64,000 bases of DNA from Psammoneis japonica. Its lineage: Eukaryota. Both the position numbers and the translations under genes were made by a program. Numbering within the stretch: the stretch's first letter is position 1; the number at the start of each line of letters is the position of its first letter. The stretch lies in the NCBI GenBank assembly GCA_008632985.1, contig QPGO01000038.1, forward strand, positions 335,939-399,938, written 5' to 3'. The notes below the pieces were generated by a model that was given only the letters and a program-made list of their open reading frames with translations, had not been told where the DNA came from and ran no database searches. Shown here in pieces: positions 1 to 64,000 of this stretch.

Positions 1-1088
1 CACAACACGAGAACTCAAAATCAGGCATCTTGTTGAGCAGACGATCAAGTTCTTGAGGTGTCATGAACCGTTTCTTGGAAGACTCAGGCTGCAGGGCTTG
101 ATGAACCCCAATGAACATCAAAATGACAACCAACAAATGAATGAATCGGTGACAAAAAACTGAACCGAGTGCGCTTTGTTGGGTCTTGTGGAACAATTCT
201 TGCTTGGATGACATTCCTGGATCGGGCGGCTCCTTGTTGTTGGGTGTCTCCACATCTCTGCAAATGAATCCAGGCATCCACAAGAAAGCCCATGGATGAC
301 ACCCATAAATTGCAAAACGTGTCATGGCAAAAGCCCACACAGATGTCATGTGCACCGACAAAATGTTGAGGACTTCAGGGTGCATCTTGAGAGGAACTTG
401 TCCTTGCTCTTGTTTGACATTGGTCTCCCTCTGACGATCAGTTTGGACAAGATTTGGGCCTTTCATGAACAGCAAACTGATGATGAAACTCATCCACTGG
501 CCCACCAGTTTAACATCGTTCGTGCGAAGTGCAAGCCATGCAGATGCGATTGTTTGTTTGACTCACCACCGGAGCAGACAAATCTTGAGGTTGACCTTGA
601 TCAGTGCCTTGAATGGAGGGATCCCAATTCACACGACATTCATTGGAATTTGCAGCACGGCCCTCTGACTGGTCTTGAGGCACAGCACTGTTCCCAGCAC
701 TCGGATTCCGCACCGGATGACAGTTTGGGTTAGGACCCCCCTCTCAAGCAGCATGATTCGATGTCTCGTGAGTGGTCCAGCAAGCACATCTGCCACACCA
801 ACACTCGGTGACACCGTTGGCCACATGAGCATGAGGCTCATCATGCCTGGGAGGAATCCTGCGAGGATCCCTTGGAGGTCCTCGACCACTGTCATTGTCT
901 CCATGACCACCTCAACCACGTCCACGGCCTCCTCTGCCACCTCGGCCTCTTCCTTGACCTCAGCCACTGCGTCCACCACGTCCACCACACGGCCGCCTCC
1001 TTGAACAATCGGGTGAGGGCAATCAGGACAAACATGGCCCTTTTCGCCACAATTGCAGCAGGTGCAATCATCTTGACAGGTGAGAAAG

Positions 1089-1539
1089 TGCAGCATGCAT
1101 GCAGACAAAAGGTTGTTTTGTCATGCCCTTTGTGACATTTAAAGGCTGCAACACGTCGCCGTGACACATTGACTCTCACTGGCAGCTGTGTGTTGCACTC
1201 CTCCCCATGTGTCACGCGTCCATGTGGCTCTTTGCCAATGTGCGCTGACACTGCACGGTTTTGGCAGAACAGTGTGGGTGCGCACGAAGGAACACACAGA
1301 ACTGCACATAGTTTAACGCGTTCGACAGTGATCAACGTTGCTGCAGACAACTCCCACTCAGGGTTTCGAACCCCTGGCCTCCTGCCTGATGGTTATGATG
1401 AACCACTCCGCCATGAATTCACAATCACAACGCAGCATGCATGCAGACAAAAGGTCATTTTGTCACGCCCTTTGTGACATTTAAAGGCTGTAACACGTCG
1501 CCGTGACACATTGGCTCTTGTTGGCAGCTGTGCATTGCA
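1089..1539 (-). mobile_element. TRIM-like miniature LTR element with an internal tRNA-like Pol III promoter
   Basis: 109-bp direct repeats at 1089-1197 and 1431-1539; element ends TG...CA; 4-bp TSD AAAG (1085-1088, 1540-1543); polypurine tract atggggaggag on the minus strand at 1198-1208, abutting the 3' LTR. Confidence 0.85.
1351..1420 (-). promoter_or_regulatory. tRNA-derived A-box/B-box (Pol III type 2 promoter-like) segment
   Basis: Minus strand reads TGGCGGAGTGG (A-box consensus TRGCNNARYGG) followed by GGTTCGAAACC (B-box) at tRNA-like spacing, with an imperfect T-arm hairpin. Confidence 0.65.
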
Positions 1540-2971
1540 AAAGGACGCAGCTCCAGAATCGCCTTGATTCAAAGGCGTCCACTTGTCACGATCAACCAAG
1601 CTTGTGCAAGCCTCTTGTTGGCACGCACAACAAGATCAGTGCACGCGTGCCTCATGGGATCAATGTCGACTTCATTGAAGACAATCAAGAGCTGAATCCT
1701 GAAGGTCTTGACAGCAGATGTCGCAAGTCCTTCACACATGATTGAAGAAGCATCTTCAGGCAACTTGTGACATCCTTCCAGCTTCCTGCAAATCTCCACA
1801 ATCTTTGCAGCACAATGCAGCTCATTCATGACCAGCTTGAAAATCACGGGTCCACACGCAGGACCACAGACACACTTTTTTGGACATCACCATGAAGAGC
1901 AACGCCAATGGAGTTGAGAAAGAACTTGGCGGACCAAAGCAAGTTCTGCTTGTCATGCTGGTCACCATTCAAGAGCAACTCTTGCACGTGGTCTTCAATC
2001 TCTTGCAGATCTGATGAACCACAATCCGATTGATCTCTTGAGGTGCCCCTGCAGTCGGGTCGTTCCTCTGGATGTAGAGCACGGAATCCGCGCCACTCAT
2101 GAGAAAATGTTTGCTGACTGAATTGACCCAACTAATCACAGACACCTTGTTGTCCTTGTCGGTGTCGATCTTTGACTCCAAACCCTTTTGACAACAAGAG
2201 ACGATCGTCGTAGAGTGACGAAACGACATCAAACACTGACAATGAGGTCAACAAGCTGTGGCATGTGGATCAGCAACTTTCGGACCACCGGTCCAAGCGA
2301 TGTCATTCACAACACCACCAACTTGAGGAACAACTGCAGCAGCAGTCATGCTTGATCTGCCTCAAGAAGCAGAGAAACAACCTTGAGACCGACTCCCAGA
2401 CTCAGCGCTGGAATCGTCCGACGTGTCATCACCTCCAAACAAACCGGCATCATCGCCGATGAGGATGTGTCTTGATCCTTTAGAACAATCACTCATTTTG
2501 GAGAATCAGAGGTTTTGCTTCATTTCAACTCAAGTGGACTCAATTCAAAGCAATGGTGACACTTGGGCTCACAACCACGGAAATGAGCTAGACAACAGCA
2601 TGAGCTGGGGCAACAACAACCGTCTGAAAAGCAGACACACATCAATGGCAACCACCATTGAAGTGCTCATGATCCTTGCAAAAGTCAAAATCTGCAAGAA
2701 GTGAGAGAGAAGAGAAGAGAAGAGAGCCCCAAAAGTAACCCAAAAGATCTGGAGCATCCGAAGGTGTCACTTCAGTGCTGAGTTCCACATGTTTGATGGT
2801 GGGTCGGACAAAGAAATGATGAATGACCCAAAAAAGCAATTCACAAGGAGGATGTGCTCCCGCACATGACCAACCCACATCATCAACTCGGAAACCAATG
2901 ACTCAGAAAGTCAACTCTTGTCACTCCCATCTAAAGACACTGAAACACCGCGGAGGAAAGTCACTTTGTAC

Positions 2972-3360
2972 GATGGGCTCCAGTCCCAGGTGGGACTTTT
3001 TGTGACATTTGCCCCGCAGAATTCTGCGTGTGAGCTCTGCAGTTCACACTTTGGTCAATGGATGTGTTTGTCTTCAACACAAAACAAACAGCCAAGTTTG
3101 CAGCACATCTGTCCCTGTCCGCACTCGAAGTGTTGGATGGCGCACCTGCCCCACGCCATTCTCAAGGCACTCGAGAATGGCGCAGAAGAAAATGGTGTCA
3201 AAAGTTGTTGAATGGATCGCCTGACAATTGCACTGTAAAGTGACACAACATTTTGCCAAAAGCACGTAGAAATGTACGTGCGCGACATACGACGCGATTC
3301 AAAAAACTGTCGATGTCACAGTTCAGCAGCACGAGGTCCCACCCAGACCTGGAATGCGTC
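2972..3360. mobile_element. MITE family 1, TA-converted copy
   Basis: Degenerate ~27-bp TIRs and 4-bp TSD GTAC (2968-2971, 3361-3364); aligns end to end with 28631-29021. Confidence 0.88.
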
Positions 3361-4039
3361 GTACAACAAAATCCACAATGTTCCAAGAATGCAATGACAT
3401 GTCTTGGCAAGCATTCTCCATGAAGGCTCTTTGGAGGCTGGATAGATCAAGAGGGAGCGCTGCACCAAAAATGAGCACATTGTCACCACCAAAAAGCACG
3501 CTCAGCCAAGCAACGCAACATCCTCTGGAGCACTTGCGAAACAGCCGCAGACGTTGTGATCCATGATTCTGATTTTCAACATCCCCTTCCTCCACACGTG
3601 AGCTTTATTTGGTAATGTGCTTCTCTAGTTTGCTTTGTTTGCTGTTGACGACTCTTCGCCTCCATCATTGTTTGGATCGCTGTGTTGTAACTTACCGATG
3701 GATTGCTTGGGACAGTTTTCGTTTTAGATTTGTGTGCTTTATTACTCCGGATTGACTTTCTGTGAGTGACGTCATGAAATTGCCCGCTCCCGCCCGCCAT
3801 CCAAGCGACACGCGACAACATTAACAGTATGTAGCCGGCCAGCCATGATGACCGATGCCACGCCACGAATCTTTTGCCAAACGCCTGGGCGATTTCTGTC
3901 AGAACATCATACAGTATATACTCTGTCCCAGGTGGTGGTTTCTGCTTACCGGTACAAAGATCAAGCCCTGTATTTCTTCTCTGCTCATCTCTAATTTTGC
4001 TTCTTAGAATATTGCAGCTTTGCAACCAGACCTGACAAA

Positions 4040-4195
4040 ATGGCGGATGGAAAATGCTGCGACAACTGCCCCTGTAACACGTGCTCGTGTGTTCTCGACT
4101 GTACGGCCAAGACGCTGTGTATCATATGCTGCCTCATTATCCTGGCGATTGGGGTCGTCATTCTCATTGTCGGGTTGACGGTCGGCTTCAACTGA
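4040..4195 (+). CDS. Putative 51-aa Cys-rich peptide with a C-terminal transmembrane helix
   Basis: Translated by hand (below the ORF-track cutoff): MADGKCCDNCPCNTCSCVLDCTAKTLCIICCLIILAIGVVILIVGLTVGFN; start context AAAATGG. Confidence 0.55.
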   Translation: MADGKCCDNCPCNTCSCVLDCTAKTLCIICCLIILAIGVVILIVGLTVGFN

Positions 4196-4763
4196 GAAAA
4201 TAAAAAAGTGGTACTACAAGGATCGGAAGAGAAAGTATTGTTCGCTCGGTTTAAGAGCACCCGCGTTGCCTGTAGAGAGAAGGAGGGCTTACGGATTTCG
4301 GTAGAAGAGTCCTAAAACAAGACAACGATTTGATACAGAGCGCTTCCTACTTTTCTATTCGTCCATGCCTCTATCTTTTACAAATGGAGGCGCCCAAGGG
4401 CCTAATCGATCACCACCCCGCTTTGCGCAACCCATGCTGCCTTGCATACTGATCGAGTGTCATCCTTGTTTATATTCAAGATTCATTCATTTATTCTGCG
4501 GCTCTGAATCTTCTTCCACACTCATCACCTTTGAGGCCCACTGCAGCTTTGACTTTCGAAAGGTCACGGCGTCAATGGCGGACTTCAATGCCTTTACTGG
4601 ATTTAACTGGCACTGCTTATGCAATCCTTCATCCTTTGGTTCACATTCGTTTTTCCTCGTTTAAACTGTAGTTCCATTGCCGATGACAAGAGGCACGTCA
4701 AATCGTAAATCTGCTTCTTCTCCTCCTTGGACCGACCTGGTTCTTCCTTCTTTTTGCTCGGGC

Positions 4764-5336
4764 CTAAAACTTCATCCTGAAGCTTACAAGGCGCTGTTGC
4801 CTTTCAATATAATCTCTTGAATACATGTAAGATGATCGACTACAGTTTGGAATAGTGTCGTCATCACGGAAAGAACATTGTCTTGCGTCCGTGAGTTCAG
4901 ACGTTACCGATGACTCCATCGTGTCGATGGTGTGATCCGGCATAAACGTAGTTTTCTTTACGGAACCAATAGTTTCATTGTCATTTTCAAAATCGGAAGA
5001 CAATGATCCATTATTCACTTTGTCCCAGTAGTCACTATTGGCACTGAAATCACACGAGTCTTCACTTTCGGAAGCGTCCTCCATATCAAAGTCGTCGTCG
5101 GTGGGCTGTTGAATGTTCGGTATGATCGATTTGAGCGAAGATGTGAACGACGAAACTATGGGTCTCGTTCGAATGACTGGAACGACGAGGATATTCATAT
5201 CCTCAAGCATGGTACCATTGGCGTCTGGACTGTCGCTGTCGTGAAACGACAAGCGAGACGTTCTGCTGTTGGACGCACAAGACAACGAGGACTCGGACAT
5301 GGTCTTGAAAAGCGATTGATTTGTAAGCAGCGACAC
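4764..5336 (-). CDS. Hypothetical Ser/Asp-rich protein
   Basis: 190-aa ORF of low-complexity, protein-like composition; no recognised domain; start could be the second Met. Confidence 0.5.
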   Translation of the reverse strand: MSLLTNQSLFKTMSESSLSCASNSRTSRLSFHDSDSPDANGTMLEDMNILVVPVIRTRPIVSSFTSSLKSIIPNIQQPTDDDFDMEDASESEDSCDFSANSDYWDKVNNGSLSSDFENDNETIGSVKKTTFMPDHTIDTMESSVTSELTDARQCSFRDDDTIPNCSRSSYMYSRDYIERQQRLVSFRMKF

Positions 5337-5655
5337 GATTTATCGTACAGGATGACTGGTATGAGATAATCTCCTATCCATTCCCGTCCTGGCAATGGTC
5401 AAATTTGATCATCTATCGTTTCTGCGAGATTTGTTCAGGGCGTTCAAAACGTGAGGTATGTCATTTTATATTATGGGCACATGTGCTTGAGGATGTTTTC
5501 CCGACGATTGATTCGACTCTACCATACTCTAGTTTCGACACGCGTCAACGCGCGAAGGAACTCAGTACAAAACCACGTACTCGGAGTACTATGATTTTAC
5601 GCAGAGCTTTCGGAGCGAAAAACACTCTCACAATTTTTCGCGACTAATCTTCACC

Positions 5656-6213
5656 ATGCCGCTCTTTCGACTCTTGGCGGCAACATCAACGGCAGTTGCG
5701 GTTGGGGTTTCCTTTTTCATCATGAAAAAAGCCGAATGTGCATCTCACTGTCCTGGATCACCGGCATTTACACACGCAAAGTGTGACATGACTGTCAAAT
5801 TTCCCTCCACACCGTGCGACACAGTTCGTGAAGAAGTACAACTGCGTCTCGACGGGAGCGGCGGCTGGATTGATCCACACAAAGCTGGAACTTACAGTCA
5901 ATGCACGAGTACTACCGACTCTTCTGTTATTGAAGGAGAACGTTTGACGGGAGACGGAAAGTTCACAGACAAGTGGCAACTCACCTTCCAAGAGGAGAAC
6001 GATGGAGGCTGCGCGATGCAAGCGTGTTCCGAGTCTCAGGTAACTTCGATCTTGGATTTTTCAACCAACTACTGTAACTTGAAATCGCTGTATTGTAACA
6101 AAAGCCAGGATGGCTGTCCAATTGTGAAGCATGATTTGCTGGATTACAAGGAAGACTACAGTGATTGCTGGCAACGCAAGTTCGCCAATTGTGTGGCGAG
6201 TAGCTCTAAGTAG
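5656..6213 (+). CDS. Hypothetical secreted or membrane-anchored Cys-rich protein
   Basis: 185-aa ORF with a hydrophobic N-terminus, many Cys and an ACCATG start context. Confidence 0.75.
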   Translation: MPLFRLLAATSTAVAVGVSFFIMKKAECASHCPGSPAFTHAKCDMTVKFPSTPCDTVREEVQLRLDGSGGWIDPHKAGTYSQCTSTTDSSVIEGERLTGDGKFTDKWQLTFQEENDGGCAMQACSESQVTSILDFSTNYCNLKSLYCNKSQDGCPIVKHDLLDYKEDYSDCWQRKFANCVASSSK

Positions 6214-6923
6214 AGAAGGTCGTATGAAATGCATAGATCACCTTGTCAGCTAGTAATTTAGAAATAATAATAAGCTCATATTAAATCTGCACTGACAGAC
6301 TGCTACAACATGGGTCCCACCGACATTCGGGGGCGGGATGTGTGTCAGGATACGGCTCCTGCTTAGACGATTTTGCGACAACCAAAAGTATGGTGATTTA
6401 AGATTGCTGCAAGTAGGTATTTGCTTGAAAAGTTCCAAATAGAATCCATATTTTGAAGCACCGCTTCCCATGAGCGGTCGTTGCTCTATGGAATGATAAT
6501 CGGGAACTATCGTTGTGAAAATAACACCCTCTTCACGGAACATGATACAAGTACGGGATATGACGGAATCCTACCTGAGAGGACTCTAATGAAAATCCAA
6601 TTTCGCCATAACCCCCCAAACCATGCAATACTAGACAACCCGTCTGGTCAATCAGTCTAGTCAACAAGATTTCATACGCTGTTTGCGTAATCCATGCTCA
6701 CGTCCCCCCCGTAACCCTTTAAGTGGTAGAGTAGCTTGCCATTATTGTCAACCACAATAGTGAGAGTGCTGGAATAGATTGTTGTAAACGCAGTTCGCCA
6801 AATGCATTGTAACCATCAATAAGTAGCGAGGGTTGCTTGAAATCATGTGGTAGATTGCATAGCTAACTAATACCTAAATGATACAACTACAAAAATATGA
6901 TAAACCCCAAATCATGTATGTAT

Positions 6924-8635
6924 TTACATGGTCACCAGCTGTTCCAAACAAACTGATTGCTTCAACACGGGTCCCACGGCACCGTTGCCACAGGGTTGAT
7001 TTGTTACAGCCGACGGTTGTCTTGATTCAGCAGGCTGTGCGTCCTGCTCGGGAGACGAGTGGTGCGAAAACCAAAAGTACCCATCCATGCTCTTGGAACG
7101 ACGACCTTGGAGGAACTGGTGCATTTCCTGTCTTGCGATAAAGGTCTCTTGATAGTTGGACGAGAGAGTTTCCAAATTCTTGGCACCCTGCATATCGAGC
7201 GGCACATTGTGCTGCTTTTCGTCACTGACAACCTCGTCCAACAATCCGCTCTTGATGAGCATACTTCGAATCAAAAAGTAGTACTTGGCGTATTCACTCG
7301 CCGGCACCTTGACATTGAAATGCAAGCTCTTCAAGAGCGCCAATTCCAATTGATTGATTCGTCCGAGCGTAAAGGCGCTAAAGGCTTTCTTGTTTTGTCT
7401 CTTGCCACAAACGTGCGAAAAGTCAATGTTCCACATGCTCAGGTCGTCCCACACCTTGCTTGCCAAGACCATGCACGAGAACAAGACCGACATCCAATTG
7501 TTGCGATCGGGTGAAATGGAGGCTTCCTTATGAGCCGCTCAACGTAGATCAACGACATGATGATCGTGTCGTGCTCCATTTGACTATTGTTGTAGAATTC
7601 TTGATAAAAGGTGCAAATCTCTTCAAGCGACGGGAGCTTCTTCCGATTTGTAATGGGTCTTGACGATCCATAATCGTCATAAAAGACGTGAGAATCCGCC
7701 AAGGCCGTCACTGAGGGTGGTGAGCCAAGTTCTTGTCTATTTTGTTTCGACGCACTCTGCAAAATGTGCGCACGAAAGACACCGCAGACGCACTGTTGCA
7801 AAAAGCGGAGAGAAGAGGAAGAATAGTTGAGATCACGTCTTCAGTACAGTGCACACAATTCCAACAACTTTTGATAAAAACATACCTTGATGGTTGCCTC
7901 GATATTGGGAGCCGTCATAGTGCTCTTGACGAATATCGTTCCCCCCGTGTTGCGTCGAAGATGAACGGGCTTGGGTATCGCCGCACCTTCGAGCCTGACT
8001 TGTTCTTCAATAGGCCCATCCAAAAGATACTCTCCTGCCAATCGCTCATTATTTGATTCACGAAGAGAAAAGCCCCCGACACCACCCCCTGTGCTCTCGT
8101 CACTTGATATATCGAGAGAATCATCGTTACTGTTTATGTTGTTATTAGCGCCTTGTCTGGAATGATTAGGTCTTGGAGGACGTCCCTGAACAGGTGGACG
8201 ACTGCCACTGCCGCTGCTCTCACGCATGGCAATTGTCTTTGGCTTTTGCAGTTGCGCCAACAAGACATTGTCCATACCCGAAATGGTTCTAACGCGACCG
8301 TCTGACTTTGTCTTTTGGGCAGACTCGTCGTTCTTGATTTGCTTTTTGGAAGGAGGAATCAATTCACCCCGAGCAAGAGACGCGTAAATGTTTTGCTCCA
8401 TTTCTCGAAAAAAGATGCGATCACGCCGTCGTCGTTCTTTTCGGGCTTGTTTTTCCATGGCTCGAATCTCGGAGGGCTTTTCCCATTGCGTCTCACGGGT
8501 GACTGTGTGATAATAATACGTTTGCTTGGTGGTGGGGTCAACCGCAGCCTTCCAGAGACAAGCTGCAGCAGCAGAAGTCGACTGAGTGGGTTCGACGTGG
8601 TAGTCTTGAGTGGTCGTCTGATCGAGTGGACTCAT
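6924..8635 (-). CDS. Cyclin Y-like protein with an N-terminal WW domain (intron 7793-7885; apparent 1-nt frameshift at about 7528)
   Basis: WW motif W...YYYHTVTRETQWEKP; cyclin Y box motifs IIMSLIYVERL, LASKVWDDLSMWNIDF and VPASEYAKYYF; GT-AG intron. Confidence 0.88.
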
Positions 8636-9379
8636 GATTGTATCATACAAGTAGTGACACTGATGTTGTTGTTGAAACCGAATTGAAGGTTCCCAAAACG
8701 TGAGCTCTGACAGAAACGATTCAGCCACGGCGAGATTGTAGTTGATGATGGAGGATAAAGAATACGATGTTACGTCGTTCTTATTGGTATGACTGCGCTT
8801 GTTGTTGTTGTCGTGAAGACAATCACAAAACATTCTTTTTATGCCACGATCACACGTTCCTGGGATTACTCGTTGGGTCTTGTGCGTTGTTGCGATTCGG
8901 GTTCATCAGAGCCGTTGGAAGGAGTCGCTTTCTCGCAGTCGTGATGATCTCAGTTTTTCGGTTGTCCCCCGCACGTTGGTTCACGTGAAATCTTACAAGA
9001 CTGAAAAATGTGGCCGGCACGACCCAACGCGTGCGTATGGAAGAAGTCTCCATAAGTGAAAGATACCAATTTTGAAATTTTGATCCGGGCCGTCGGTTGA
9101 GACATTTTTATTTATTATAGATATAGTTTTGATTTTATTTAAAAGGTTTTATACTAATATAACACCTCAAATTTGATAGCTTTGATTATAAACACGTCTC
9201 ACTTTTTTAATATATGAATACCTGCATAAGAAGCAAACGTTCAATAATACTGTAAAAACTTCCCAGAGTACCTTGAGACTTGAGACACACTCAACCATGC
9301 GGCAATGAGAAGGTAAAAGAACGGCACTTGTCCCGAAACCAAGAATTTTGTGCACTGTAATACTGCGTTTTTCATTGTC

Positions 9380-9992
9380 ATGGGTGGCTCACAAAGTACA
9401 GACACATGCGACGCTTGCGAGGCCTGGGCAACCCAGGTAAGTTGACGAAAGAGGGCGGTCGGCGGTCCATCACTTCTTGTTGTTGTCATGCTCACCGCTC
9501 TTTTTGAATCAATGAAATGTGTCTCTCCAGGAACTCGCTCAGCTTGAACAATACGATTGGATTGAGCTCGACATTGATCGCTGCCCTTGCTCCTTTGACG
9601 AAGCGCAGATACCACCACAGGGTTGGACCGTGGATACAAGCTGCAAATTTGACGACGCCCCTTGCTCGTTCCATCCAGGCGCGGATGGCTGCATCCGCAA
9701 AACAGGTTCAGACCGTCGGGGCAATCAGTGCTGCTATCAAAATGACAATGGAAACTATGAACTCATTAGACAGGGAGTTGCTGCGGCTGGAACACCTGAT
9801 AAGGAAGTACCGTCCACCTTTTTCTGGCGTCACACGATAGCCGATGTGAATACTTACAATGACTGCTGTGTGAATTGCGACAATGACGACATTTGTGCAT
9901 TATACATGGGAAAAGCTGGGGATAAACAAGAATCACGACTTGCTGCGCGAGGAGCACGTTCTGACCCATTTGATTGCATTTCTCTCAACTGA
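9380..9992 (+). CDS. Small AMOP-domain protein (exons 9380-9436, 9531-9992)
   Basis: CPC...FHPGADGCIR...GNQCCY...AGTPD matches the AMOP pattern; in-frame GTAAGT...CTCCAG intron; N-terminus MGGSQS. Confidence 0.7.
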
Positions 9993-11105
9993 TTGGAGGA
10001 TTTGCCAGATAGTTCGTTCTGTTAGGCGACGATTTTGAGAAGCGCCACCTTGATGTCAACTACCTTTATTGCAGATATACGATTTCGTGTCGGTATGGCT
10101 TCTACTTAGAGCATCTTTCGCATCCCTCGTTCGCATTTCCGTTGGGCCGGGCCCATCTTCCAAGTGGCAGCAAAGATTGAAGCGGGATTCATTGTGTATT
10201 TCTTTTATATTCTGGCCTCAATTTAGCCTTTGCATACTTGTTATCTGTACATAACAAAAATATGAGTGTATGATACAGCAACGCCTTGGAAAGATTTCAT
10301 GTGGTTCTGCTCTGCACTCATTTCACAGTCCAGTTACTCTAGAAGAAGTGTGAGAATGAATGCTCGAATTTTGTGATGCCGCATTGCCACGTGAAATTGA
10401 TGAGATGCCCAATCAGTGCCGCTTCACGCTTCCACTCATGTTGCCTCACTTACAAGACACTGGACCGAAAAGAAGGGGAAGTTGTTGCTCTCGACTCAAG
10501 CAAAAAGTAGTCTTGTCAATCTCTGTGAAGGCACCTTTGCCTTGATCATTTGTTTCGAGTCGGTGCCCCCAGACCACACGTTCCTTTTTGCTGCCATTGG
10601 CGATTGGCTCTTGGGAGTGCATTGGGTAGAGTCTCAAAAAAGGACTCCGTTTTATGTTTTAGTTAACTTCGTCTACAAGCTAGGACCGACGTTTGCATGT
10701 GAGATGCGAAGAAGAGCCCATGGTGAAAGATCCGCGAACAGCAGAGAAAAGCAAGACAGATGTCGTGAACCAGCGATAGCGCAATGGAAAGCGTATTGAC
10801 GGGTTTTACTGAAGCTGCTCCTAGAAGGATGTAGTCTAGATTGGTAGTATCCACCAACAACAACCGGAATCGTCTTTGCCTCATTATATCTAGTTGAGCA
10901 AAGAGGCTTACGCTGTCCGGTTTGCGAGTTTCTGTTGTCATACAGGGGCTAGTCGGTTTTCCTCCGACGTCAGTTTCGAACGAGTCAGCTCGCCATTGAA
11001 TGCAAGCACGACCCTCAAGGACAACATTAGCAAGGTAATAGTATCTAGAGTTTCCGAGTTATTTTCTGAGAAACGATGGTCCACAGTCGTAGCTCTGCGT
11101 GTTTC

Positions 11106-11939
11106 TTAAGAGATGAGGCACTTGTCTTCGACCATACCAGAGGCGTTGCGTTGAGGAACGTAGTTGGGCTGCTCTGAACGATCCACAAATTCGACCCAGC
11201 GAAAGTACTCCATATGACCACCGTACTGTCCATGGCTTACGTACTCTTTCTTCCAGCATAAAAAGATTGCCACTCCCTTTGCTTCAAACCTACTTCCAAA
11301 GCTACGAATCACTTGATTGAGTTTCTCGATGTTCCAGCCATGTTTTCCGTACCCGTCTGCGATGCACGCTTCAACAAGCTCCTCATACTCATTCATGAGG
11401 TCCTTTTCACTCATTAGCCTGGCGACTTCAGTCGGAATGCTAGATTTCAGACGTTTCCGTCCTTTCCACATTTTGAACTCCTCCACAGCAACTCCATTGG
11501 GAAACTCCAAGCTAGTATAAATGGTTTTAATCGTCTGTCCACTCATGTTGGCCACGTCATATTGCGGTACGTAGTCTCCAGCCTTGTCACAGTCGATGAA
11601 TTCCAACCATCTGAAATGCCCAGACCCCGAAGCCCGGTGGCATAAAACAACATTGACGCCCTTTTCCGCGAAATCATCACGAAATTCATCGATAATCTTG
11701 ATAAACTCTCCGTCTTTCCACTTTCCAAAGAGATTTCGAGTCTCGGATTCACACACAATCTTATCCACCATGGCGTCGTACACGGGTCTGAGCTTCTTCT
11801 CGTCCAAAAGCATGGCTAAATCGATGGGGCATTTTTCAGCAAGTTGCTTCTTACCACCGTCCAATTCCTCCACGGCAACGCCTTTCGGCACCACGTGCTT
11901 TCCCTTGGCTACTTCGGTTCCTCCTCCAAATCCAAACAT
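11106..11939 (-). CDS. Hypothetical protein with two internal repeats and a C-terminal CaaX box
   Basis: Repeated PxGVAVEE...FRWxEFxD...YVPQ modules; ends CLIS-stop; likely start MFGFGGG. Confidence 0.78.
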   Translation of the reverse strand: MFGFGGGTEVAKGKHVVPKGVAVEELDGGKKQLAEKCPIDLAMLLDEKKLRPVYDAMVDKIVCESETRNLFGKWKDGEFIKIIDEFRDDFAEKGVNVVLCHRASGSGHFRWLEFIDCDKAGDYVPQYDVANMSGQTIKTIYTSLEFPNGVAVEEFKMWKGRKRLKSSIPTEVARLMSEKDLMNEYEELVEACIADGYGKHGWNIEKLNQVIRSFGSRFEAKGVAIFLCWKKEYVSHGQYGGHMEYFRWVEFVDRSEQPNYVPQRNASGMVEDKCLIS

Positions 11940-12013
11940 GGCTAAAATCAAAAAGAATAAAATAGAGACGCAATAATGAACTGCACACCAACGCCTTTGT
12001 GAGCATTGCATCG

Positions 12014-12590
12014 GTGTCAAAACACAGCGGCAGCGCGCAGTTGGGCGCAGCACCAGTGCTCACATCAGGAGCACAGGCCATCATGCATTCAGATTTATCT
12101 TGTCCTGAAGATTGCAAAAGACAGTGCCATTACCCAACCTTTCCAGAATTGATTAAGATATAAAAGTCATCATAGATTCAAGACATGTTTGCTTGAATAC
12201 TACGAATTGCTGAACAATTGCGCGATACACGTGCCCGAAGGGTGATTGTTGCTTCGGGCACGAAATTCGAGCTTCGCGCACGTAGAGACCGTAGAAAATA
12301 TACCAGCATTCGAGAATGTCCGATTTGTGTAGATCACGTAGCACAGTACCACAGAGGTCATTGATGAAATTACTTTAACGACTCATGCGACTACAATGAG
12401 ATTTTCAATACCATATACTATGTAGAATGGACATCTGCGCGAAGGAAGAATGTTGCTTCGGGCAACGATATTCGACCTTCGGGCACGTGTGTCGCGCAAT
12501 TGTTTTGCAATTTGTAGCACGCACATTGTGTCAAAACACACAGCGCGCAGTTGGCAGCGCAGCACCAGTGCTCACATTAGGAGCACAGGC
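12014..12590 (+). repeat. ~65-bp dispersed direct repeat (12014-12078, 12528-12590)
   Basis: Both copies read gtgtcaaaacac...cagcgcgcagttgg...gcgcagcaccagtgctcacat(c/t)aggagcacaggc. Confidence 0.85.
12200..12517. mobile_element. MITE family 2 with ~42-bp TIRs
   Basis: Left end ctacgaattgctgaacaattgcgcgatacacgtgcccgaagg matches the reverse complement of the right end, ctacaaattgcaaaacaattgcgcgacacacgtgcccgaagg; flanks are TA (left) and CA (right). Confidence 0.75.
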
Positions 12591-12859
12591 GCTTGCACAG
12601 CATCGCAGAGAGCAACACGCACGTTGCGTGGAAACGGCCGTTTCTCGCTCCCACCACCACAAACACACAAACATCATCAACACGGAGCACCTGCAACAAT
12701 GGCCATCGCCGCTGAAAATGAGCATCATCGATTTTGCGTTGACACCATTTGACCTGCTGTTGTCAACCCAAAAACCAGTTCACAATGAAAACAAAATGGG
12801 AGTGTTCTCTGGAGACGAGGTGTGCTTCTTCATTCTCACATTTCCAGAACTCATTTCAT

Positions 12860-14330
12860 TTTCCCTCCCACCTTGCCACGAAAACTGCTGCTGGCATCGT
12901 GCCAGCGCTTCCCACTTTTGCACCATCCTTTGGGGAATGATGACCGGCTGGCTTGCTTGCTGGGAATCGTCTGCTTCAACCGTCCAGGTCACATTGTTGC
13001 AACGGCAGTGGCTGTGTGGGTCCCTGCTTTCTCCTCTGTTGGAACAGATGCAGCAGCCATCTCCTTGGCAGCAAGGCTTTCACCTTGAGGTTCCATGTTG
13101 AATGTGCAGCTCCAAGGTTTTGGAATCTTTGTTGCTGTCCAAAGTGACAGTGCTGATGTTGTTCTCCTCCGGGGCGGCTTGCCTTCTTCATCGGAGCAGG
13201 TGGCACAAGAAAATGAGCTCTTGCTTTCATCGTCTGCCAAAACACAGTGTGCGCTGGTCATGCTCGCAGCAGTTTTTGCCTCTCAAGATGTGCAAAAGTG
13301 GGCCAGATTCTGTGTGCGCAGGACTCAGTGTGTTTTCTGCACAAATCGCCAAAGTCACCTCTCCAGCTTGAACCCCCTCAAGGATGATGGAAACTTGAAC
13401 ACAACAAAGCATCCAGGCTGGTCAACTGCGCTCCCCTCAACTTGTTCATGGAGAAAAACTGCAAGTTTCCATGCATTTGTTGTTTCCCACAGCTCTTCAA
13501 AACTCGAACGTCACAATTTTGGAGCCTTGTCAGCATCAGTGTGATCCCGGCACTCCTGCCCTCCTTGCGGCACTGGAAGGGCTTGATGGAAGCTGCACAG
13601 ACAGCATCACAAGTGGCCTCTTTGTGTGCATGCAGCACAAAGTGGTGCTGTCCTTCTTGTGAAAAAGTGCAAAAGTGTGGTTGGAGCAAGCAACCAGCTC
13701 TCTTCCTTCCTCAAGGGGCCCATGCTCACTCATCAGAGTGTGGCTGGTTTGCAGCAAGAGCTGGAGCAGTGGCAAGCACAGCCACCTCCTCACAAACAAT
13801 GCATGACAGTGGGATGTTCTGAGAACCAAAAGTGTGCTGCATGTGGTCACAAAATGCTTTGGCCCACTTCACAACAGGTGGAGACTTGGAGATCTTGGGG
13901 ACAACTTGATCATTGTCTTGCTCACACTGTGGAGCCTTCCGAGATCTCCGGAAATTCTTGAGAACAGGACTCCAATGCATGTTGGCTGCAGTGAGCTCTC
14001 TGCCAAGTGTGCCACAACACTTGGCATCTTGCAGAGCTGCCTTCAGCTGTGCACTGTGCTTTTGGCAAAAAGAACAACAGAAGCAGGGGTTGGAACAACT
14101 GCACCTGCAGGAGTGCAAGGGTTTGGATCAGTGACATTTCCTCCTGTGAAGGCTTCTTGAGGTTTTCAAATGGTTGCTTGAGACCTTCCTCATCAACATC
14201 CATCATGTCATTGACAAACTCAAGGCCTTCGACCATGAGCTGGGCACAAGTTGCATCAGGTGGCACTGTCTGATCAGTGTCCCCTGAAAGAAGGCATTGA
14301 TTTGTGTGGCGGCAAATGCTGTGGCAATCA
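12860..14330 (-). mobile_element. Degenerate CoDi-like Copia gag
   Basis: Fragments AKCCGTLGRELTAANMHW, VPKISKSPPVVKW, NIPLSCIV, APALAANQPHSDE and EAT...CAASIKPFQCRKEGRSA resemble diatom Copia gag with Y->C and R->C/H changes. Confidence 0.75.
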
Positions 14331-14789
14331 GCCAGCAGTGTGGCTCTGACAAAGTGCAAAAAGTGCTTCAATGAAAAAAATGCAATCTGTTGAAATTGTG
14401 AGACCTCTGTTGCATGGAGATTTTTGCATTGCACCACAGACCCAAAAATGTCAATGACATCAACAAATGACCAGGGCATTTCCAGAGCATCATGCACCAG
14501 CATGTCCAAAGAGTTTGTGGACACACCACTGAAACAAGCCAGCAGTCCTCTGGCTGTGCCTTGTCAATCACACAAGGACCAGAGCCATGAAACTCATTGC
14601 CTTTGGGAGCAGGGCACATGCAGCTTTTGATCTTTGGTTGATGCCAATGAGCCTTTTTGTGACAACACTCCTGGCTCATTTTTGTGCATGCTTTGTGTGC
14701 GCCCCCCAGCTCTTGCCCTGCCACAGCAGCGACAAGCACCCAGTTGAAGGAGACAAAAACGGGAGCTTCGCTCTTTGAACTTGGGCCAA

Positions 14790-15480
14790 TCCGGTGCGGC
14801 CCGATTGTTGCATGCACTGCCAGCATCCAATGGAGGACCAAGATCACATTCTACAGTGTCCCCATGATGAAGAATGGCACAGAAAGTTTTTGCAAGGCCT
14901 GCGGAAAAAGTGTGACGACATTCACACATCACCATCCAACTGTGATTTGATCCTTTCATCAATCAAGACATGGTTCCGAGAGGAAAATTGTGCATTCGGA
15001 CGGTCTTCATGGGAGTGTGTTGGCGGTTTTCCGATCCCAGGATGCTGTTGGCTGGAGGCATGTCTTTGGTGGACGTTTTTCCTGTGAATGGAATGTGACA
15101 CAGCAAGCTTGCCTGTTGTCCAGTGGACTGCATCAGGATCTTTTGGACAAAGAGCAGCTTTTGGACTGGGCAGCAACTGTCGGCAATTGTGTTTGGGAGC
15201 AATGGTGGGAGTTGCGGGACTCTCATGACGACAATGTGCACGGCCACGATTCGGACACTGGGAAGTCATCCCAATGGAGAGACGCTGAGGCAGAGGTTCA
15301 AGCCATTCACTCAAGATCAGACGAATGTCTTGCAAAGGACAGATCACAATTGTTCGATTTGGTTGAAGAACATCTCACACATTCCACCCATTGCATTCGA
15401 AAATGGCTGGCTGTGGTCAAACTGATGTTCAAGTTGAGCATTGAAGAAGCCAAGCATCCAGCTGCACGTGGAACTTGAGC
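14790..15480 (+). mobile_element. Degenerate non-LTR retrotransposon ORF C-terminus
   Basis: CMHCQHPMEDQDHILQC zinc knuckle followed by QDAVGWRHVFGGRFSCEW and WEQWWELR...VHG, typical of LINE-like ORF2 tails. Confidence 0.6.
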
Positions 15481-16659
15481 TGTCGCAAGTTGCTTTGGCA
15501 TGGCATTGCCTGCGGGTGATGCCAATCCTGGCCAATTGTTGTGTGCTCCTGCCGCACCATTGGTGTGCTGGGGGTGTGGGTTGGCTTGTTGCCAGAGTTG
15601 TGGGGTGGAAGTGCAGCAGCACTTTAAAGATGGAAGTTTGGTTTCGTTTTGTTCTTTGAACTTGGGCCAAAGTTTTTCCATGTGGGATGGGCAGCAATGA
15701 GCAACATGAGAATGACCTCAGCTGTGGTGTCACAAAGTAAAAACTCTCCATTGATGGGCCCACTTTGACCACTTTTGCTGTCAGCTTTTCAGGCTCTGTC
15801 TTGATTGGAGTCATTTTGTTTCCAGTGATTTCATCTTCAATGCAACCGGGCCCCCCTTGATCTGCCCAACACATTTTGGGCTCTGACACTTCCACGTCTG
15901 CTGGCGGCGACATTGTCCTGCAGCAGTGGGGCATCTTCCATGAGTTGTTCATCACAGAATTCTCAAAAATGATGAATCAAGATTCCTTGCTTCCTTTTTC
16001 TGCTTTCTTCTCTTTAGTCAACATGCTTTGGAACCCAGCGCTGGTGCAAAAGCCACTGAAATGAGAGATGGACCATCAAATGTCAAAGTCATTGGGTGTC
16101 ACACAACACAATGACTTGCAGGACAAATGACAAGGCCAAGACAGTGCTTTGTGTGATGGCTGCAAAGCCACCAAACAACAAGTGGCAAAAACCTCACTTG
16201 GAAGTGTGCAGAAGTGCAAATGTGAGGATGAGTGTTGCTGCAATGAGAGTGACCCATCAACACCCAATGGGCTCATGCACTCTTTCTTTGCCAATCAGTT
16301 CCAGGCATCCTCAATGAGGGGGTGGTGCTGGTCCTGCTCTCTGCAAGCACTGAACAGCGCCATCTCTGAGAGGGGTTCCACATGTTGAGACAGGGAGGTG
16401 TCAAAGCCCTGTTGCAAGATGCCACCAACACCACAATCTTCCAAGACAGCCAGCCAAAGCAGCATTGCAAAAATGGCTCCAATGCCAGACTCCACAAAAA
16501 ACATGTGCACAGGGTGGCAAAATGCATGTCCAAACCCCAGCCTCTCACTCTCATCGCTGCATCAACTGCACAAAAACCTCTTTCTTCTCAGACTGACTCA
16601 CTCACAAGCAGCACACCAAGGCAGTTGGGATCAAGCCTTCCAACAAGCACGTGGCTGCG

Positions 16660-16905
16660 TGAAGTGATCAGCCCCACATCTGCATCAAACATTTGGGGCT
16701 CAAGTGTGCAATGATTGCTGGCTGATCCAATGACAGCCTGCTGACAAACATGACTTTTGCTGTGAGGTGCATTTGCTCATGCTTGCTGCATGAAGTGATC
16801 AGCCCCATCTGCATCAAACATTTGGGGCTCAAGTGTGCAAATGCTGACTGATCCAATGACAGTGTGCTGACAAGCATGACTTTTGCTGTGAGGTGCACTT
16901 GCTGC
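16660..16905 (+). repeat. ~130-bp tandem duplication
   Basis: tgaagtgatcagcccca...catttggggctcaagtgtgcaa...catgacttttgctgtgaggtgca occurs twice. Confidence 0.85.
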
Positions 16906-17872
16906 AGCGCATGTTGCTGGCAACTGTTGCACTCCTTTGTCTGTGCATGGCTGGTCCACTTTGTGCATTGCGTGCAGCAAGCTTGATGAAATGGCACCAC
17001 AATGATGTGTGACAAACAAAGCATCATGTGTGTTGGCATGCAAAAGCCCCAGAGTGTCTCACATCTTGTCGGGCAAGCCCGAGGCAGGTGCGCTTCCAAA
17101 AAAAAAAGAACACGTTTTGCTCCAAAGTGTTGAGCAGTGTGTTCTCCATGTTGGCCAGCCTCCTGTCAAAATTGTGTGATTTGTTGGGTGCTGCTTGCCT
17201 TGATGCATGATCTGATGGACCAAGATGCTGGGGCAAGAGCCTGAGTGCTCCCATTTTTGTTTGGCTGACGCGCCAGTGGAAAGTTGAAGACGAGCCAGCG
17301 CAGCCTCCACCACAACAAAAACAAGAGAAGCTCCATCTTGCAGCAGCATGAGACACTCTCTCATTTTGTTTTTGCAGGATGTCCAGCCCATGTCAATGAG
17401 AGCCAGGCACCTGCACACCAAACAAAACCAAAAGCACTGACACAACTGCAGTGTGAAACCAGCGTGTGCCCCGCAACAAGTGGAAAAACATGTTTGTGGC
17501 AAGTTCATTCACTCAAGAGCCAAATGCCATCAATGTGGACAAAACACAGGCACACAAAGAAATGTCAACATTGTTGTTCTCGATTTGTTGGTTGTGGGCG
17601 GAATTGGATTTGGATTGTGAATTTGAAATTTGAAGATTTTTTTCGTCAGTCAGTCGCTCGGCAAGTCTTTTGCATTTTCGACGGTTACCGTAAAGTGTAC
17701 GTAGGAATTAGTAATGTTTCTTGAAAGTACTGAATTACCACGAATCTTCTACATACGAAATCATGTTATTAATTCTACAGATATACTACACAAAAATAAT
17801 AGTGATTGACAAATTCAGCAACGGTCACGACACAAACCAAAAAAGTTGTTCGTTCGCGCTCGATTTTCGATC

Positions 17873-18176
17873 ACAACTCGTCGTCTCGCACGATGTGTTT
17901 GTTGTTTGCCAAGCAGGAACGCAGGCGATCGCCCAGGATGGCTCACCCTTCCTGTGGATAATAGAAAGTCTTCTCTTGCTTGGCAGTTATACAACTCATT
18001 TTGCTTGATGGCGTGTTGTCTCTCTTTTAAAACTCGTCGTCTTGCACGATGTGTTTGTTGTTTGCCAAGCAACGAATGCCGCGATCGCCGAGGATGGCTC
18101 GCCCTTCTTCTGGAACAGATTGCTCGCTCTTGTTTGGAATTCCACAAATCATTTTGCTTGATGGCGTGTTTTCTCA
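17873..18176 (+). repeat. ~157-bp tandem duplication
   Basis: aactcgtcgtct(c/t)gcacgatgtgtttgttgtttgccaagca...tcattttgcttgatggcgtgtt occurs twice. Confidence 0.85.
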
Positions 18177-19347
18177 ATCGGCGGCGTAGGTGTTGCCAGT
18201 TAAGTCCGGAGGTCGGGGCAAATCGAATGCGTCTCTCCGGCCTTGAGTCCATGTCACTCTCGTGTCTTCGAGCGTAGGAAGTTGCCTGTTCGCTTGACCC
18301 GTCAGGTCACGGCTGTTGAAACAGACAGCAGCGTTCGTCTGTGAAGCAACAATAGCTTGCCAAGCAGATCATACCGTTGACGGAACGCGGGGTTTGGGGT
18401 TCCGTCGTACCAGTGACGTGGTACGGTAAGTCTTCATTCGTAAGGAATGTTGATTTAGCACGCGGTTGACTCGCAAGTTTTCTTGTTGTCTCCGTAGTAC
18501 GTCCCCCCTTTTTCTTTTTTTTGGGATGGTGATCCACCCCGAAAATAGGAAAAAGCTTGAGCTCCATCTTCTGATGGCGCTCTTGAGGCAATGCTATCCT
18601 ACGCAACCGATTTCAATAGCTACTTTGAAACTTTTCCTTCGGATTCATTCTGATGTTATTACAAATAGTGATCTAAATTACCATATATAATACAGATCTA
18701 GGGTTATGGGGGGGTTTAGAGCATTCCGTGCGCAAGTGATTGCGATGGCGGCCGTAGAGTTTGTTGTGTAGGCGTCTCTTGCTGCCGTTTCTGTTTCGAT
18801 TCTTTCGTAGGTACCTCGTCTTGTTTTGTATCAATGGACCTTGTCAGTAGTTCTATTGTTGTGTTACCGGTAAGATGATCCATTCGTATCAGCACCAACA
18901 CCGTTTTGAAACAAAAGATTATAATAACGAAACATGCAGTCAAAGTATGCTGTCTGCTGGCGAGCGATGGGATTTGTTCCATTTCCTCCTCCGTGGCTTA
19001 GCAAATTCACATTAATTGGAGTTCCTTGCATATATTTTGCTTTCGGCTGCTTCTTGGCCTGTTTCTTTGCAGACATGACCATATCTTCACCGTTGCCTTC
19101 CTGCTTCCTGAACGCAGACATCGCCTAAAGTTTCTCCGCTTTCTTTCACCACGATTGTAGAAAAACGAGCTGAACAGCACGAAAGCGCAGCTTTGTCTCC
19201 TTACAATCCAAAGTTGGGTCCGAGAGTCCATCCAAGTGGCCTGTAAGATTAACAAGTACCATATATGAGAATCCAATCGCTTCCTTTCGAACACTATGCT
19301 ATTCCACAAACTCGATACACTTACCTGAGCTCCTCAAAATTGTAGGA

Positions 19348-20230
19348 TTATGAATGATGCAAGTATCCAGCCCCACAACATGGAGCCGCGACTAACCTAC
19401 CCGTGAGAGAAACACGAAGCATGCCATGGATGGGATTAAGAATACCACTCATGGCAAGCTTGGCGTGTTCCTTCTCCGTTCCGTTCTGAGCTACCGCCAA
19501 AGCCAGACGCAAGGCAGCAGAGACAGATCTTTCTCCAAAGCCACCCACAAGAAGAGTGGGCAACACAGCTTGTCGCTGTCTGGTTCCGTATACGAGAACG
19601 TCACACGCAATGGAACAGAATTCTTGTTCTCGCCTCTTGAAGTCATTGTCTGTGGGTACATCATCCTGCATTATAGCCAACATTTACGTTTCAAAAGATG
19701 AGAATTCCATCCAACCCTTCGTTTCCAACTCATACATTACAAGGCTACTAACTCACCCTTTTAAACAACGATCCCTTTCCGCTTCCCGGAGCCACAGAAG
19801 AACCACAAAAACTGCCAGCCGCAAGCAAGGCAGCTTCCACCAAGTCCACAAGCGCTGCATTGTAATGAGGACCCTTTTTTCCACTCGCAAACTCCGTCTT
19901 GGCTCGAGCACACGCCGCCAGCAAAATCCATAGGGCCGTCGTTGTGACGTCTCGTGGAGCATTGCGGGCCTGCTTTCCCTTTTTCTTGTAGGTATACGAG
20001 TCGGTATCCACCATTTGATAGAGTCTCGTCAAACAAATTTCCGTCTCGTCGGTATGCGCAATCCCAAACAAGGCACAGAGATTCCGACAACACGCGTCTA
20101 ATGCCTTCATGGCTCCCACCGCCTTGTCTTGCGATTCAAAGTCCAATGGAGAAGCCAAGATGCGTGACACGGTCGAGACGGCACCCGCATCAATGGCTTC
20201 CAGCAACCGATCTAAGAGTTTGGGAGAGCG
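19348..20230 (-). pseudogene. Fragment of a helical (ARM-like) protein gene
   Basis: Two protein-like ORF pieces (19748-20206, 19348-19683) without a clear start or end; TA is retained. Confidence 0.4.
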
Positions 20231-20239
20231 GTTCTTCCA

Positions 20240-20875
20240 TCATACATTATAATGGCGGCCGACGTTTCCAACATACCCGAACAACGCACAATACTCGTCT
20301 TCATCTCCCGCCTCACCACTCACTCCTACAGCTCCAACGAATTCATCACCCAACTTTAAAAGAATATCACCGGGAAATGGGGCCATGTTACCTCCAGATA
20401 CTGAAACTTTGACAAAACTTTGCAGACGCCTCGTTTGCTGCAGACAAATCTCGAAAGGCTCGAGACGGATACTTGTTGACAATGCACGAAAATGTCTTGG
20501 CCTTGGCGAAATCAGGCAGTCCAACTGGATTGCATCCATCCATTCTTTTTGATACGAGCGATGAACCAAAAGCGTCCAGCACTTACACTGTGACTGGATT
20601 GAAACAATTTCGCTTGCAGCAGGAAAGTGTTGGCAATCGAGTCGGCCTGACTGGACATAAAACGGGAACGTACTGAAAGTCCGTGTAGCTGGGATCATTG
20701 GATAATATTATCGTTGAGGAGGTAATGGGACTTGTCGGCGTTGAAAGGTTTTCCAAGTAGCTCGACAAAGTGAGACGAGAGTGACGATTTGGTAGTGAGC
20801 GATAAAGGCGCTGGATTGAGTTACAAGAAGCCCAAGCGCCACGGCAGGAGCAGATAGGAATCTCTTATTTCTCAT
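20240..20875 (-). pseudogene. GlcG/HbpS (DUF336) heme-binding-like gene, disrupted
   Basis: PVTV*VLDAFG...RMDG...AKAK and PGDILLK...VGAVGVSG...DEDEYCA lie in different frames; signal-peptide-like MRNKRFLSAPAVALGLLVTQSSAF; in-frame stop and frameshifts. Confidence 0.7.
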
Positions 20876-21414
20876 TCTTTTGTCAACGTATGGTACCAAA
20901 TGACTGATTCCTTCGGTGTGGATGCAGTGGACTGTTCTCGGCGGACCTTGTTGAATGCGAGCAGGTTTGGAGGACGCGGGAGAAGCTAGTCGGAGCGACT
21001 TCTCTTCGTAGAGAAATGGGCAGTTTGAAGCGAAAGGAAGTATAGATACCGACCGTATGTCCAAAGGGAGCGTGAAAGAGAAGGCTTAGCGGAAAGCTGC
21101 CCTTGATGACTGATCTGAATCGCCTCTGGCCCTCTGGCAGCGCCATGTGCCATGGGTAATGTGACACGCGCCACTGATGTATATTGTTTGCATCGTGCGT
21201 ATCTTGTGAAAGTGGATAAAAAAGGTTCTCCCCATTTCTGCTTTTTGTCGCTACCACTCAGCACTAGCCCTACCATATTCCTACACTTGAAAGACCAATC
21301 AGATGAGCGACATTCTCACTTGAAGTCTCCAACAAATCCTTGGAATCCACTAAGCATGAACATGTGATAGTATATTTCTTTTTGGCAACTCGAGATGTGT
21401 AGTTCCCAGAACTG

Positions 21415-21580
21415 GATTCTGCCACCGATCAACCTCTAGCCATCACTGAATTTCCTCTTGCATGACCATTAAAGTAGCAAGGCCGGGGCACAAGTGACAC
21501 GCTTCCATTGATGACGTTGATTCTGCCACCGATCGACCTTTAGCCAACGTCTGATCTCCTCTTGCATTGTCATTCAAGTA
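21415..21580 (+). repeat. ~63-bp imperfect direct repeat
   Basis: gattctgccaccgatc...cctcttgcat...catt(a/c)aagtag at about 21415 and 21519. Confidence 0.7.
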
Positions 21581-21871
21581 GATGATGGAACACGATGAAT
21601 GACATTGAGGGCTTTGTCAAGGCTAAAAGTTGAGACTCTACACAATGCCGGATGCAGTGATGATAATCTTCCAACATAATCATAAGTACAGCACCCCGCG
21701 GCACGCGGCTCGCAGACAGCGTTGTTTCTGCGCCGACTGTACGTCGACGTGATCTTCCATGTTGCGAGGTCGACAAGCGTGCCATTAAATGCACCGCCAA
21801 GGTGTACACCACCTGGGCTCCCAGATTAGCTGTCCGGTTATTCTGATCTAGTTTTTGAAGAAAAACATTCT

Positions 21872-22480
21872 TCAGAAACAAGGCAGACAATGGCGTGGCA
21901 GTGAAAGTCCACAGCAGCTGCCTTGCAATGGTGATTGAGGACTCTCCTGTTGGTTTCCTGGGGAACATGCCAAGAACCATGGTTGGTTGGTGCAAGCTTT
22001 GTCTTGGGCAGATGCATCACCTTGTTGTCCTGGCAGACAAGGATTGTGCCCCCCCCCCCCCCCATCATCAGAGTCCTGCTGCAGAACCAAGAGGCAGCAG
22101 ACAATGGCACGACAGTGCAAGTCCACAGTTGCCTTGCACTGGCAATGCATCACTCTGTTGGGTCTCTGGGGACATGCCAAGAATTGTGGTTGGGCAGTGC
22201 AAGCCTTGTCTTGGGCAGACGCAGCCCCTTGTTGTGTCCTGGCAAACCAAGATTTTGCCCCCCAGCCCTGCTGCAGAAACAAGGCAGAGAACAGTGTGAT
22301 GGGGCAAGTCCACAGCTGCCTTGCAACAGTGATGGTGAAAACTCAGTTGAGTCCCTGGGGGCATGCCAAGAACCATGGTTGGGCTGTGCAAGCCTTGTCA
22401 TGGGTCCACACAGCACCTTGTTGTCCTGGCAGACCAGGATTTTGTCCCACCAGTCCTGCTGCTGAAACAAGGTAGACAGC
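21872..22480 (+). repeat. Three-unit tandem repeat, unit about 190-205 bp
   Basis: cagaa(a/c)caag...aagtccacag...catgccaagaa...gtgcaagc...tcctggca repeated three times. Confidence 0.88.
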
Positions 22481-24466
22481 AGCATGACAGCACACGTCAA
22501 TGGACCACAATGATGGTCACAGCAATTGCAGCGCTGTTGCAGTCTGTGTTGTCATTGTTTCTGCTTTGGCGCTGCACCGCTGTCTGCTGTCTGCTGTCCT
22601 CTTGTTTTCAAATGGGGTCCACACTGTGGTGTTCATTGCGGGATGCCCCAAGGCTTGTTGATGACAGGTGCTGCACTCTTGCAATTGATGTCATTGTTGC
22701 TCAATGCCAAAGCACAGCTGTTTCCAACACTGGCATCACAACTGAGTTCTGCCATCGCAGCTGTTTTTGCACTGCTCCATTGATTTTAGATGTTGCATCT
22801 TCAGCACTCTTTTGTGGAACTGAGAGAAAAATTTTGAGGGAGGGCCACGACAATGGAGAAATGAGATTGCCAACTGAGTGACCACCCATGATGCAAGAAG
22901 CTTCCATTTGTCTTCAAACAAGTTGCCACAAACTGCACTGACAGAGTCTAAATGCCAAACAGCTTTGGCAACCAAGTGAGCATGCAGGCCACCTTGTTCA
23001 AGCAGCATCCACACATTTCAGAATCTGGCAGTTGACAAAACCCTTGCACTTGACATGGACTTGATCATTTGGTCCAGCACAAGGGCCAGTCTTTCAAAGC
23101 CACACAGAACTGACATGGAAATCCTTTCTGGAACTTGTTCCTCTCTTGCACAACAGAAGGGACTGTTTCCTTGGCAAAGACTTTGTCAAACTTGTGTGCA
23201 AGAAGTGACGTTGTCGCGTGCACGAGCCCTGGCTTTTCCCAGCAGCACTTGTGACAGCACATGTGCAGGTCCCCATGGCCACCCAAACAATCAATTGCTC
23301 ATGTGCACTTTTGCACAGCATGGGCAACCCACTGTGGGGGTGCTGTCTTTTTTCCAAAAGACACCCCACCACATCCAAAGGCTCAGCTGCGGCTGGAACA
23401 AATGTCAGCCCCTTGTTGCTGCCGGTGGTTTTTGAACAAGAGCAATGTGTGGTTTCCTTTGGGGGCTGCTCATGGAAGAGAAACTTTGGCATGCCACCAG
23501 CAGCACAACTCAACTGTCAAGTCTCCACCAAGCCATCAGCAACAACACTTGGAGGCACCAATGGCGCAGCTGTGTCTTGGTGTCCAAGAGACAAACAATG
23601 ACCACAAGTGCATTTGAAAAGTTGGGCAAGAGTCATCACACCAAAAGACAGCCATGCAGACTGTGCACACCAGCGCTCAATTGGAGAATTCTTGGATGAC
23701 AGAGCCAGTGCCCAGATGAGATTTGCGCCATTGTTGAGTTTGTCTGGCTTTGACCAACAGCCAGACACTTTGAGTTGCCACATTTGCTTCAGAATCTGAG
23801 GCAGTTTCTGAACCTCATCAATTGATGCATTGTTCAGAAACCTCTTCAAGCATGGATGGCATGGATTTGGTTGCTCATGTGTGGCACAAAAGCAAGCATG
23901 GTGAGCTCTCTCTCCTCCTGCACCAAACCAGGAAAGAATTTAAAAAAAGATGCCACATTGTGAGATGAAGTTGCACATGAAGACACACTCTCACCACAAC
24001 AATGATGGCAGAAGAAAGACAAAAATGGGCACCACCATCATTTTCTCCTTCAAAACAGCAGGCCGTGATGTTTGTGATGTTGTGCAGCACATTGCAATGT
24101 GCGTGCTTGAAGAGTGAAACACATGATGGAACAAAGGCTCATCATGCACTCAACTTCACTCATGGCTGCATGCACACAAACAGTTGGTCACAATGACTCG
24201 CGGTTTTGGTTGATTGTGTCAAACCAAAATGTTGGTTGCAGTTTTGGCTCACATTTTCCAGCTGGCATTCTGCTGCTTCTCCAGCCAGCTGGTCACTGAA
24301 GTTCACAAGAAGATCATTGATTCAACACAACTTGAATGTGACCCCCATTCAAGAAAAGAAATGGCAGAAAACAGAATCAGGAAGTGACTTCATTGGCTGA
24401 CAATTTCTCAAGCTGAGCTCTGAGAACATCTCACAGTTTCCTACAAAAAAGTTTCTCATCACCACA

Positions 24467-27390
24467 ATGATCTGCGGCTTCCTTTGCGTGGCCACCACCC
24501 TTCCATTGCACATGAGCAGTGTTTCTGTCCATGGGCACATGAAGTCTCCTGGGTCTTGCAACTTTGTTGCTTTTGAGGATGGCAAGCACTCACCTCTTCT
24601 TGCTGAGGACCCCCAAATCAAGGCATGTCTGCACAAGAGCTCAAGCCTTGCATCATGTGAAAAATGTGCACCGGTTCTTGTGTTTTTCATTTGCACCATT
24701 TCTTGTGCACAGGATTGTCCCCATTGCCTCAACTTGGGAGGCACTCTTGCCAGGCACGGGTTGATGGTGGATCGCAACTGCGATGTGCCTCTCAATGCCT
24801 TGGGCTGTCCAATGCATGCCAACCCCCAGATTGTCCATCAGGGAGGACAAGAGATCACCACTGATGTTGTCCTTTTGCCGCCCACCACAAGGGCCACTTT
24901 GTCTGCAAGGCATGCCCTGTTCAGGAGGGTGAAGTTGCCCCTCCCAGGTGCAACATGCTTGAAGAACAAGTGTGAACAAAAGCAGAACAAGGTGCAAAAG
25001 TGGAAATTGTGAGATTCATTTCTGCTCAATCATTTTGGGTTTCTCCGAACGGGTTCTCAATGGCCTGAAGCTTTTGCACTGCTCCCACAGACAAAAAGCC
25101 TTTCAGAGAATGAGATCATGACAACAGATTGTCCGGACATGATTGACATTGACACATGACACATGTCAACATCATCGCATGACCACATTTGCAATTTTCG
25201 ACATCCGATCAATTCTGTGTGATTGATCTGTCCTTCGTGCGAACCCACGATTGACGTGCAATTGAAGTGCAAACTCATTAAAAAAAATGCACAGACATGC
25301 ACACATGTGACACACATGACAATGGCACAGGAGTGCTTTGATGAAAACAAGCTCAAGTTTGTCAAGGACAACCTGTGCGGTGCACCCAAGGATGACAGCC
25401 ACGTGGAACAAGCATGCATTGCTCCAAAGTCCCAATCAAATGCTGTTGTTGACAGCTCAGAGTTGGTGGTGTGAAGTTTTCTCACGATTTTCAAGTTGCC
25501 TTCTGATCTTGCTGGAGACTTGGTCTTGATCCAGTGGCATTGCTTGACTGCCAGCAGTTGTGTCTGCAAGGGGGCAGCATCTGTTCCATGACCTTCTTTG
25601 GCTGCCCCAAACATGGGTCCTTGCAAACCAATTCCAGAAGATGGGAACAGAGTCCCCAAACAGGTGAGCAAGCTGTGCACTGTTTTTGCATTTGAGGCTT
25701 TCAAACAAGCAGATCTGACTCAGATGCAGCCTTGCCCATTCAGTTCTGGAACCGTGCAGAAGTGATGACAGGACCATCTGGACCACCCACTTTGACTCCA
25801 CCTCCTGCCATTGCTCTCACCCTGACACCAACTCTTCCAATGCCACCGACCCCCACTTCACCTCCTGTTTCTGGCACTGTGGAAGACTTGCATCTCATTG
25901 CGTGCCTCAGCAACTGGCAATCTTGTCCCATGGCAGCACAGGCAGAAAAGTGCACACTCTTTGTGATTGCCTTTGCCATCAGTCATCAGTGGGATCCCAC
26001 CAAGAACCAGCGCAGTGCGACTTGTGAGATTTCCACTCCACTTTGCAACAATGCTCCAAATGCCATGCTTGTTCAAGAGCGGCAAGCTGCCAGCAAGAAA
26101 GTCATCCTTGGCTTTGGTGGTGCCAGAATGGGCGGAAGCTGGAATGGTGACAACAATGATTGTTGGGAGCACTGCTGTGGACATGAGACCCAAGTTGTGG
26201 ACCAGCAGCTGTGACTTCCATTGCAGACCAACTTGGACTTTATGGTGTTGACATTGACTGTGAGAGCACATTTGTGAAGACAATCAGAACAACTCGGGTT
26301 TCACCAAGGGAGCAGAAGCCCAAAAGTTCTTGACTGATGTCACTGCTGGACTGCACCGGAGTCCTCCAAATGGATCAATTGTGACCCGCGCTCCCATGGA
26401 ACCCGATCTTGTCCCTGGTTCAGTGCACTGTGACATTCTTGTCAACACAGCTTCCAGTCTTAACTTTTTGATGCCTCAGTGCTGCAACGGGTGCACCAGC
26501 CCTGCATTGGATGGAATTGATGGGACTGGTGCAGGCAATCAGTCTGCTCTCACTCATTGTGCCAATGTGGTTGACAATGTGTTTGAAGGCGATGCAATGA
26601 AGATGGTGTTTGGATTTTGCACCTCTGACTGCAGTGGCACCAGCTCCAATGCCAAAGCCAACCAAGCTGCTGCTGTCATCTGTCATGGTGGATCTTGTGA
26701 CACACTGCAACTGCAATGGTGGCACCTTCTTTTGGGTGAATGAGCACAGCACAAATGGTGATTAGTCGAATGCCATCAGTGCTGCCATGCAACCAAATGC
26801 AGGATGTTTGGGTGGGCCAATGCCACCCGGACCTGCACCAATGCCTCCTCCCACAGTTGGAGTTGCTCAGCCTCCTGCCACCGGTGGCACCGGATTGATG
26901 CCAACTCCCACTGCTGCAACAACCCCACCTCCTGTGGTTGGCACAACCCCCTCACTGACCCCAACCACCACTTCCCCATGTGCCATGTGTTGCAAAAGAA
27001 AGTGGAGAGACCAGAATTAAGTCAACAAATGCCTGCACCAAGTTCCATCACTGCAAGAATGGGTTGGTCGTTGGATTGCCCATTTCTTGCTCTAACGGTC
27101 TCTTGTTTGATGAGACAAATCAGTGCTGCAACCATGCCTGTTTGGTTGCTTGTGGTTCTGAAGAGTGCTCCTTGCCAAGCAGACCTCCTCCCACACCTGT
27201 TGCAAGGTGCGGAGTGAACTGGCAGGATGCGGAGACCAGCTGTGGTGCCGTTTGCTGCACCAACATTGATTGTCCATCTGGGCAGCAGTGTCATGCTGGA
27301 ATCAACTGTGGCCAAAGGAGGTTGCCATGCGGAAAAGCCTGCCAGTGTGCCAGATGCGGTGCAAGTGGAGAGTCAAGGGCTTGTTGACAA
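24467..27390 (+). pseudogene. LPMO - Pro/Thr linker - GH18 chitinase - CBM14 - Cys-rich (CBM18-like) pseudogene; paralog of 33469-34938
   Basis: LPMO motifs HGH.KSP.S.NFVAFEDGK, DCPHCLNLGGTLAR, HHKGHFVCKACP, VLIQWH, FWN.AEV; GH18 motifs KKVILGFGGA.MGGSW, GVDIDCE (DxDxE), LMPQCCNG; introns retained; frameshifts and stops. Confidence 0.9.
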
Positions 27391-27804
27391 AATGCACGAA
27401 GGGAGCTGTGCATCTTCATCAGGTGTCATGTTGATCTAAAATGCATTGTTTGAGACAAAACTCAGTGCAATCGCACTTTCGGCAAAAGCATGCAAAGAAC
27501 AAGAAGCACACAGCTGCTCTCATGGCATTGGAGAATGCCCATGCCACCACTGTGCCAGCACCCTTTCAGATTGCCTGGTGCTTGTCACTTCTTCAATGCA
27601 GCCAATGCTTCAACTTTGATCAACATCAAGATTGACTCTTGCGTTGCGTTGTTGCTTTGCCATTGTGATGTGATCTTTGCAATGTTGTTGCCAAGAGCAA
27701 AAAAAAAACAAGCCACAGGTTGACAATCCTTTGTGATGGCAAGCACTGCCACACACTGTTGCAGACCATCATGCATGCTGTCATGCATCTTTCATGCACG
27801 TGTG

Positions 27805-28060
27805 CATTTGCATGACAAAAATTTGTCTTGGTGGTTGCATGTGGTTGTTGCACATGGTTGCACATGGTTGTCTTGTGCACTGTCACGCACTGTTGTGGAC
27901 TGTCACGCACTGTCACGCATCTCTCAAACACATGTCATCCACACGCCAAAAATTTGTCTTGGTGGTTGCACGTGGTGTCACACATGGTTGCACATGGTTG
28001 TTTGCACGATTTTGAAATTTTGCATGCCATGCAAGGATGGGCAGAATTTGTCACGCACCA
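27805..28060 (+). repeat. Nested short repeats
   Basis: caaaaatttgtcttggtggttgca twice, cacatggttg four times, tgtcacgca four times. Confidence 0.7.
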
Positions 28061-28379
28061 CGATGCTCTTTTGGTTTGTTGCCCACTGTCTTTTTGTTGG
28101 CAAGAATGCGTTTAGCCACTGGCACATGCTGCAAACATCTTGTTCAAAAAATTCATCCTGGAAGCTGTCCGGGGTTGTGCGTGTCAACCTGTTGGCTTTG
28201 AAAGCACACTTGCAATGCCACGCCCCAACAGTTGCATGGGTGAGAAGGATCTTGTGAAGAGATCAGCAGCAGAAATGTTGAGGAAAGCAAAGACAAAAAG
28301 CCATTGTTTCATCATGGTTTTGTTGCATGTTCTAGCTTTGTCTGCCATTTTTCCAGAAAGAAATGCATCCACTGGAGAT

Positions 28380-29830
28380 GGTGTTCATGGGATGTCCAAG
28401 CAATGGCAGTTCCAATTGGTTGGAAACATCAGCACAACATGTGAGATTTCATCCCAAAAAACGATGTCCTAAAAACGCTGGCATTGAAGCTGTTGAAGGC
28501 TTTGAACGCGCCAAATGCAGCCAATTTGTCAGCTGAACATGGTCAAACAGTGTTGCAGACTTGAAAAACATCATCACGGTTGGAGGCTGGCCCAACAAGC
28601 CCAACATTCCGGGTGTCAAACAGGCTGTCAGACGCGTTCCAGCCCTAGGTGGGACTCCGTGTGACATTTGGCCCGTAGAATTCTACGTGCGAGCTCCATA
28701 GTACGAGAATTTAATTAATGGATATATTTATCTTCAACATCAAAAATAAACGGCCAAGTTTGTGGTACAATTATGCCTCTTACCACTCGACGTTTTTGCA
28801 AATGCACCTGCCCTACGCGATTCTTAAGACATTATAGAATCGCGCTGTAACAAAAAATGTCAAAAGTTTTTGGACGGATCGCTCAATAAGTGTACCGTAA
28901 AATGACACAAAATATCAAAAAATCACGTAGAATTCTACGTGCGCGACATACGACGAGATTCAAAAAACTATCGATGTCACAGTTCAGTAGTACGAGGTCC
29001 CACCTAGACCTGGAACGCGTCGTCACTTCAAATGAATTCTCTGACCTGAAGGAGTGGCCAAAGCACATCGTCACTGTGGGAGGTGGTCTCATTGCTCTCA
29101 AGTTCAAACAGACAATGAACGGCCTTGTCAGTGACATGACCCTCATGCATCGTGGAAACTTGTTCTTGCAAAGCTTTGATCAGCACATGTGAGAGCTGCT
29201 GTGAGATGAAATGCAGACAAATTCTAGCATTGATCTGCTGTCCAACACAAGTCCCGCTGAACAGCACTCATGTTGAATGCCATTGTGTGCTGATGGCAAC
29301 AGATTGCAACAGGAAGATTGAAAACTCAATCTAGATTCATCCGGAGTTGAAACATGCAGCAGCTTTGTTGCTGTCCATGAGTGCACAAAAACAAATGTCA
29401 GTGGTGTCTAAACTCTTGGTGACGCAACGGACCCATTGTGCTCTTGCCTGTCACCTCAGTGGAGGGTCACCAACTTTCTGATGCACTTTTTGGAGATCAA
29501 CATTGACCTGTTGTTGCATGTGCCAAGGATGCAGCAGAGAACTTCAAAGACATGACATTTTGCAAGACTAAATTTTGACCAATGATGCACTCTGAACTCC
29601 TGTGTCCAGAGTCAGAAACGCATGCCATGTCAAAAATCATCTTTCAGACAGCAACTGACAAGGTGGTTGGAGCTCATTTGGCAACAGATTCAGCCCTGCA
29701 GAAGCAATGCCAGGTGTTGCAGCAGCTGTCAAGATGGGAGCCACCAAGGCAGACTTGGACAACACGATTGGAATCCATCCGACATCAGTCAAAAAAGCAG
29801 CAATGATGCAAACGCTCATTCCAAGGTTGG
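28380..29830 (+). pseudogene. Glutathione reductase-like pseudogene interrupted by a MITE
   Basis: VGGWPNKPNIPG...AV|TSNEF.DLKEWPKHIVTVGGGLIA (frame restored when the MITE and one TSD are removed); DKVVGAHL; AVKMGATKADLDNTIGIHPTS. Confidence 0.88.
28631..29021. mobile_element. MITE family 1, young copy retaining TA and CG
   Basis: Left TIR gacgcgttccagccctaggtgggac vs right TIR reverse complement gacgcgttccaggtctaggtgggac; 4-bp TSD GTCA (28627-28630, 29022-29025); two internal CGTAGAATTCTACG palindromes. Confidence 0.92.
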
Positions 29831-30490
29831 GAAAAGGGTGGAAGAGTGGCCCCATCCTCAACTCCAGGTGTGCAACAACATCATCCCACAGCCTTTGGGT
29901 CAAAACAACCATTGAATGGTCAGCACCTCAAAGCACCTTTGGGCATGTGAATTGCATGTTGCATCATTGCAGGGTGTGATGAATCCACACATGACATGCA
30001 GGTGATCAGCGCAACACAATCCAGCACATGGCAGGTGTCAATGACACAAGCCTTGGGGCATGCGGCAACGAATGGCCCAGTGTGCACCCAAGGAAATGAA
30101 GAATGCTGAAGAGATGACATCTGGAAGAAAAAGACCAATGTGGTGCATGAAGTGAGACAACGGCATCAAACAATGTGCAACGACATTGCAAGCACAACAA
30201 CCATCATCGCAGTCCATTTGACATGCACACGGAACAAATTGCACGCAAATGAAGATCGCCATGCCACACTTTTAGAGTCTTTCTGCATCTGCAACACAAC
30301 AAGGAATGCTCAGGGCAATGTCTCCAGCCAATGTCAATGTCCATGTCACAAGACTCCAAAGTGCGCACACATTGGGAGGCACTGCTGTTCAACCTGCGTC
30401 ATTCTCCTCCAAGAGCACCCACTTTCTTTTGACAGCTTCACAAATGCTTTCAGTCAATCAAATGGGGGACTGCTGTAGAACCTGGCATGA

Positions 30491-30948
30491 TTTTACGTAC
30501 ATGCTTCACTGTGCCATAAAATTGATGGCACGACAAAAGCACAGTGGAAAGCCACAACTGCTTCTGACTGCATTTGACAATTGGAAGAATGCTCTGCATG
30601 ATGACAGTTGTCCTTTGACATGACTGACAACAAGTTGCGCTAGTTTGATGTCGGAACAGAAGTTGTGCGTCGATTGCAGCTCTACAAAGTGTCGCCAGAT
30701 AATTGCCTGCGATTTGCGTGGCAATTTGGCGAGCAATTTCCCGTGCTTCACCGTGGTGAACTTGGGAATTGTCCAAAACAGTCCTTCAAACAAAATTTGG
30801 AATGAAGAGAAAACATGCATCTAGGACAAGCTGGACAATGTCACTTTACTTCCAATTGTCATTTGGACGTTCTCCGCCACTTGCCTTTGTCATCGTGCTT
30901 TCACCACGTGATTTTGATTTGCAACACGGTGAAGCATGGACCGTAGAA
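30491..30948. mobile_element. Foldback/MITE-like element with long imperfect TIRs
   Basis: Left tt.tacg..catgcttcac.gtg...aaagcac...tgacaattggaag...ttgtcct is mirrored at the right end; intermediate TA retention; no TSD identified. Confidence 0.55.
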
Positions 30949-31722
30949 TTCTGCACTGCTTGAGTGCCGCAGTCCCCCACTTGCCCGATTTTGAAAAACT
31001 GAAAGCGTTCATGCCAGTGGGTTGCACAAAAGGGAAACTGGCAGGAGAGAATCCAACCATTCTCACCATCTTTATGACATTCTTGACTCACTTTCTTTCA
31101 TCCTGTTTTGCTTTCCATCCAGTGTGTGTGGTGAATCACAAGGGCCCTGAAAACAAAAACAAGTCACCGTTGATTTCCAGTTTCTCCTCCATCTCTGTCT
31201 TCAGTCAGTCACTCCAGAATTTTGGATCAGGTGAACAGTTGGGACGTTGCATCTTTGAATCTAGGCAGTGAAAGGCCCAAAACTGACTGTGGCTGTCAAC
31301 GGTGAGTCGCCAACGTGGCTGTTGCACAACAATGGTCTCAAAAGCTTTCACCCAAGCTTTTTGCATTCATGAGAGTCCTCAGACACTGCGCGCAGCAGAG
31401 GCCTCCATTTTTAATTGACAAAGGCTTGAAAGTCCTCGTTGCAGTGCGGTCCTCTTGTCAAACCCCCAATGAAAGCAGTGTTTGCACCAACATGTTCCGG
31501 TTGGCTTTCCCGGGATTCCTTTGATTGCATTGTTCCACAGCACCTTGGCTGGTCCTTGTCTGGACCTTGAAAGAATTCCATTTGTCAGGTGCGCAAACAA
31601 TGTGGCAAGGCGTGCCTCTTTCTTTTGTCTCTTGAGATGTGTGCTTGTCCTGCACTCACTCTCCCTCTCTTCTTTCCCTGCACATGTCTCCCTCTCACCC
31701 ACACAGTCAATCTTAAAGCAAC

Positions 31723-32112
31723 ATGTTAATGTCCAGCATGGCATCCGGTGTTGGGCATGTTGTGGAGCTCAAGCACCTTGACTTGTCAAACAGCTGCCTC
31801 GACCCAGCTTTTTCTGGTGACATTTTTCATTTGCCCTTTTTGGAGACGCTTTCACTGGGTGAAAACCACTTCACTGGTGGAACCGTCCCAGACAATTTTG
31901 ATGTGTTGCAAGAAGTGAAAGAGGTCCAGAAGAGCAACAACCAATTCATTTTGTTGCTTCCATGCATGGTGACACTCAGGTCATTAGAAAGCTTGCATTT
32001 GGAGGGAAATCCATTTGAGCCCACTGTTCCACACGTCTGTGGCGTCCCTCCAACAGATGAACCCAGCCAAAAACCAACAAACAGAGGCGCTGAAGCTTGT
32101 GAAGCCTTTTAG
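31723..32112 (+). pseudogene. Leucine-rich-repeat protein fragment
   Basis: LKHLDLSNS, LETLSLGENHFTG, LRSLESLHLEGNPF. Confidence 0.75.
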
Positions 32113-33468
32113 ATGCAATCTACAATCCAATCATGCAGATCCTGAATGGGATTGGGTGTGGCTTGAAGTGCACCTGAACTCATGCAGGGCCACCATTGAT
32201 GGTGCTGAAGTTGAGAAAGAGCAAGCAATTCTTGACAACAAAAAGCTGCATCGTTGGGCCACTGGGTGGCTGCCACGCTGTCTTGAGAGTGTCTCATCAG
32301 GTGACCAGCTGTTCTCCCATTGATGCCTGCAGAAACCCGCCCCTCAACACAGTCATGAACTGCACTCACAGAAATGTTTTACAAGGAACTCAGCTTGCTC
32401 AGACAAATGAGTGTGCTTCTTTGTGGCCAGCTGCAACGTGGCTGTTGCCGGCACTCTGTTGCAGCACAAATGAGTCAAAGTCCAGTGTGTTGGCTCAACC
32501 TTTTCATGTTGACAAATTGTGAGAGACCCTGTTGGGGCTGTGTTTAAAAAACAAGGGTTAAATTCCATGTGCCGTCATTTTGTTGCCATGGTGTTGGGCA
32601 AGAGCCGTCGACTCTCTGTGGGGCTTGGGAGCTTCTTCATGCTTCTCATTGGCAAAATGACTCCCTCAGAGCGTGCAGAAAGCATTTGAGTTTTTTTGAT
32701 GCTGATGTTCAAGACAGTTTCACTTGAATGTTGCTGACATGCAAGTTGACAAAATTGTTGCTTTGCGTGTCAGCCACCTGGCGTTGGAGCACGCCTCGCT
32801 TGCTCTGCTGGCCCTGCTCTTGATGTCATGAACTCTTCTCTCTCATGTTGTGTGACAAATGGGTGAGATTGCCAATGCAGAAATGATTTGCATCAACTGG
32901 CAAGCTGAGCACACTGGTGAGTTGGGCAGAGAGCAGGTCCAAGCATCGCTGCAGCTCAAGCTCATTTTTCAAGAACTTGGCTGCTCCTGAGCTGCTGCTT
33001 GCTCTTCTTTTGTTCTCAACATGATTTCTCTTGTGGCACACAATGGCACACTTATTGGATTTAACATGGCTGAGGCTGGAATGCTTTGAGTTGCTTGGCT
33101 GTCCACACACGAGCGAGGAGAGTGACGATCTGGGTGGAGCTTGTCTGCTGAGGTCATCGTGTCAGATGAAAAAGACATTTTGAAGGGGATCATACTTGTA
33201 CCGAAGACAGTCATTGGACAACATTTGATAATTTCGCAACAATAAAGTGAGACCAATACAATGACCCACAGCTTGCCCACAGCAACGTTTTCGTTGTTTG
33301 CGCCATCGCAATACCGGTACCGGTAATGTGAAAAAATCGTTACACCTCAAGACTGAAGACACAGCAGACCCACAGGAGGCACGGAGTTGACTAGAAGAGG
33401 GTTCAATCAAGGACTGCTCCCCCAACAGCTTTAATATTATATTGCAAGCCACAAGAGTGCAACAAACA

Positions 33469-34938
33469 ATGATGAACAGATTGATTTATTCGTCGATTGG
33501 GCTGTTTCTCACATTGAGCAACGTGGCAGGTCATGGCTACCTACTTTCCCCAAGGTCTCGTAACTTTGTTGCCTTTGAAGACGGAAAATACTGGCCGCTG
33601 TTGGCTGAGGATCCCAAAAAGGAGGTAAGCATAGCTTAATCGGAGTTGACACGCTGTGTGATTGAGAAGAGACGATTGACACCTATCACGTTCACCTGTT
33701 CCAATAGGATTGCCCGCATTGCCTAAACTTGGGAGGCACGCTTGCCAGGTGTGGCTTGACTGCCGACCGAAACTATGACGATCCCAAGGATGCCTTGGGT
33801 GGTTCACTCGCTCCCAATCCCCAAGCAGTCTACCAAGAAGGAGCGGAAATTACATTTGACGTTATTCTTACAGCACATCACAAGGGTCATTTTGTCTACA
33901 AGGCCTGTCCGATTCAGGAAGGAGAAGTGGCTACTCAGGCTTGCTTTGACGCTAATCCCCTCGAATTCGTAGAAGACAATCTCTATGGTGCCCCGAAAGA
34001 TGCCAACTACACGGATCGGGCGTACATTGCGCCAAGTTCACATCCGAATGCCGTTTTCGAAACGGCGGGAGTTTACGGACAGAGGTTTTCTCACACATTC
34101 AAGCTCCCTGTCGGTTTAAGTGGTAATCTGGTTCTTATCCAGTGGCACTATATGACTGCCAATAGCTGTAAATATGCTGGATACGACTCGTATCCTTTCC
34201 CTGATTCTTCGTGGGCGGCCCTCAATCTTGGATCATGTGAACCTGTCCCGGCCGATGGAAATGGGGTTCCAGAACAGGTGAGTCTAGTTTGCCTTTCGTA
34301 TAGTTTAACAAGAACTCTGCGCAATATCTCATTCCGATATCCTTGTTTAAATGAAAACTGAACAGTTCTGGAATTGTGCTGAGGTTACAATTCAATCTGC
34401 TGGACCGCCCGGGCCCAGTCCTTCCCCATCGCAAGCCCCTCCAACAACGCCGGCTCCCACGGTAGCCCCGACGCCTGCACCTACCCCACCGCCAACAACC
34501 TTCACTACTACTCCGTCTCCTTCCCTGTCTCCAACGCCGCCGACTTCTCCAACTCAGCCTACGGGGTCTCCTAGCATGTGTTGCGCAAGTGGTCAAACTT
34601 CTCTCAAGCCTTTTGATTCCTGCTCCAAGTTTTATCATTGCGTCAATGGAGTTGTGACTGGATCGCCTATTCCTTGTCCCGGAGGCACACTCTTTGACGA
34701 ATCGGCTCAGCTCTGCGACTATGCAGGCTCGGTTACTTGTGAACCTGAAGATTGTTCTTCCAGTGGCCCATCAACCACCCCGACGACGGCTGCTCGTTGT
34801 GGTGCCTCTTGGACTGATGCCCAGGCGATCTGCAGCTCTCCCTGTCAAACTAACACTAACTGTCCAACAGGCCAGTATTGTTGGGCAGGCATTACGTGCA
34901 GCCAGCGTCGATCCTTGAGGGGTGAAGCATACCCTTGA
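33469..34938 (+). CDS. Secreted LPMO (AA15/AA10-like) with Pro/Thr linker, CBM14 and a C-terminal Cys-rich module (exons 33469-33624, 33708-34277, 34366-34938; 432 aa)
   Basis: Signal peptide ending VAG|H gives His1; AHHKGHF; VLIQWHYMTANSC; EQFWNCAEV; peritrophin-like CSKFYHCVNG...CPGGTLFDE...CD; two phase-0 GT-AG introns. Confidence 0.9.
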
Positions 34939-35134
34939 ACAAGATTTAGTTCAAAATGGGACAACAAGAGAGGGCAATAGACTACGGTCGGTGTAGAATA
35001 GTCCCCACGCAAAAAAAGCTAGAGAGAATGATTTGAAGCCCTACAGTGCCCTAAATGACTTACTAATCGCTCAACAACAAGTCAGCGTATACGCCACGCC
35101 ACATGTTGAACTACCCCGCTAAATCATTTCCTGC

Positions 35135-38095
35135 CTAATCCGAATCATCAGAATCGTCAGAGTCAGAATCATCGGATGGCATTTTGTCGCCACTGCCGTC
35201 ATCCGAATCATCGTCGTCGCTGCTGTCGTCTGAATCCGATGCAGCTGCGGCCGCAGCCTCCTTGGCTTGTTTCTTGTTGTACGCTTCCATCTCTTCTTTG
35301 TATCGCACTTTGTCGGCCTCTGCTTTCTTCTCGTACTTTTCCATCTCCTCCGGCGTTAGATTCTTGTACATTTCGCCAATGCGTTTCCCCTAAAATGAGA
35401 AACAGCGAATGTGAAAGAACGGACACAAGAGTTAGTAGTATCAAACATCATCCCAACCTACACTCTCTAGCTACGTTCAAGCTTACCATTTCGCCAAATT
35501 TCATATCGGGGTTGTCCTCTTTGAGCTTGGGACGCATGGCGCTGGAGAAGTACATGAATGCCGTGAGAGCACGCTTGGGGGCATTGGGATCCTTTTTCGC
35601 CTTTTTCTTTGTGCCACTGGTCTGCTTGGCGGAGGCAGCCGAGGACGCTGGCGGAGCGTAACCCGCCATTTCGCGCTGATAACGAGATTTGTCCTTGGTG
35701 GCCATGTCATCCCATTTGGTCTTGTCATCCGCTGAGAGTTTCTTGAACTCGGCACCAACCAGTTTGGCCTACAAAAATGGAACAGGATAGTTGGTTGATG
35801 AATGCGTGAGTCAGCAAGATTCGATACAGAACAGCCTATGACGAAACAAAAACAACCAACATTACAATGTCCAACTCACCAATTCTCCAAAGGTAGCCTC
35901 GGGATTCTCCTTCTTGATGCGCTCCCGTTCTTGCGCCATGAAAAAGGTATAGGCCGACCGTGCCTTTTTGGGCGCGTTGGGGTCCTTCTTTTTCGTCTGC
36001 TTCTTCTTCTTATTGTCATCGTCGTCCGAATCACTACTGTCGTCGCTATCGCTGTCGCTGCTGCTAGACTCCGGCGCTGAATAGTTTGCCATTTCCTCCT
36101 TGTACCGTTTCTTATCCGCTTCGGCCTTTTCGTCCCACTCTTTACGGTCCTCGTCGGATAATTCCTTAAAGGCTGCCGCCACGAGCCTGGCTACGTCTCC
36201 AAAGGATGCGTCTGGATTCGCCTCCTTGATTTGTGAGCGCTTGGCGTTGCTGAAGAGCATGTACGACGACATGGCACGCTTGGGTGCGTTGGGGTCCTTC
36301 TTCTTTTCTTTGTCTTCTTCTTCTTTGGAGAAGCAACAGCCGCAGGCTTGGGTTTTTTGCTCTTCTTCTTCTTGGGGGGCTCGTCACTGGCGGGGCGTTT
36401 CTTCTTTCCAGCAGCCTTGCGGGCATCTTCCATGACGGAATCATCATCGTCATCGACATCCGCCAAATCATCATCGTCCATGTCACTGTCGTCTTCCGAA
36501 GACGACTCGTCCGCCTTGGCGGCGGCTTCGTTGTAATCCTCGTCTTCCGACGACTCGCCACTCTCCCCGCCCTCATCCAGGTACATGGGTTGATTGGCCG
36601 GTGAACCGGCAGAAGCGGCGGCAGCGTCCACCATGTCTTGTTGCAAATTCTTGATGCGAATCTTCTTTCCCGACAAAAAGTTATACAATCCGGCATAGTC
36701 GGAACGATCAATACCCGAGAAAATGTATTCCTTTTGCGCACCACTGGCGGTACTGGACGAGTTGAGCGTGACGCACAAGTCAAAGTTACGCGTCGACCCT
36801 TGTCCACCGGCATAGCGTTGAAACTCCACCGACTCGACGTGTTCAAAACGGATTAGGACGGGCGGCTTGTGAATAAAGATGAACTGCTTTTCGAGCGGGT
36901 ACAAGTGTCCCTCATTCGCCCGGAGTGCACACTTGACACATTGTTGTTGATGGGCATTGGCAAATTTGCCCGGAATAAAGACTTTCTTGCGGCAAATCAC
37001 CTTGAAGGTCTTGGCGATAAGGTTGGAGAGCGATCCCACCATGGTCTGTTGCAAATCTCCATTGTAATCCTGTTTCAGCTGTTCGTCTGTGAGATTGACC
37101 GTGACGGACGACTGCTCCTTTGTTGTTTGCAATACCAAGTTTTGATAACGTTGTTGTCCCTGACGAATGGGCTTGTCAAGCGCAATGACAAAAGCCACGT
37201 GTACATCGTCCGGTTTGGGTAGTAGGAACAGACGAGAAATATCGTCGTATTTGATTTTGTAGTCGTACTTATTTCCACGCATTCGCAAGAAATCTTCATA
37301 GAGTTCAATCGCATAACGCCCACGCGGCGTCAAGAAGGTTCCCTGTGATTCTTCAAACTCCACCAAGACATCTCCCGTCGTCTTCTTGATGTTGGCCAGT
37401 TTGGTGATTTGTTCTTGAAAGACTTCGGCCTCGGACGGCGTCGTCTTGTCTTGAGGATCGGCATCGGGTGCGGGTGGAACGTAGAAACGAATCGCCACGA
37501 GCTGATCTGTACCGGCTTCGAGCGTGTCGGATTCGGGGAACTGCAACTCAATTTCGTTGCGATTGTTTCCCGGTAGCACGCACTGACTGACTTGCTGTAA
37601 ATCAAACGAAAAGAGTTCTGCGCCGTTGCGCGTTTCAAATTCTTGTCCTTCCTCTTCTGCGTCTTCTAGAATACACTGAGAAAACACCAACTGATGACCT
37701 TTTACGTGAGAATTACCAAACGACGTGCCCGACGTACTCATGGAGTGTTTGACCAAGTCGACTCCATAATAATCATACATGATCTTCTTGATGTTATCAA
37801 ATTCCTGAGGAGGAAATCCATCCAACCGTAATTCACGAAGACTCTTATGCTGAGACAGTTGAATTCGTAAGTGCCCGTTGCGACCAAAGACGGTCCACTG
37901 AGCACCCGCAATGTGCTTTTTGCTCACGCTGCGCTCGGTATTTTCGACACCCACGTCATCTCCAAAGCCTGATTTCCACTGAATGCCCTTGGGAGACGCT
38001 GTAAAGGTACCTACTGAATGACCGTGTAAGCCAATATGCTTCCACAAGATGGGTTTGGCGGCAGGTGCGGCAGAAGTGGGGGATTCGTCCGCCAT
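35135..38095 (-). CDS. SSRP1: FACT complex subunit SSRP1 with three HMG boxes (introns 35769-35879, 35390-35486; apparent 1-nt frameshift at about 36305)
   Basis: LTPRGRY, GNKYDYKIKY, LDKPIRQGQQRY, ANEGHLYPLEK.FIFIHKPP; acidic tract; three KDPNAPK-led HMG boxes. Confidence 0.93.
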
Positions 38096-38163
38096 GGTGT
38101 TGTTGCTGCTGTTTGCGGTGTTTTGTGTTTTACTCTCTCTGAATTGAGAGGTTGAATCTTCGT

Positions 38164-38177
38164 CGTAGAATTCTACG
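38164..38177. promoter_or_regulatory. Palindrome CGTAGAATTCTACG upstream of SSRP1
   Basis: Perfect 14-bp palindrome about 70 bp upstream of the ATG; the same palindrome is in MITE family 1; function is inferred only. Confidence 0.4.
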
Positions 38178-38759
38178 TCATTGCAGTACGGAAGCGCAAG
38201 ATCGCTGCTCTGAGACACGCGCCAAAATAGAGAGCGGGACGCATGACGGACAGTCTTTCTCGTCCGACCTGCGTCACGCGCAACAGATTTTGTGCTGCAT
38301 TGTGCGAAGCATTTGTTTCTTGCAGTGAGCGATGAGGCCATGGCTTTGCGCCGCTTCACGACAAAAAAGGCTTCCTTTTGCAATGGCTGCCTGAAATCTT
38401 CAGGGAGAGTCATCAAAAGTTGTGATCTTGACACACAAGAAGGAGGAGCATTCTCTTCTCAGCAGCGCCGGCAGCCAGCACAGATCAGGTCATTGGGCCA
38501 AGGCAGCTCAGCACTCCCCTGCAGTTGTGCAAACCAGTGTGCAGACTCCAGCATCAAGCTGGACCAAGCATTGGACAGCAAGACAACTCTGGCCCCACTT
38601 GTGTGTGGCTGCAGAGCGACACATGGGGTTTGGGCTGAGTGAAAGGAGAGAGAGAGCGCTGATCGTCAGAGGTCAGTTGCCTCTCAAACAGCCAAGTCAA
38701 CAGTGTCAATTGGCACCCTGATTTTCATTTTCGTCTTCATCTTGGCAGGTGTCTGATGC

Positions 38760-39450
38760 AAATTAGAATTCAGAATCCATGAAAGTGCACATCCACCATG
38801 GAATTCTGGAGCAGCGGTGACTTTTCCACAGGTGCGCCCGACTCCCTCACACACGAGAAGCTCCTCTGCGGCTCTCAAGGACTGTTTTCCCATTTTTCTT
38901 GTTGCTTGAGCCAGCCTCCAAAGATGAATGTCAAAAAAGGTGCCATGACACAGAGAAACGTGTTGAAGATTGTGCGCACGGTGCTTCGAGCATGTGGGTG
39001 TGCATCATTGAGGCCATGCTGCTGTTCAAAACAATGATCAGATGCCGCTGCATTTGTGAAGAGAACCACCATCCACAATCCAAATGTCATGAGCCACCAC
39101 ACTTTCCACTTTTTGGGTGGTGTTGGAGAAACAGTTTGGCCCTGTTGGGTGCATGTGTCCATGAAAACGTCAGGAAGATGTCGGTGTTTTTGGAGTTGCA
39201 TTGTGCTGGGCATCACAAGGAGTGGCTCCAGTTGTTGCATGAGATGAGCTCTGAAAGGAGATGCCACATAAAGATTGAGCATGTCAATCAACTTGAAAGT
39301 TAAACAAGGCACACACAGGTCAACGTTTTTGGGAGATTGGATCCCTGTTGAAGCAACAAACCTCTGTTCAAAATGAGGGCTGATCTTTCTCTGCATGAGG
39401 ATGTCCTGAACATGACTCTACAACACGGTGGTGTTGCTTCTTCAGCCACA
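38760..39450 (-). pseudogene. ABM-like (antibiotic biosynthesis monooxygenase-associated) membrane protein pseudogene
   Basis: PPKKWKVWWLMTFGLW...VMAPFLTFIFGGWL resembles the PPxWK...W and P.l..lf..WL pattern of this family. Confidence 0.5.
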
Positions 39451-40829
39451 TTTTTTTCTGCTGCTGTGCATGATTTTCATTTGGTGAGAGCAAAGTCAGC
39501 AGCAAGAGCAGTTGGCTGGTCTATTGGCAATTGTTGAAGGAGAGATGTTGCTCCATGTTGGCTTCATCATCCCAGTGTGGGGCATGCTGCTTCTTTCAGA
39601 ACTTGAGGATGGCAATTTTTTTGAATGGCTGAAGAAACAAGAGGGTGTGGCTCATCTTCTGCCTGCAAAAGATTTGCCCTTGCTGAAAAAACATGTTTGG
39701 ATTGAAAACGAGACTGAGCAGACAAGATCACTCTCGATCAAGTGCTGCAGCACAAGGCCAGAACAAAGGCACACAAGTCTGAAATCAATGTGCAGCAGCA
39801 CGCCATTGCCACCGAGTTTGTTGATCAAGAAGTGGAACAGCAAGAGGTTCACATGCTCTCGCCGCCAAAGACTCGAAGTGGCGCTGTCACACAACTGCAG
39901 AAACTGTCTTTCAAACGGATCGAATTTGGTGGGGTGCCACCATGTGTCTGGTTCCTGCAGTGTTGCTGTTGGGTTTCACACCGGCATTTCGACGGGAAAC
40001 CCTCGGCTACAAGCAAAACGCTAAATGAGTTGCATCCACTGGAGTTGCTTGTGATTATGAAAACGTCATTGCAACCACAATTTTTGCATCTGAGTTGAAT
40101 GTCCCACTCCTCCAATGGCTTTTAGAGTTGATGGGAATTTGCTCTTGTCGGGAGCGACGACAGTTGCTTCTATCGGCATGAGTTGCATTTGGAGAGCCTG
40201 TGATTGTACGCTCGGCACTGAAGGCAGGCCCCATCACGATGCGACGTCACCATCAAAACTCCTGTGCAGGCAGAGACGGGCACCAATCGCCAGGCAAGGA
40301 CCATCTGCAGTCTGCATGTAGTTTGTCAGTTTCTACAGTTGCCGATCAATTTTTTGGCTGTGGTCTCTGATCCTCATGGTGGTCTGACCTTTTCAAGAAG
40401 TTCATCAGTCATCATGTCACAAGATCAGGCGACTTGCAATTCTTTTGAAATTGAGAGGCCTTGCCTCCATCCACTGGCATGAAGTTCCAGGATGCAAAAG
40501 GCATTGATTTCTTCTCCTGGTGGGCCCTGGCAACTGCAGCAAAAAATCTGCCAATGACCACTGTGACATGGTTTGCAGAGTTTGCTTCTTGGAAAAAATC
40601 AAATCAACTGTCCCACATTGATTCATTGTGTGCATCAACAAGCTCTCAACACTGCCGTTGAAGACATGATGCCAAACCCATGCTGGTCCCTGAATCTGCC
40701 AAGTTTCTCCAATGTGCCGACTTGAGTGCAGCAATTTCCTCCACCTCAAGCCTCACCCAGCTGGAAAAAACAAACAAAGTCACAGACTGATGTCATGGGG
40801 CACAGTCATTTTGGCACACGCTTTTTGAC

Positions 40830-41900
40830 TTTCTCAAGAACACCCTGAAAAGGGCTGTTCAACAAGATGTCCAATCTCCTCAATCCCAAAAAGACACTGA
40901 CAAAGAACAGCAACAACAGGAGCTGTCAACTGGCATGAAGCACCCACCACAGCAAGTGGAAGAGTCACAGAGCAAATTGTCAAGAAGCGCAAAGCATGCC
41001 TTGAATGGCTCCACAAGAGGCATGGGTGTGTGGGAGATCTTTTCACATGGCTTGGTTCACATGACTTGGGACATGACACAAGGGTGCAGACCTCCCAGTG
41101 AGACAAATCACATGGAGGTGCAAACTCTCAGCATTTTCCATTGCACCCATCTCTTTCAGAGATTTCATTGATCATTTCCTGCACCACAGTGGGAAGGCTT
41201 GCTTGGTGGGAAGATGGAAGCTGTTGCAGGCAAGGATCTCTTGTTGCCCAAATGGATCTGTCCCCTGATGACCATGGCTGTAGCACAATTTGTGCTGTTG
41301 GTGAAGTGGCTGGTTCCAGACCAGCCCACTGGCCTTGTTGCTCAATCAGAGTGTCATGCAGCGGCCCTCTGAGTGCCACATCATCTCACATTGCAGCTGT
41401 GTTGGGCAAGAAGGGCAAACCTTTAACACAGGGTGGGCACTTCCAGGCTGCACATGAAGAAGGACGCAGAGGAATTGATGACATGCTTGGACTTGTGTTG
41501 TGTGTGACAGCAATTGAAGCTCTTCTTGCCATGGATGTGCAGATTCTAGCAGCAGAGAACGCAGCAGGCAGCACTGACTTTTGACCCACCATCAATGCAT
41601 TGACACCCACATCTCTGGTGGCAAAACCACAGAGGTTGTCTGCACCAACGCAGAGCAGGTGTGATTGATTTTGGGCCATGCCATGGAGCTGGCAAGCTGC
41701 AAACCCTGGCTTGATTGTTGGCTGTGCAGCCTTCTTGTCAGGAATCGCACGAGGGGCGATGGGAGCCAAAGCTGTTCCTTTCTTTGCCAACAAGCCAAAG
41801 CCAGCAAACCAACTCACCAGTGCAGTGATTGAGACTAGAGATCCAATGCATCAGCTGCCACTGTGGCACAAACACCACCAGCAGCTGCTGGCCAGCAGCA
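40830..41900 (-). pseudogene. Bestrophin-like (UPF0187/VCCN) anion channel pseudogene
   Basis: SRHALRFLTI..VTLPLAVV...TAPVVAV...LFGIEEIGHLVEQPF; upstream boundary approximate. Confidence 0.8.
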
Positions 41901-42404
41901 AACAAAGCAGCAGATTTGCGTGCAGGAGCAGCATGATGACCACGGGGCAGCACAGACACAGCAGAGCTCCATTTGTGGCAATTTGTTGGAAATGAGGTCA
42001 GCAATTCACAACAGCAGCTTTCTTGGTTTCACAACACGGGGCGTTGGCAAAGCTCGAGGGCTGTTGCTCACGCCACATTTGAGTTTCTTTGGGGAGGGAG
42101 TTGGTGGCAGCGCACACTGGCTGAACCAGCTTGTTTCAATCTGTGTCGCTGCTGCCCTCTACAAGTCATCATTCTTAAATTCCAGCTTGTCGGCAGCCAA
42201 GTCCGATCTTGCAAGCGGAGCAAAGAATCATCAAACAAGATCCGCGTGGTCCTTCGCATGAGCACACGTGATCTTCGTCGAAAGGACCGCACATGTGCGC
42301 ACTTTGGCTGACACTTCAACTTGACACCCCCCCAAAAAAGATTTCAAGACAGATGTAGATCTCGCCTGCGCAACAAACGCACTCAAACGACGGATGCATG
42401 CACG

Positions 42405-44655
<2,251 letters not shown>

Positions 44656-44847
44656 CAAGGCACTCTAGAGCTAGCTTTGAACCAACGATCATATCCCAAA
44701 CTGTGATCGCTAAATGCTCCTTTGAGAGAGAACGGGCGGAGGTCTATCACATGCGTTGTTAAATTAAAATGCGTTTGCGTGTATTGAATATAGTGGTACT
44801 CTAGATATTACGATGGTCTATAGTAGATTGGTCACGATATCATCCCT

Positions 44848-46974
44848 CTAATTCATTCCCTTTCGATTCCGTTCTTCAATTTCATCCACAAAAGACAATT
44901 CCCAAAATCCCTCGGGGGTCGACGGCGGCGTATGCCGGGCACGATGCCTCGAGCATTCCATCAAGGAACTACGATCAAAGACATGACCGCCGGGAGCGTT
45001 GCACAAGGCATTGACAAAGGCTTGACATTCGGCGCACGTGTGACCCGGCAGTGCACGACGCTCCTCACGGGAACGAACCACCTCTTGATAGCGATAGTCC
45101 GGCTCATCGTCGTCTTGAGGAGATAGTGTTTGTGTTTCTACAATAACGGGGGACTCTGCGGGTTGCCTATTTGGAACATCGAGCGGCGGCTTGTCCTTGC
45201 CCATACGTTTCGGGGTCGACTCCTTGTTGCATTTTGATACAGCCGCTTTTGGAAGAAACGATTCGGTACTACTCGCCGGCGAGGCAGGTTCGGATGCTCC
45301 ACCCAAGATTTGATCCCGAAAGCTGTTTGCCAATCGAAGAGTCTTGGGCAATAACGAGCTCGACGCGGTTTCTTGTTGTGGTTTGTCGTTGCTTTTTGTA
45401 GGAGTCTTGTCACTTTGTTTGGTGTTTGAGAACATTTTTGGCAATTTAGCTTGAACAGATTTGCTTCGCTTGGCACTCGAGACTCGTGGGACCGCACTGT
45501 TGTTGGAGTCGTCCGAGGCTGCTGGTGTTTTTCGTACCTCGTTGCGTTGGGGACTAGAGACTTTGGTAGCTGATGCATTGTCCGAATCGTCAGAGTCTAT
45601 TGGCGGCTTTCGTACAATGATCTTTGGTCGTTTCTTCGGTGGGGGTGCCATTGGATGTTCCGTTACGGGAGTTGGAAACGAAACGTCCAATGGAATTCCG
45701 TTTCTGGGGGTCTCAAACGCCTTCGTATTCTTAGAGACGACTGGTCGTTTTGCACTTCTCGTATTCTTGTTGTCGGTATGACTCTTGGGCGACTCACTTG
45801 AGGAAGATTCACGAGAGGTACGCTGACGATTCGGGCCCAATGTTGTATTATCGGAAGTTCCACGCATTGGCGACTTCAACTCGTCCCCATCATGATTCTC
45901 CTTTTCCTCTTCGACGGGGCGTTTCGAGGAGTTGTTTCTCTTTTCGCTCGCAGCAACATTGTTGTCTAGCGGTTGGAGCGCTTTTCTGGGAGTCTCGCGA
46001 CGCAACCGCGGTGACGGGATAATCTTGGCGGTAGTAGTGGTGGTGGGTGGCTCAGGATGAGTTATTGCTGGTTGCACAACGGTCGGTATGGTTTCTGCTA
46101 TAGAAACTCCACGCTCTAGCCATTTCTGTAACTGTTGCTTGTGTCGATTCGATTGCTCTTGCCACGACCCACACTGCTCTTGGAGTGCCTTGTTTTCCTT
46201 TTGCAAGGTCGACAGGGACGTTTCGAGACGTAAATTTTTGGCTCGCAACGATGCATTCTCGTCTCGACTTGCTTGAAGAGCCGACTGCGCGGATTTCAAT
46301 TCTTGTTGCAATTCTGCCAACAAATCCTTCTTGTTATTGTCCTCCCTACTCAGCAGTGACACAGACTCCTCCTCGTCAAAATCATCATTACTCAAGGGTG
46401 ATAGCACATTATTTTTGTTGTTGTTTTGCGTATTCAAAAGTGACTGCGATAACTCCTCATTCTCATCGTCCTGGCGAGATGAGTTCGCCTCTAGATTTGA
46501 ATCATTGACGAGCATGGAGCGAGCTTCTGGCGTACTGTTGCCAGTGACGGGATTTTTTGAGGCGGTTTCTTTGTGAGGCAACGTCTCTGCAGTATTGGTA
46601 TGCTTTTCTCGTGGAACTGATTTTACTTTCTCGGTATCATGTTGCTTGGAACGGGCCGCTTCTGGCATATGTATGGTGTGAAGTGGCAGAGTCTCAACGT
46701 GCTGTTGCATATGATCGCTATGGGATTCTGGTGCAAGTCTACTGTTGTGCGTGACGGTAATATTTGTTGGGGCGGTATGGCGTTTGTTGTGAGACAGCGT
46801 TTGCTGTTGATCGGCGGCATGCTTTTCTGCTGGGGCGGCATCAAGTTTCGTGTCTGCTTTTGTTGTGACGCTATTGTTGTTGTTGTTGTTGCTGGAGGAG
46901 GATCGCTTTCGCTTGCGACGCTTTCGTCGTCGTGCAGACGGCATCTGATCCCACAAGGAACCGTTTAAACCCAT
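44848..46974 (-). CDS. CtIP/Sae2/Ctp1-like DNA end-resection protein
   Basis: C-terminal EVVR..EERRALPGHTCAEC...CSRHR...PPSTPEGFWELSF (CxxC plus RHR); central coiled coil. Confidence 0.88.
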   Translation of the reverse strand: MGLNGSLWDQMPSARRRKRRKRKRSSSSNNNNNNSVTTKADTKLDAAPAEKHAADQQQTLSHNKRHTAPTNITVTHNSRLAPESHSDHMQQHVETLPLHTIHMPEAARSKQHDTEKVKSVPREKHTNTAETLPHKETASKNPVTGNSTPEARSMLVNDSNLEANSSRQDDENEELSQSLLNTQNNNKNNVLSPLSNDDFDEEESVSLLSREDNNKKDLLAELQQELKSAQSALQASRDENASLRAKNLRLETSLSTLQKENKALQEQCGSWQEQSNRHKQQLQKWLERGVSIAETIPTVVQPAITHPEPPTTTTTAKIIPSPRLRRETPRKALQPLDNNVAASEKRNNSSKRPVEEEKENHDGDELKSPMRGTSDNTTLGPNRQRTSRESSSSESPKSHTDNKNTRSAKRPVVSKNTKAFETPRNGIPLDVSFPTPVTEHPMAPPPKKRPKIIVRKPPIDSDDSDNASATKVSSPQRNEVRKTPAASDDSNNSAVPRVSSAKRSKSVQAKLPKMFSNTKQSDKTPTKSNDKPQQETASSSLLPKTLRLANSFRDQILGGASEPASPASSTESFLPKAAVSKCNKESTPKRMGKDKPPLDVPNRQPAESPVIVETQTLSPQDDDEPDYRYQEVVRSREERRALPGHTCAECQAFVNALCNAPGGHVFDRSSLMECSRHRARHTPPSTPEGFWELSFVDEIEERNRKGMN

Positions 46975-47072
46975 TGCGTCGTGAGAGTTAGACGACGCTG
47001 TTGTCGCTCATTCTCATGGTGCTGTTGTTGTTGTTGTTGTTATTGTGATCGTGTGTGGAGCGCGCCGGATTG

Positions 47073-47164
47073 TCTACGGGTATTTCTACGTGAAATCAAT
47101 ACCTGGAGTTTGAATTAGTGACTCAGTAGACATTCTACGCAATTCTACGTACGACACTTCTACG
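47073..47164. promoter_or_regulatory. Cluster of TTCTACG motifs in a divergent intergenic region
   Basis: TTCTACG at 47084, 47133, 47143 and 47158, plus TCTACG at 47073. Confidence 0.45.
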
Positions 47165-47272
47165 TTCGCACCGATAGCGCACCACCCCCCGCTTCGTGTT
47201 ACCGGTAGTGTTGCGCTCTCACAATTCACAATCGCAACAACATCAACAGCTCAAAGCAGCAAAGTACTAACC

Positions 47273-48100
47273 ATGAAGACAAACAGCGTTCTCTATTCGG
47301 TTCCTCTCACCACTACGCAGACAACGTCTCAGCAAAAGGAGGATATTGTCGAAAAGCTCCATGGCGTTTTGGCCAATCTCCGTCGCAACCGCGATGAAGA
47401 ACACCGCAAAAAACAACTCGCCGCGGAACGTCTATCCTTGATTCAACAAGAACGAGAGGCTATGGAAAAGAATGTACATTCGATTCAACAAGCTCTACTA
47501 AAGCTACAGCAGCAATCCAATCCCAACGAGATTGCAGAGCTGCAAGCCCGTGTGGAACGGCTTTCGCAAGAGGTGCGTGCGTAGAATTAGTACTTGTTTC
47601 TACGTGGGATACCGTGAGAGAAGCTTCCATCTCGTCACTTTGATTGTATCGATATACTACTAACCACGTCATCTTCATTCGTCACTATTCAGGTCCAATT
47701 CCAACACAATGAGCTTTTGGGAAAACGCGACAAGGTTTCCCGCCTCAGAGCGACCGCAGCTCAAGACGCCAAGCAACGTGAAGCCACCTTGGTTTCGGCT
47801 CGTCATGCCCTGCAAGTTCGTCGTGGCCGCAAGATTGTAGCGGTGCCGACACCACGAGAGCAAAACATGGATGCCATGAAAGCGCTACTTTTAGCGGATG
47901 ACAACGATCATTGGCACAAATGGCCCAAGGTGATTGAACAACAAGCCATTGCTCTTTCCATGGAGGCGGCCGATGTACACCGCCAGTGCGAAACGATCTC
48001 GAGGCGCATTGCGGGATACAAAAAGCATCTTGGAATCATCACGTCGTCAAGCGAGGAGGAATCTGTTCCAATGGAGGAACAAGAGGCTCTTGAGAATTAG
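47273..48100 (+). CDS. Hypothetical coiled-coil protein (exons 47273-47572, 47693-48100)
   Basis: Two ORFs joined in frame by a GT-AG intron. Confidence 0.75.
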
Positions 48101-48418
48101 AGAGAAATTGGATTCCATGTACTTGTACTTGTCCGAGCCTATTTTTGTACTCTTGTCGATTCATTCCACGAGCGAGTGTATTTCCGAGTCCCTCGACAAG
48201 CTTGCACCAAGCAAAACCGCAGAGAAGGGGCCTTCCTTGAAGAACGTGTCAAGCGAGAACTATATACACATCTGATTGGATTGACCCATCCAGTCACCTT
48301 GTACTTCTTGCTGTTGTAGACACGTGTGTATTTTACTAGCAGTAGAGATTGGCTTCTATTCGCAGTACCGTAGCTCTTGCCTATGTCTCCCTATTTTGCT
48401 ATTCCTTCTTCGAGGAGC

Positions 48419-51400
48419 TCACGCCTTGCGTTCGGCCGCAAACATGCCAATATTCACCACTCCATCGGTAGGATCCTGCACTCCCAAATCATTCAACAAG
48501 TCAATCGCCCATCCACTCTTTTTCTTTCCTTGATTGGTCTTGTAGTGATAATCGACACGGCGACTCATGAATACAAGAGCTTGATCGCGTCCCACCGTGG
48601 CAAAGAGACCCTTGCCAGAACTGGCATCGCCGTCCTTGCCCACCAAAATGGAACGCAGTGCGTCGGGAGGAGTCATGTACAGTGTCACGAGCTCGCGAAG
48701 ATTGTCCCAATGAGAGTGGTTGCGGCCGGCGAGAAGCGCCACTCCACGAAGGGCGTCCACGTCGCGAATCAAAATGACGGCACCCACAGTCGATACGAGA
48801 TAGTGTTGGAGCAAACGAGCCACCAAAATGTCATAAAGGCGCATAGAGAGGGCGGTCCAGAAGGCAGACAGCGATTCGGCAGACAGCGCCGCTTGGACGT
48901 GTACAAACTGGCCACGCAAACAAAAGCAAAGTGACTTGACTGCCGGCGAGTTCGGCGTATCGAGAGACGCTCCAGCGGGAATGGCGTAAGGGCCCTATCG
49001 AGAGACAGTGCAGAAAGAGAAAGGTGAGATTCGAAAAGCGTGCAAGTCAACAAAAACCATTCCACAATAAGCTTACATTTGAGGTACCCGTAATGTGATG
49101 AAGAATACGGTTTCCGCCCGTGGCCAACATGCTCTCGCCACCCGTCACCAAGATCCACTGAATATGAGTGCTGAGTGTATCGAGCGCACGGAGAATCGCA
49201 GCCTCACCACGGCTTTCCAATTCGGCAAAGAAGCGTGCACGACGATCAGTGGCGGCTTGCATGCTTTGCAGGTCTTGAGAGTTGTTAAGAATCTCCCATA
49301 CACGAGCGCTTCCTTTTCGGTTCTCGGCCCACAGCTCCCGATCAAAGGCCTTGATGGCGCTGTGAATGCGTTCAATGCTTACCCAAAAAGCAGGATCCAC
49401 GCCGAGATCGTGGGGTGGCACGTTTTCGTCAAATGGCAACTGCGGCGGACCCGAGGGCGGAGCCTTGTTAAGTGCCTCGCCAAGACTCTCGAGAATAGGG
49501 TACATGAATGCGTCTCCGTAAAACGAACACATCTGATCGTAAATGGACGAAATCACGCGAGCCGTGTCTTCTCCGCCCTTTTCGCCCGAGCCAAACATGA
49601 GACAGGCGCGGGCCAACGAGTCTGTTGCATGAATGAGTGGTTGACGAAGGACGGATTGCTTGAGTGGGCCACTCAATATTTCCAAGAGTCCCTTCTTCAT
49701 CAAAGTCTGCTTGCAGAGCGGTAGCACCGGTGCTCGGTATTCTTCCATGATGAGTGGCCCACTATCGTCACGGGAAGTAAACCGATCGCTGAAGCGCTGA
49801 CGAGTCTGAGGTACCAGCAACGTGAAGCCCAGCTGGTCAATTGGAGAATAACAATAGTGATTCAACAAGCGAAGCTCCAGGTTCAAGTAGCCACGGCGGT
49901 GGCTGCCGCTCAAAGCACTCTCTTGCGAGGCAAGGAACTGAATGAGGGCTGTGGCAGCGTTCGATGTCGATCCGCCTTCCTCTCCACTGAATAACAAGAA
50001 AAAGCAAATAAAAAAGGAGGTCAGTCTCTGAACACAAAAAACTAAAATCTAAGGAACAAATTCCACTTACATGACTCCGTCTGCGTCCACCAAACCACCG
50101 CTGCTACTAACCACCATCTTCTTGGATGCGTCCTTCAAAAGATGAAACAAACCCGCTGCCTTTTCATGCATCACGACAAAGGTATCCAACTTCTTGGCAC
50201 CCGCTTCAAAGTCACCCCTTCGGTCAATGCTTTGCATCAAGCTATTGATTCGTGCTTGAAGGCCGTTGCGCGGGTCACTAATGACACGCTGAAGCAAGGC
50301 ACGCGCCACTTGCAGGGGCATGTCCTCGTTACCAACTGCCGCAGCTACCGCCGCGTCTCCGCCCTCTGGTTTCTGTCCAAACACGTGTGCAATCAGTTCA
50401 AACTCAGCCGTACATACTTCACTGACACGATGAAAGAGACTAGACAGGGCGCTTCTCGTCGCGTCCATATCGAATTCGGATTCATCATCACTCTCCTCTT
50501 CTTGCTGTTGCTGCTTGCCGGGTTTGAAAAGTTCGGGAAACCGCGACGTGACCACCATTTCCACATATCGTTTGTGCAGGTTTCGCCCAGAATCAAACAG
50601 CAACAAGGCTTGTGCAAGCTCTCGCAACTGTACCCAATCGATTCGTCCGGACTTGGTATTGTCGCTAAAGTCATAGGCACCGCCCTTGGTGTAAATTTCC
50701 GAAAAGGAATTCAAGAGACGGGCCTCCAGCGCCGAACTGGTTCGCGCAATCAAATTGGCCGTAAGATCAAATCTTCTAGAAGAATTTGGATCGGTCGGGG
50801 CGTCAAGCCCCGATACTGCCGCAGCCGCCGTGGCGGCATTGGCGCGACTCTTGACAACGGCCCTCAATTGCCGCAACGCCTTGGCAGCTTCCAAGGACTG
50901 ATCAGTTCTGGTAAAGAGCGGATCCATACGACACGATGCAACCGGAATCAAGCCTCGTACTTCCTCATTGACACGCAATTCTTCTCCCGACATGGCTTCT
51001 TGTTCAGCTAGATTCTCCATCATCCACCACCTCCGAATCAACATGGACGCCGATTCACACTGCCGACGCTTGGCTTCGGCGTATTCGAGCTGCTGACCAA
51101 TCTGCAACGCCGCCCGTCCCTTGGATCGAAATTGTTGCTGAATATCCTCGGCTTGCTGAGCCGCGTGGCGTGCAAACTTGCTGTGCGCCTCGAGGCGAAT
51201 CTGGTAGGCATCCTCCGCCTCGGCCGCGTCCTCGGTGGCATCCGCCACGGCCAACGACGTCAGATCCACCAGGGAACTGCACATTTGACTCGCCTGCTGC
51301 AAGACATCTGACATTTCTTCTTCCTACACCGTAACAAAATTTATGAAAATCGTGCGAGTGAGTGGAACCCTGAACCATACAGAGAACCAACACTTTTAAA

Positions 51401-51982
51401 AATACATAAGAGTCTTCTTACCTCTGATGATCCAATCAATAGTTTATCCAACAGCCCCAACAAGTCCAGATCGGCCTCTTCTGGACAATACACATAAAGC
51501 TCCAACACCCTCTGCCACCGCGCGAGTCGAATCTGCGTTCTCTCGGCTTGTGTCAATCCCGGCTTGTGTGCCACCTTGAGCTGATCTAGAATTTCCCTCG
51601 CTTGTGACTTTAACTTGTCGACCGCTTGCTTTCGTTCTTGCCGTCTCGCTTTGCGCGCTTGCATGTCTTCGTCCGTTTCAAAGTCATAGGTCCGAATCAG
51701 CTTGGCGTCTCGCTTGAGACCGGCCTTGATTCTCGCATTGTGCAACCGCACATCGTCTTGTGCGGCAACCAACAGAGCCTTCAGGGAGGATTCGTCCGAG
51801 ACGTTTCGTAAGTAATACAGCATGGGTTCCGTGCCGAGGGGATTAAAGAGGTATTCATCAGGAATCCATTCCATTACGTCCTTTTCTGGCGATGCCGCAA
51901 AGGGCTCAAACTGATCAATCTGTTCGCCATTGGCATCATTTCTTCGACCTGCTGCCGGTGTTTTATTCTGTCGTGTCGACAT
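48419..51982 (-). CDS. Exocyst component Sec10/EXOC5-like, four exons
   Basis: Four consecutive helical ORFs separated by intron-like gaps; C-terminal VSTVGAVILIRDV resembles Sec10. Confidence 0.72.
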
Positions 51983-52269
51983 GGCGGACAGTTATGGAAC
52001 GTGTCTCGAAGCTAGTGTCTATGAACGCAGTCTAAGCTTATGGGACGTGACAAAGGCAACACTTCGTCTTTATCAGAGTGCTATAACACACTAGTTTTCT
52101 TGCCAACGCCGCAATGGTTGCGGGCGACATTGTCTCCAACGCTCCCGTAGCACTAGTATTTTAACCCACTGTCACGTTGGATCTACAGAGGCAGGTACCA
52201 CAAATGAAATGATAATAATGTGAATAAAACTATACGTGATTGAAAAAATCTGAACGAATTGAATCGATG

Positions 52270-55200
52270 ACCTGTCCTGGCTCGGACTCGATGGTTGGCA
52301 GTTTTGTTCTCCATGTGCAACCCCCTCCATGAAATTGATGCTGCGGTTCTGGATGACAAGAGTGCAAGAGCAGAGGTTCTTGCCACTCATGGTTCAAAGA
52401 GAGGCTGACTCTTTGATGAAAGCACACTCTCCTTTTCAATGTTGCGTGGTTTGTGGTGGAGAGAGACTGACATGATTGACACCATTTGTGGCAAGTGCAC
52501 ATGGCTTCTGTGTGCAATGCATCATCACAGAGTTTGCTTCTCCTGAACCAGCAAGGCACATGAGATCCATGGCAAAAAAGCATTTTTTGGTGCTGTTGAC
52601 TCAAGAAGGATCATGAAATTTTCTTGGCCAGGCATCAGACATTGAACGGAGTCAAGTGCAGTTGTTTTGCTGTTGGTGCTCTGCTTCAGCACAAGGTGAC
52701 TTCCAAAAAAACCTTGTGTGCAATTGCTCCCCACTTTGTCAATTTGTAACAGAGCTCCCCAGAAGAAATCAAAAATGCCACCTCTTGTGTGAGCAAGAAG
52801 ATCAACATCTTCTCTTGGGGCTGCATCTGTTTTCTGGCACTGACAAAGCACATGATGTGTCGAGTCCAGAGCTGGGCTGACACATGTGCCCATCATTCAA
52901 GGAAATCACAGAGCAAAAGAGATTGGATGAGACACCCCACCCTTCTTGCCGACAGAACATGCCAACACAAGAAGCATGTTTAAGCAGCAGACAACAATTG
53001 CTGTGCACACACAGCATGCTCTCAGTTCTCAGTGCAACCCAGACAACAGGCCAGTGGTGCTCCGTGGTGCTGGTTCAAACAAGCAGTTGAAAACACAGTT
53101 GAGTGGAGCAGGAAGGAAAAGGCAGCAGTGCCACACAGGGCCAAGAGGAGCTGTGCAAGCTCTTCTGTCTTTTGTTGTTAAATGGAGTGGTGTGCTGTGC
53201 TTGTGGTTTTCATGCTCTGGGGGACAAAGTTGGTGGGGCAGCAGCTTTGGTTGTGTGGTGCTTTGTCAGCAATGTGAAGAGAGGAGAGGCCAGGCTGGAT
53301 GCTCCAGTCTTTTGCTCCACATTGTTGCAAGCATTCTTGCCTGAACATCCTTGTTCTTTGTGTCTTCTGTGAGAATGTGACCCTCACAATAAAACACCAT
53401 TGCATGTTTGTCCCATTCTCAAGCAAAATCTCAACAACACGTGCATTGTTCCTTCTTGCTTTTGTCGTTGGGGTTGAGAATGTCCATGTTGGACCCAGCC
53501 TGCTGTGTGAGCCTTCTCAGCATGTTGGCACAACCTCTGCAGTTGGCTCAGCTTGCCGTGGGCATTGAAAACTCAACCACATGCCAAGTGTTCTGTGTGC
53601 TTCTGCTCACAGTGGCAGAGTGTTGCCCATGTCATTGGGCTCAACAATGGGCCATGTGCTGCATGTGCCACACAGCAAGCTGCAGACAGAGAATCTAAAA
53701 TTTGAGCACATGCACATGCTGTCAACTGAAGGATTGCTGCATTCCATCAATCTGTTGGTGGACAAACAGCTTGACATGACCAGATTTTTTTCAAAATTTT
53801 AAGCTCTTTGCCAAATGTTTTCTGAGCTCTTCTGCCCTGACTGTGTCAGAGCCTTGGCTTTGTTCTCCCCTTTGTGCAGAACACAGCCATCTGGAGCACT
53901 TCAATGCAGAAGGCATGGGAGAAAAAGAACATTCCTGTCAAAAACAGTTTGACCCAAAAAGATGCAGAAGAAACAGAACAATCCTGTCCAGAGTGCTTTG
54001 AATGTTGTTTGGCCCTTGCCCCCCCCCCCCCTCTCTGGCTCTGGTGGATGAAAAAAATAAACAGCTGCAACACACAAACAGAAATGAGTGCACTGGCTGG
54101 AGGAGCAACAAAACAAAACACAACAACAAAACAACATTAACAACTTGGCACAGGTGAGGACATGGACATTCTGGATGTCATCTGCTGGGCCACAACAGGC
54201 ACACAGAGAAGGTGGTTGTGATGGCAGTGCTTGTTGCCATGCACTGCCTGTTTCTAAAATCAAGTTTGCTGCATTTTCTGTCTTGAGAACATCATCCATG
54301 ACCCCTCTCATCTCAATGTTGAAAGCACCAAGATCAGTGGCTCATCTTTGTCTTTGTTCACCTTCTTCTTGCAACTTGGCCAACAAGAGAGCTGCAAAAC
54401 TCTTGGCAAATCTCTTGCTTTCCTCAGCACAGTGGCAGGAATGGCAGCCCAGGCCTGGCTGTTGTTCCCAAACAATGAGTGTGCACTCAAGTTGCCTTTG
54501 TTGGCCTGAGCCCCACAAGACAAAGATCAGCACAGGCATTTTGATTTCATCAAACTTGGTTGGGTGGTGGTGTGGCTCAGCATGTGCTTGCAGCTTTCCA
54601 ACAAAACACCCATCTGGGCTGTGGCTCTCATCCTTGTCAGCTCCTCTGGAGATCCAGTGAAGACTGTTGATGCAGAAGCTTCTGCCAGTTCAGGAACAAG
54701 CAGGCTCTTGCTCTTTAAAAGAAAAAATCACTTTGACCTGGCTGCTTTTGGTGACAAGCCTTTGGCATTCCTGACATTTCAACTCATGACAGATGCTGCC
54801 ACTCCTGCGCTGTGCCTGAAGAATGGACTTGACAAAAGAGCATGAACAATGGCATGGGTGCACAAAAGAGAAGAGAAAGAAAAAAATTGCATGCTTCACT
54901 TTGTGTTTTGTTGTGAGCAACTGCAACTCTGCAGCTCTTGGACTTTGTGGTACAAAACACCCACACAAGTGTGCTTGGGTGAAACTCAAATTGTGGCAGC
55001 TGTGCAGCACAACTTTGTTTTGTGTTTGTTGGCTGTTCTGCTCTTGGACTCATGGAGACAACAGTGCCCCAGCAGGTGGCAACATGATTGCTGTTGCAAG
55101 CAAGGTGTGAATGATGAGAGATGGCCACAAAATTGTGTTGCTTGAGCATTTTGTTGGAGGTTTCTGAAGACACAATGGCGCTTTTGGGTGGAAGATCACT

Positions 55201-55500
55201 GCAGCACTCACATTTTTGTTGAAGGGCTCTCAAGCCTGAGTGTGACAGCAAAGCAAAGTGCAGGGCAGTTTGAAGATTGTGGCAAAAGCAATGAGAAAAA
55301 TGAGGCTGCTAAAACAGGAACCTCACATTCTTCAGTGTGCTGCAATCTGACTCTGACTCACTTCCTTTCTCAGCCAGCAGCCAACAGCAGCACTCCTGAG
55401 TGCAAAGCTCCAACCAAGTGCTTCTCTTGGACAAGTTTGTTGTACACACAGCCCACTCTAGCTAGAGTGGCTGGCTGGCATGTCCACTGAAATGCGTCGA
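52270..55500. other. TpA-depleted hypermutated block E with unidentified degraded coding remnants
   Basis: TA nearly absent; protein-like remnant on the minus strand at about 54130-54560 (EESKRFAKSFAALLLAKLQEE...). Confidence 0.9.
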
Positions 55501-55606
55501 AGCTGGCAGTCTGCCCGTCGACCATCATTGCTCTCTCATCATCACGCATCGCAGATCGCATCATGCAGTAATAAGTGTTGAACGATCGCCATGACAATAA
55601 CAAAAG

Positions 55607-56794
55607 ATGAATATGAACGACAGTGGCGACTCTAATCCAACAGTAATACGTGACTTGTCAGGGTTGCGAAAGAAAGCATCGAAGATCTTATCAGAGTTGG
55701 ATGAAGAAATCAAAACCCAAGAAGCAGAAACAACAGCATACAAGTCTTGGGTTCGTGGCCACGTTGATCTTGAAAAAGAAGAACAAATAAAGCTTCCAAC
55801 AGAATCATGCCGTTTCTTTGATTTGAATGGGTTTCTAATGATAAAGAATTTTGCTCTAGCGCTCGAAATTGACGATATGAAGTGCCAAATGCAAGAGCTG
55901 ACTCGAGACTGGAATCCCTCGCAGAAGACTGCATCGTTTCGTACCGATGAAGAATCCAACAAGACGCAGGGATCGGACGATTACTTTTTGGAATCCGCAT
56001 CACGAGTTCATTTCTTTGCGGAACCACATGCCTTGAATGAAAACGGAGAGCTATTGCCAGAGTATCAGGGAGACAATAAGATGAATGCTCTCAACAAGGC
56101 GGGTCACGGTATGCACATGATACCCGGGGCTTTCTCCGATTATTGCACCAGCACCAAAGTACGCGAGTTGGTTTCCAGTTTGGGTTGGACCGATCCGGTA
56201 GTACCACAAAGCATGTATATATTTAAACAAGCGAAAATCGGTGGTGCGGTGAACTCTCATCAAGATTCCACCTTTCTGTACACGACGCCACGACAATCGT
56301 GTTTGGGTCTGTGGCTAGCTCTCGATGACGCCACGTTGGAGAATGGATGTCTTTGGGTGAGACCCAAGTCGCACTCCGAGTCGGTGAGACGTCAATTTTG
56401 TAGGAATCCAGAATACTTTGGACAAGACGCCATTAACGCTGGTTCCAATGTTGCTACTGGGGATTTGCGCAAGGACAAAATGATCATGGAGCATTTAGTG
56501 GAAGATCACGAGGTGCCTTGGGAAGGACTCTTGCCGGACAATTCGGAATTGCCGCATTGTAAAGGACTCTTGGATGCAGGATTTGTTCCAGTCGAGTGTC
56601 AAGCCGGTGATTTGCTGGCCTTTTGCGGCGAGTTGGATCATTTGAGTCTCCCCAATCATTCCAATGCTCCACGACACACCTTTCAGCTGCATCTCGTGGA
56701 GGGACCCGAGGCGGGAGTCACGTGGTCAAAACAGAATTGGTTGCAATATCCTCCGGACAAGCCTTTCTTGAGCATTGCAGGAAGTAGCGACTAG
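55607..56794 (+). CDS. PHYHD1: Phytanoyl-CoA dioxygenase domain protein (Fe/2OG oxygenase)
   Basis: DYFLESA, LNKAGHGMH, QSMYIFKQ, HQDSTFL, GLWLALDDATLENGCLW, distal HLS..N.S..PRH. Confidence 0.9.
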   Translation: MNMNDSGDSNPTVIRDLSGLRKKASKILSELDEEIKTQEAETTAYKSWVRGHVDLEKEEQIKLPTESCRFFDLNGFLMIKNFALALEIDDMKCQMQELTRDWNPSQKTASFRTDEESNKTQGSDDYFLESASRVHFFAEPHALNENGELLPEYQGDNKMNALNKAGHGMHMIPGAFSDYCTSTKVRELVSSLGWTDPVVPQSMYIFKQAKIGGAVNSHQDSTFLYTTPRQSCLGLWLALDDATLENGCLWVRPKSHSESVRRQFCRNPEYFGQDAINAGSNVATGDLRKDKMIMEHLVEDHEVPWEGLLPDNSELPHCKGLLDAGFVPVECQAGDLLAFCGELDHLSLPNHSNAPRHTFQLHLVEGPEAGVTWSKQNWLQYPPDKPFLSIAGSSD

Positions 56795-57193
56795 GCCTAC
56801 AATTATTTCAGGGACACTGAATAGGGGTTGTATAGCATGTTGGCATATGCATGCATGCGGTCGAAAGGTTGTGTCCTCTACTGTTCCAAAGACAGAGACT
56901 ACGCATTCTGCACTAGTAAAGTTAAACTAGACTACCGTGTTTTCCGTAAGTCAAAACCTAAAAGCCCTACAAGCCGTTCTCAGGCATTGCCACATAATGC
57001 CGCACGTTCATTGTGGTGAAGAGGAGGCGCTACCGTACCGACACTTGGACCGCGAGGGAAAATTGTTGGGACAATACACAATACAGTAGTTGCTACACGC
57101 TACACATGCAGAGAATGCCAGCAATCGCTTTCTAGGATATTGTAACGTACTTATGGGTTCCAAATTATAGCCCCTGCACTGTAGAGGAACAAA

Positions 57194-60100
57194 CTATGGT
57201 GTCGTGCTTTTCTTGTGGTACCTTTTCCGTACATATCGCTTCAGAGCGTCCCGCTCAATTGCTCTTCTAGACTTCATACCCGGTTCACTCTTTGTCGTGT
57301 CGACGGATGCAAAATCACTCGCCCGACTGTCAACATCAAAATCGTGAAGCCATTGCGTGGCTTCTCCCAAGTTGGCGGTTTCCGTAGACATGGAATCGTC
57401 CATATGCCGCGGTGAACCAAAAATACCCTCTTCTTCCGAATGGTGTTCACGAATCGAGGGGAAGCCATTGCTCTTTTCGTCCATGGGTATGAAACCACTG
57501 TCTTCAAATCCATGGTCTCGATTGACACCGTTCTTCTTTTTTGTTGGCGACGATCTTGTTCTTTGCATGTCGCGTGTACGCATCTCGTCCTTGAGACGAG
57601 CCACTTCCATGTTTTTGTCACGCAACTCGGCTTCCAGCTGACCCTGTCGAGCAACCAAATCATCATTCTTGCGAGTCAAATAGTCTACATTAGCGCTGAG
57701 TTCATCAATCTTGGCTGCAAACTCAGCATGACGCTGAGAAGAATCGCGGTGCGATCGCTCCTGATAATAGCTCTTGATTTCTTGAGCCGATGCAATAGCC
57801 TTGGTCGCAATCGTCTTGGCGTGCTCCAATTCCTCCTCGCGCTTTTCCAGAATCTCCGTCAGTGAGTCGAGTTCCTCATCGCGATGTGATACCTCTTCAA
57901 TCAATTGCTCTACGGCGTCGTCCACTTGGGCCTTTTTGTCCTGTACTCGCTTGAGCTCCCGAGCTGTGCTTTCCAATGATTTTTCTGAATCGGCCAAGCG
58001 TGCTTCCAACTCTTTCATAGTTTCTGGAAACTGTTCCTCCTCGGATTGCTTGGTGCTAAGAGTCGTCTCCAAGTCCTTGATGGTTTCTTGCAATTGACTC
58101 GTTTCCGACTCTCTCGTCGCGGACTGCTTTTGGGCGGTTTCCAACGAGACTTTTAGTTCGTCCAGCTTTTTACGCAACTCGGCGGCGTCTTTTGCCTTTT
58201 CTTCCAACTGAGACTCAAGATTGGAAATGGTAGTCGTGTGGTCTAGTTTCGATTTCTCAAACTCCTCCTTGGTCCTTTTCAGTTCCTCCGAGGAATCATT
58301 CTCATCCACTTGCTTTTCCATATCCACAAGTTTCTCCAACACGGCTTCATGCTTTTCCTTGAGCTTGGCCAATTCCTCTTCGTTGCTAACCTTTTGTTTG
58401 GTCAAGAGTTCCACACTCTTGCGTGTCGTGGCAACAAGGATTTCCAATTCCTTGACCGAGTCCAGTTTGCCCTGCTGCTCCGCCAGTTGCTCTTCCAGAG
58501 ATTTGACTTGCTCTTCCTTTTCCTTGTTGTCCGCCTGCTCTTGCTCGAGTCGTTCTCGCGTGGTTGCCAAGTCTCGTTTCAAAGTCGTCACATCGTGCTG
58601 CAACTTGACGCCCACGGCCGACGACTCCTCGTCGGCCGTCGCGAGTCGCTCTTCCAATTGTTCAATCGCGGTGCGTTTCTCTTTCAGAGTCGATTCGGAG
58701 GCTTGCAACTTTCCTTCCAACTTGGCAAGCTCGACTCGGAATTCCGCTTCGATCGCTTCGTGTCGAGCAGATTCGGAAACGAGTTCGTCCTTGACACTGG
58801 CCAATTGACTCTGCCATTCCTTTCGTTGCTGCTGTTCCTCGTCACTCGTAGACTTCTTCGCCTCTGCAAGTGCCTTTTGCGCTTCATCCAATTCCTGTTG
58901 GAGTTGCGTCGTACTCGTATCGGACAATTCCTGCAAGGCCAGTAGCTCCGAATCCTTGCGCGCCAAGTCGGCTCTCAATTTGGTTTCCGTCGCCTTGAAT
59001 CGCTGTCGTTGCGACGCGAGCATTTCCTCTTGTGCCGCCAAATCCTCGGCATGCTGTGCTTCCAATTCCGTCACACGCGCCACATGCCTCGCTTCCGCTT
59101 CCAACGATCGTTCTTGGACATGATTGAGTTTGGTTTGCTTTTCCGTCACGTCTCGTATCGCGCGTTCCAAATCCTCCTTGACGCGTTCCAATTCGACATC
59201 CGACTGACTCGCCTTGCGTTCCCATTCCCGCGCGACGCTCCGATCCTTGGTTTGGAATTCCACTTGTCGTCTCATGTTTTCTTCCGCCGCTTCTTCGTAC
59301 CGTTGATTGGCCTTGGCGAGTTCCTCTTGAACCGACGAGAGCAATCCCTGGTGTTCCTTGAAGATATCCCGCCGCGCCGCCTCCACCTTTTGTTGGAGTT
59401 TCGTTTCCATTTCTTGTTGCTGTTGTTCGATATCGTTCGCGTGTCGTTCTCGCGACAGCTTTAATTGTTCTTGCAGCGCCACAATGCGGCGTTCGTATTC
59501 TTGCACCTTGTCTTGCTGCGCGCCCACCAATTCTTCCAATCGTCGTCCCTCCTTTTCTTCTTGAAGACGACGTGCTTCCGAAATGTCTTGTTCGTGCTTG
59601 GTAGTCAAGGACTCGAGTTCCTCCCGCAAGGCTTGGACTTGTTCGTCTCGATCCTTTTGGACCGTCTCCACTTGATCCTTCAAGACAGCCATTTCCGAAA
59701 CACGCTGCTGATCTTGCGTTTCCAAATCTTGATTGCGTTCTCGCAACAAGGCCAATTCCTTTTTCAACACGACCAATTCCGACTCGTAGCTTTGTTCCGA
59801 TTCGTGTGCTTCCTCTCGCTGAACTTGTACTTGTTGATGCAACTCTTGCATGGAATCCGTCTGATCTTGAATCGTTTGATTGGCCGTTTCCAGTTGCATA
59901 CTCACTTCGGCCAATTGCTCTTCGTAGTGTTGTTCCTTTTCTTGCACGGCACTATTGTGCGCCGTCTTGATGCTTTGCACCTCACGCTCCAATTCTTCAT
60001 ACGCTTGACTCTTTTCTTGCAATTCATTTTCCAAACAAATGATATCGGCACTGGACAGTTGCAATTTCTTTTGCACAGCCGTCAATTCTTGTTCGTGTTG

Positions 60101-61258
60101 TTGTACCAATTGCATCCGTCCCTGCCGTACCTTATCCATGGATTTGTCCAATTCCAATTGTACCGTTTCCAAGGCACGTTCCAACACCTTGATGCGTTCA
60201 TTGGCTTCGGCATGAGAGGAAATTTGGTGCTGGAATTCGTGACACGACTGTTGCAAATCGTCACATTGCGATTGGAGGACTTCGTTTTCTCTCACCAACG
60301 TTTGTACGTGCAATTCCAAATCGGTCCGATTCATACCGGCAATGCGACGGGGATCCAAATTTTTGCGTCTCGATGATGATGTATTATTGGAGGAATGTGA
60401 CTTTGGCGTTCTGGGTGATTCGGCCGCTTCGAGTTCATGAAAAAAGCGAACTTCATCGAGTTCTTGTTTTAAATGAGAAATCTTACCACTGGCCTTGGTG
60501 AGACGAGCGGATGCTTCTTGTTCTTGGCGTAGATTCGAATTGCTTTTCTTATTGAGTCCATTGGCATTTGAAGCATGATGCTGACTTTTGCTCTTGTGTT
60601 GTTTGGAAGGAGAAGAAGAAGTAGCACTGTTGTTGTTGTTATTGTGCATTCGACCGTGTGTTTGATCGAGAAAGGACGATTGATGATGAATCGGATGCTG
60701 ATTCGATGATTCTCGTCGTATTCGTCTTGACTGTGCTTGTTCTCGCTTTTCCCTCAAATCCAGAATCGCTCGTGTCACCGAATCAGCATCTTTGGGTTGT
60801 GATGATGGTGATTTCTGTTTAATGATAATTTCCGACGGAGCCGCACGCGGTGATACAGGCTGCTGCTGAGATGATGGAGACGATGCATCCCACTGATGAG
60901 AACGTCGGTAGGGAGAGGGTTTGCGTCCACCATGATTGCTATTGTTATTGTGTGTCAATATCCGTCCCGTCGATATCGGTCGTGGGCGTTCATGGCGGCG
61001 CTGTGATTGCTGAGTAGTAGTATTGACATCGCGTCGGAGAGGTGGACCTGACATTAATCTCGTGTTGCTGGTCGACTTGGCTCGTGTTGCCGTAGACGAA
61101 CGAGTCGTCTTGCTTGAACGTGTGGAAGGAGGATGACGCGGTTCCCAATCATGACGTGATGAGGATGATGGCATTTTAGGTTGTGGATGTTGTTCCCAAG
61201 ACGACGGCGACGACTCGTCTCGAGAAGTAGAGCGGTACTGGCTGCTTCCCACCACCAT
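57194..61258 (-). CDS. Large coiled-coil protein with a disordered N-terminus
   Basis: Uninterrupted ORF over 1300 aa with E/Q/K/L heptads; first ATG in ACCATGG context at 61258. Confidence 0.85.
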   Translation of the reverse strand: MVVGSSQYRSTSRDESSPSSWEQHPQPKMPSSSSRHDWEPRHPPSTRSSKTTRSSTATRAKSTSNTRLMSGPPLRRDVNTTTQQSQRRHERPRPISTGRILTHNNNSNHGGRKPSPYRRSHQWDASSPSSQQQPVSPRAAPSEIIIKQKSPSSQPKDADSVTRAILDLREKREQAQSRRIRRESSNQHPIHHQSSFLDQTHGRMHNNNNNSATSSSPSKQHKSKSQHHASNANGLNKKSNSNLRQEQEASARLTKASGKISHLKQELDEVRFFHELEAAESPRTPKSHSSNNTSSSRRKNLDPRRIAGMNRTDLELHVQTLVRENEVLQSQCDDLQQSCHEFQHQISSHAEANERIKVLERALETVQLELDKSMDKVRQGRMQLVQQHEQELTAVQKKLQLSSADIICLENELQEKSQAYEELEREVQSIKTAHNSAVQEKEQHYEEQLAEVSMQLETANQTIQDQTDSMQELHQQVQVQREEAHESEQSYESELVVLKKELALLRERNQDLETQDQQRVSEMAVLKDQVETVQKDRDEQVQALREELESLTTKHEQDISEARRLQEEKEGRRLEELVGAQQDKVQEYERRIVALQEQLKLSRERHANDIEQQQQEMETKLQQKVEAARRDIFKEHQGLLSSVQEELAKANQRYEEAAEENMRRQVEFQTKDRSVAREWERKASQSDVELERVKEDLERAIRDVTEKQTKLNHVQERSLEAEARHVARVTELEAQHAEDLAAQEEMLASQRQRFKATETKLRADLARKDSELLALQELSDTSTTQLQQELDEAQKALAEAKKSTSDEEQQQRKEWQSQLASVKDELVSESARHEAIEAEFRVELAKLEGKLQASESTLKEKRTAIEQLEERLATADEESSAVGVKLQHDVTTLKRDLATTRERLEQEQADNKEKEEQVKSLEEQLAEQQGKLDSVKELEILVATTRKSVELLTKQKVSNEEELAKLKEKHEAVLEKLVDMEKQVDENDSSEELKRTKEEFEKSKLDHTTTISNLESQLEEKAKDAAELRKKLDELKVSLETAQKQSATRESETSQLQETIKDLETTLSTKQSEEEQFPETMKELEARLADSEKSLESTARELKRVQDKKAQVDDAVEQLIEEVSHRDEELDSLTEILEKREEELEHAKTIATKAIASAQEIKSYYQERSHRDSSQRHAEFAAKIDELSANVDYLTRKNDDLVARQGQLEAELRDKNMEVARLKDEMRTRDMQRTRSSPTKKKNGVNRDHGFEDSGFIPMDEKSNGFPSIREHHSEEEGIFGSPRHMDDSMSTETANLGEATQWLHDFDVDSRASDFASVDTTKSEPGMKSRRAIERDALKRYVRKRYHKKSTTP

Positions 61259-61705
61259 GGAGCTCGTCACTTGTGCTGTGTGAGACGAAGTGCTGTTGCA
61301 AAAAGGATGACGGCGCGGCTCCGCACTCGTGAGAAATTTCAATCATAAGCTTCATGCTTTCATATGTTGTTTAAAAATTGGCTGCCGGCATGCATGTGCT
61401 AGGCGATATGACCTTAAAATATTTCTAAGCATTAATACTTAGATAATCATTCTTCACATATCAGCGATGTTAATGAAACCTTCAATAACATACAATAGGA
61501 TAAAATTGAATCGGGGTTTGTGCGCGCAAAATATTGCTCTGGTATGAATTCTACGCAACGGAGAATTTGGCGGGAACCGTTACTCGATGACTCAACGAAT
61601 CACGAATGACGTACAAAAATGTGTCTGGCCGGCGTCCATCAACATGCCGATGCGATGGCGCCAAGTGTCACACTCATTCATCACTACTTCTACTTGGGAT
61701 CAACC

Positions 61706-64000
61706 ATGGCAACAACGACCATCATGATGCAACGACGGCAATGGCTCTTGCTACTTATCATTCTTTCTGTCACGCTATGCACAACATTTTCTTCTTCACC
61801 ACCTCCCTCGTTGCTTGCGAATAAGCACTCTCACACTCGAATCACGGGCTTTGGCAGTCACACTATTTCCAAGTCGATATTTGCGGGTGAAAAAACATCA
61901 CCCCACGACTCGAAAACATTACAAGTCTATCAATCCAAAAAGGATTCATCTTGCTTGTATTTTCAAGCACATCATCATGATCATCAAAAAAATACAACCG
62001 TGTGTCTGACAATATCAGAAAACGGAGAATTGTTGGCTAACACAAACATACCCACATCCTTCAGACGAAACAAACGAAAGAAATGGATTCCCATTGATGG
62101 TTTGTACGGGATTTACAATTTACCTTCGGGAATCATTGTTGTATTGATTACAGGCAGTCATGAGATTTATTCCAATCCACTCATGGGACAGATTCGTCGT
62201 GTCGATTCCATGGAACTCTTGCACCTACCACGCACAACACCAAACAACAACAACAATAGATTAAAGCTGAGACAAATCAAGGAGGAAATGCGACAATTGA
62301 AATTGTTACGACAAGCATTACGACAACACGATTTTTACTACATTCATCACTCCAACAACAACTCAACAAATACAAACAAAATGGACATGACACAAACACT
62401 ACAACGATATTTTCGAGGCAGAAGACAAGAAGAAAACAACAATTCAGCGTGGTGGAACAACACAACCACTATTGATTCTCGATTCTTTTGGAATGAACCC
62501 GCGGTACAACCTCTGCTGGACGATACTACAAACGGTCTTTCTACGCTCTTACCACATGTCCTAATCGTGACGGCCGCCTTTGTCGGAGTCCAAACCAACA
62601 TTACACTGCTCCATGACGCTCAACAACAACAAAACAATGTTGTCTATGATGAATTGTTGATTTCACGCAAGAGTCGATTTCGTGCCGGAACACGTTTTAC
62701 CAAACGTGGTGCCGATGGAACGGGTGCCGTGGCCAATTATGCCGAAACGGAACAATTGTTAGTTTGTTATAATTCCACAAGCAAGACAAGCATGATGATG
62801 ACGAGTCATGTCCAGACACGAGGTAGCATTCCATTGCGATGGTCCAGTCCGGCCGATGTCAAGACGTATCGACCCCGTGTACGGATTGGAATTGATCCAT
62901 TGGCACAAGCACGAGCCTTGCGAAGTCACTTGATGGAACAATGGTCCTTGTATGATTGTAGGAACACGCCCCAAACCAAACACGAACAAATTGTTCTGGT
63001 CAATTTGATTGACAAGCACGGTGATCAAGGACGATTGGGACGGGCGTTTGGAGCAGTGTTGGATGCAGTCTTGGATGTGTACAAGACACGCAACGACAAT
63101 GACACAAGAATCGACTCGTCGCGTCGTATTCAACAGCAATGGTCGGTTGCTCCTGATATGATTCGACACGTGTGGTTTGACTTTCATGCCGAGTGCAAGG
63201 GTGGGCGTTACGATCAATTGAAGTATTTGCTCAAGGATGTATCATCAACTCTAGACGAGCAAGGCTACTTTTGCGCTGTACCCTCCACCAGAAATGACAA
63301 CGAGTGGAACATTACAAAACTCCAACGTGGTGTAGTACGAACCAACTGCATGGATTGTCTGGATCGGACCAATGTCGTGCAAAGCATTTTTGGACGGTAC
63401 ATGTTGTTTCGTCAATTGCAAGAACAGCCTGGAATCGCCGTGACTACGAAAAAGCGAAACTTGCCTCTGGAGTATGCGTCACGGTTTCGACTAGATGGTC
63501 TGTCACTGCCATGGTCGTCGGGAGAAGTGGCACACCGACTCGTGTGGGCCGACAATGCCGATGCCATTTCGCGCTTGTACGCGGGTACTCCCGCATTAAA
63601 GGGAGACTTTACACGAACCGGAAAACGCACCAAGCGAGGTGCGCTCGATGATGGAATGAATAGTTTGCAGCGATACTATCTCAACAACTTTTTGGATGCC
63701 GATCGACAAGAGGGAATGGACTTGTTGGTGGGTTACGCTGATTTTGCCATTGTCGATGATGATGATGACGACGATGGCGATTCCTTAGTAGCTTTAGATG
63801 ACACAGAGGAAACTGCCTCATCTGATGTTAGATCAATGTCGATTCAAGAAGCAGCTCGAGCCATGATGCTGGGTTTACCAACGAGTAGTATAGCAGATGA
63901 TGATGAAAGAAGTCATGCTCGAATCAAGGTAAATTCACAAGGCTCTAGTCGGCGACCATTGGGGCTTCGTTGGTTACCTGGTGACCTTCAGAGTCACATG
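61706..64000 (+). CDS. SAC-domain phosphoinositide phosphatase with a signal-peptide-like N-terminus (runs off the right edge)
   Basis: Translated by hand: LISRKSRFRAGTRFTKRGADGTGAVANYAETEQ, VQTRGSIPLRWS, catalytic RTNCMDCLDRTNVVQS (from 63338), in frame with the ATG at 61706. Confidence 0.9.
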   Translation, partial: MATTTIMMQRRQWLLLLIILSVTLCTTFSSSPPPSLLANKHSHTRITGFGSHTISKSIFAGEKTSPHDSKTLQVYQSKKDSSCLYFQAHHHDHQKNTTVCLTISENGELLANTNIPTSFRRNKRKKWIPIDGLYGIYNLPSGIIVVLITGSHEIYSNPLMGQIRRVDSMELLHLPRTTPNNNNNRLKLRQIKEEMRQLKLLRQALRQHDFYYIHHSNNNSTNTNKMDMTQTLQRYFRGRRQEENNNSAWWNNTTTIDSRFFWNEPAVQPLLDDTTNGLSTLLPHVLIVTAAFVGVQTNITLLHDAQQQQNNVVYDELLISRKSRFRAGTRFTKRGADGTGAVANYAETEQLLVCYNSTSKTSMMMTSHVQTRGSIPLRWSSPADVKTYRPRVRIGIDPLAQARALRSHLMEQWSLYDCRNTPQTKHEQIVLVNLIDKHGDQGRLGRAFGAVLDAVLDVYKTRNDNDTRIDSSRRIQQQWSVAPDMIRHVWFDFHAECKGGRYDQLKYLLKDVSSTLDEQGYFCAVPSTRNDNEWNITKLQRGVVRTNCMDCLDRTNVVQSIFGRYMLFRQLQEQPGIAVTTKKRNLPLEYASRFRLDGLSLPWSSGEVAHRLVWADNADAISRLYAGTPALKGDFTRTGKRTKRGALDDGMNSLQRYYLNNFLDADRQEGMDLLVGYADFAIVDDDDDDDGDSLVALDDTEETASSDVRSMSIQEAARAMMLGLPTSSIADDDERSHARIKVNSQGSSRRPLGLRWLPGDLQSHM

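Follow-up and report, generated by a model that had tools for sequence, protein, structure and literature searches.

Discrete TpA-depleted domains in a diatom nuclear contig point to context-specific TpA to TpG/CpA mutation alongside CpG decay

Introduction

The locus described here raises the question of what removes the dinucleotide TA from long stretches of diatom nuclear DNA while the genes beside them keep it. The window is a stretch of 64,000 nucleotides from Psammoneis japonica (GenBank assembly GCA_008632985.1, contig QPGO01000038.1, positions 335,939 to 399,938 of the forward strand), and all coordinates given below are positions within it. Homologs of SSRP1 likewise indicate that the organism is a diatom. 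A sequence-only reading had claimed five low-TA blocks with low CG and excess TG and CA. It ascribed them to a candidate genome-defense system that converts TA to TG or CA in repeats and dead gene copies.

Deamination of 5-methylcytosine (5mC) in methylated transposable elements, as in vertebrates, some basidiomycetes and diatoms, explains the CG to TG/CA half of this signal but cannot remove TpA. Fungal RIP is similar in its irreversible inactivation by context-specific transitions and in its blocks of skewed dinucleotides adjoining normal genes. However, RIP mutates C to T mostly at CpA, creates TpA, lowers GC and is triggered by duplication in the sexual phase. In the diatom the change is reversed, with TpA erased and CpA and TpG gained. 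APOBEC3 (C to U in viral DNA) and ADAR (A to I in dsRNA) are also neighbor-base-biased hypermutators of invaders, and ADAR favors a 5′ U. They act on replication intermediates or RNA with looser context, whereas here resident chromosomal domains are affected and AA is intact.

Diatoms methylate transposons through DNMT5a, according to the available text of PMC9998398. Hypermutation of resident DNA specifically at TpA has been reported once before, in a 2026 preprint that deals with the rhizarian alga Bigelowiella natans (Mettrop et al., version 2026-04-14; bioRxiv 10.64898/2026.01.13.699255). It gives the same TpA to TpG/CpA signature, so the earlier statement that no description was known does not hold. 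In its available text, de novo A to G and T to C mutations restricted to TpA are described for NCLDV and virophage sequences integrated in the genome. Two viral regions in the mutation-accumulation lines yielded 231 mutations, of which 230 were A to G or T to C. The GC-biased mutations were all at TpA, the rate was approximately 6e-7 and a subset of lines was affected. In the literature searched nothing was found on a comparable process in diatoms.

Results

Blocks were called using sliding 1-kb windows and a two-state segmentation of TA counts. This recovered the five claimed blocks almost exactly, with block 3 interrupted. The six resulting segments cover 26.2 of the 64 kb and contain 96 TA, compared to approximately 970 expected from the flanks. 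Block 1 (1-3200) contains 17 TA, with a TA observed/expected ratio (o/e) of 0.08 and o/e values of 0.57 for CG, 1.72 for TG and 1.56 for CA. The window begins within this block and its right edge is fuzzy, reaching to about 3600. TA erasure is most complete in block 2 (12579-17685, segmented as 12601-17600), which has 4 TA in 5 kb (TA o/e 0.01, CG o/e 0.29) and the longest run without TA, 2274 bp (12578-14852). Its edges are abrupt, with the final TA at 12578 on the left and TA dense again from 17686. A 400-bp island with normal TA (28601-29000) splits block 3 into block 3a (21850-28600, segmented as 21901-28600; 15 TA, TA o/e 0.03, CG o/e 0.22) and block 3b (29001-33052, segmented as 29001-33000; 27 TA, TA o/e 0.10, CG o/e 0.35). 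Block 4 (38229-42355, segmented as 38201-42400) contains 21 TA (TA o/e 0.08, CG o/e 0.39). Block 5 (52234-55400, segmented as 52301-55400) has 12 TA (TA o/e 0.06), the strongest CpG loss (11 CG, CG o/e 0.06) and an abrupt left edge at 52233. Block edges could be placed to within tens or hundreds of bases, and the o/e of TG and CA within blocks ranged from 1.56 to 1.94. Flanking genes had been said to have normal TA, and the normal segments have a TA o/e of 0.47-0.60 and a CG o/e of about 1. The neighboring expressed-looking genes are untouched. A seventh low-TA segment, 58401-59800, was rejected as low-complexity coding sequence and a different phenomenon (CG o/e 1.37, TG o/e 1.00).

Pooled block DNA contains 96 TA and 482 CG in 26,200 bp, compared to 1292 TA and 2102 CG in 34,800 bp of normal DNA. 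TA is erased by about 90% and CG by about 70%, by TpA conversion and CpG decay together. GC content is unchanged (0.489 in blocks vs 0.483 in normal DNA). Per kb, the gain of CA and TG (76.3) approximates the summed losses of TA (33.5) and CG (41.9), which come to 75.4. When these two conversions to TG/CA alone were applied to normal DNA, the 16-dinucleotide profile of the blocks was obtained with r = 0.98, and the RMSD to that profile was 0.10 compared to 0.32 before. The CG deficit (o/e 0.06-0.57 in blocks) matches what 5mC-driven CpG decay would leave. Such decay was rejected as the sole cause of the shift, as TA also falls by 33.5 per kb, a loss of comparable size that has to be counted separately. 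The signature of fungal RIP, C to T at CpA with TpA gain and a GC drop, was also rejected given the erased TpA and the steady GC.

Two comparisons within the window gave the direction of change. An intact gene with LPMO_10 (E = 4e-09) and CBM_14 (E = 5e-09) domains lies on the plus strand at 33466-34935, and its segment has a TA o/e of 0.55 and a CG o/e of 0.98. A dead LPMO_10-like and CBM_14 paralog (CBM_14 match E = 4e-07) lies 9 kb away on the plus strand of block 3a, at 24464-27339; the intact gene is its parent or paralog. The pair aligns by tblastx in segments of 45-79% amino acid identity, with in-frame stops in the relic. Over 1221 aligned nt, 0 of the 44 TA of the intact gene were kept in the relic while 14 became TG and 13 CA; for CG, 2 of 61 were kept, with 15 now TG and 15 CA. 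The two sequences diverged long ago and share approximately 58% DNA identity, which makes a large part of this comparison noise. In the tblastx alignment the relic has Cys or His opposite at least 12 Tyr of the intact gene, and Gln opposite one. The replacement of Tyr by Cys or His in relics had been noticed earlier, and is explained by conversion of TA to TG or CA.

The second comparison involves a transposon-like repeat of approximately 395 bp with terminal inverted repeats (TIR). Copy A (28638-29032, plus strand) is unmutated and forms the island inside block 3, with 30 TA (o/e 0.93) and 26 CG (o/e 1.56). Copy B (2979-3370, plus strand) is mutated and lies at the edge of block 1. Of the 30 TA in copy A, 13 became CA in copy B, 7 became TG and 4 were kept, with 0 TA gained. 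None of the first 21 was kept and all retained TA lie at 3236-3288, forming a gradient of TA loss at the block edge. CG was kept at 16 of 26 sites and lost to TG/CA at 5 of 26, compared to 20 of 30 for TA. TA loss thus ran ahead of CpG loss, and the two processes are separable. T to C or A to G changes affected 21 of 59 TpA-site bases compared to 11 of 166 other A/T bases, an excess at TpA in this pair. Changes of any kind were seen at 26/59 TpA, 10/51 CpG, 24/166 other A/T and 14/110 other G/C sites. The TG:CA ratio of products was 14:13 for the gene pair and 7:13 for the repeat pair. The claim that TA is converted to TG or CA on either strand, almost to completion, was thereby supported, with about equal strands and in discrete silenced-looking domains.

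These comparisons bear on two other origins. Block DNA could be foreign or under selection and never have had TA, and most of its sequence has no identifiable homolog. This is extremely unlikely, as the repeat copy and the gene paralog, set against relatives in the window with normal TA, have lost TA specifically to TG/CA, and block depth equals that of host DNA. It is also very unlikely that dsRNA was hyper-edited in an ADAR-like manner and that the edited copies were then reverse-transcribed and inserted. ADAR edits A after A as well, but the blocks show no shortage of AA (o/e 1.21). ADAR does prefer U 5′ of the edited A, an analogy drawn in the Discussion of the B. natans preprint (bioRxiv 10.64898/2026.01.13.699255, available text). 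Against this, more than 90% of TA is erased, both strands are equally affected, the blocks are multi-kb mosaics rather than single retrocopies, and a DNA-transposon-like TIR element was mutated where it stands, its mutations forming a gradient along the block edge. ADAR-type hyper-editing was rejected on the AA value and this element.

The TA that survive in blocks have a strong flank bias, with RTAY erased and YTAR surviving. RTAY accounts for 4 of 96 TA in blocks compared to 425 of 1292 in normal DNA, and YTAR for 55 of 96 compared to 202 of 1292 (chi-square = 110). The two classes have about equally many possible CA/TG precursors (1416 and 1328). The product was predicted to depend on the flank (RTAR to CA, YTAY to TG); the trend seen was non-significant (7:3 vs 9:12, p = 0.25).

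Base identity and copy number were assessed with contigs from a public run, X1. Contigs over 23170-24985 and 25244-28611 in block 3a had 0-1 differences from the window and a depth of 63-70, compared to 58 for a normal flank contig. The TA-free sequence is therefore recovered at the depth normal for a single copy, and this speaks against a base-calling artefact in which a modified base at TpA is misread and TA is really present. X1 is the sole run carrying the locus, has no platform on record and may be the sample behind the window assembly, which leaves such an artefact some room. It is nonetheless highly improbable. Over stretches of 600-1800 bp in block 3 the X1 k-mer contigs differ from the window at 0-1 positions. 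Misreads of a palindromic TA would predict strand-pure TG or CA at half depth, while the two are interleaved within a few bases, and the relic codons and repeat copies also carry ordinary fixed substitutions and indels. Four adjacent CA/TG swaps were seen in block 2 (13243-4, 14580-1, 15867-8 and 16097-8) among the 40 listed of 770 differences between the window and other X1 contigs. They are read as independent hits in diverged copies. Other genomic copies of a 12.3-kb repeat have TG or CA where the window copy has TA.

The recognized block targets are host-like relics and one transposon-like repeat copy. In addition to the LPMO/CBM14 relic, block 3b contains a glutathione-reductase-like relic (28890-29976; Pyr_redox and Pyr_redox_dim, best solved match glutathione reductase, E = 3.5e-10) and an LRR gene relic (31717-32109). 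Block 4 contains a Bestrophin_2 relic on the minus strand (40837-41127, E = 4e-09) and a Peptidase_M17 relic on the plus strand (41669-41992, E = 2e-06). Protein homology searches gave no credible match in block 2, and blocks 1, 2 and 5 have no identifiable homolog. No viral or transposase domains were found in the blocks, which leaves one repeat copy, together with analogy, as the basis for a putative defense against invaders. No deaminase domain was found among the scanned ORFs of the window, in agreement with the earlier remark that no responsible enzyme is evident there.

A RIP-like system with TpA in place of CpA as its target, sensing duplicates by pairing and mutating both copies, would fit some of these targets. 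One is the paralog of a gene 9 kb off and another a repeat copy; block 2 bins lie at approximately 2-5x single-copy depth at 85% likeness or more in X1; and RID-related DNMT4 genes occur in 31 of 60 diatom species (PMC9998398, available text). It is nevertheless improbable. The intact paralog is spared (TA o/e 0.55), as is copy A, a copy of the highest-copy repeat in the window (bin 28343-29009, summed depth approximately 112,000 compared to 58-70 for single-copy contigs), although it sits inside block 3. The listed block 3 contigs are at single-copy depth, repeat-unit edges and block edges do not coincide, and the hypermutated NCLDV region of B. natans is single copy in the available text of the preprint. 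Fungal RIP hitting all duplicates was rejected on the two spared copies and the depth of block 3, and repeats as the trigger are not supported, given copy A and the same depth. The unmutated copy A means that the process is not continuously active there or that this copy arrived recently; it is compatible with episodic activity.

Discussion

It is very likely that discrete domains of the diatom nuclear genome undergo strand-symmetric, context-specific mutation of TpA to TpG/CpA with ordinary decay of methylated CpG alongside. A would be changed to G at 5′-TA-3′ on either strand, giving TpG or CpA, and methylated CpG would decay to the same two products in parallel. The targets would be non-functional DNA, set by position and not by copy number. 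The agent may be an enzyme acting on DNA, the likeliest candidate being an adenine deaminase yielding inosine that is read as G. It may be recruited to silenced or methylated chromatin and act episodically, and its effect would be the permanent inactivation of invading or useless DNA. The label of a genome-defense system is one that we infer.

The TpA process in the diatom is of the same kind as the TpA-only hypermutation in the integrated viral regions of B. natans. As in the available text of the preprint, TpA goes only to TpG or CpA, the process is region-restricted, GC-increasing and apparently episodic, and the 124 TpA-poor, CpA- and TpG-rich clusters of that genome are like the diatom blocks. 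A to G or T to C at TpA accounts for 20 of 30 and 27 of 44 TA now CA/TG, from fixed differences, and the six blocks are discrete regions beside flanks with a TA o/e of 0.47-0.60. The two cases, a rhizarian alga and a diatom, also differ from what that text describes. There live mutations were observed, whereas here they are inferred from fixed differences. The B. natans targets are identified as viral and enriched in TE domains, while those here are host-like pseudogenes, one repeat copy and unassigned DNA, with no viral domains found. Depletion is partial in B. natans (NCLDV Rho TpA 0.45) compared to 0.01-0.10 in the diatom blocks. CpG has 0 mentions in the available text, whereas CpG loss accompanies TA loss in the diatom. 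No flank preference is reported in the available main text, in contrast to the RTAY/YTAR bias seen here. New here are the occurrence in a diatom, erasure that is nearly complete, CpG decay coupled to it, targets among host pseudogenes and transposons, and the flank bias of surviving TA.

TA loss could instead arise incidentally from the chemistry or repair of heterochromatin, with no adenine deaminase in a defense role. One route is thymine oxidation at TpA to 5-hydroxymethyl- or 5-formyl-uracil, which mispair with G; oxidized thymines give T to C transitions. The other is biased processing of T:G mismatches in methylated DNA. In E. coli very-short-patch repair, linked to cytosine methylation, depletes CTAG by turning TA words into CA/TG words via a T:G mismatch, but that depletion is genome-wide, weak, at one pentanucleotide site and bacterial. 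TA and CpG are lost in the same domains, host pseudogenes rather than recognizable invaders are among the targets, and sequence alone cannot separate T to C from A to G at TpA. On the other hand erasure is nearly complete with sharp edges, TA loss in the repeat pair has gone much further than CpG loss, and the B. natans process, in the available text, is on in only some lines at approximately 1000x background and looks regulated. A by-product is on balance unlikely, though by no means negligible.

It is possible, and we suggest it tentatively, that a dedicated, RTAY-preferring TpA DNA adenine editor targeted to chromatin domains is common to diatoms and chlorarachniophytes, acting with CpG methylation as a permanent "reverse-RIP" route of silencing that takes in dead host genes.

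Conclusion

The diatom case adds a second lineage, distant and ecologically dominant, in which the signature is far more complete. TA-free tracts lack TAA and TAG stops and so give long spurious ORFs; they hide true homologies, and in genomes that have them both gene prediction and repeat detection will be misled. The gene for the TpA process could be sought by genome comparison between species that carry the signature and species that lack it, and CpG-decay coupling, host pseudogene targets and the extended flank preference are new handles. A natural DNA-adenine-editing enzyme would be of direct interest for base-editing work. If the shared editor exists, it would date far back in the SAR supergroup and be the first adenine deaminase from nature to act on chromosomal DNA. 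Among its effects would be the erasure of Tyr codons, stop codons and TATA-like and polyadenylation-like signals in any DNA marked silent.

Extent and composition of the TA-poor blocks

Dinucleotide observed/expected (o/e) ratios were computed per 1-kb window and TA counts per 100 bp were segmented by a two-state model. The TA-poor blocks with reduced CG and raised TG and CA that had been noted from the sequence alone were recovered. Block 1 (1-3200) contains 17 TA (TA o/e 0.08, CG o/e 0.57) and block 2 (12601-17600) contains 4 (TA o/e 0.01, CG o/e 0.29). The third block is TA-poor as described but is not continuous. It is interrupted at 28601-29000 by an island of 400 bp with normal TA, which separates block 3a (21901-28600; 15 TA, TA o/e 0.03, CG o/e 0.22) from block 3b (29001-33000; 27 TA, TA o/e 0.10, CG o/e 0.35). 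Block 4 (38201-42400) contains 21 TA (TA o/e 0.08, CG o/e 0.39) and block 5 (52301-55400) contains 12 (TA o/e 0.06, CG o/e 0.06). TG and CA o/e ranged from 1.56 to 1.94 in the blocks. The normal segments had a TA o/e of 0.47-0.60 and a CG o/e of approximately 1. In total the blocks hold 96 TA and 482 CG in 26,200 bp, compared to 1292 TA and 2102 CG in 34,800 bp of normal DNA. At the flank rate the blocks would contain approximately 970 TA. The longest run without TA in the segmented window was 2274 bp. Block edges were mostly abrupt; no TA is present from 16015 to 17686, followed by 18 TA within 115 bp.

The region 58401-59800 was considered as a further block and rejected. TA is low there but CG and TG are normal, and it is low-complexity coding sequence. 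An open frame of 1382 aa at 57194-61342 on the minus strand had no Pfam match, an AA o/e of up to 1.79 and a strong AT skew of -0.375. It is also low in TA with normal CG and TG, and looks like a low-complexity protein gene unrelated to the blocks.

Relative to normal DNA the blocks gained 76.3 CA+TG per kb and lost 33.5 TA and 41.9 CG per kb (sum 75.4). A simulation in which only TA>TG/CA and CG>TG/CA conversions were placed randomly in the normal DNA of the window reproduced the 16-dinucleotide profile of the blocks (r = 0.98, RMSD 0.10; unconverted r = 0.73, RMSD 0.32). These two conversions fully account for block composition. GC content was nearly equal (0.489 in blocks, 0.483 in normal DNA) because the TA and CG conversions offset each other. 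The alternatives that this composition is native to the blocks, or that it originated by RNA editing, each fail at least one direct test.

Authenticity of the sequence and other genomic copies

The stretch is contained in one public data set (runs X1-X3 of a single sample whose platform is not recorded and which may be the source of the assembly) and in none of the RNA data sets listed. The window was compared to contigs of run X1. Stretches of 604-1816 bp in block 3 were reproduced by X1 k-mer contigs (0-1 differences, depth 63-70), and an X1 contig across normal flank had a depth of 58. TA is palindromic, so if it were present in the blocks and a base were misread on both strands, each strand would be expected to yield its own pure version, TG or CA, with half the depth. 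In the blocks TG and CA instead follow one another at intervals of a few bases, and depth is full. Misreading thus fails at least one direct test and the TA-free sequence is not an artefact.

Other contigs differed from the window at 770 positions. Among the 40 of these differences that were listed, four were adjacent CA<->TG swaps in block 2 (13243-4, 14580-1, 15867-8 and 16097-8). Such swaps are expected if diverged copies independently converted the same ancestral TA or CG. Other genomic copies of a repeat at approximately 12.3 kb showed TA>TG at 12300 and TA>CA at 12376 compared to the window copy. TpA conversion therefore recurs elsewhere in the genome.

The block 3 contigs among those listed were at single-copy depth, while block 2 bins were at approximately 2-5 times single-copy depth. 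A TA-free stretch of approximately 150 bp in block 3 (25008-25674, loose ends 25032-25187) had a summed X1 depth of approximately 10,900. This may be a high-copy family with copies already converted, or a simple repeat. The region 17671-19004, which adjoins block 2 and has normal TA, is another abundant repeat family whose window copy is not TA-depleted. It had a summed X1 depth of 2500-5200 (17875-18175) and an internal 149-bp direct repeat (83% identity).

Comparison of mutated and unmutated copies

The window contains two copies of a transposon-like (MITE-like) repeat of approximately 395 bp with terminal inverted repeats of approximately 19 bp. The family is extremely abundant, with a summed X1 contig depth of approximately 112,000 in the bin of copy A compared to 58-70 for single-copy DNA. 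Copy A (28638-29032) lies in the TA-normal island within block 3 and has 30 TA (o/e 0.93) and 26 CG. Copy B (2979-3370) lies at the edge of block 1. At the 30 TA of copy A, copy B has 13 CA, 7 TG, 4 TA and 6 other dinucleotides. No TA was gained in copy B, all five of its TA aligning to TA in copy A. At the 26 CG, 16 were kept and five had become TG or CA. CpG decay is thus separable from TA loss, as 20 of 30 TA were converted compared to 5 of 26 CG.

By site class in copy A, changes were found at 26 of 59 TpA sites, 10 of 51 CpG sites, 24 of 166 other A/T sites and 14 of 110 other G/C sites. An excess of A>G at TpA over other contexts, which the sequence-only reading had named as the deciding test, is present; T>C or A>G accounted for changes at 21 of the 59 TpA bases compared to 11 of the 166 other A/T bases. 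The first 21 TA positions were all lost in copy B, and the kept TA (3236-3288) are on the block-outward side. The repeat copy thus lies across a domain boundary with graded TA loss.

A second comparison was provided by an intact LPMO_10 + CBM_14 gene (33466-34935) and its degraded paralogue within block 3 (24464-27339). Over 1221 aligned bases none of 44 TA were kept in the relic (14 became TG and 13 CA), and 2 of 61 CG were kept (15 became TG and 15 CA). The pair is old, with approximately 58% DNA identity, and so carries much unrelated divergence. The replacement of Tyr by Cys or His noted earlier was borne out by protein alignment with the intact gene at at least 12 positions, with Gln at one more.

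Repeats and dead gene copies had been suggested as the targets, and a RIP-like process would act on homology. The unmutated state of copy A, a member of a high-copy family located within a block, and the untouched intact paralogue argue against a copy-number or homology trigger, and the RIP-like reading fails at least one direct test. Both observations fit better if targets are set by position, if activity is episodic, or if copy A arrived recently.

Flank bias of surviving TA

Surviving TA differed in flanking bases between blocks and normal DNA (chi-square 110). RTAY (R = A/G, Y = C/T) made up 4 of 96 surviving TA in blocks and 425 of 1292 in normal DNA, and YTAR made up 55 of 96 and 202 of 1292, respectively. 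Neither ATAC/GTAT nor ATAT retained any TA in the blocks; in normal DNA these contexts account for 216 and 96 TA, respectively. Biased creation of new TA is unlikely because CA/TG precursors were equally common in both flank classes (1416 and 1328). On the simplest reading of these contexts, A is preferred within 5'-TAY-3'. The product asymmetry by flank class expected under such a preference appeared as a non-significant trend (p = 0.25).

Content of blocks and flanks

Recognisable relics in the blocks look host-gene-like. They comprise the LPMO/CBM14 paralogue, a glutathione-reductase-like fragment (best solved match E = 3.5e-10), LRRs, a bestrophin-like fragment and an M17 peptidase fragment. 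The glutathione-reductase-like relic had no match in a large protein collection searched for longer proteins only. Domains of transposases, reverse transcriptases, integrases or viruses were all absent from Pfam scans of the 201 stop-to-stop block ORFs of at least 70 aa, and six-frame read-through of block 3 with X at stops added nothing to these scans. In blocks 1, 2 and 5 Pfam scans gave no credible content, and neither did wider searches with two ORFs of block 2. ORF 13925-14563 (minus strand) matched just one of 1.84 billion representatives, an immunoglobulin-domain protein; the alignment was weak and repeated (27-29% identity over approximately 60 residues) and was judged spurious. A protein-atlas search with ORF 15347-15976 (minus strand) gave nothing usable.

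The median period-3 coding signal was 1.2 in blocks, 2.8 outside and 0.9 in shuffled sequence. Coding periodicity is nearly gone in the blocks, being near the shuffled level. Overlapping ORFs of 150-230 aa are numerous on both strands, and ORFs of approximately 200 aa arise by chance in TA-free DNA because only TGA stops are left. With TAA and TAG stops gone, gene callers would probably list block ORFs as hypothetical proteins. Short diverged direct or tandem duplications were present within the blocks at 21870-22482, 16654-16903, 27743-28001 and 1090-1539 (108-435 bp aligned, 74-91% identity).

The normal segments encode a cyclin, an AMOP-domain protein, an HbpS-like protein, SSRP1 with an HMG box, a catalase-peroxidase, SAE2, Sec10, PhyH and a SacI-domain protein. 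The closest named relatives of SSRP1 come without exception from diatoms, with 72% for Attheya, 68% for Odontella and 62-68% for Nitzschia, Pseudo-nitzschia and Skeletonema. A metagenome scan with SSRP1 found seven contigs, which at 1.2-5.1 kb gave too little context and were left aside. The catalase-peroxidase (KatG-type) gene at 42982-44655 (plus strand) has its nearest relatives, at 82-88% identity, only in metagenomes and metatranscriptomes. Identity to named eukaryotes (green algae, oomycetes, Triparma, Bigelowiella) was 50-59%, with Bigelowiella natans at only 50%. Both genes thus assign the window to the diatoms and not to B. natans. Deaminase domains were sought among the genes of the normal segments and none were found, in agreement with the earlier remark that no responsible enzyme is evident in the window.

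Relation to known TpA hypermutation

The sequence-only reading knew of no description of TpA-targeted hypermutation, but one is already in print for B. natans (bioRxiv 10.64898/2026.01.13.699255). In mutation-accumulation lines of that species 231 of 302 nuclear single-nucleotide mutations were in integrated NCLDV (186 kb) and virophage (25 kb) regions, and 230 of the 231 were A>G or T>C. The GC-biased mutations were all on TpA. The rate was approximately 6e-7 per site per generation, approximately 1000 times background, in 11 of 15 lines. Windows poor in TpA and rich in CpA+TpG form 124 clusters in the B. natans genome. The mutations are attributed in that work to a proposed adenine deaminase (ADAT2/3 homologues), with defence as the suggested role. 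CpG occurs 0 times in the text of the preprint, which states no flank preference. TA o/e was 0.45 in the B. natans NCLDV region (bioRxiv 10.64898/2026.01.13.699255) compared to 0.01-0.10 in the diatom blocks. A literature search, with most subscription journals outside its scope, turned up no account of TpA erasure in diatoms; the B. natans preprint was the only one for any organism. Diatom transposons are methylated through DNMT5a, and the RID-related DNMT4 is carried by 31 of 60 diatom species (PMC9998398). Transposon methylation fits the CpG half of the signal.

Possible mechanism and significance

The blocks record strand-symmetric, domain-restricted conversion of TpA to TpG or CpA, with CpG decay, in non-functional DNA. 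The inferred agent is an enzyme acting on DNA, which would be recruited to silent or methylated chromatin and active in episodes. Adenine deamination to inosine would be the most economical candidate chemistry; the chief rival is mutagenic modification of thymine. The process may plausibly serve in defence. The TpA-erasing blocks are a real and striking finding, of a kind of process already known in print. To this process the window adds a second, distant lineage and near-complete TA erasure. It extends the targets to host pseudogenes and a transposon-like repeat, and it shows CpG decay sharing the domains of TA loss and a flank bias among surviving TA.

What the first reader, a model, noticed from the sequence alone, without database searches (positions are those of the whole stretch)
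12520..55500. Surviving TAs are mostly YTAR, implying a preferred TAY target
Seen by eye: residual TAs in the blocks are mostly in TTAA, TTAG, CTAA or CTAG (e.g. near 1140, 15625, 23941, 28470, 29225, 32545, 32559, 41424, 53179, 54716), while TAC, TAT, GTA and ATA are very scarce. YTAR is the only context in which neither strand reads TAY. Inference: the mutator prefers 5'-TAY-3' with A->G, an enzyme-like specificity. Known: TadA-type deaminases favour U/T-A-C contexts. Some CTAG sites are converted, so the preference is not absolute.
Basis: partly seen in the sequence, partly recalled or inferred. Interest (0 to 1): 0.72.

Follow-up and report, generated by a model that had tools for sequence, protein, structure and literature searches.

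The report
Flank rule of diatom TA-erasing mutator
In a diatom's repeat-rich DNA nearly every T-A step has been rewritten to T-G or C-A, and the A is changed about three times more readily when C or T follows it, a fingerprint that could identify the unknown enzyme behind a recently described kind of targeted DNA mutation.

Summary
Confirmed. In six TA-poor blocks of this diatom window, 55 of 95 surviving TAs are YTAR, against 211 of 1361 outside (p=3e-19). Survivors cannot show which base changes, so I compared 54 young copia copies elsewhere in the genome. The A in TAY changes about 2.5-3 times faster than the A in TAR (236 versus 59 of 343 mixed sites, 48 tied). 5' A helps (x1.6); -2 T or +2 A halves the rate on both strands. 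Those rates predict the window's ten survivor classes with one parameter (Spearman -0.98). The 5' T is close to obligatory. Both strands are hit equally and without coordination, after insertion and before CpG decay. Three unrelated metagenome copia elements show the same survivor pattern (RTAY 0 of 112). TpA>TpG/CpA hypermutation is described in Bigelowiella natans (2026 preprint); I found no flank rule in the parts read. This scan noted the TAY rule six times before on this genome. Adenine deamination on chromosomal DNA is my best guess (about 0.5). No enzyme was identified, and A>G in TAY cannot be told from T>C in RTA.

The parts
1..3234 (.). TA-erased block 1 (continues about 6 kb beyond the window start); 17 TAs, 9 YTAR
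12579..17685 (.). TA-erased block 2; repeat with two 92-96% identical, equally erased copies on other contigs; 4 TAs, 2 YTAR
21850..28638 (.). TA-erased block 3; 15 TAs, 12 YTAR; contigs of run X1 match 23170-28611 with 0-1 differences each
24711..24938 (+). TA-erased partial copy (0 TA) of the intact LPMO_10 gene at 33706-33931 (7 TA)
28639..29005 (.). TA-rich high-copy short repeat between blocks 3 and 4, probably inserted after the erasure; an erased sister lies at 2979-3362
29006..33190 (.). TA-erased block 4: decayed glutathione-reductase-like and LRR gene pieces plus a repeat; 28 TAs, 16 YTAR
38229..42354 (.). TA-erased block 5: decayed bestrophin-like and M17-peptidase-like pieces; 19 TAs, 8 YTAR
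52234..55441 (.). TA-erased block 6, strongest CG loss (o/e 0.09); 12 TAs, 8 YTAR

Best explanation
A host process acting on chromosomal DNA, in patches of a few kb over transposons and redundant gene copies, changes TpA steps by transition only (shown). Either strand's A can go to G; one change destroys the TA on both strands, so each site ends as TG or CA (shown). The A followed by C or T goes about 2.5-3 times faster, 5' A adds about 1.6-fold, and T at -2 or A at +2 halves the rate of the whole site; YTAR has no fast strand and is what is left (shown). Changes accumulate site by site after insertion, without strand runs, and precede CpG decay (shown); many sparse rounds are inferred. The most likely chemistry is enzymatic deamination of adenine to hypoxanthine, read as G at replication, by a deaminase that recognises TpA in duplex or briefly opened DNA and is brought to silent chromatin (inferred; no enzyme identified).
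For: Per-strand multipliers from 616 sites in 54 copies, bootstrapped by site, G=1: +1 C 2.54 (2.11-3.29), +1 T 2.53 (2.15-3.34), +1 A 0.76, -1 A 1.58 (1.34-2.03), -2 T 0.50 (0.39-0.60), +2 A 0.52 (0.42-0.63) (the +1 effect is seen in each of 5 families). These copia rates predict the window's survivors: predicted/observed 17.6/23, 23.5/23, 8.5/9, 15.3/15, 10.7/7, 9.2/11, 3.4/4, 2.3/3, 0.8/0, 0/0. Against five intact sisters, three hit copies kept 26 of 71 YTAR, 36 of 214 mixed, 11 of 121 RTAY; they lost 333 of 406 TA but 35 of 642 CpG; 337 of 341 changes at TA sites gave TG or CA. Non-TA A>G is flat at 2.0-2.6 per 1000 copy-sites (rare variants) or 4-14 per 1000 (all variants) against 336 per 1000 per strand at TA. 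Sense/antisense ratio 1.00 (0.90-1.10). No strand correlation at any distance; copies agree no more than expected on average. De novo TpA>TpG/CpA mutation is measured in B. natans.
Against: Sequence cannot tell A>G in TAY from T>C in RTA, nor deamination from polymerase error. The deaminases found look like the ordinary set (dCMP deaminase-like, TadA-like, ADAT2-like, two A_deamin genes). Lack of strand runs is not what a processive single-strand deaminase gives in one pass. The near-absolute need for 5' T and equal +1 C/T differ from the TadA7.10 description. An endonuclease V gene is present. Copies were picked by intact reverse-transcriptase score, and sites converted in all copies are missed. 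Two hit copies agree at 80 of 105 sites and some family F pairs at up to 0.94, so some changes are inherited, not independent. In the most heavily hit copy YTAR was not spared (4 of 28 kept vs 17 of 145).
Confidence: 0.5

Rival explanations
1. An error-prone polymerase or repair synthesis restricted to silent chromatin puts G opposite T after a T, with mismatch repair off or overwhelmed; the flank rule reflects the polymerase and DNA shape.
For: No strand runs and equal strands fit replication-linked errors; the mirrored -2 T/+2 A effect does not change strand choice and looks like a duplex property.
Against: AA>G equals GA>G and CA>G at background (2.3, 2.0, 2.6 per 1000), whereas polymerase eta mutates both TA and AA and mismatch-repair loss raises A>G in many contexts (both recalled, not from a call). 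Products are almost only transitions (337 of 341).
Confidence: 0.2
2. The altered base is the T: an enzyme modifies T in 5'-RTA (for example oxidation to a G-pairing form), giving T>C.
For: Identical footprint to A>G in TAY by complementarity; TpA-only specificity resembles dinucleotide-reading base-flipping enzymes; the genome has many C5-methyltransferase genes, several DNMT4-like by my reading.
Against: No TET/JBP match (the control also found nothing, so weak). The five methyltransferases aligned keep the catalytic PC motif. TA loss runs ahead of CpG loss. I know no T-to-C editing enzyme (recalled).
Confidence: 0.17
3. RNA editing (ADAR-like) or editing of the cDNA during retrotransposition, copied into the genome.
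For: Two A_deamin genes exist; ADARs favour 5' U (stated).
Against: Sense and antisense are hit equally and interleaved within one copy; host-gene copies and short repeats carry the same pattern; TAG, the ADAR optimum (recalled), is among the slowest contexts.
Confidence: 0.04
4. No flank preference in the mutator: YTAR excess comes from newly made TAs, target-site duplications, selection, the coding baseline or assembly error.
For: TTAA survives slightly above prediction (23 vs 17.6); the outside baseline lacks stop codons; the only covering run may be the assembly's source.
Against: Ancestral TA sites known from intact sisters survive by class; strand choice at mixed sites does not depend on any baseline; contigs of run X1 reproduce block 3; the pattern recurs in unrelated metagenome contigs.
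Confidence: 0.03

Closest known systems
TpA hypermutation of integrated viral DNA in Bigelowiella natans (Mettrop et al., bioRxiv 10.64898/2026.01.13.699255)
   Same: TpA>TpG/CpA on both strands, confined to regions of foreign or mobile DNA, TpA-poor clusters, enzyme unknown, ADAT proposed.
   Different: Here a diatom; near saturation; acts on copia elements, short repeats and host-gene duplicates; followed by CpG loss. The preprint's main text has no 'flanking', 'trinucleotide' or 'context'; its mutation table and figures were not seen, so the same flank rule may hold there.
Repeat-induced point mutation (RIP) of ascomycetes
   Same: Dinucleotide-specific transitions that wreck repeats and duplicated genes; RID and diatom DNMT4 may be related (PMC9998398).
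   Different: RIP is C>T and creates TpA (recalled); this removes it. Five sister copies at 98.5% identity are almost unhit while three have a partial patch, so high identity alone does not trigger it.
TadA / evolved TadA7.10 adenine base editor
   Same: A>G with preference for 5' T and 3' C (PMC8387386).
   Different: The editor is engineered and acts on single-stranded DNA (recalled); here 5' T is near-obligatory, +1 T equals +1 C, and a mirrored +-2 effect suggests a duplex substrate.
Amphioxus ADAT2/3 with DNA deaminase activity (PMC10354150)
   Same: A natural tRNA deaminase reported to deaminate A in DNA (title and start of abstract only).
   Different: Also C>U by its title; no TpA-domain erasure seen in what I read; here C>T outside CpG is at background.
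Polymerase eta WA mutagenesis in somatic hypermutation (recalled)
   Same: A>G at TA.
   Different: AA is not raised here.

Membership tests
B. natans-type TpA hypermutation | A:T>G:C transitions confined to TpA, both strands | tested here: met
   337 of 341 changes give TG/CA; non-TA A>G at background; strand ratio 1.00
B. natans-type TpA hypermutation | Confined to domains of mobile or foreign DNA | tested here: met
   Bounded blocks, genes spared; blocks also hold host-gene copies
B. natans-type TpA hypermutation | About 1000-fold raised de novo rate, active in only some lines | not testable with these tools
   Needs mutation-accumulation lines
B. natans-type TpA hypermutation | Same flank preference and same enzyme | not testable with these tools
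   Preprint supplements not available; enzyme unknown in both
Fungal RIP | C:G>T:A transitions, TpA gain | tested here: not met
   TpA o/e 0.01-0.10 in blocks
Fungal RIP | Triggered by sequence duplication as such | tested here: inconclusive
   Gene duplicates are hit with the parent spared, but five 98.5%-identical copia copies are nearly unhit; they may be too young
Fungal RIP | RID/DNMT4-type methyltransferase required | not testable with these tools
   C5-methyltransferase genes present; no functional test
TadA/ADAT-type DNA adenine deamination | 5' T and 3' C preference | tested here: inconclusive
   5' T and 3' pyrimidine met, but T equals C and no secondary CA activity
TadA/ADAT-type DNA adenine deamination | A nuclear deaminase with DNA activity; hypoxanthine intermediate | not testable with these tools
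   TadA-like and ADAT2-like genes exist; activity untested
APOBEC/ADAR-type editing of retroelement intermediates | One-strand, coordinated changes | tested here: not met
   (runs as random)
Polymerase eta WA signature | Raised A>G at AA as well as TA (recalled) | tested here: not met
   AA>G 38 of 16,286, like GA and CA

The most novel reading that the evidence does not exclude
Diatoms, and perhaps chlorarachniophytes, have a natural adenine deaminase that edits double-stranded chromosomal DNA at TpA (best at A-TA-Y) as a genome defence, an A:T counterpart of RIP, with a flank signature shared between unrelated hosts.
Probability: 0.35. Interest if true: 0.92.

Novelty: new variant of a known kind. 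Interest (0 to 1): 0.66.

Why it matters
A 16-context rate table is a biochemical fingerprint: any candidate enzyme can be tested against it in vitro or in bacteria, and the B. natans de novo mutations can be checked against it at once to see whether two distant algal lineages share one mutator. Programmable A-to-G editors had to be evolved from a tRNA enzyme (recalled); a natural TpA-specific DNA editor would be new chemistry for genome defence and a possible tool. The signature (RTAY gone, YTAR left) also gives a cheap screen for the process in other genomes and a way to grade how heavily a repeat has been hit.

Tried and rejected
Strand coordination: none (runs tests). Spreading from neighbouring erased DNA: flank TA content does not predict mutation at element ends (rho -0.10, n=31). 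Apparent 5' polarity of hit patches in family A: rejected as ascertainment, since copies were chosen for an intact RT. One search (one hit copy, references that included two other hit copies) showed no YTAR sparing (4 of 15 vs 20 of 78); the broad zones gave p=0.13; the zones were then narrowed to the hit part (p=3e-5), a choice made after seeing the data. Family A RT-region polymorphisms alone showed no clear rule before filtering. ApT adenine methylation as the cause: TAC equals TAT and non-T AT steps are not raised. UV TA photoproduct (recalled as giving transversions): products here are transitions. TET/JBP search empty with an empty control. MPG/AAG glycosylase not found (control rang in 4 of 14; absence not shown). 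An OTT_1508-like deaminase fragment lies inside an erased block; no relative was found (none; one spurious repeat protein). Direction test in metagenome contigs against a 77-83% relative: 8 vs 6, inconclusive. No RNA holder listed. Paper searches returned nothing; PMC10960570, PMC9399415 and PMC13384257 (passages) gave nothing on adenine flank preference. Blocks 1-3 were not scanned for protein families through stops, so their content is known only from DNA matches and five ORFs without hits.
Full report
Setting. The window is G000:C39:335939-399938 of a 91.4 Mb assembly. The named relatives of the PhyH gene at 55601-56794 are all diatoms. Ordinary genes (SSRP1, SAE2, peroxidase, Sec10, PhyH, LPMO_10) alternate with sharply bounded blocks where TA o/e is 0.01-0.10 and CG o/e 0.09-0.57, against about 0.55 and 1.0 outside. 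The blocks hold repeats with copies elsewhere and decayed copies of host genes (LPMO pair). Logan contigs of run X1 match 23170-28611 with 0-1 differences each, so the depletion is in reads, though X1 may be the assembly's source.

Observation. All ten cited sites are YTAR. Of 95 TAs in the six blocks 55 are YTAR, 36 mixed and 4 RTAY; outside, 211 of 1361 are YTAR (p=2.6e-19); against in-block TG/CA flanks p=4e-13; uniform loss is rejected (chi2 168, df 9). One HMM segment in a coding region was dropped. CG loss is far less flank-dependent (ratios 0.30-0.44, GCGC 0.65, which still included that segment).

Which strand. YTAR is the only context with no TAY on either strand, but also the only one with no RTA, so survivors cannot say which A changes. 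Products can. In 42 alignments of TA-rich and TA-poor copies around the window (231 sites), the 129 mixed sites went 77 times at the TAY adenine and 23 at the TAR adenine; 12 of 41 YTAR and 3 of 61 RTAY sites survived (counted once per site). I then took 70 copia loci; 65 fall into six families of 93-99% identity and five singletons or pairs were left out. In families B-F (54 copies, 616 sites) the same site ends TG in some copies and CA in others. Per-strand rates run from ATAT 1.57 and ATAC 1.32 to CTAA 0.21 and TTAA 0.18. A competing-risk fit gives +1 C 2.54, +1 T 2.53, +1 A 0.76, -1 A 1.58, -2 T 0.50, +2 A 0.52, +3 T 0.54 (G=1). By site, 236 of 343 mixed sites favour the TAY adenine, 59 the other, 48 tie. 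The -2 T/+2 A pair is mirror-symmetric: it raises survival in every class and leaves strand choice nearly unchanged in mixed sites, which suggests a duplex-level effect; the +3 term is not mirrored. With one fitted dose these rates reproduce the window's ten survivor counts (Spearman -0.98), although the window's blocks played no part in the fit.

Cleanest case. In family A five copies are nearly intact and three carry a hit patch of 2.5-4.5 kb. Against the intact sisters, 134 mixed sites changed at the TAY adenine and 50 at the other (55 vs 21 in one copy alone); 337 of 341 changes were to TG or CA. In the patches 333 of 406 TA but only 35 of 642 CpG were lost; survival was 26 of 71 YTAR, 36 of 214 mixed, 11 of 121 RTAY (zone limits set after inspection, and the most heavily hit copy shows no sparing). 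TA erasure therefore precedes CpG decay. Two of the three copies agree at 80 of 105 sites, so they may share some history.

What this excludes. Non-TA adenines change at 2.0-2.6 per 1000 copy-sites regardless of 5' base (4-14 per 1000 by a looser count) against 336 per 1000 per strand at TA, which argues against a polymerase-eta-like WA pattern (recalled). Sense and antisense strands are hit equally (1.00, 0.90-1.10), neighbouring changes show no strand correlation, and copies are on average independent: the process acts on inserted DNA, not on RNA or cDNA. Whether a site is hit is correlated along the copy (0.31 within 10 bp, 0.08 at 1-3 kb), as expected for a chromatin domain.

Elsewhere. 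Of 80 related copia loci from metagenomes (best of 520), I picked five by eye with TA-poor windows; they are three distinct elements (L228/L214, L193/L190, L227), at most 74% like the G000 loci I hold. RTAY makes up 0 of 16, 0 of 41 and 0 of 55 of their TAs against 31% in the other 75 loci, and their survivor spectrum follows this genome's rates (Spearman -0.84, p=0.002). The hosts are unknown; three contig names say microbial mat. Strand choice could not be tested there (8 vs 6). The scan favours intact elements, so 5 of 80 is no estimate of prevalence.

Enzyme. The genome has dCMP-deaminase-like, TadA-like, ADAT2-like and other small deaminases, two A_deamin genes, endonuclease V, no MPG match, no TET/JBP match (uninformative) and many C5 methyltransferases. 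None is singled out. TadA7.10 prefers 5' T and 3' C (PMC8387386, passages), a partial match. From memory, ADAT2/3 tRNA targets have A, C or G after the edited A, and ADAR and fungal mRNA editing favour UAG; TAG and TAA are the slow contexts here, which counts against those enzymes acting unchanged. I put adenine deamination at 0.5, polymerase error at 0.2 and T-centred chemistry at 0.17; the flank rule itself I hold at about 0.95.

Known work. Mettrop et al. (bioRxiv 10.64898/2026.01.13.699255; parts 1-3 of 5 read, abstract to conclusion, plus keyword passages; methods, figures and supplements not seen) measured TpA>TpG/CpA hypermutation in integrated viral DNA of B. natans and proposed ADAT2. 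Its text gives no flank rule and does not mention diatoms, but its Table S2 could bear on this. Searches found no other description. Hoguin et al. (PMC9998398, passages) link diatom DNMT4 to RID with unknown function. PMC10354150 was seen only as a listing. Earlier notes of this scan report the erasure many times and the TAY rule six times on this genome; one look-up for strand-coordination or duplex-symmetry notes found none.

Verdict. Real, quantitatively supported, and a refinement of a process described once in another alga: new variant of a known kind. Interest 0.66, because the rate table makes the search for the enzyme and the comparison between lineages directly testable.

Noticed in passing
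window 28639-29005 and 2979-3362: A very high-copy short repeat (summed contig depth about 115,000 against about 70 for single-copy DNA) sits unmutated between two erased blocks; an erased sister lies in block 1.
   Followed up: partly
window 24711-24938 vs 33706-33931: Erased partial copy of the neighbouring LPMO_10 gene; the parent is spared.
   Followed up: partly
window 29006-33190, 38229-42354: Erased blocks contain pieces of host genes (glutathione reductase-like, LRR, bestrophin, M17 peptidase), some with several copies in the genome, as if captured by a mobile element.
   Followed up: partly
L141, L142, L143, L147 (G000 C301, C297): Several C5-methyltransferase gene copies are themselves TA-erased with CG largely kept; the family appears expanded, and one locus (L144) has a chromodomain-like ORF next to the methyltransferase ORF.
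   Followed up: partly
L244:1453-1692: OTT_1508-like deaminase fragment inside an erased 5 kb block bounded by a 170 bp inverted repeat; no intact parent or relative found.
   Followed up: yes
L133/L134 (G000:C79:344558-345390): A second A_deamin-family gene besides the one on C40; role unknown.
   Followed up: partly
L082-L121: Copia families with TA o/e about 0.2 keep open frames of 1,000-2,200 codons, because TA>TG/CA creates no stop codons; some changes are shared among copies, so partly erased elements may have gone on transposing.
   Followed up: partly
window 57194-61342 (-): 1382-codon ORF without Pfam match, low-complexity and naturally TA-poor with CG kept.
   Followed up: no
window 12014-12078 / 12528-12590 and 12200-12241 / 12476-12517: Short direct and inverted repeats at the left edge of block 2.
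   Followed up: no
window 12000-31900: Run X2 of the same sample covers mainly the gene-bearing, unerased parts (13 of 30 bins).
   Followed up: no

Follow-up and report, generated by a model that had tools for sequence, protein, structure and literature searches.

Within the 64,000-nt stretch of the Psammoneis japonica genome analysed here (the window), sequence comparison confirms the interval 24467–27387 on the forward strand as an unprocessed pseudogene of a diatom LPMO_10-GH18-CBM14 gene. This dead gene probably lies inside a silent, partly repetitive domain whose chromosomal DNA has undergone saturating, dinucleotide-specific transition hypermutation. The signature, a loss of TA and CG with a gain of TG and CA, is nearly complete, is confined to particular regions and has acted on genes as well as on transposon copies; it postdates some of the local duplications and predates the insertion of a young MITE.

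The pseudogene, which runs from an ATG to a TGA, is colinear by tblastn with P0029, P0022, P0062 and other homologs across shifting frames, and its stop codon lies at 27385–27387, so that the end at 27390 given by the first-pass annotation is corrected. Exon 1 (24467–24622, 156 nt) has the length of exon 1 in the live LPMO gene of the window and reads HGH for HGY at the His-brace N-terminus. Intron 1 (24623–24712) and the second conserved intron (25664–25743, GTGAGC..CAG, without TA or CG) are both retained at the positions that they occupy in the live gene; intron 1 keeps its CAG acceptor and contains no TA, and its donor has changed from GT to GC (GCATGT at 24623 versus GTAAGC at 33625 in the live gene). 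In the first part of exon 2 (24713–24951) the reading frame shifts by +1 within 24874–24880 (tblastn frame 3 to 2), and the second part (25328–25663) contains in-frame TGA codons at 25472–25474 and 25589–25591. The last exon (25744–27387), which comprises a Pro/Thr linker, the GH18 domain, a second linker and CBM14, has at least four frame changes (tblastn frames 2, then the motif-bearing ORF, then 3, 1 and 2) and a TAG at 26763–26765. The total damage thus amounts to a destroyed first donor, at least five frame changes and three in-frame stops.

The two parts of exon 2 are separated by a 376-bp segment (24952–25327, one TA) that falls in a gap of the homolog alignment, is found neither in the live gene nor in the homolog proteins, and is flanked by CAGGTGC and CAGGAGTGC. 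In the DNA sequencing run X1, the bin 24872–25355, which spans this segment, has a depth of 12,122 versus about 65 elsewhere. No terminal inverted repeat was found within 24952–25327; the segment probably derives from a transposon that inserted long ago and was hypermutated as well.

The LPMO_10 part is colinear by tblastn with 102 diatom homologs over 24479–25687, and its fragments give no Pfam LPMO_10 match at E<=0.01, as expected, because Tyr and Arg residues have been lost. A functional LPMO_10 domain, with intact frame and splice sites, is precluded by the GC donor, the shift at 24874–24880, the two TGA codons and the 376-bp insertion. In the GH18 part, the motif remnant GVDIDCE (26244–26264) stands where relatives read GVDIDYE; a G.D.D.E-type motif (DxDxE), which we take to be the GH18 catalytic motif, is present in 71 of the 141 proteins compared, most often as GVDIDYE (30) or GIDIDYE (16). 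BLASTP of the ORF with this motif against P0029 gave no match; the homologs of 26300–26695 bear PF00704, and the dead fragments themselves, in which the frame shifts at least four times, have no Pfam match. The CBM_14 ORF (26959–27384, KFHHC for KFYHC) still matches PF01607 (E=4e-07; 30.5 bits versus a gathering cut-off of 22.1 for ORF 26959–27387). A processed pseudogene is contradicted by the two introns at conserved positions, the mutated flanks and the presence of both TG and CA outcomes.

The nature of the substitutions was assessed at conserved columns (at least 15 homologs, consensus of at least 60%) in tblastn alignments of the 102 diatom homologs. All nine Tyr-to-Cys/His replacements listed by the first-pass annotation are in place, and 18 columns are Tyr-conserved across the homologs. 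The dead copy keeps none of these 18 Tyr residues (10 Cys encoded by TGY, 6 His encoded by CAY, 1 Ala and 1 Val) and none of 7 conserved Arg residues, whereas 258 of 315 other conserved columns (about 82%) are kept. In the live gene, 9/9 Tyr, 3/3 Arg and 150/159 of all conserved columns are kept. Among the 82 changed columns of the dead copy (of 340), 40 are fully explained by four signature changes (TA>TG 16, TA>CA 6, CG>CA 15, CG>TG 3), versus none of 10 changed columns in the live gene; the other 42 of the 340 columns are altered in non-signature ways. Together with the frame changes, the latter indicate that the pseudogene is not very young and that some slow decay is mixed in.

Direct comparison of the dead and live genes over 666 alignable bp gave the same picture. 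Of 25 TA sites in the live gene none is kept in the dead copy (9 CA, 8 TG, 8 other), and of 34 CG sites one is kept (14 TG, 8 CA, 11 other). The Cys and His outcomes are interleaved along the gene, and TA>TG and TA>CA occur side by side in one intron-bearing copy, as the first reading had held. A strict strand rule based on TAY was considered and dropped: in a hand count, Tyr codons after a 5' pyrimidine became TG in 5 cases and CA in 3, with the same outcome after a 5' purine, so that the TAY/RTA rule is not followed by Tyr codons.

The signal was originally described as loss of TA within the gene. TA is indeed depleted in 24467–27390 (6 versus 96 expected from the non-block ratio, Poisson P=2e-33), but CpG is lost as well (CG 45 versus 197 expected from the same ratio), and the depletion reaches well beyond the gene, throughout a 6.6-kb block at 21849–28470 (block 3; TA 15 versus 232 expected, CG 87 versus 418 expected). 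Each of the two dead-gene introns, the 500 bp upstream and the 500 bp downstream contains at most one TA, and TG and CA rise almost equally in block 3 (784 and 775), which bears out the original claim that mutation acted on both strands of genomic DNA and not on RNA or cDNA.

Block 3 is one of six TA/CG-depleted, TG/CA-enriched blocks in the window, which total 26,409 bp and whose edges were set from TA gaps and 500-bp composition profiles. The others are located at 1–3440 (block 1, extending past the window start), 12578–17686 (block 2), 29023–33053 (block 4), 38228–42356 (block 5) and 52233–55310 (block 6). Relative to the non-block ratios, the pooled blocks contain 100 TA versus 935 expected (-835) and 491 CG versus 1650 expected (-1159), with gains of 1005 TG and 988 CA; the TG and CA excess of 1993 matches the TA and CG loss of 1994. 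The remaining 12 dinucleotides are nearly constant between block and non-block DNA (for AA the ratio is 1.21 versus 1.18, so that other A contexts are spared), and GC content is the same, 48%. Survival of TA depends on context: RTAY retains 2% of its expected number and YTAR 35%. Depletion is seen in exons as well as introns, in flanking DNA, in a MITE copy and in the remnants of other genes, and the expressed genes adjoining the blocks are spared. That cellular genes are also affected, as had been proposed, is seen from remnants of glutathione-reductase-like and LRR genes in block 4, and of a bestrophin gene (reverse strand) and an M17 aminopeptidase gene (forward strand) in block 5.

Pfam searches of the block ORFs (139 ORFs of at least 90 aa and 133 of 177 ORFs of 55–89 aa, the other 44 comprising 17 within the dead gene and 27 past 41591) detected no reverse transcriptase, integrase or transposase, and an Rfam search returned no matches. 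The sole additional Pfam match was a sub-threshold KxDL. The block 2 ORF P0104 had a single match, P0141, among 1.84 billion representatives; P0141 is a repetitive Ig-like protein that was matched via one repeated 60-residue stretch, and the match was judged spurious.

Repeats within the window place the process in time. A high-copy MITE with terminal inverted repeats and normal composition (28622–29022; TA ratio 0.73, CG ratio 1.25; summed X1 depth 5e4–1e5) entered the glutathione-reductase-like pseudogene after hypermutation. An older copy of the same MITE in block 1 (2979–3362) is hypermutated: the normal copy has TA at 30 sites, of which 4 are kept here and the others read CA (13), TG (7) or something else (6), and of its 24 CG sites 15 are kept (4 TG, 1 CA, 4 other). 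Since 20/30 TA sites versus 5/24 CG sites were converted to CA or TG, the TpA process appears to be faster and separate. The directional cases in this pair are RTAR to CA (5/5) and YTAY to TG (4/5). That a very high-copy MITE is unmutated though inside a block is counted against our preferred reading.

A tandem repeat of about 205 bp (21870–22482) lies at the left edge of block 3. Its units differ by 9 and 4 CA/TG doublets, and X1 variant contigs of depth about 110 show CA>TG at 22263–4, 22846–7 and 23078–9, that is, the same doublets in other genomic copies. Across duplicates, such doublets number 9, 4, 3 and 4 in blocks and 0 outside. In two pairs of in-block duplicates, YR-to-YR swaps make up 8/10 and 14/20 of the mismatches, versus 4/26 in an out-of-block duplicate; three further in-block duplicates are poor in signature differences (24/75, 9/42 and 1/7).

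The best-surviving alternative is passive decay, in which an old pseudogene in methylated heterochromatin has drifted to a slow, context-dependent mutational equilibrium without any dedicated machinery. CpG loss is general in methylated DNA, the CG ratios range from 0.07 to 0.8 between blocks, as an age effect would give, and the frame changes, stops and non-signature columns attest to some ageing. We nevertheless consider this explanation unlikely. TA loss is the more complete of the two (6% survival versus 30% for CpG), and to our knowledge no spontaneous process favours TpA; the other conserved columns of the dead gene are largely intact; two in-block duplicate pairs differ almost solely by signature swaps; and the block edges are sharp, with TA retained in the introns and spacers of neighbouring DNA.

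Less probable is classical RIP, triggered by duplication, with the dead copy and the live LPMO gene as its two partners. The live LPMO_10-CBM14 gene (33469–34938, forward strand, identified by Pfam; exons 33469–33624, 33708–34277 and 34366–34938) and the dead gene belong to one family and are linked at a distance of 6 kb, and diatoms have the RID-related DNMT4, according to one source (PMC9998398). The pair shares only 69% identity over the 666 alignable bp, however, and the architectures differ, GH18 being found only in the dead copy. The live copy is untouched (TA 57 versus 47 expected, with 5 and 7 TA in its introns and TA retained in its flanks), and RIP makes TpA, which is destroyed here. 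On these alignments the dead gene is not a recent copy of its neighbour, which is not its parent and not its partner in a RIP-type process; the designation as a paralog of the nearby gene therefore holds at the family level, not in the sense of a close copy. The search for a closer intact copy, in a protein database that excludes P. japonica's own proteome, returned relatives that were just 65% identical (P0106 at the top for the dead gene and P0001 for the live gene). The live gene is represented in a second run, X2, by a contig spliced exactly at its introns, including 34278–34365, the counterpart of dead-gene intron 25664–25743; X2 behaves as RNA in this respect. It has no contig in 21968–33099, an observation that we do not take as evidence of silence.

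Slightly less probable still is an artefact, either errors of base calling, polishing or base modification where the DNA is methylated, or foreign sequence with another base composition. The blocks do resemble methylated domains, and X1, the sole DNA run found, is probably derived from the assembly's own sample. X1 contigs, built independently, nonetheless span 23170–28611 with the same letters as the assembly (k-mer depth 63–70, 0–1 differences per piece), so that the reads do not show TA at the dead gene, and the depth of the dead gene equals that of the live gene (63–70 and 64.5, letters identical). The frame changes and stops, the introns at diatom-conserved positions and the host-family MITE copy altered likewise in place also argue against this explanation. 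ADAR-like A-to-I hyperediting of RNA followed by reverse transcription and reinsertion would account for A>G changes that favour a preceding T/U, as ADAR does, but is the least credible alternative, given retained yet mutated introns, an affected promoter side and 3.7 kb of flanks, interleaved mutation of both strands, parallel CpG>TpG changes and spared other A contexts.

Under hypermutation of chromosomal DNA in a silent domain, TpA would be converted to TpG or CpA at about 94% of sites in block 3, and CpG to TpG or CpA at about 80%, each site being resolved individually on either strand, alike in exons, introns and spacers. The TpA part may be enzymatic, by deamination of adenine that modestly favours 5'-TAY, or by an equivalent mispairing modification of T in 5'-RTA; the CpG part, which appears kinetically separate, probably represents 5-methylcytosine deamination in methylated DNA. 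Judging from position, the process may be aimed at silenced or repeat-bearing chromatin and spread into single-copy neighbours, in which case the gene would have been hit incidentally or have been inactivated beforehand by the insertion in exon 2. The dead gene itself gives no sign of a repeat trigger, as it is single-copy in X1 at >=90% identity and no partner duplicate was found. We tentatively propose, as a possibility somewhat short of even, a previously undescribed genome-defence or silencing-linked mutator in diatoms, or at least in this one. Such a mutator would replace both self-complementary pyrimidine-purine steps, TpA and CpG, by TpG/CpA wherever chromatin is targeted, and TpA would be attacked by an adenine deaminase acting on DNA, or by an enzyme that modifies thymine, in either case preferring TAY/RTA. 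It would form a GC-neutral counterpart of RIP that permanently kills transposons and neighbouring or redundant cellular genes. A literature search found no precedent for TpA>TpG/CpA hypermutation in any organism.

Were the TpA arm enzymatic, this would be the first natural mutator that directs A:T>G:C changes to particular loci in chromosomal DNA, and also the first RIP-like system outside fungi. Diatom DNMT4 (RID-like) and chromatin-linked deaminases would gain a testable role, and the disposal of transposons and gene duplicates by diatoms at constant GC would be accounted for. The signature also bears on annotation: DNA free of TA is nearly devoid of TAA and TAG stops and thus yields long spurious ORFs in every frame, and pseudogenes of this kind lose all Tyr and most Arg and are therefore missed by profile searches.

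Compared with known systems, the dead gene is colinear over three domains with diatom LPMO_10-CBM_14-GH18 proteins (P0029, P0022, P0062, P0003), but broken. ADAR hypermutation of RNA viruses and retroelements shares A>G and the 5' U/T preference, but it targets RNA in a strand-restricted manner and requires passage through cDNA, and mutated introns and flanks cannot arise in this way. TadA/ADAT tRNA adenosine deaminases, like the adenine base editors based on them, convert A to I (read as G) in T-A-Y, which fits the modest 5'-TAY bias; we know of no natural DNA-directed activity of TadA/ADAT. Deamination of 5-methylcytosine in methylated repeats resembles the blocks in confining CG>TG/CA to silent DNA, but spares TpA and is normally far from complete while other sites are about 82% conserved; diatom transposons are methylated by DNMT5, as described in one source, which also lists the RID-related DNMT4 in many diatoms with no known function (PMC9998398). 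The closest parallel is RIP of Neurospora and Leptosphaeria. Both are irreversible, near-saturating transition processes with a dinucleotide context; both act on both strands of chromosomal DNA, coding and non-coding, in sharply bounded compartments beside normal genes; and both kill genes and transposon copies. RIP is reported to affect single-copy genes in repeat-rich compartments as well (PMC3105345, PMC2973834). RIP targets duplicated sequence and mutates each copy independently. In the blocks copies may likewise have been mutated independently once duplicated, as some in-block duplicates and other genomic copies differ by CA/TG doublets; the dead gene itself is single-copy, no mutated partner of it is evident and its family neighbour is untouched. 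RIP requires a RID/DNMT4-type cytosine methyltransferase homolog and takes place before meiosis. The RIP lineage is fungal, and the hypermutated blocks belong to a diatom. Finally, RIP converts CpA to TpA and creates AT-rich isochores, whereas in the blocks TpA is reduced to 6% of the expected number with a 1.5-fold increase in TpG/CpA, A:T as well as C:G pairs are mutated, and GC content stays at 48%.

The window carries ordinary eukaryotic genes (for SSRP1/FACT, a peroxidase, a CtIP-like protein, Sec10, PhyH, and a Sac1-domain protein), its introns are short and of the GT..AG type, and the DNA is diatom nuclear. The LPMO gene on the forward strand (33469-34938; exons 33469-33624, 33708-34277, and 34366-34938) encodes a product with LPMO_10 and CBM_14 domains by Pfam, and its nearest relatives, at no more than 65% identity, are proteins from Ditylum, Skeletonema, Chaetoceros, Thalassiosira, and Cyclotella. 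A contig from run X2, which behaves as RNA, omits both introns exactly, thus a spliced transcript confirms the three-exon model.

The pseudogene at 24467-27387 on the forward strand was described in the first-pass annotation as a dead paralog of this LPMO gene. A tblastn comparison with 102 homologs aligns it colinearly with natural diatom LPMO_10-GH18-CBM14 proteins (e.g., P0029, P0022, and P0062), and it thus represents a family member with a probable additional chitinase domain; it is not a copy of the neighbor, with which it shares 69% identity across 666 bp, all that aligns. The first-pass claims of retained introns and a broken first donor hold: exon 1 has 156 nt in both genes, the introns at 24623-24712 and 25664-25743 match those of the live gene in position, and the first donor reads GC where GT is expected. 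Further lesions include a frame change at 24874-24880, at least four more in the last exon, and in-frame stops at 25472, 25589, and 26763. Exon 2 is interrupted by a 376-bp sequence (24952-25327) without counterpart in the live gene or the homologous proteins, flanked by CAGGTGC and CAGGAGTGC and falling in a bin of depth 12,122, compared with about 65 elsewhere, in the DNA sequencing run X1, probably the assembly's own sample. A terminal inverted repeat was sought within this sequence and none was found; it is presumably an old transposon insertion and not an intron. The CBM_14 domain is still detected by Pfam. At the putative GH18 motif, the dead gene has GVDIDCE; the form G[VI]DIDYE is found in 46 of the 71 relatives that carry the motif. 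At a threshold of 90% identity, X1 contains the dead gene as a single copy, with a depth (63-70) equal to that of the live gene (64.5), and the contigs covering it differ at 0-1 positions.

The codon-level comparison used conserved columns with at least 15 aligned homologs and at least 60% agreement. None of 18 conserved tyrosines is kept in the dead copy (10 became Cys via TGY, six His via CAY, and two other residues), which bears out the reported replacement of Tyr by Cys/His. All seven conserved arginines are likewise lost (Gln 2, His 2, and Cys, Gly, and Ser 1 each), whereas 258 of 315 other columns are preserved. The live gene retains 9/9 Tyr, 3/3 Arg, and 138/147 other columns (150/159 overall). 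Changes of TA to TG (16) or CA (6) and of CG to CA (15) or TG (3) fully explain 40 of the 82 altered columns in the dead copy, but none of 10 in the live gene; the other 42 columns and the indels indicate some contribution from ordinary decay. At the 25 TA sites of the live gene the dead copy has CA in nine, TG in eight, and no TA, while among 34 CG sites it has TG in 14, CA in eight, and CG in one. Cys and His outcomes form eight runs along the gene (8.5 expected by chance, hand calculation), with no long strand-coordinated tract among them.

This depletion is regional and not specific to the dead gene. A 500-bp dinucleotide profile across the window revealed six sharp-edged blocks (1-3440, 12578-17686, 21849-28470, 29023-33053, 38228-42356, and 52233-55310; blocks 1 to 6), with ratios of 0-0.2 for TA and mostly 0.05-0.5 for CG, and with TG and CA raised to 1.6-2.3 times expectation. 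Measured against non-block ratios of the window, the 26,409 bp of blocks contain 100 TA (935 expected), 491 CG (1650), 2906 TG (1901), and 2963 CA (1975); the TA plus CG shortfall of 1994 is matched by a TG plus CA excess of 1993, while the remaining 12 dinucleotides are nearly unchanged and GC is about 48%. The introns of the dead gene and 500 bp on either side contain 0-1 TA each, thus the process hit chromosomal DNA whatever its coding status. In the live gene, the introns have 5 and 7 TA and the flanks 14 and 23, which indicates that nearby non-coding DNA of expressed genes was spared. The sharp block borders, the good preservation of other sites, and a TA loss more complete than that of CpG all disfavor passive decay as the source of this signal. 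Compositional oddity of a different kind is seen at 57194-61342 (minus strand), a 1382-aa open frame without Pfam match that combines a strong AT skew (-0.36) with little TA and abundant CG. Because TAA and TAG are nearly absent from all six blocks, every frame of either strand contains long stretches free of stops; 139 ORFs of at least 90 aa overlap 26 kb of blocks and are liable to mislead gene-finding programs. A 14-C run (22050-22063) lies within a 205-bp tandem repeat at the edge of block 3.

The recognizable remnants within the blocks are cellular genes, in agreement with the first-pass view that such genes are also affected. They include a glutathione-reductase-like pseudogene (28336-29976; IPGVKQAV ... 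VTSNEFSDLKEWPKHIVTVGGG), cut in two by a young MITE, whose part at 28890-29976 has 3o0h_A as best solved relative (E=3.5e-10) and includes a Pyr_redox_dim remnant (29659-29976), as well as LRR repeats (31717-32109), a bestrophin remnant (40837-41127, minus strand), and an M17 aminopeptidase remnant (41669-41992, plus strand; 3ij3_A, E=7e-4). The latter two lie in block 5, where several unrelated cellular genes lying side by side were inactivated. Neither the 139 ORFs nor the 133 screened out of 177 ORFs of 55-89 aa yielded a reverse transcriptase, integrase, or transposase; the sole match from a deep search with a block-2 ORF was judged spurious.

The young MITE (28622-29022, about 400 bp) has normal composition, terminal inverted repeats of about 25 nt, probably a GTCA target duplication, as in its family, and very high summed X1 depth. 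An older, hypermutated copy lies in block 1 (2979-3362). At the 30 TA sites of the normal element, this copy has CA in 13, TG in seven, TA in four, and other dinucleotides in six; at the 24 CG sites, 15 are kept, four are TG, one is CA, and four are other. The alignment indicates that elements belonging to the host were mutated where they stood, that the TpA arm is faster than and separable from the CpG arm, and that the young MITE inserted into a site on which the process had already acted. Together with the indels and conserved intron positions of the dead gene and the independent X1 contigs (from one isolate), it disfavors an artefact or foreign origin. Around 3265-3300, the hypermutated copy retains every TA and CG over about 45 bp, which may reflect local protection or later gene conversion. 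The tiny run X3 from the same sample (1439 records) covers the MITE only (28682-29021); its library may have been targeted or made from small RNA.

Duplicates were scored for mismatches that are swaps among TA, CG, TG, and CA, with CA<->TG doublets, the expected product of one ancestral TA or CG resolved independently in two copies, counted separately. Swaps account for 8/10, 14/20, 24/75, 9/42, and 1/7 mismatches in five in-block pairs (3, 4, 9, 4, and 0 doublets) and for 4/26 in a pair outside blocks (no doublets). Other genomic copies of 21968-23100 (X1 contigs, depth about 110) show TG for the window's CA at 22263-4, 22846-7, and 23078-9, thus block 3 is repetitive in part, and that part underwent mutation once it had been copied. 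A variant of the normal-composition segment 21118-21873 (X1 depth 135, also present in X2) departs from the window exactly at 21873, where block 3 has its left edge; beyond that point its sequence contains TA and CG.

Surviving TA amounts to 35% of expectation in YTAR, 2% in RTAY, and 8% in mixed contexts; in Y..Y contexts TG gained 687 and CA 337, and directional cases in the MITE pair gave CA in 5/5 RTAR and TG in 4/5 YTAY. This pattern fits a preference for A before pyrimidine (5'-TAY), equivalently T after purine (5'-RTA). It is only a bias, since Tyr codons preceded by a pyrimidine yield TG 5 and CA 3, the same as those preceded by a purine (hand count).

The blocks thus record a nearly saturating change of TpA and CpG to TpG/CpA that was confined within boundaries and took place at the DNA level on both strands; it killed the dead gene or acted once it was already dead. 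RIP, the fungal repeat-induced point mutation, with the live neighbor as partner is excluded, as the two genes are too divergent and the neighbor is untouched. The retained introns and mutated flanks exclude RNA editing followed by retro-copying, and so does the presence of both TG and CA outcomes, which reflects involvement of both strands, as the first-pass annotation had argued in favor of genomic DNA.

For the DNA-level conversion, the TpA rate would, as a rough estimate, be tens of times background, because 94-100% of sites were converted, compared with an excess of change of about 6% in other conserved columns. An enzyme may drive the TpA arm, through adenine deamination or thymine modification, and the CpG arm probably reflects deamination of 5mC. 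A full-text literature search, with most subscription journals outside its scope and absence therefore unproven, turned up no account of hypermutation directed at TpA, whether in diatoms or in other organisms; there is a substantial chance that this RIP-like hypermutation has a categorically new chemistry. Diatom DNMT4 enzymes, which are related to the fungal RIP methyltransferase RID and have no known function (PMC9998398), are a lead for the CpG arm only. Targeting presumably tracks silent or repeat-bearing chromatin and spreads into adjacent single-copy DNA, much as RIP is reported to spread over single-copy DNA adjoining repeats in repeat-rich fungal compartments (PMC3105345, PMC2973834).
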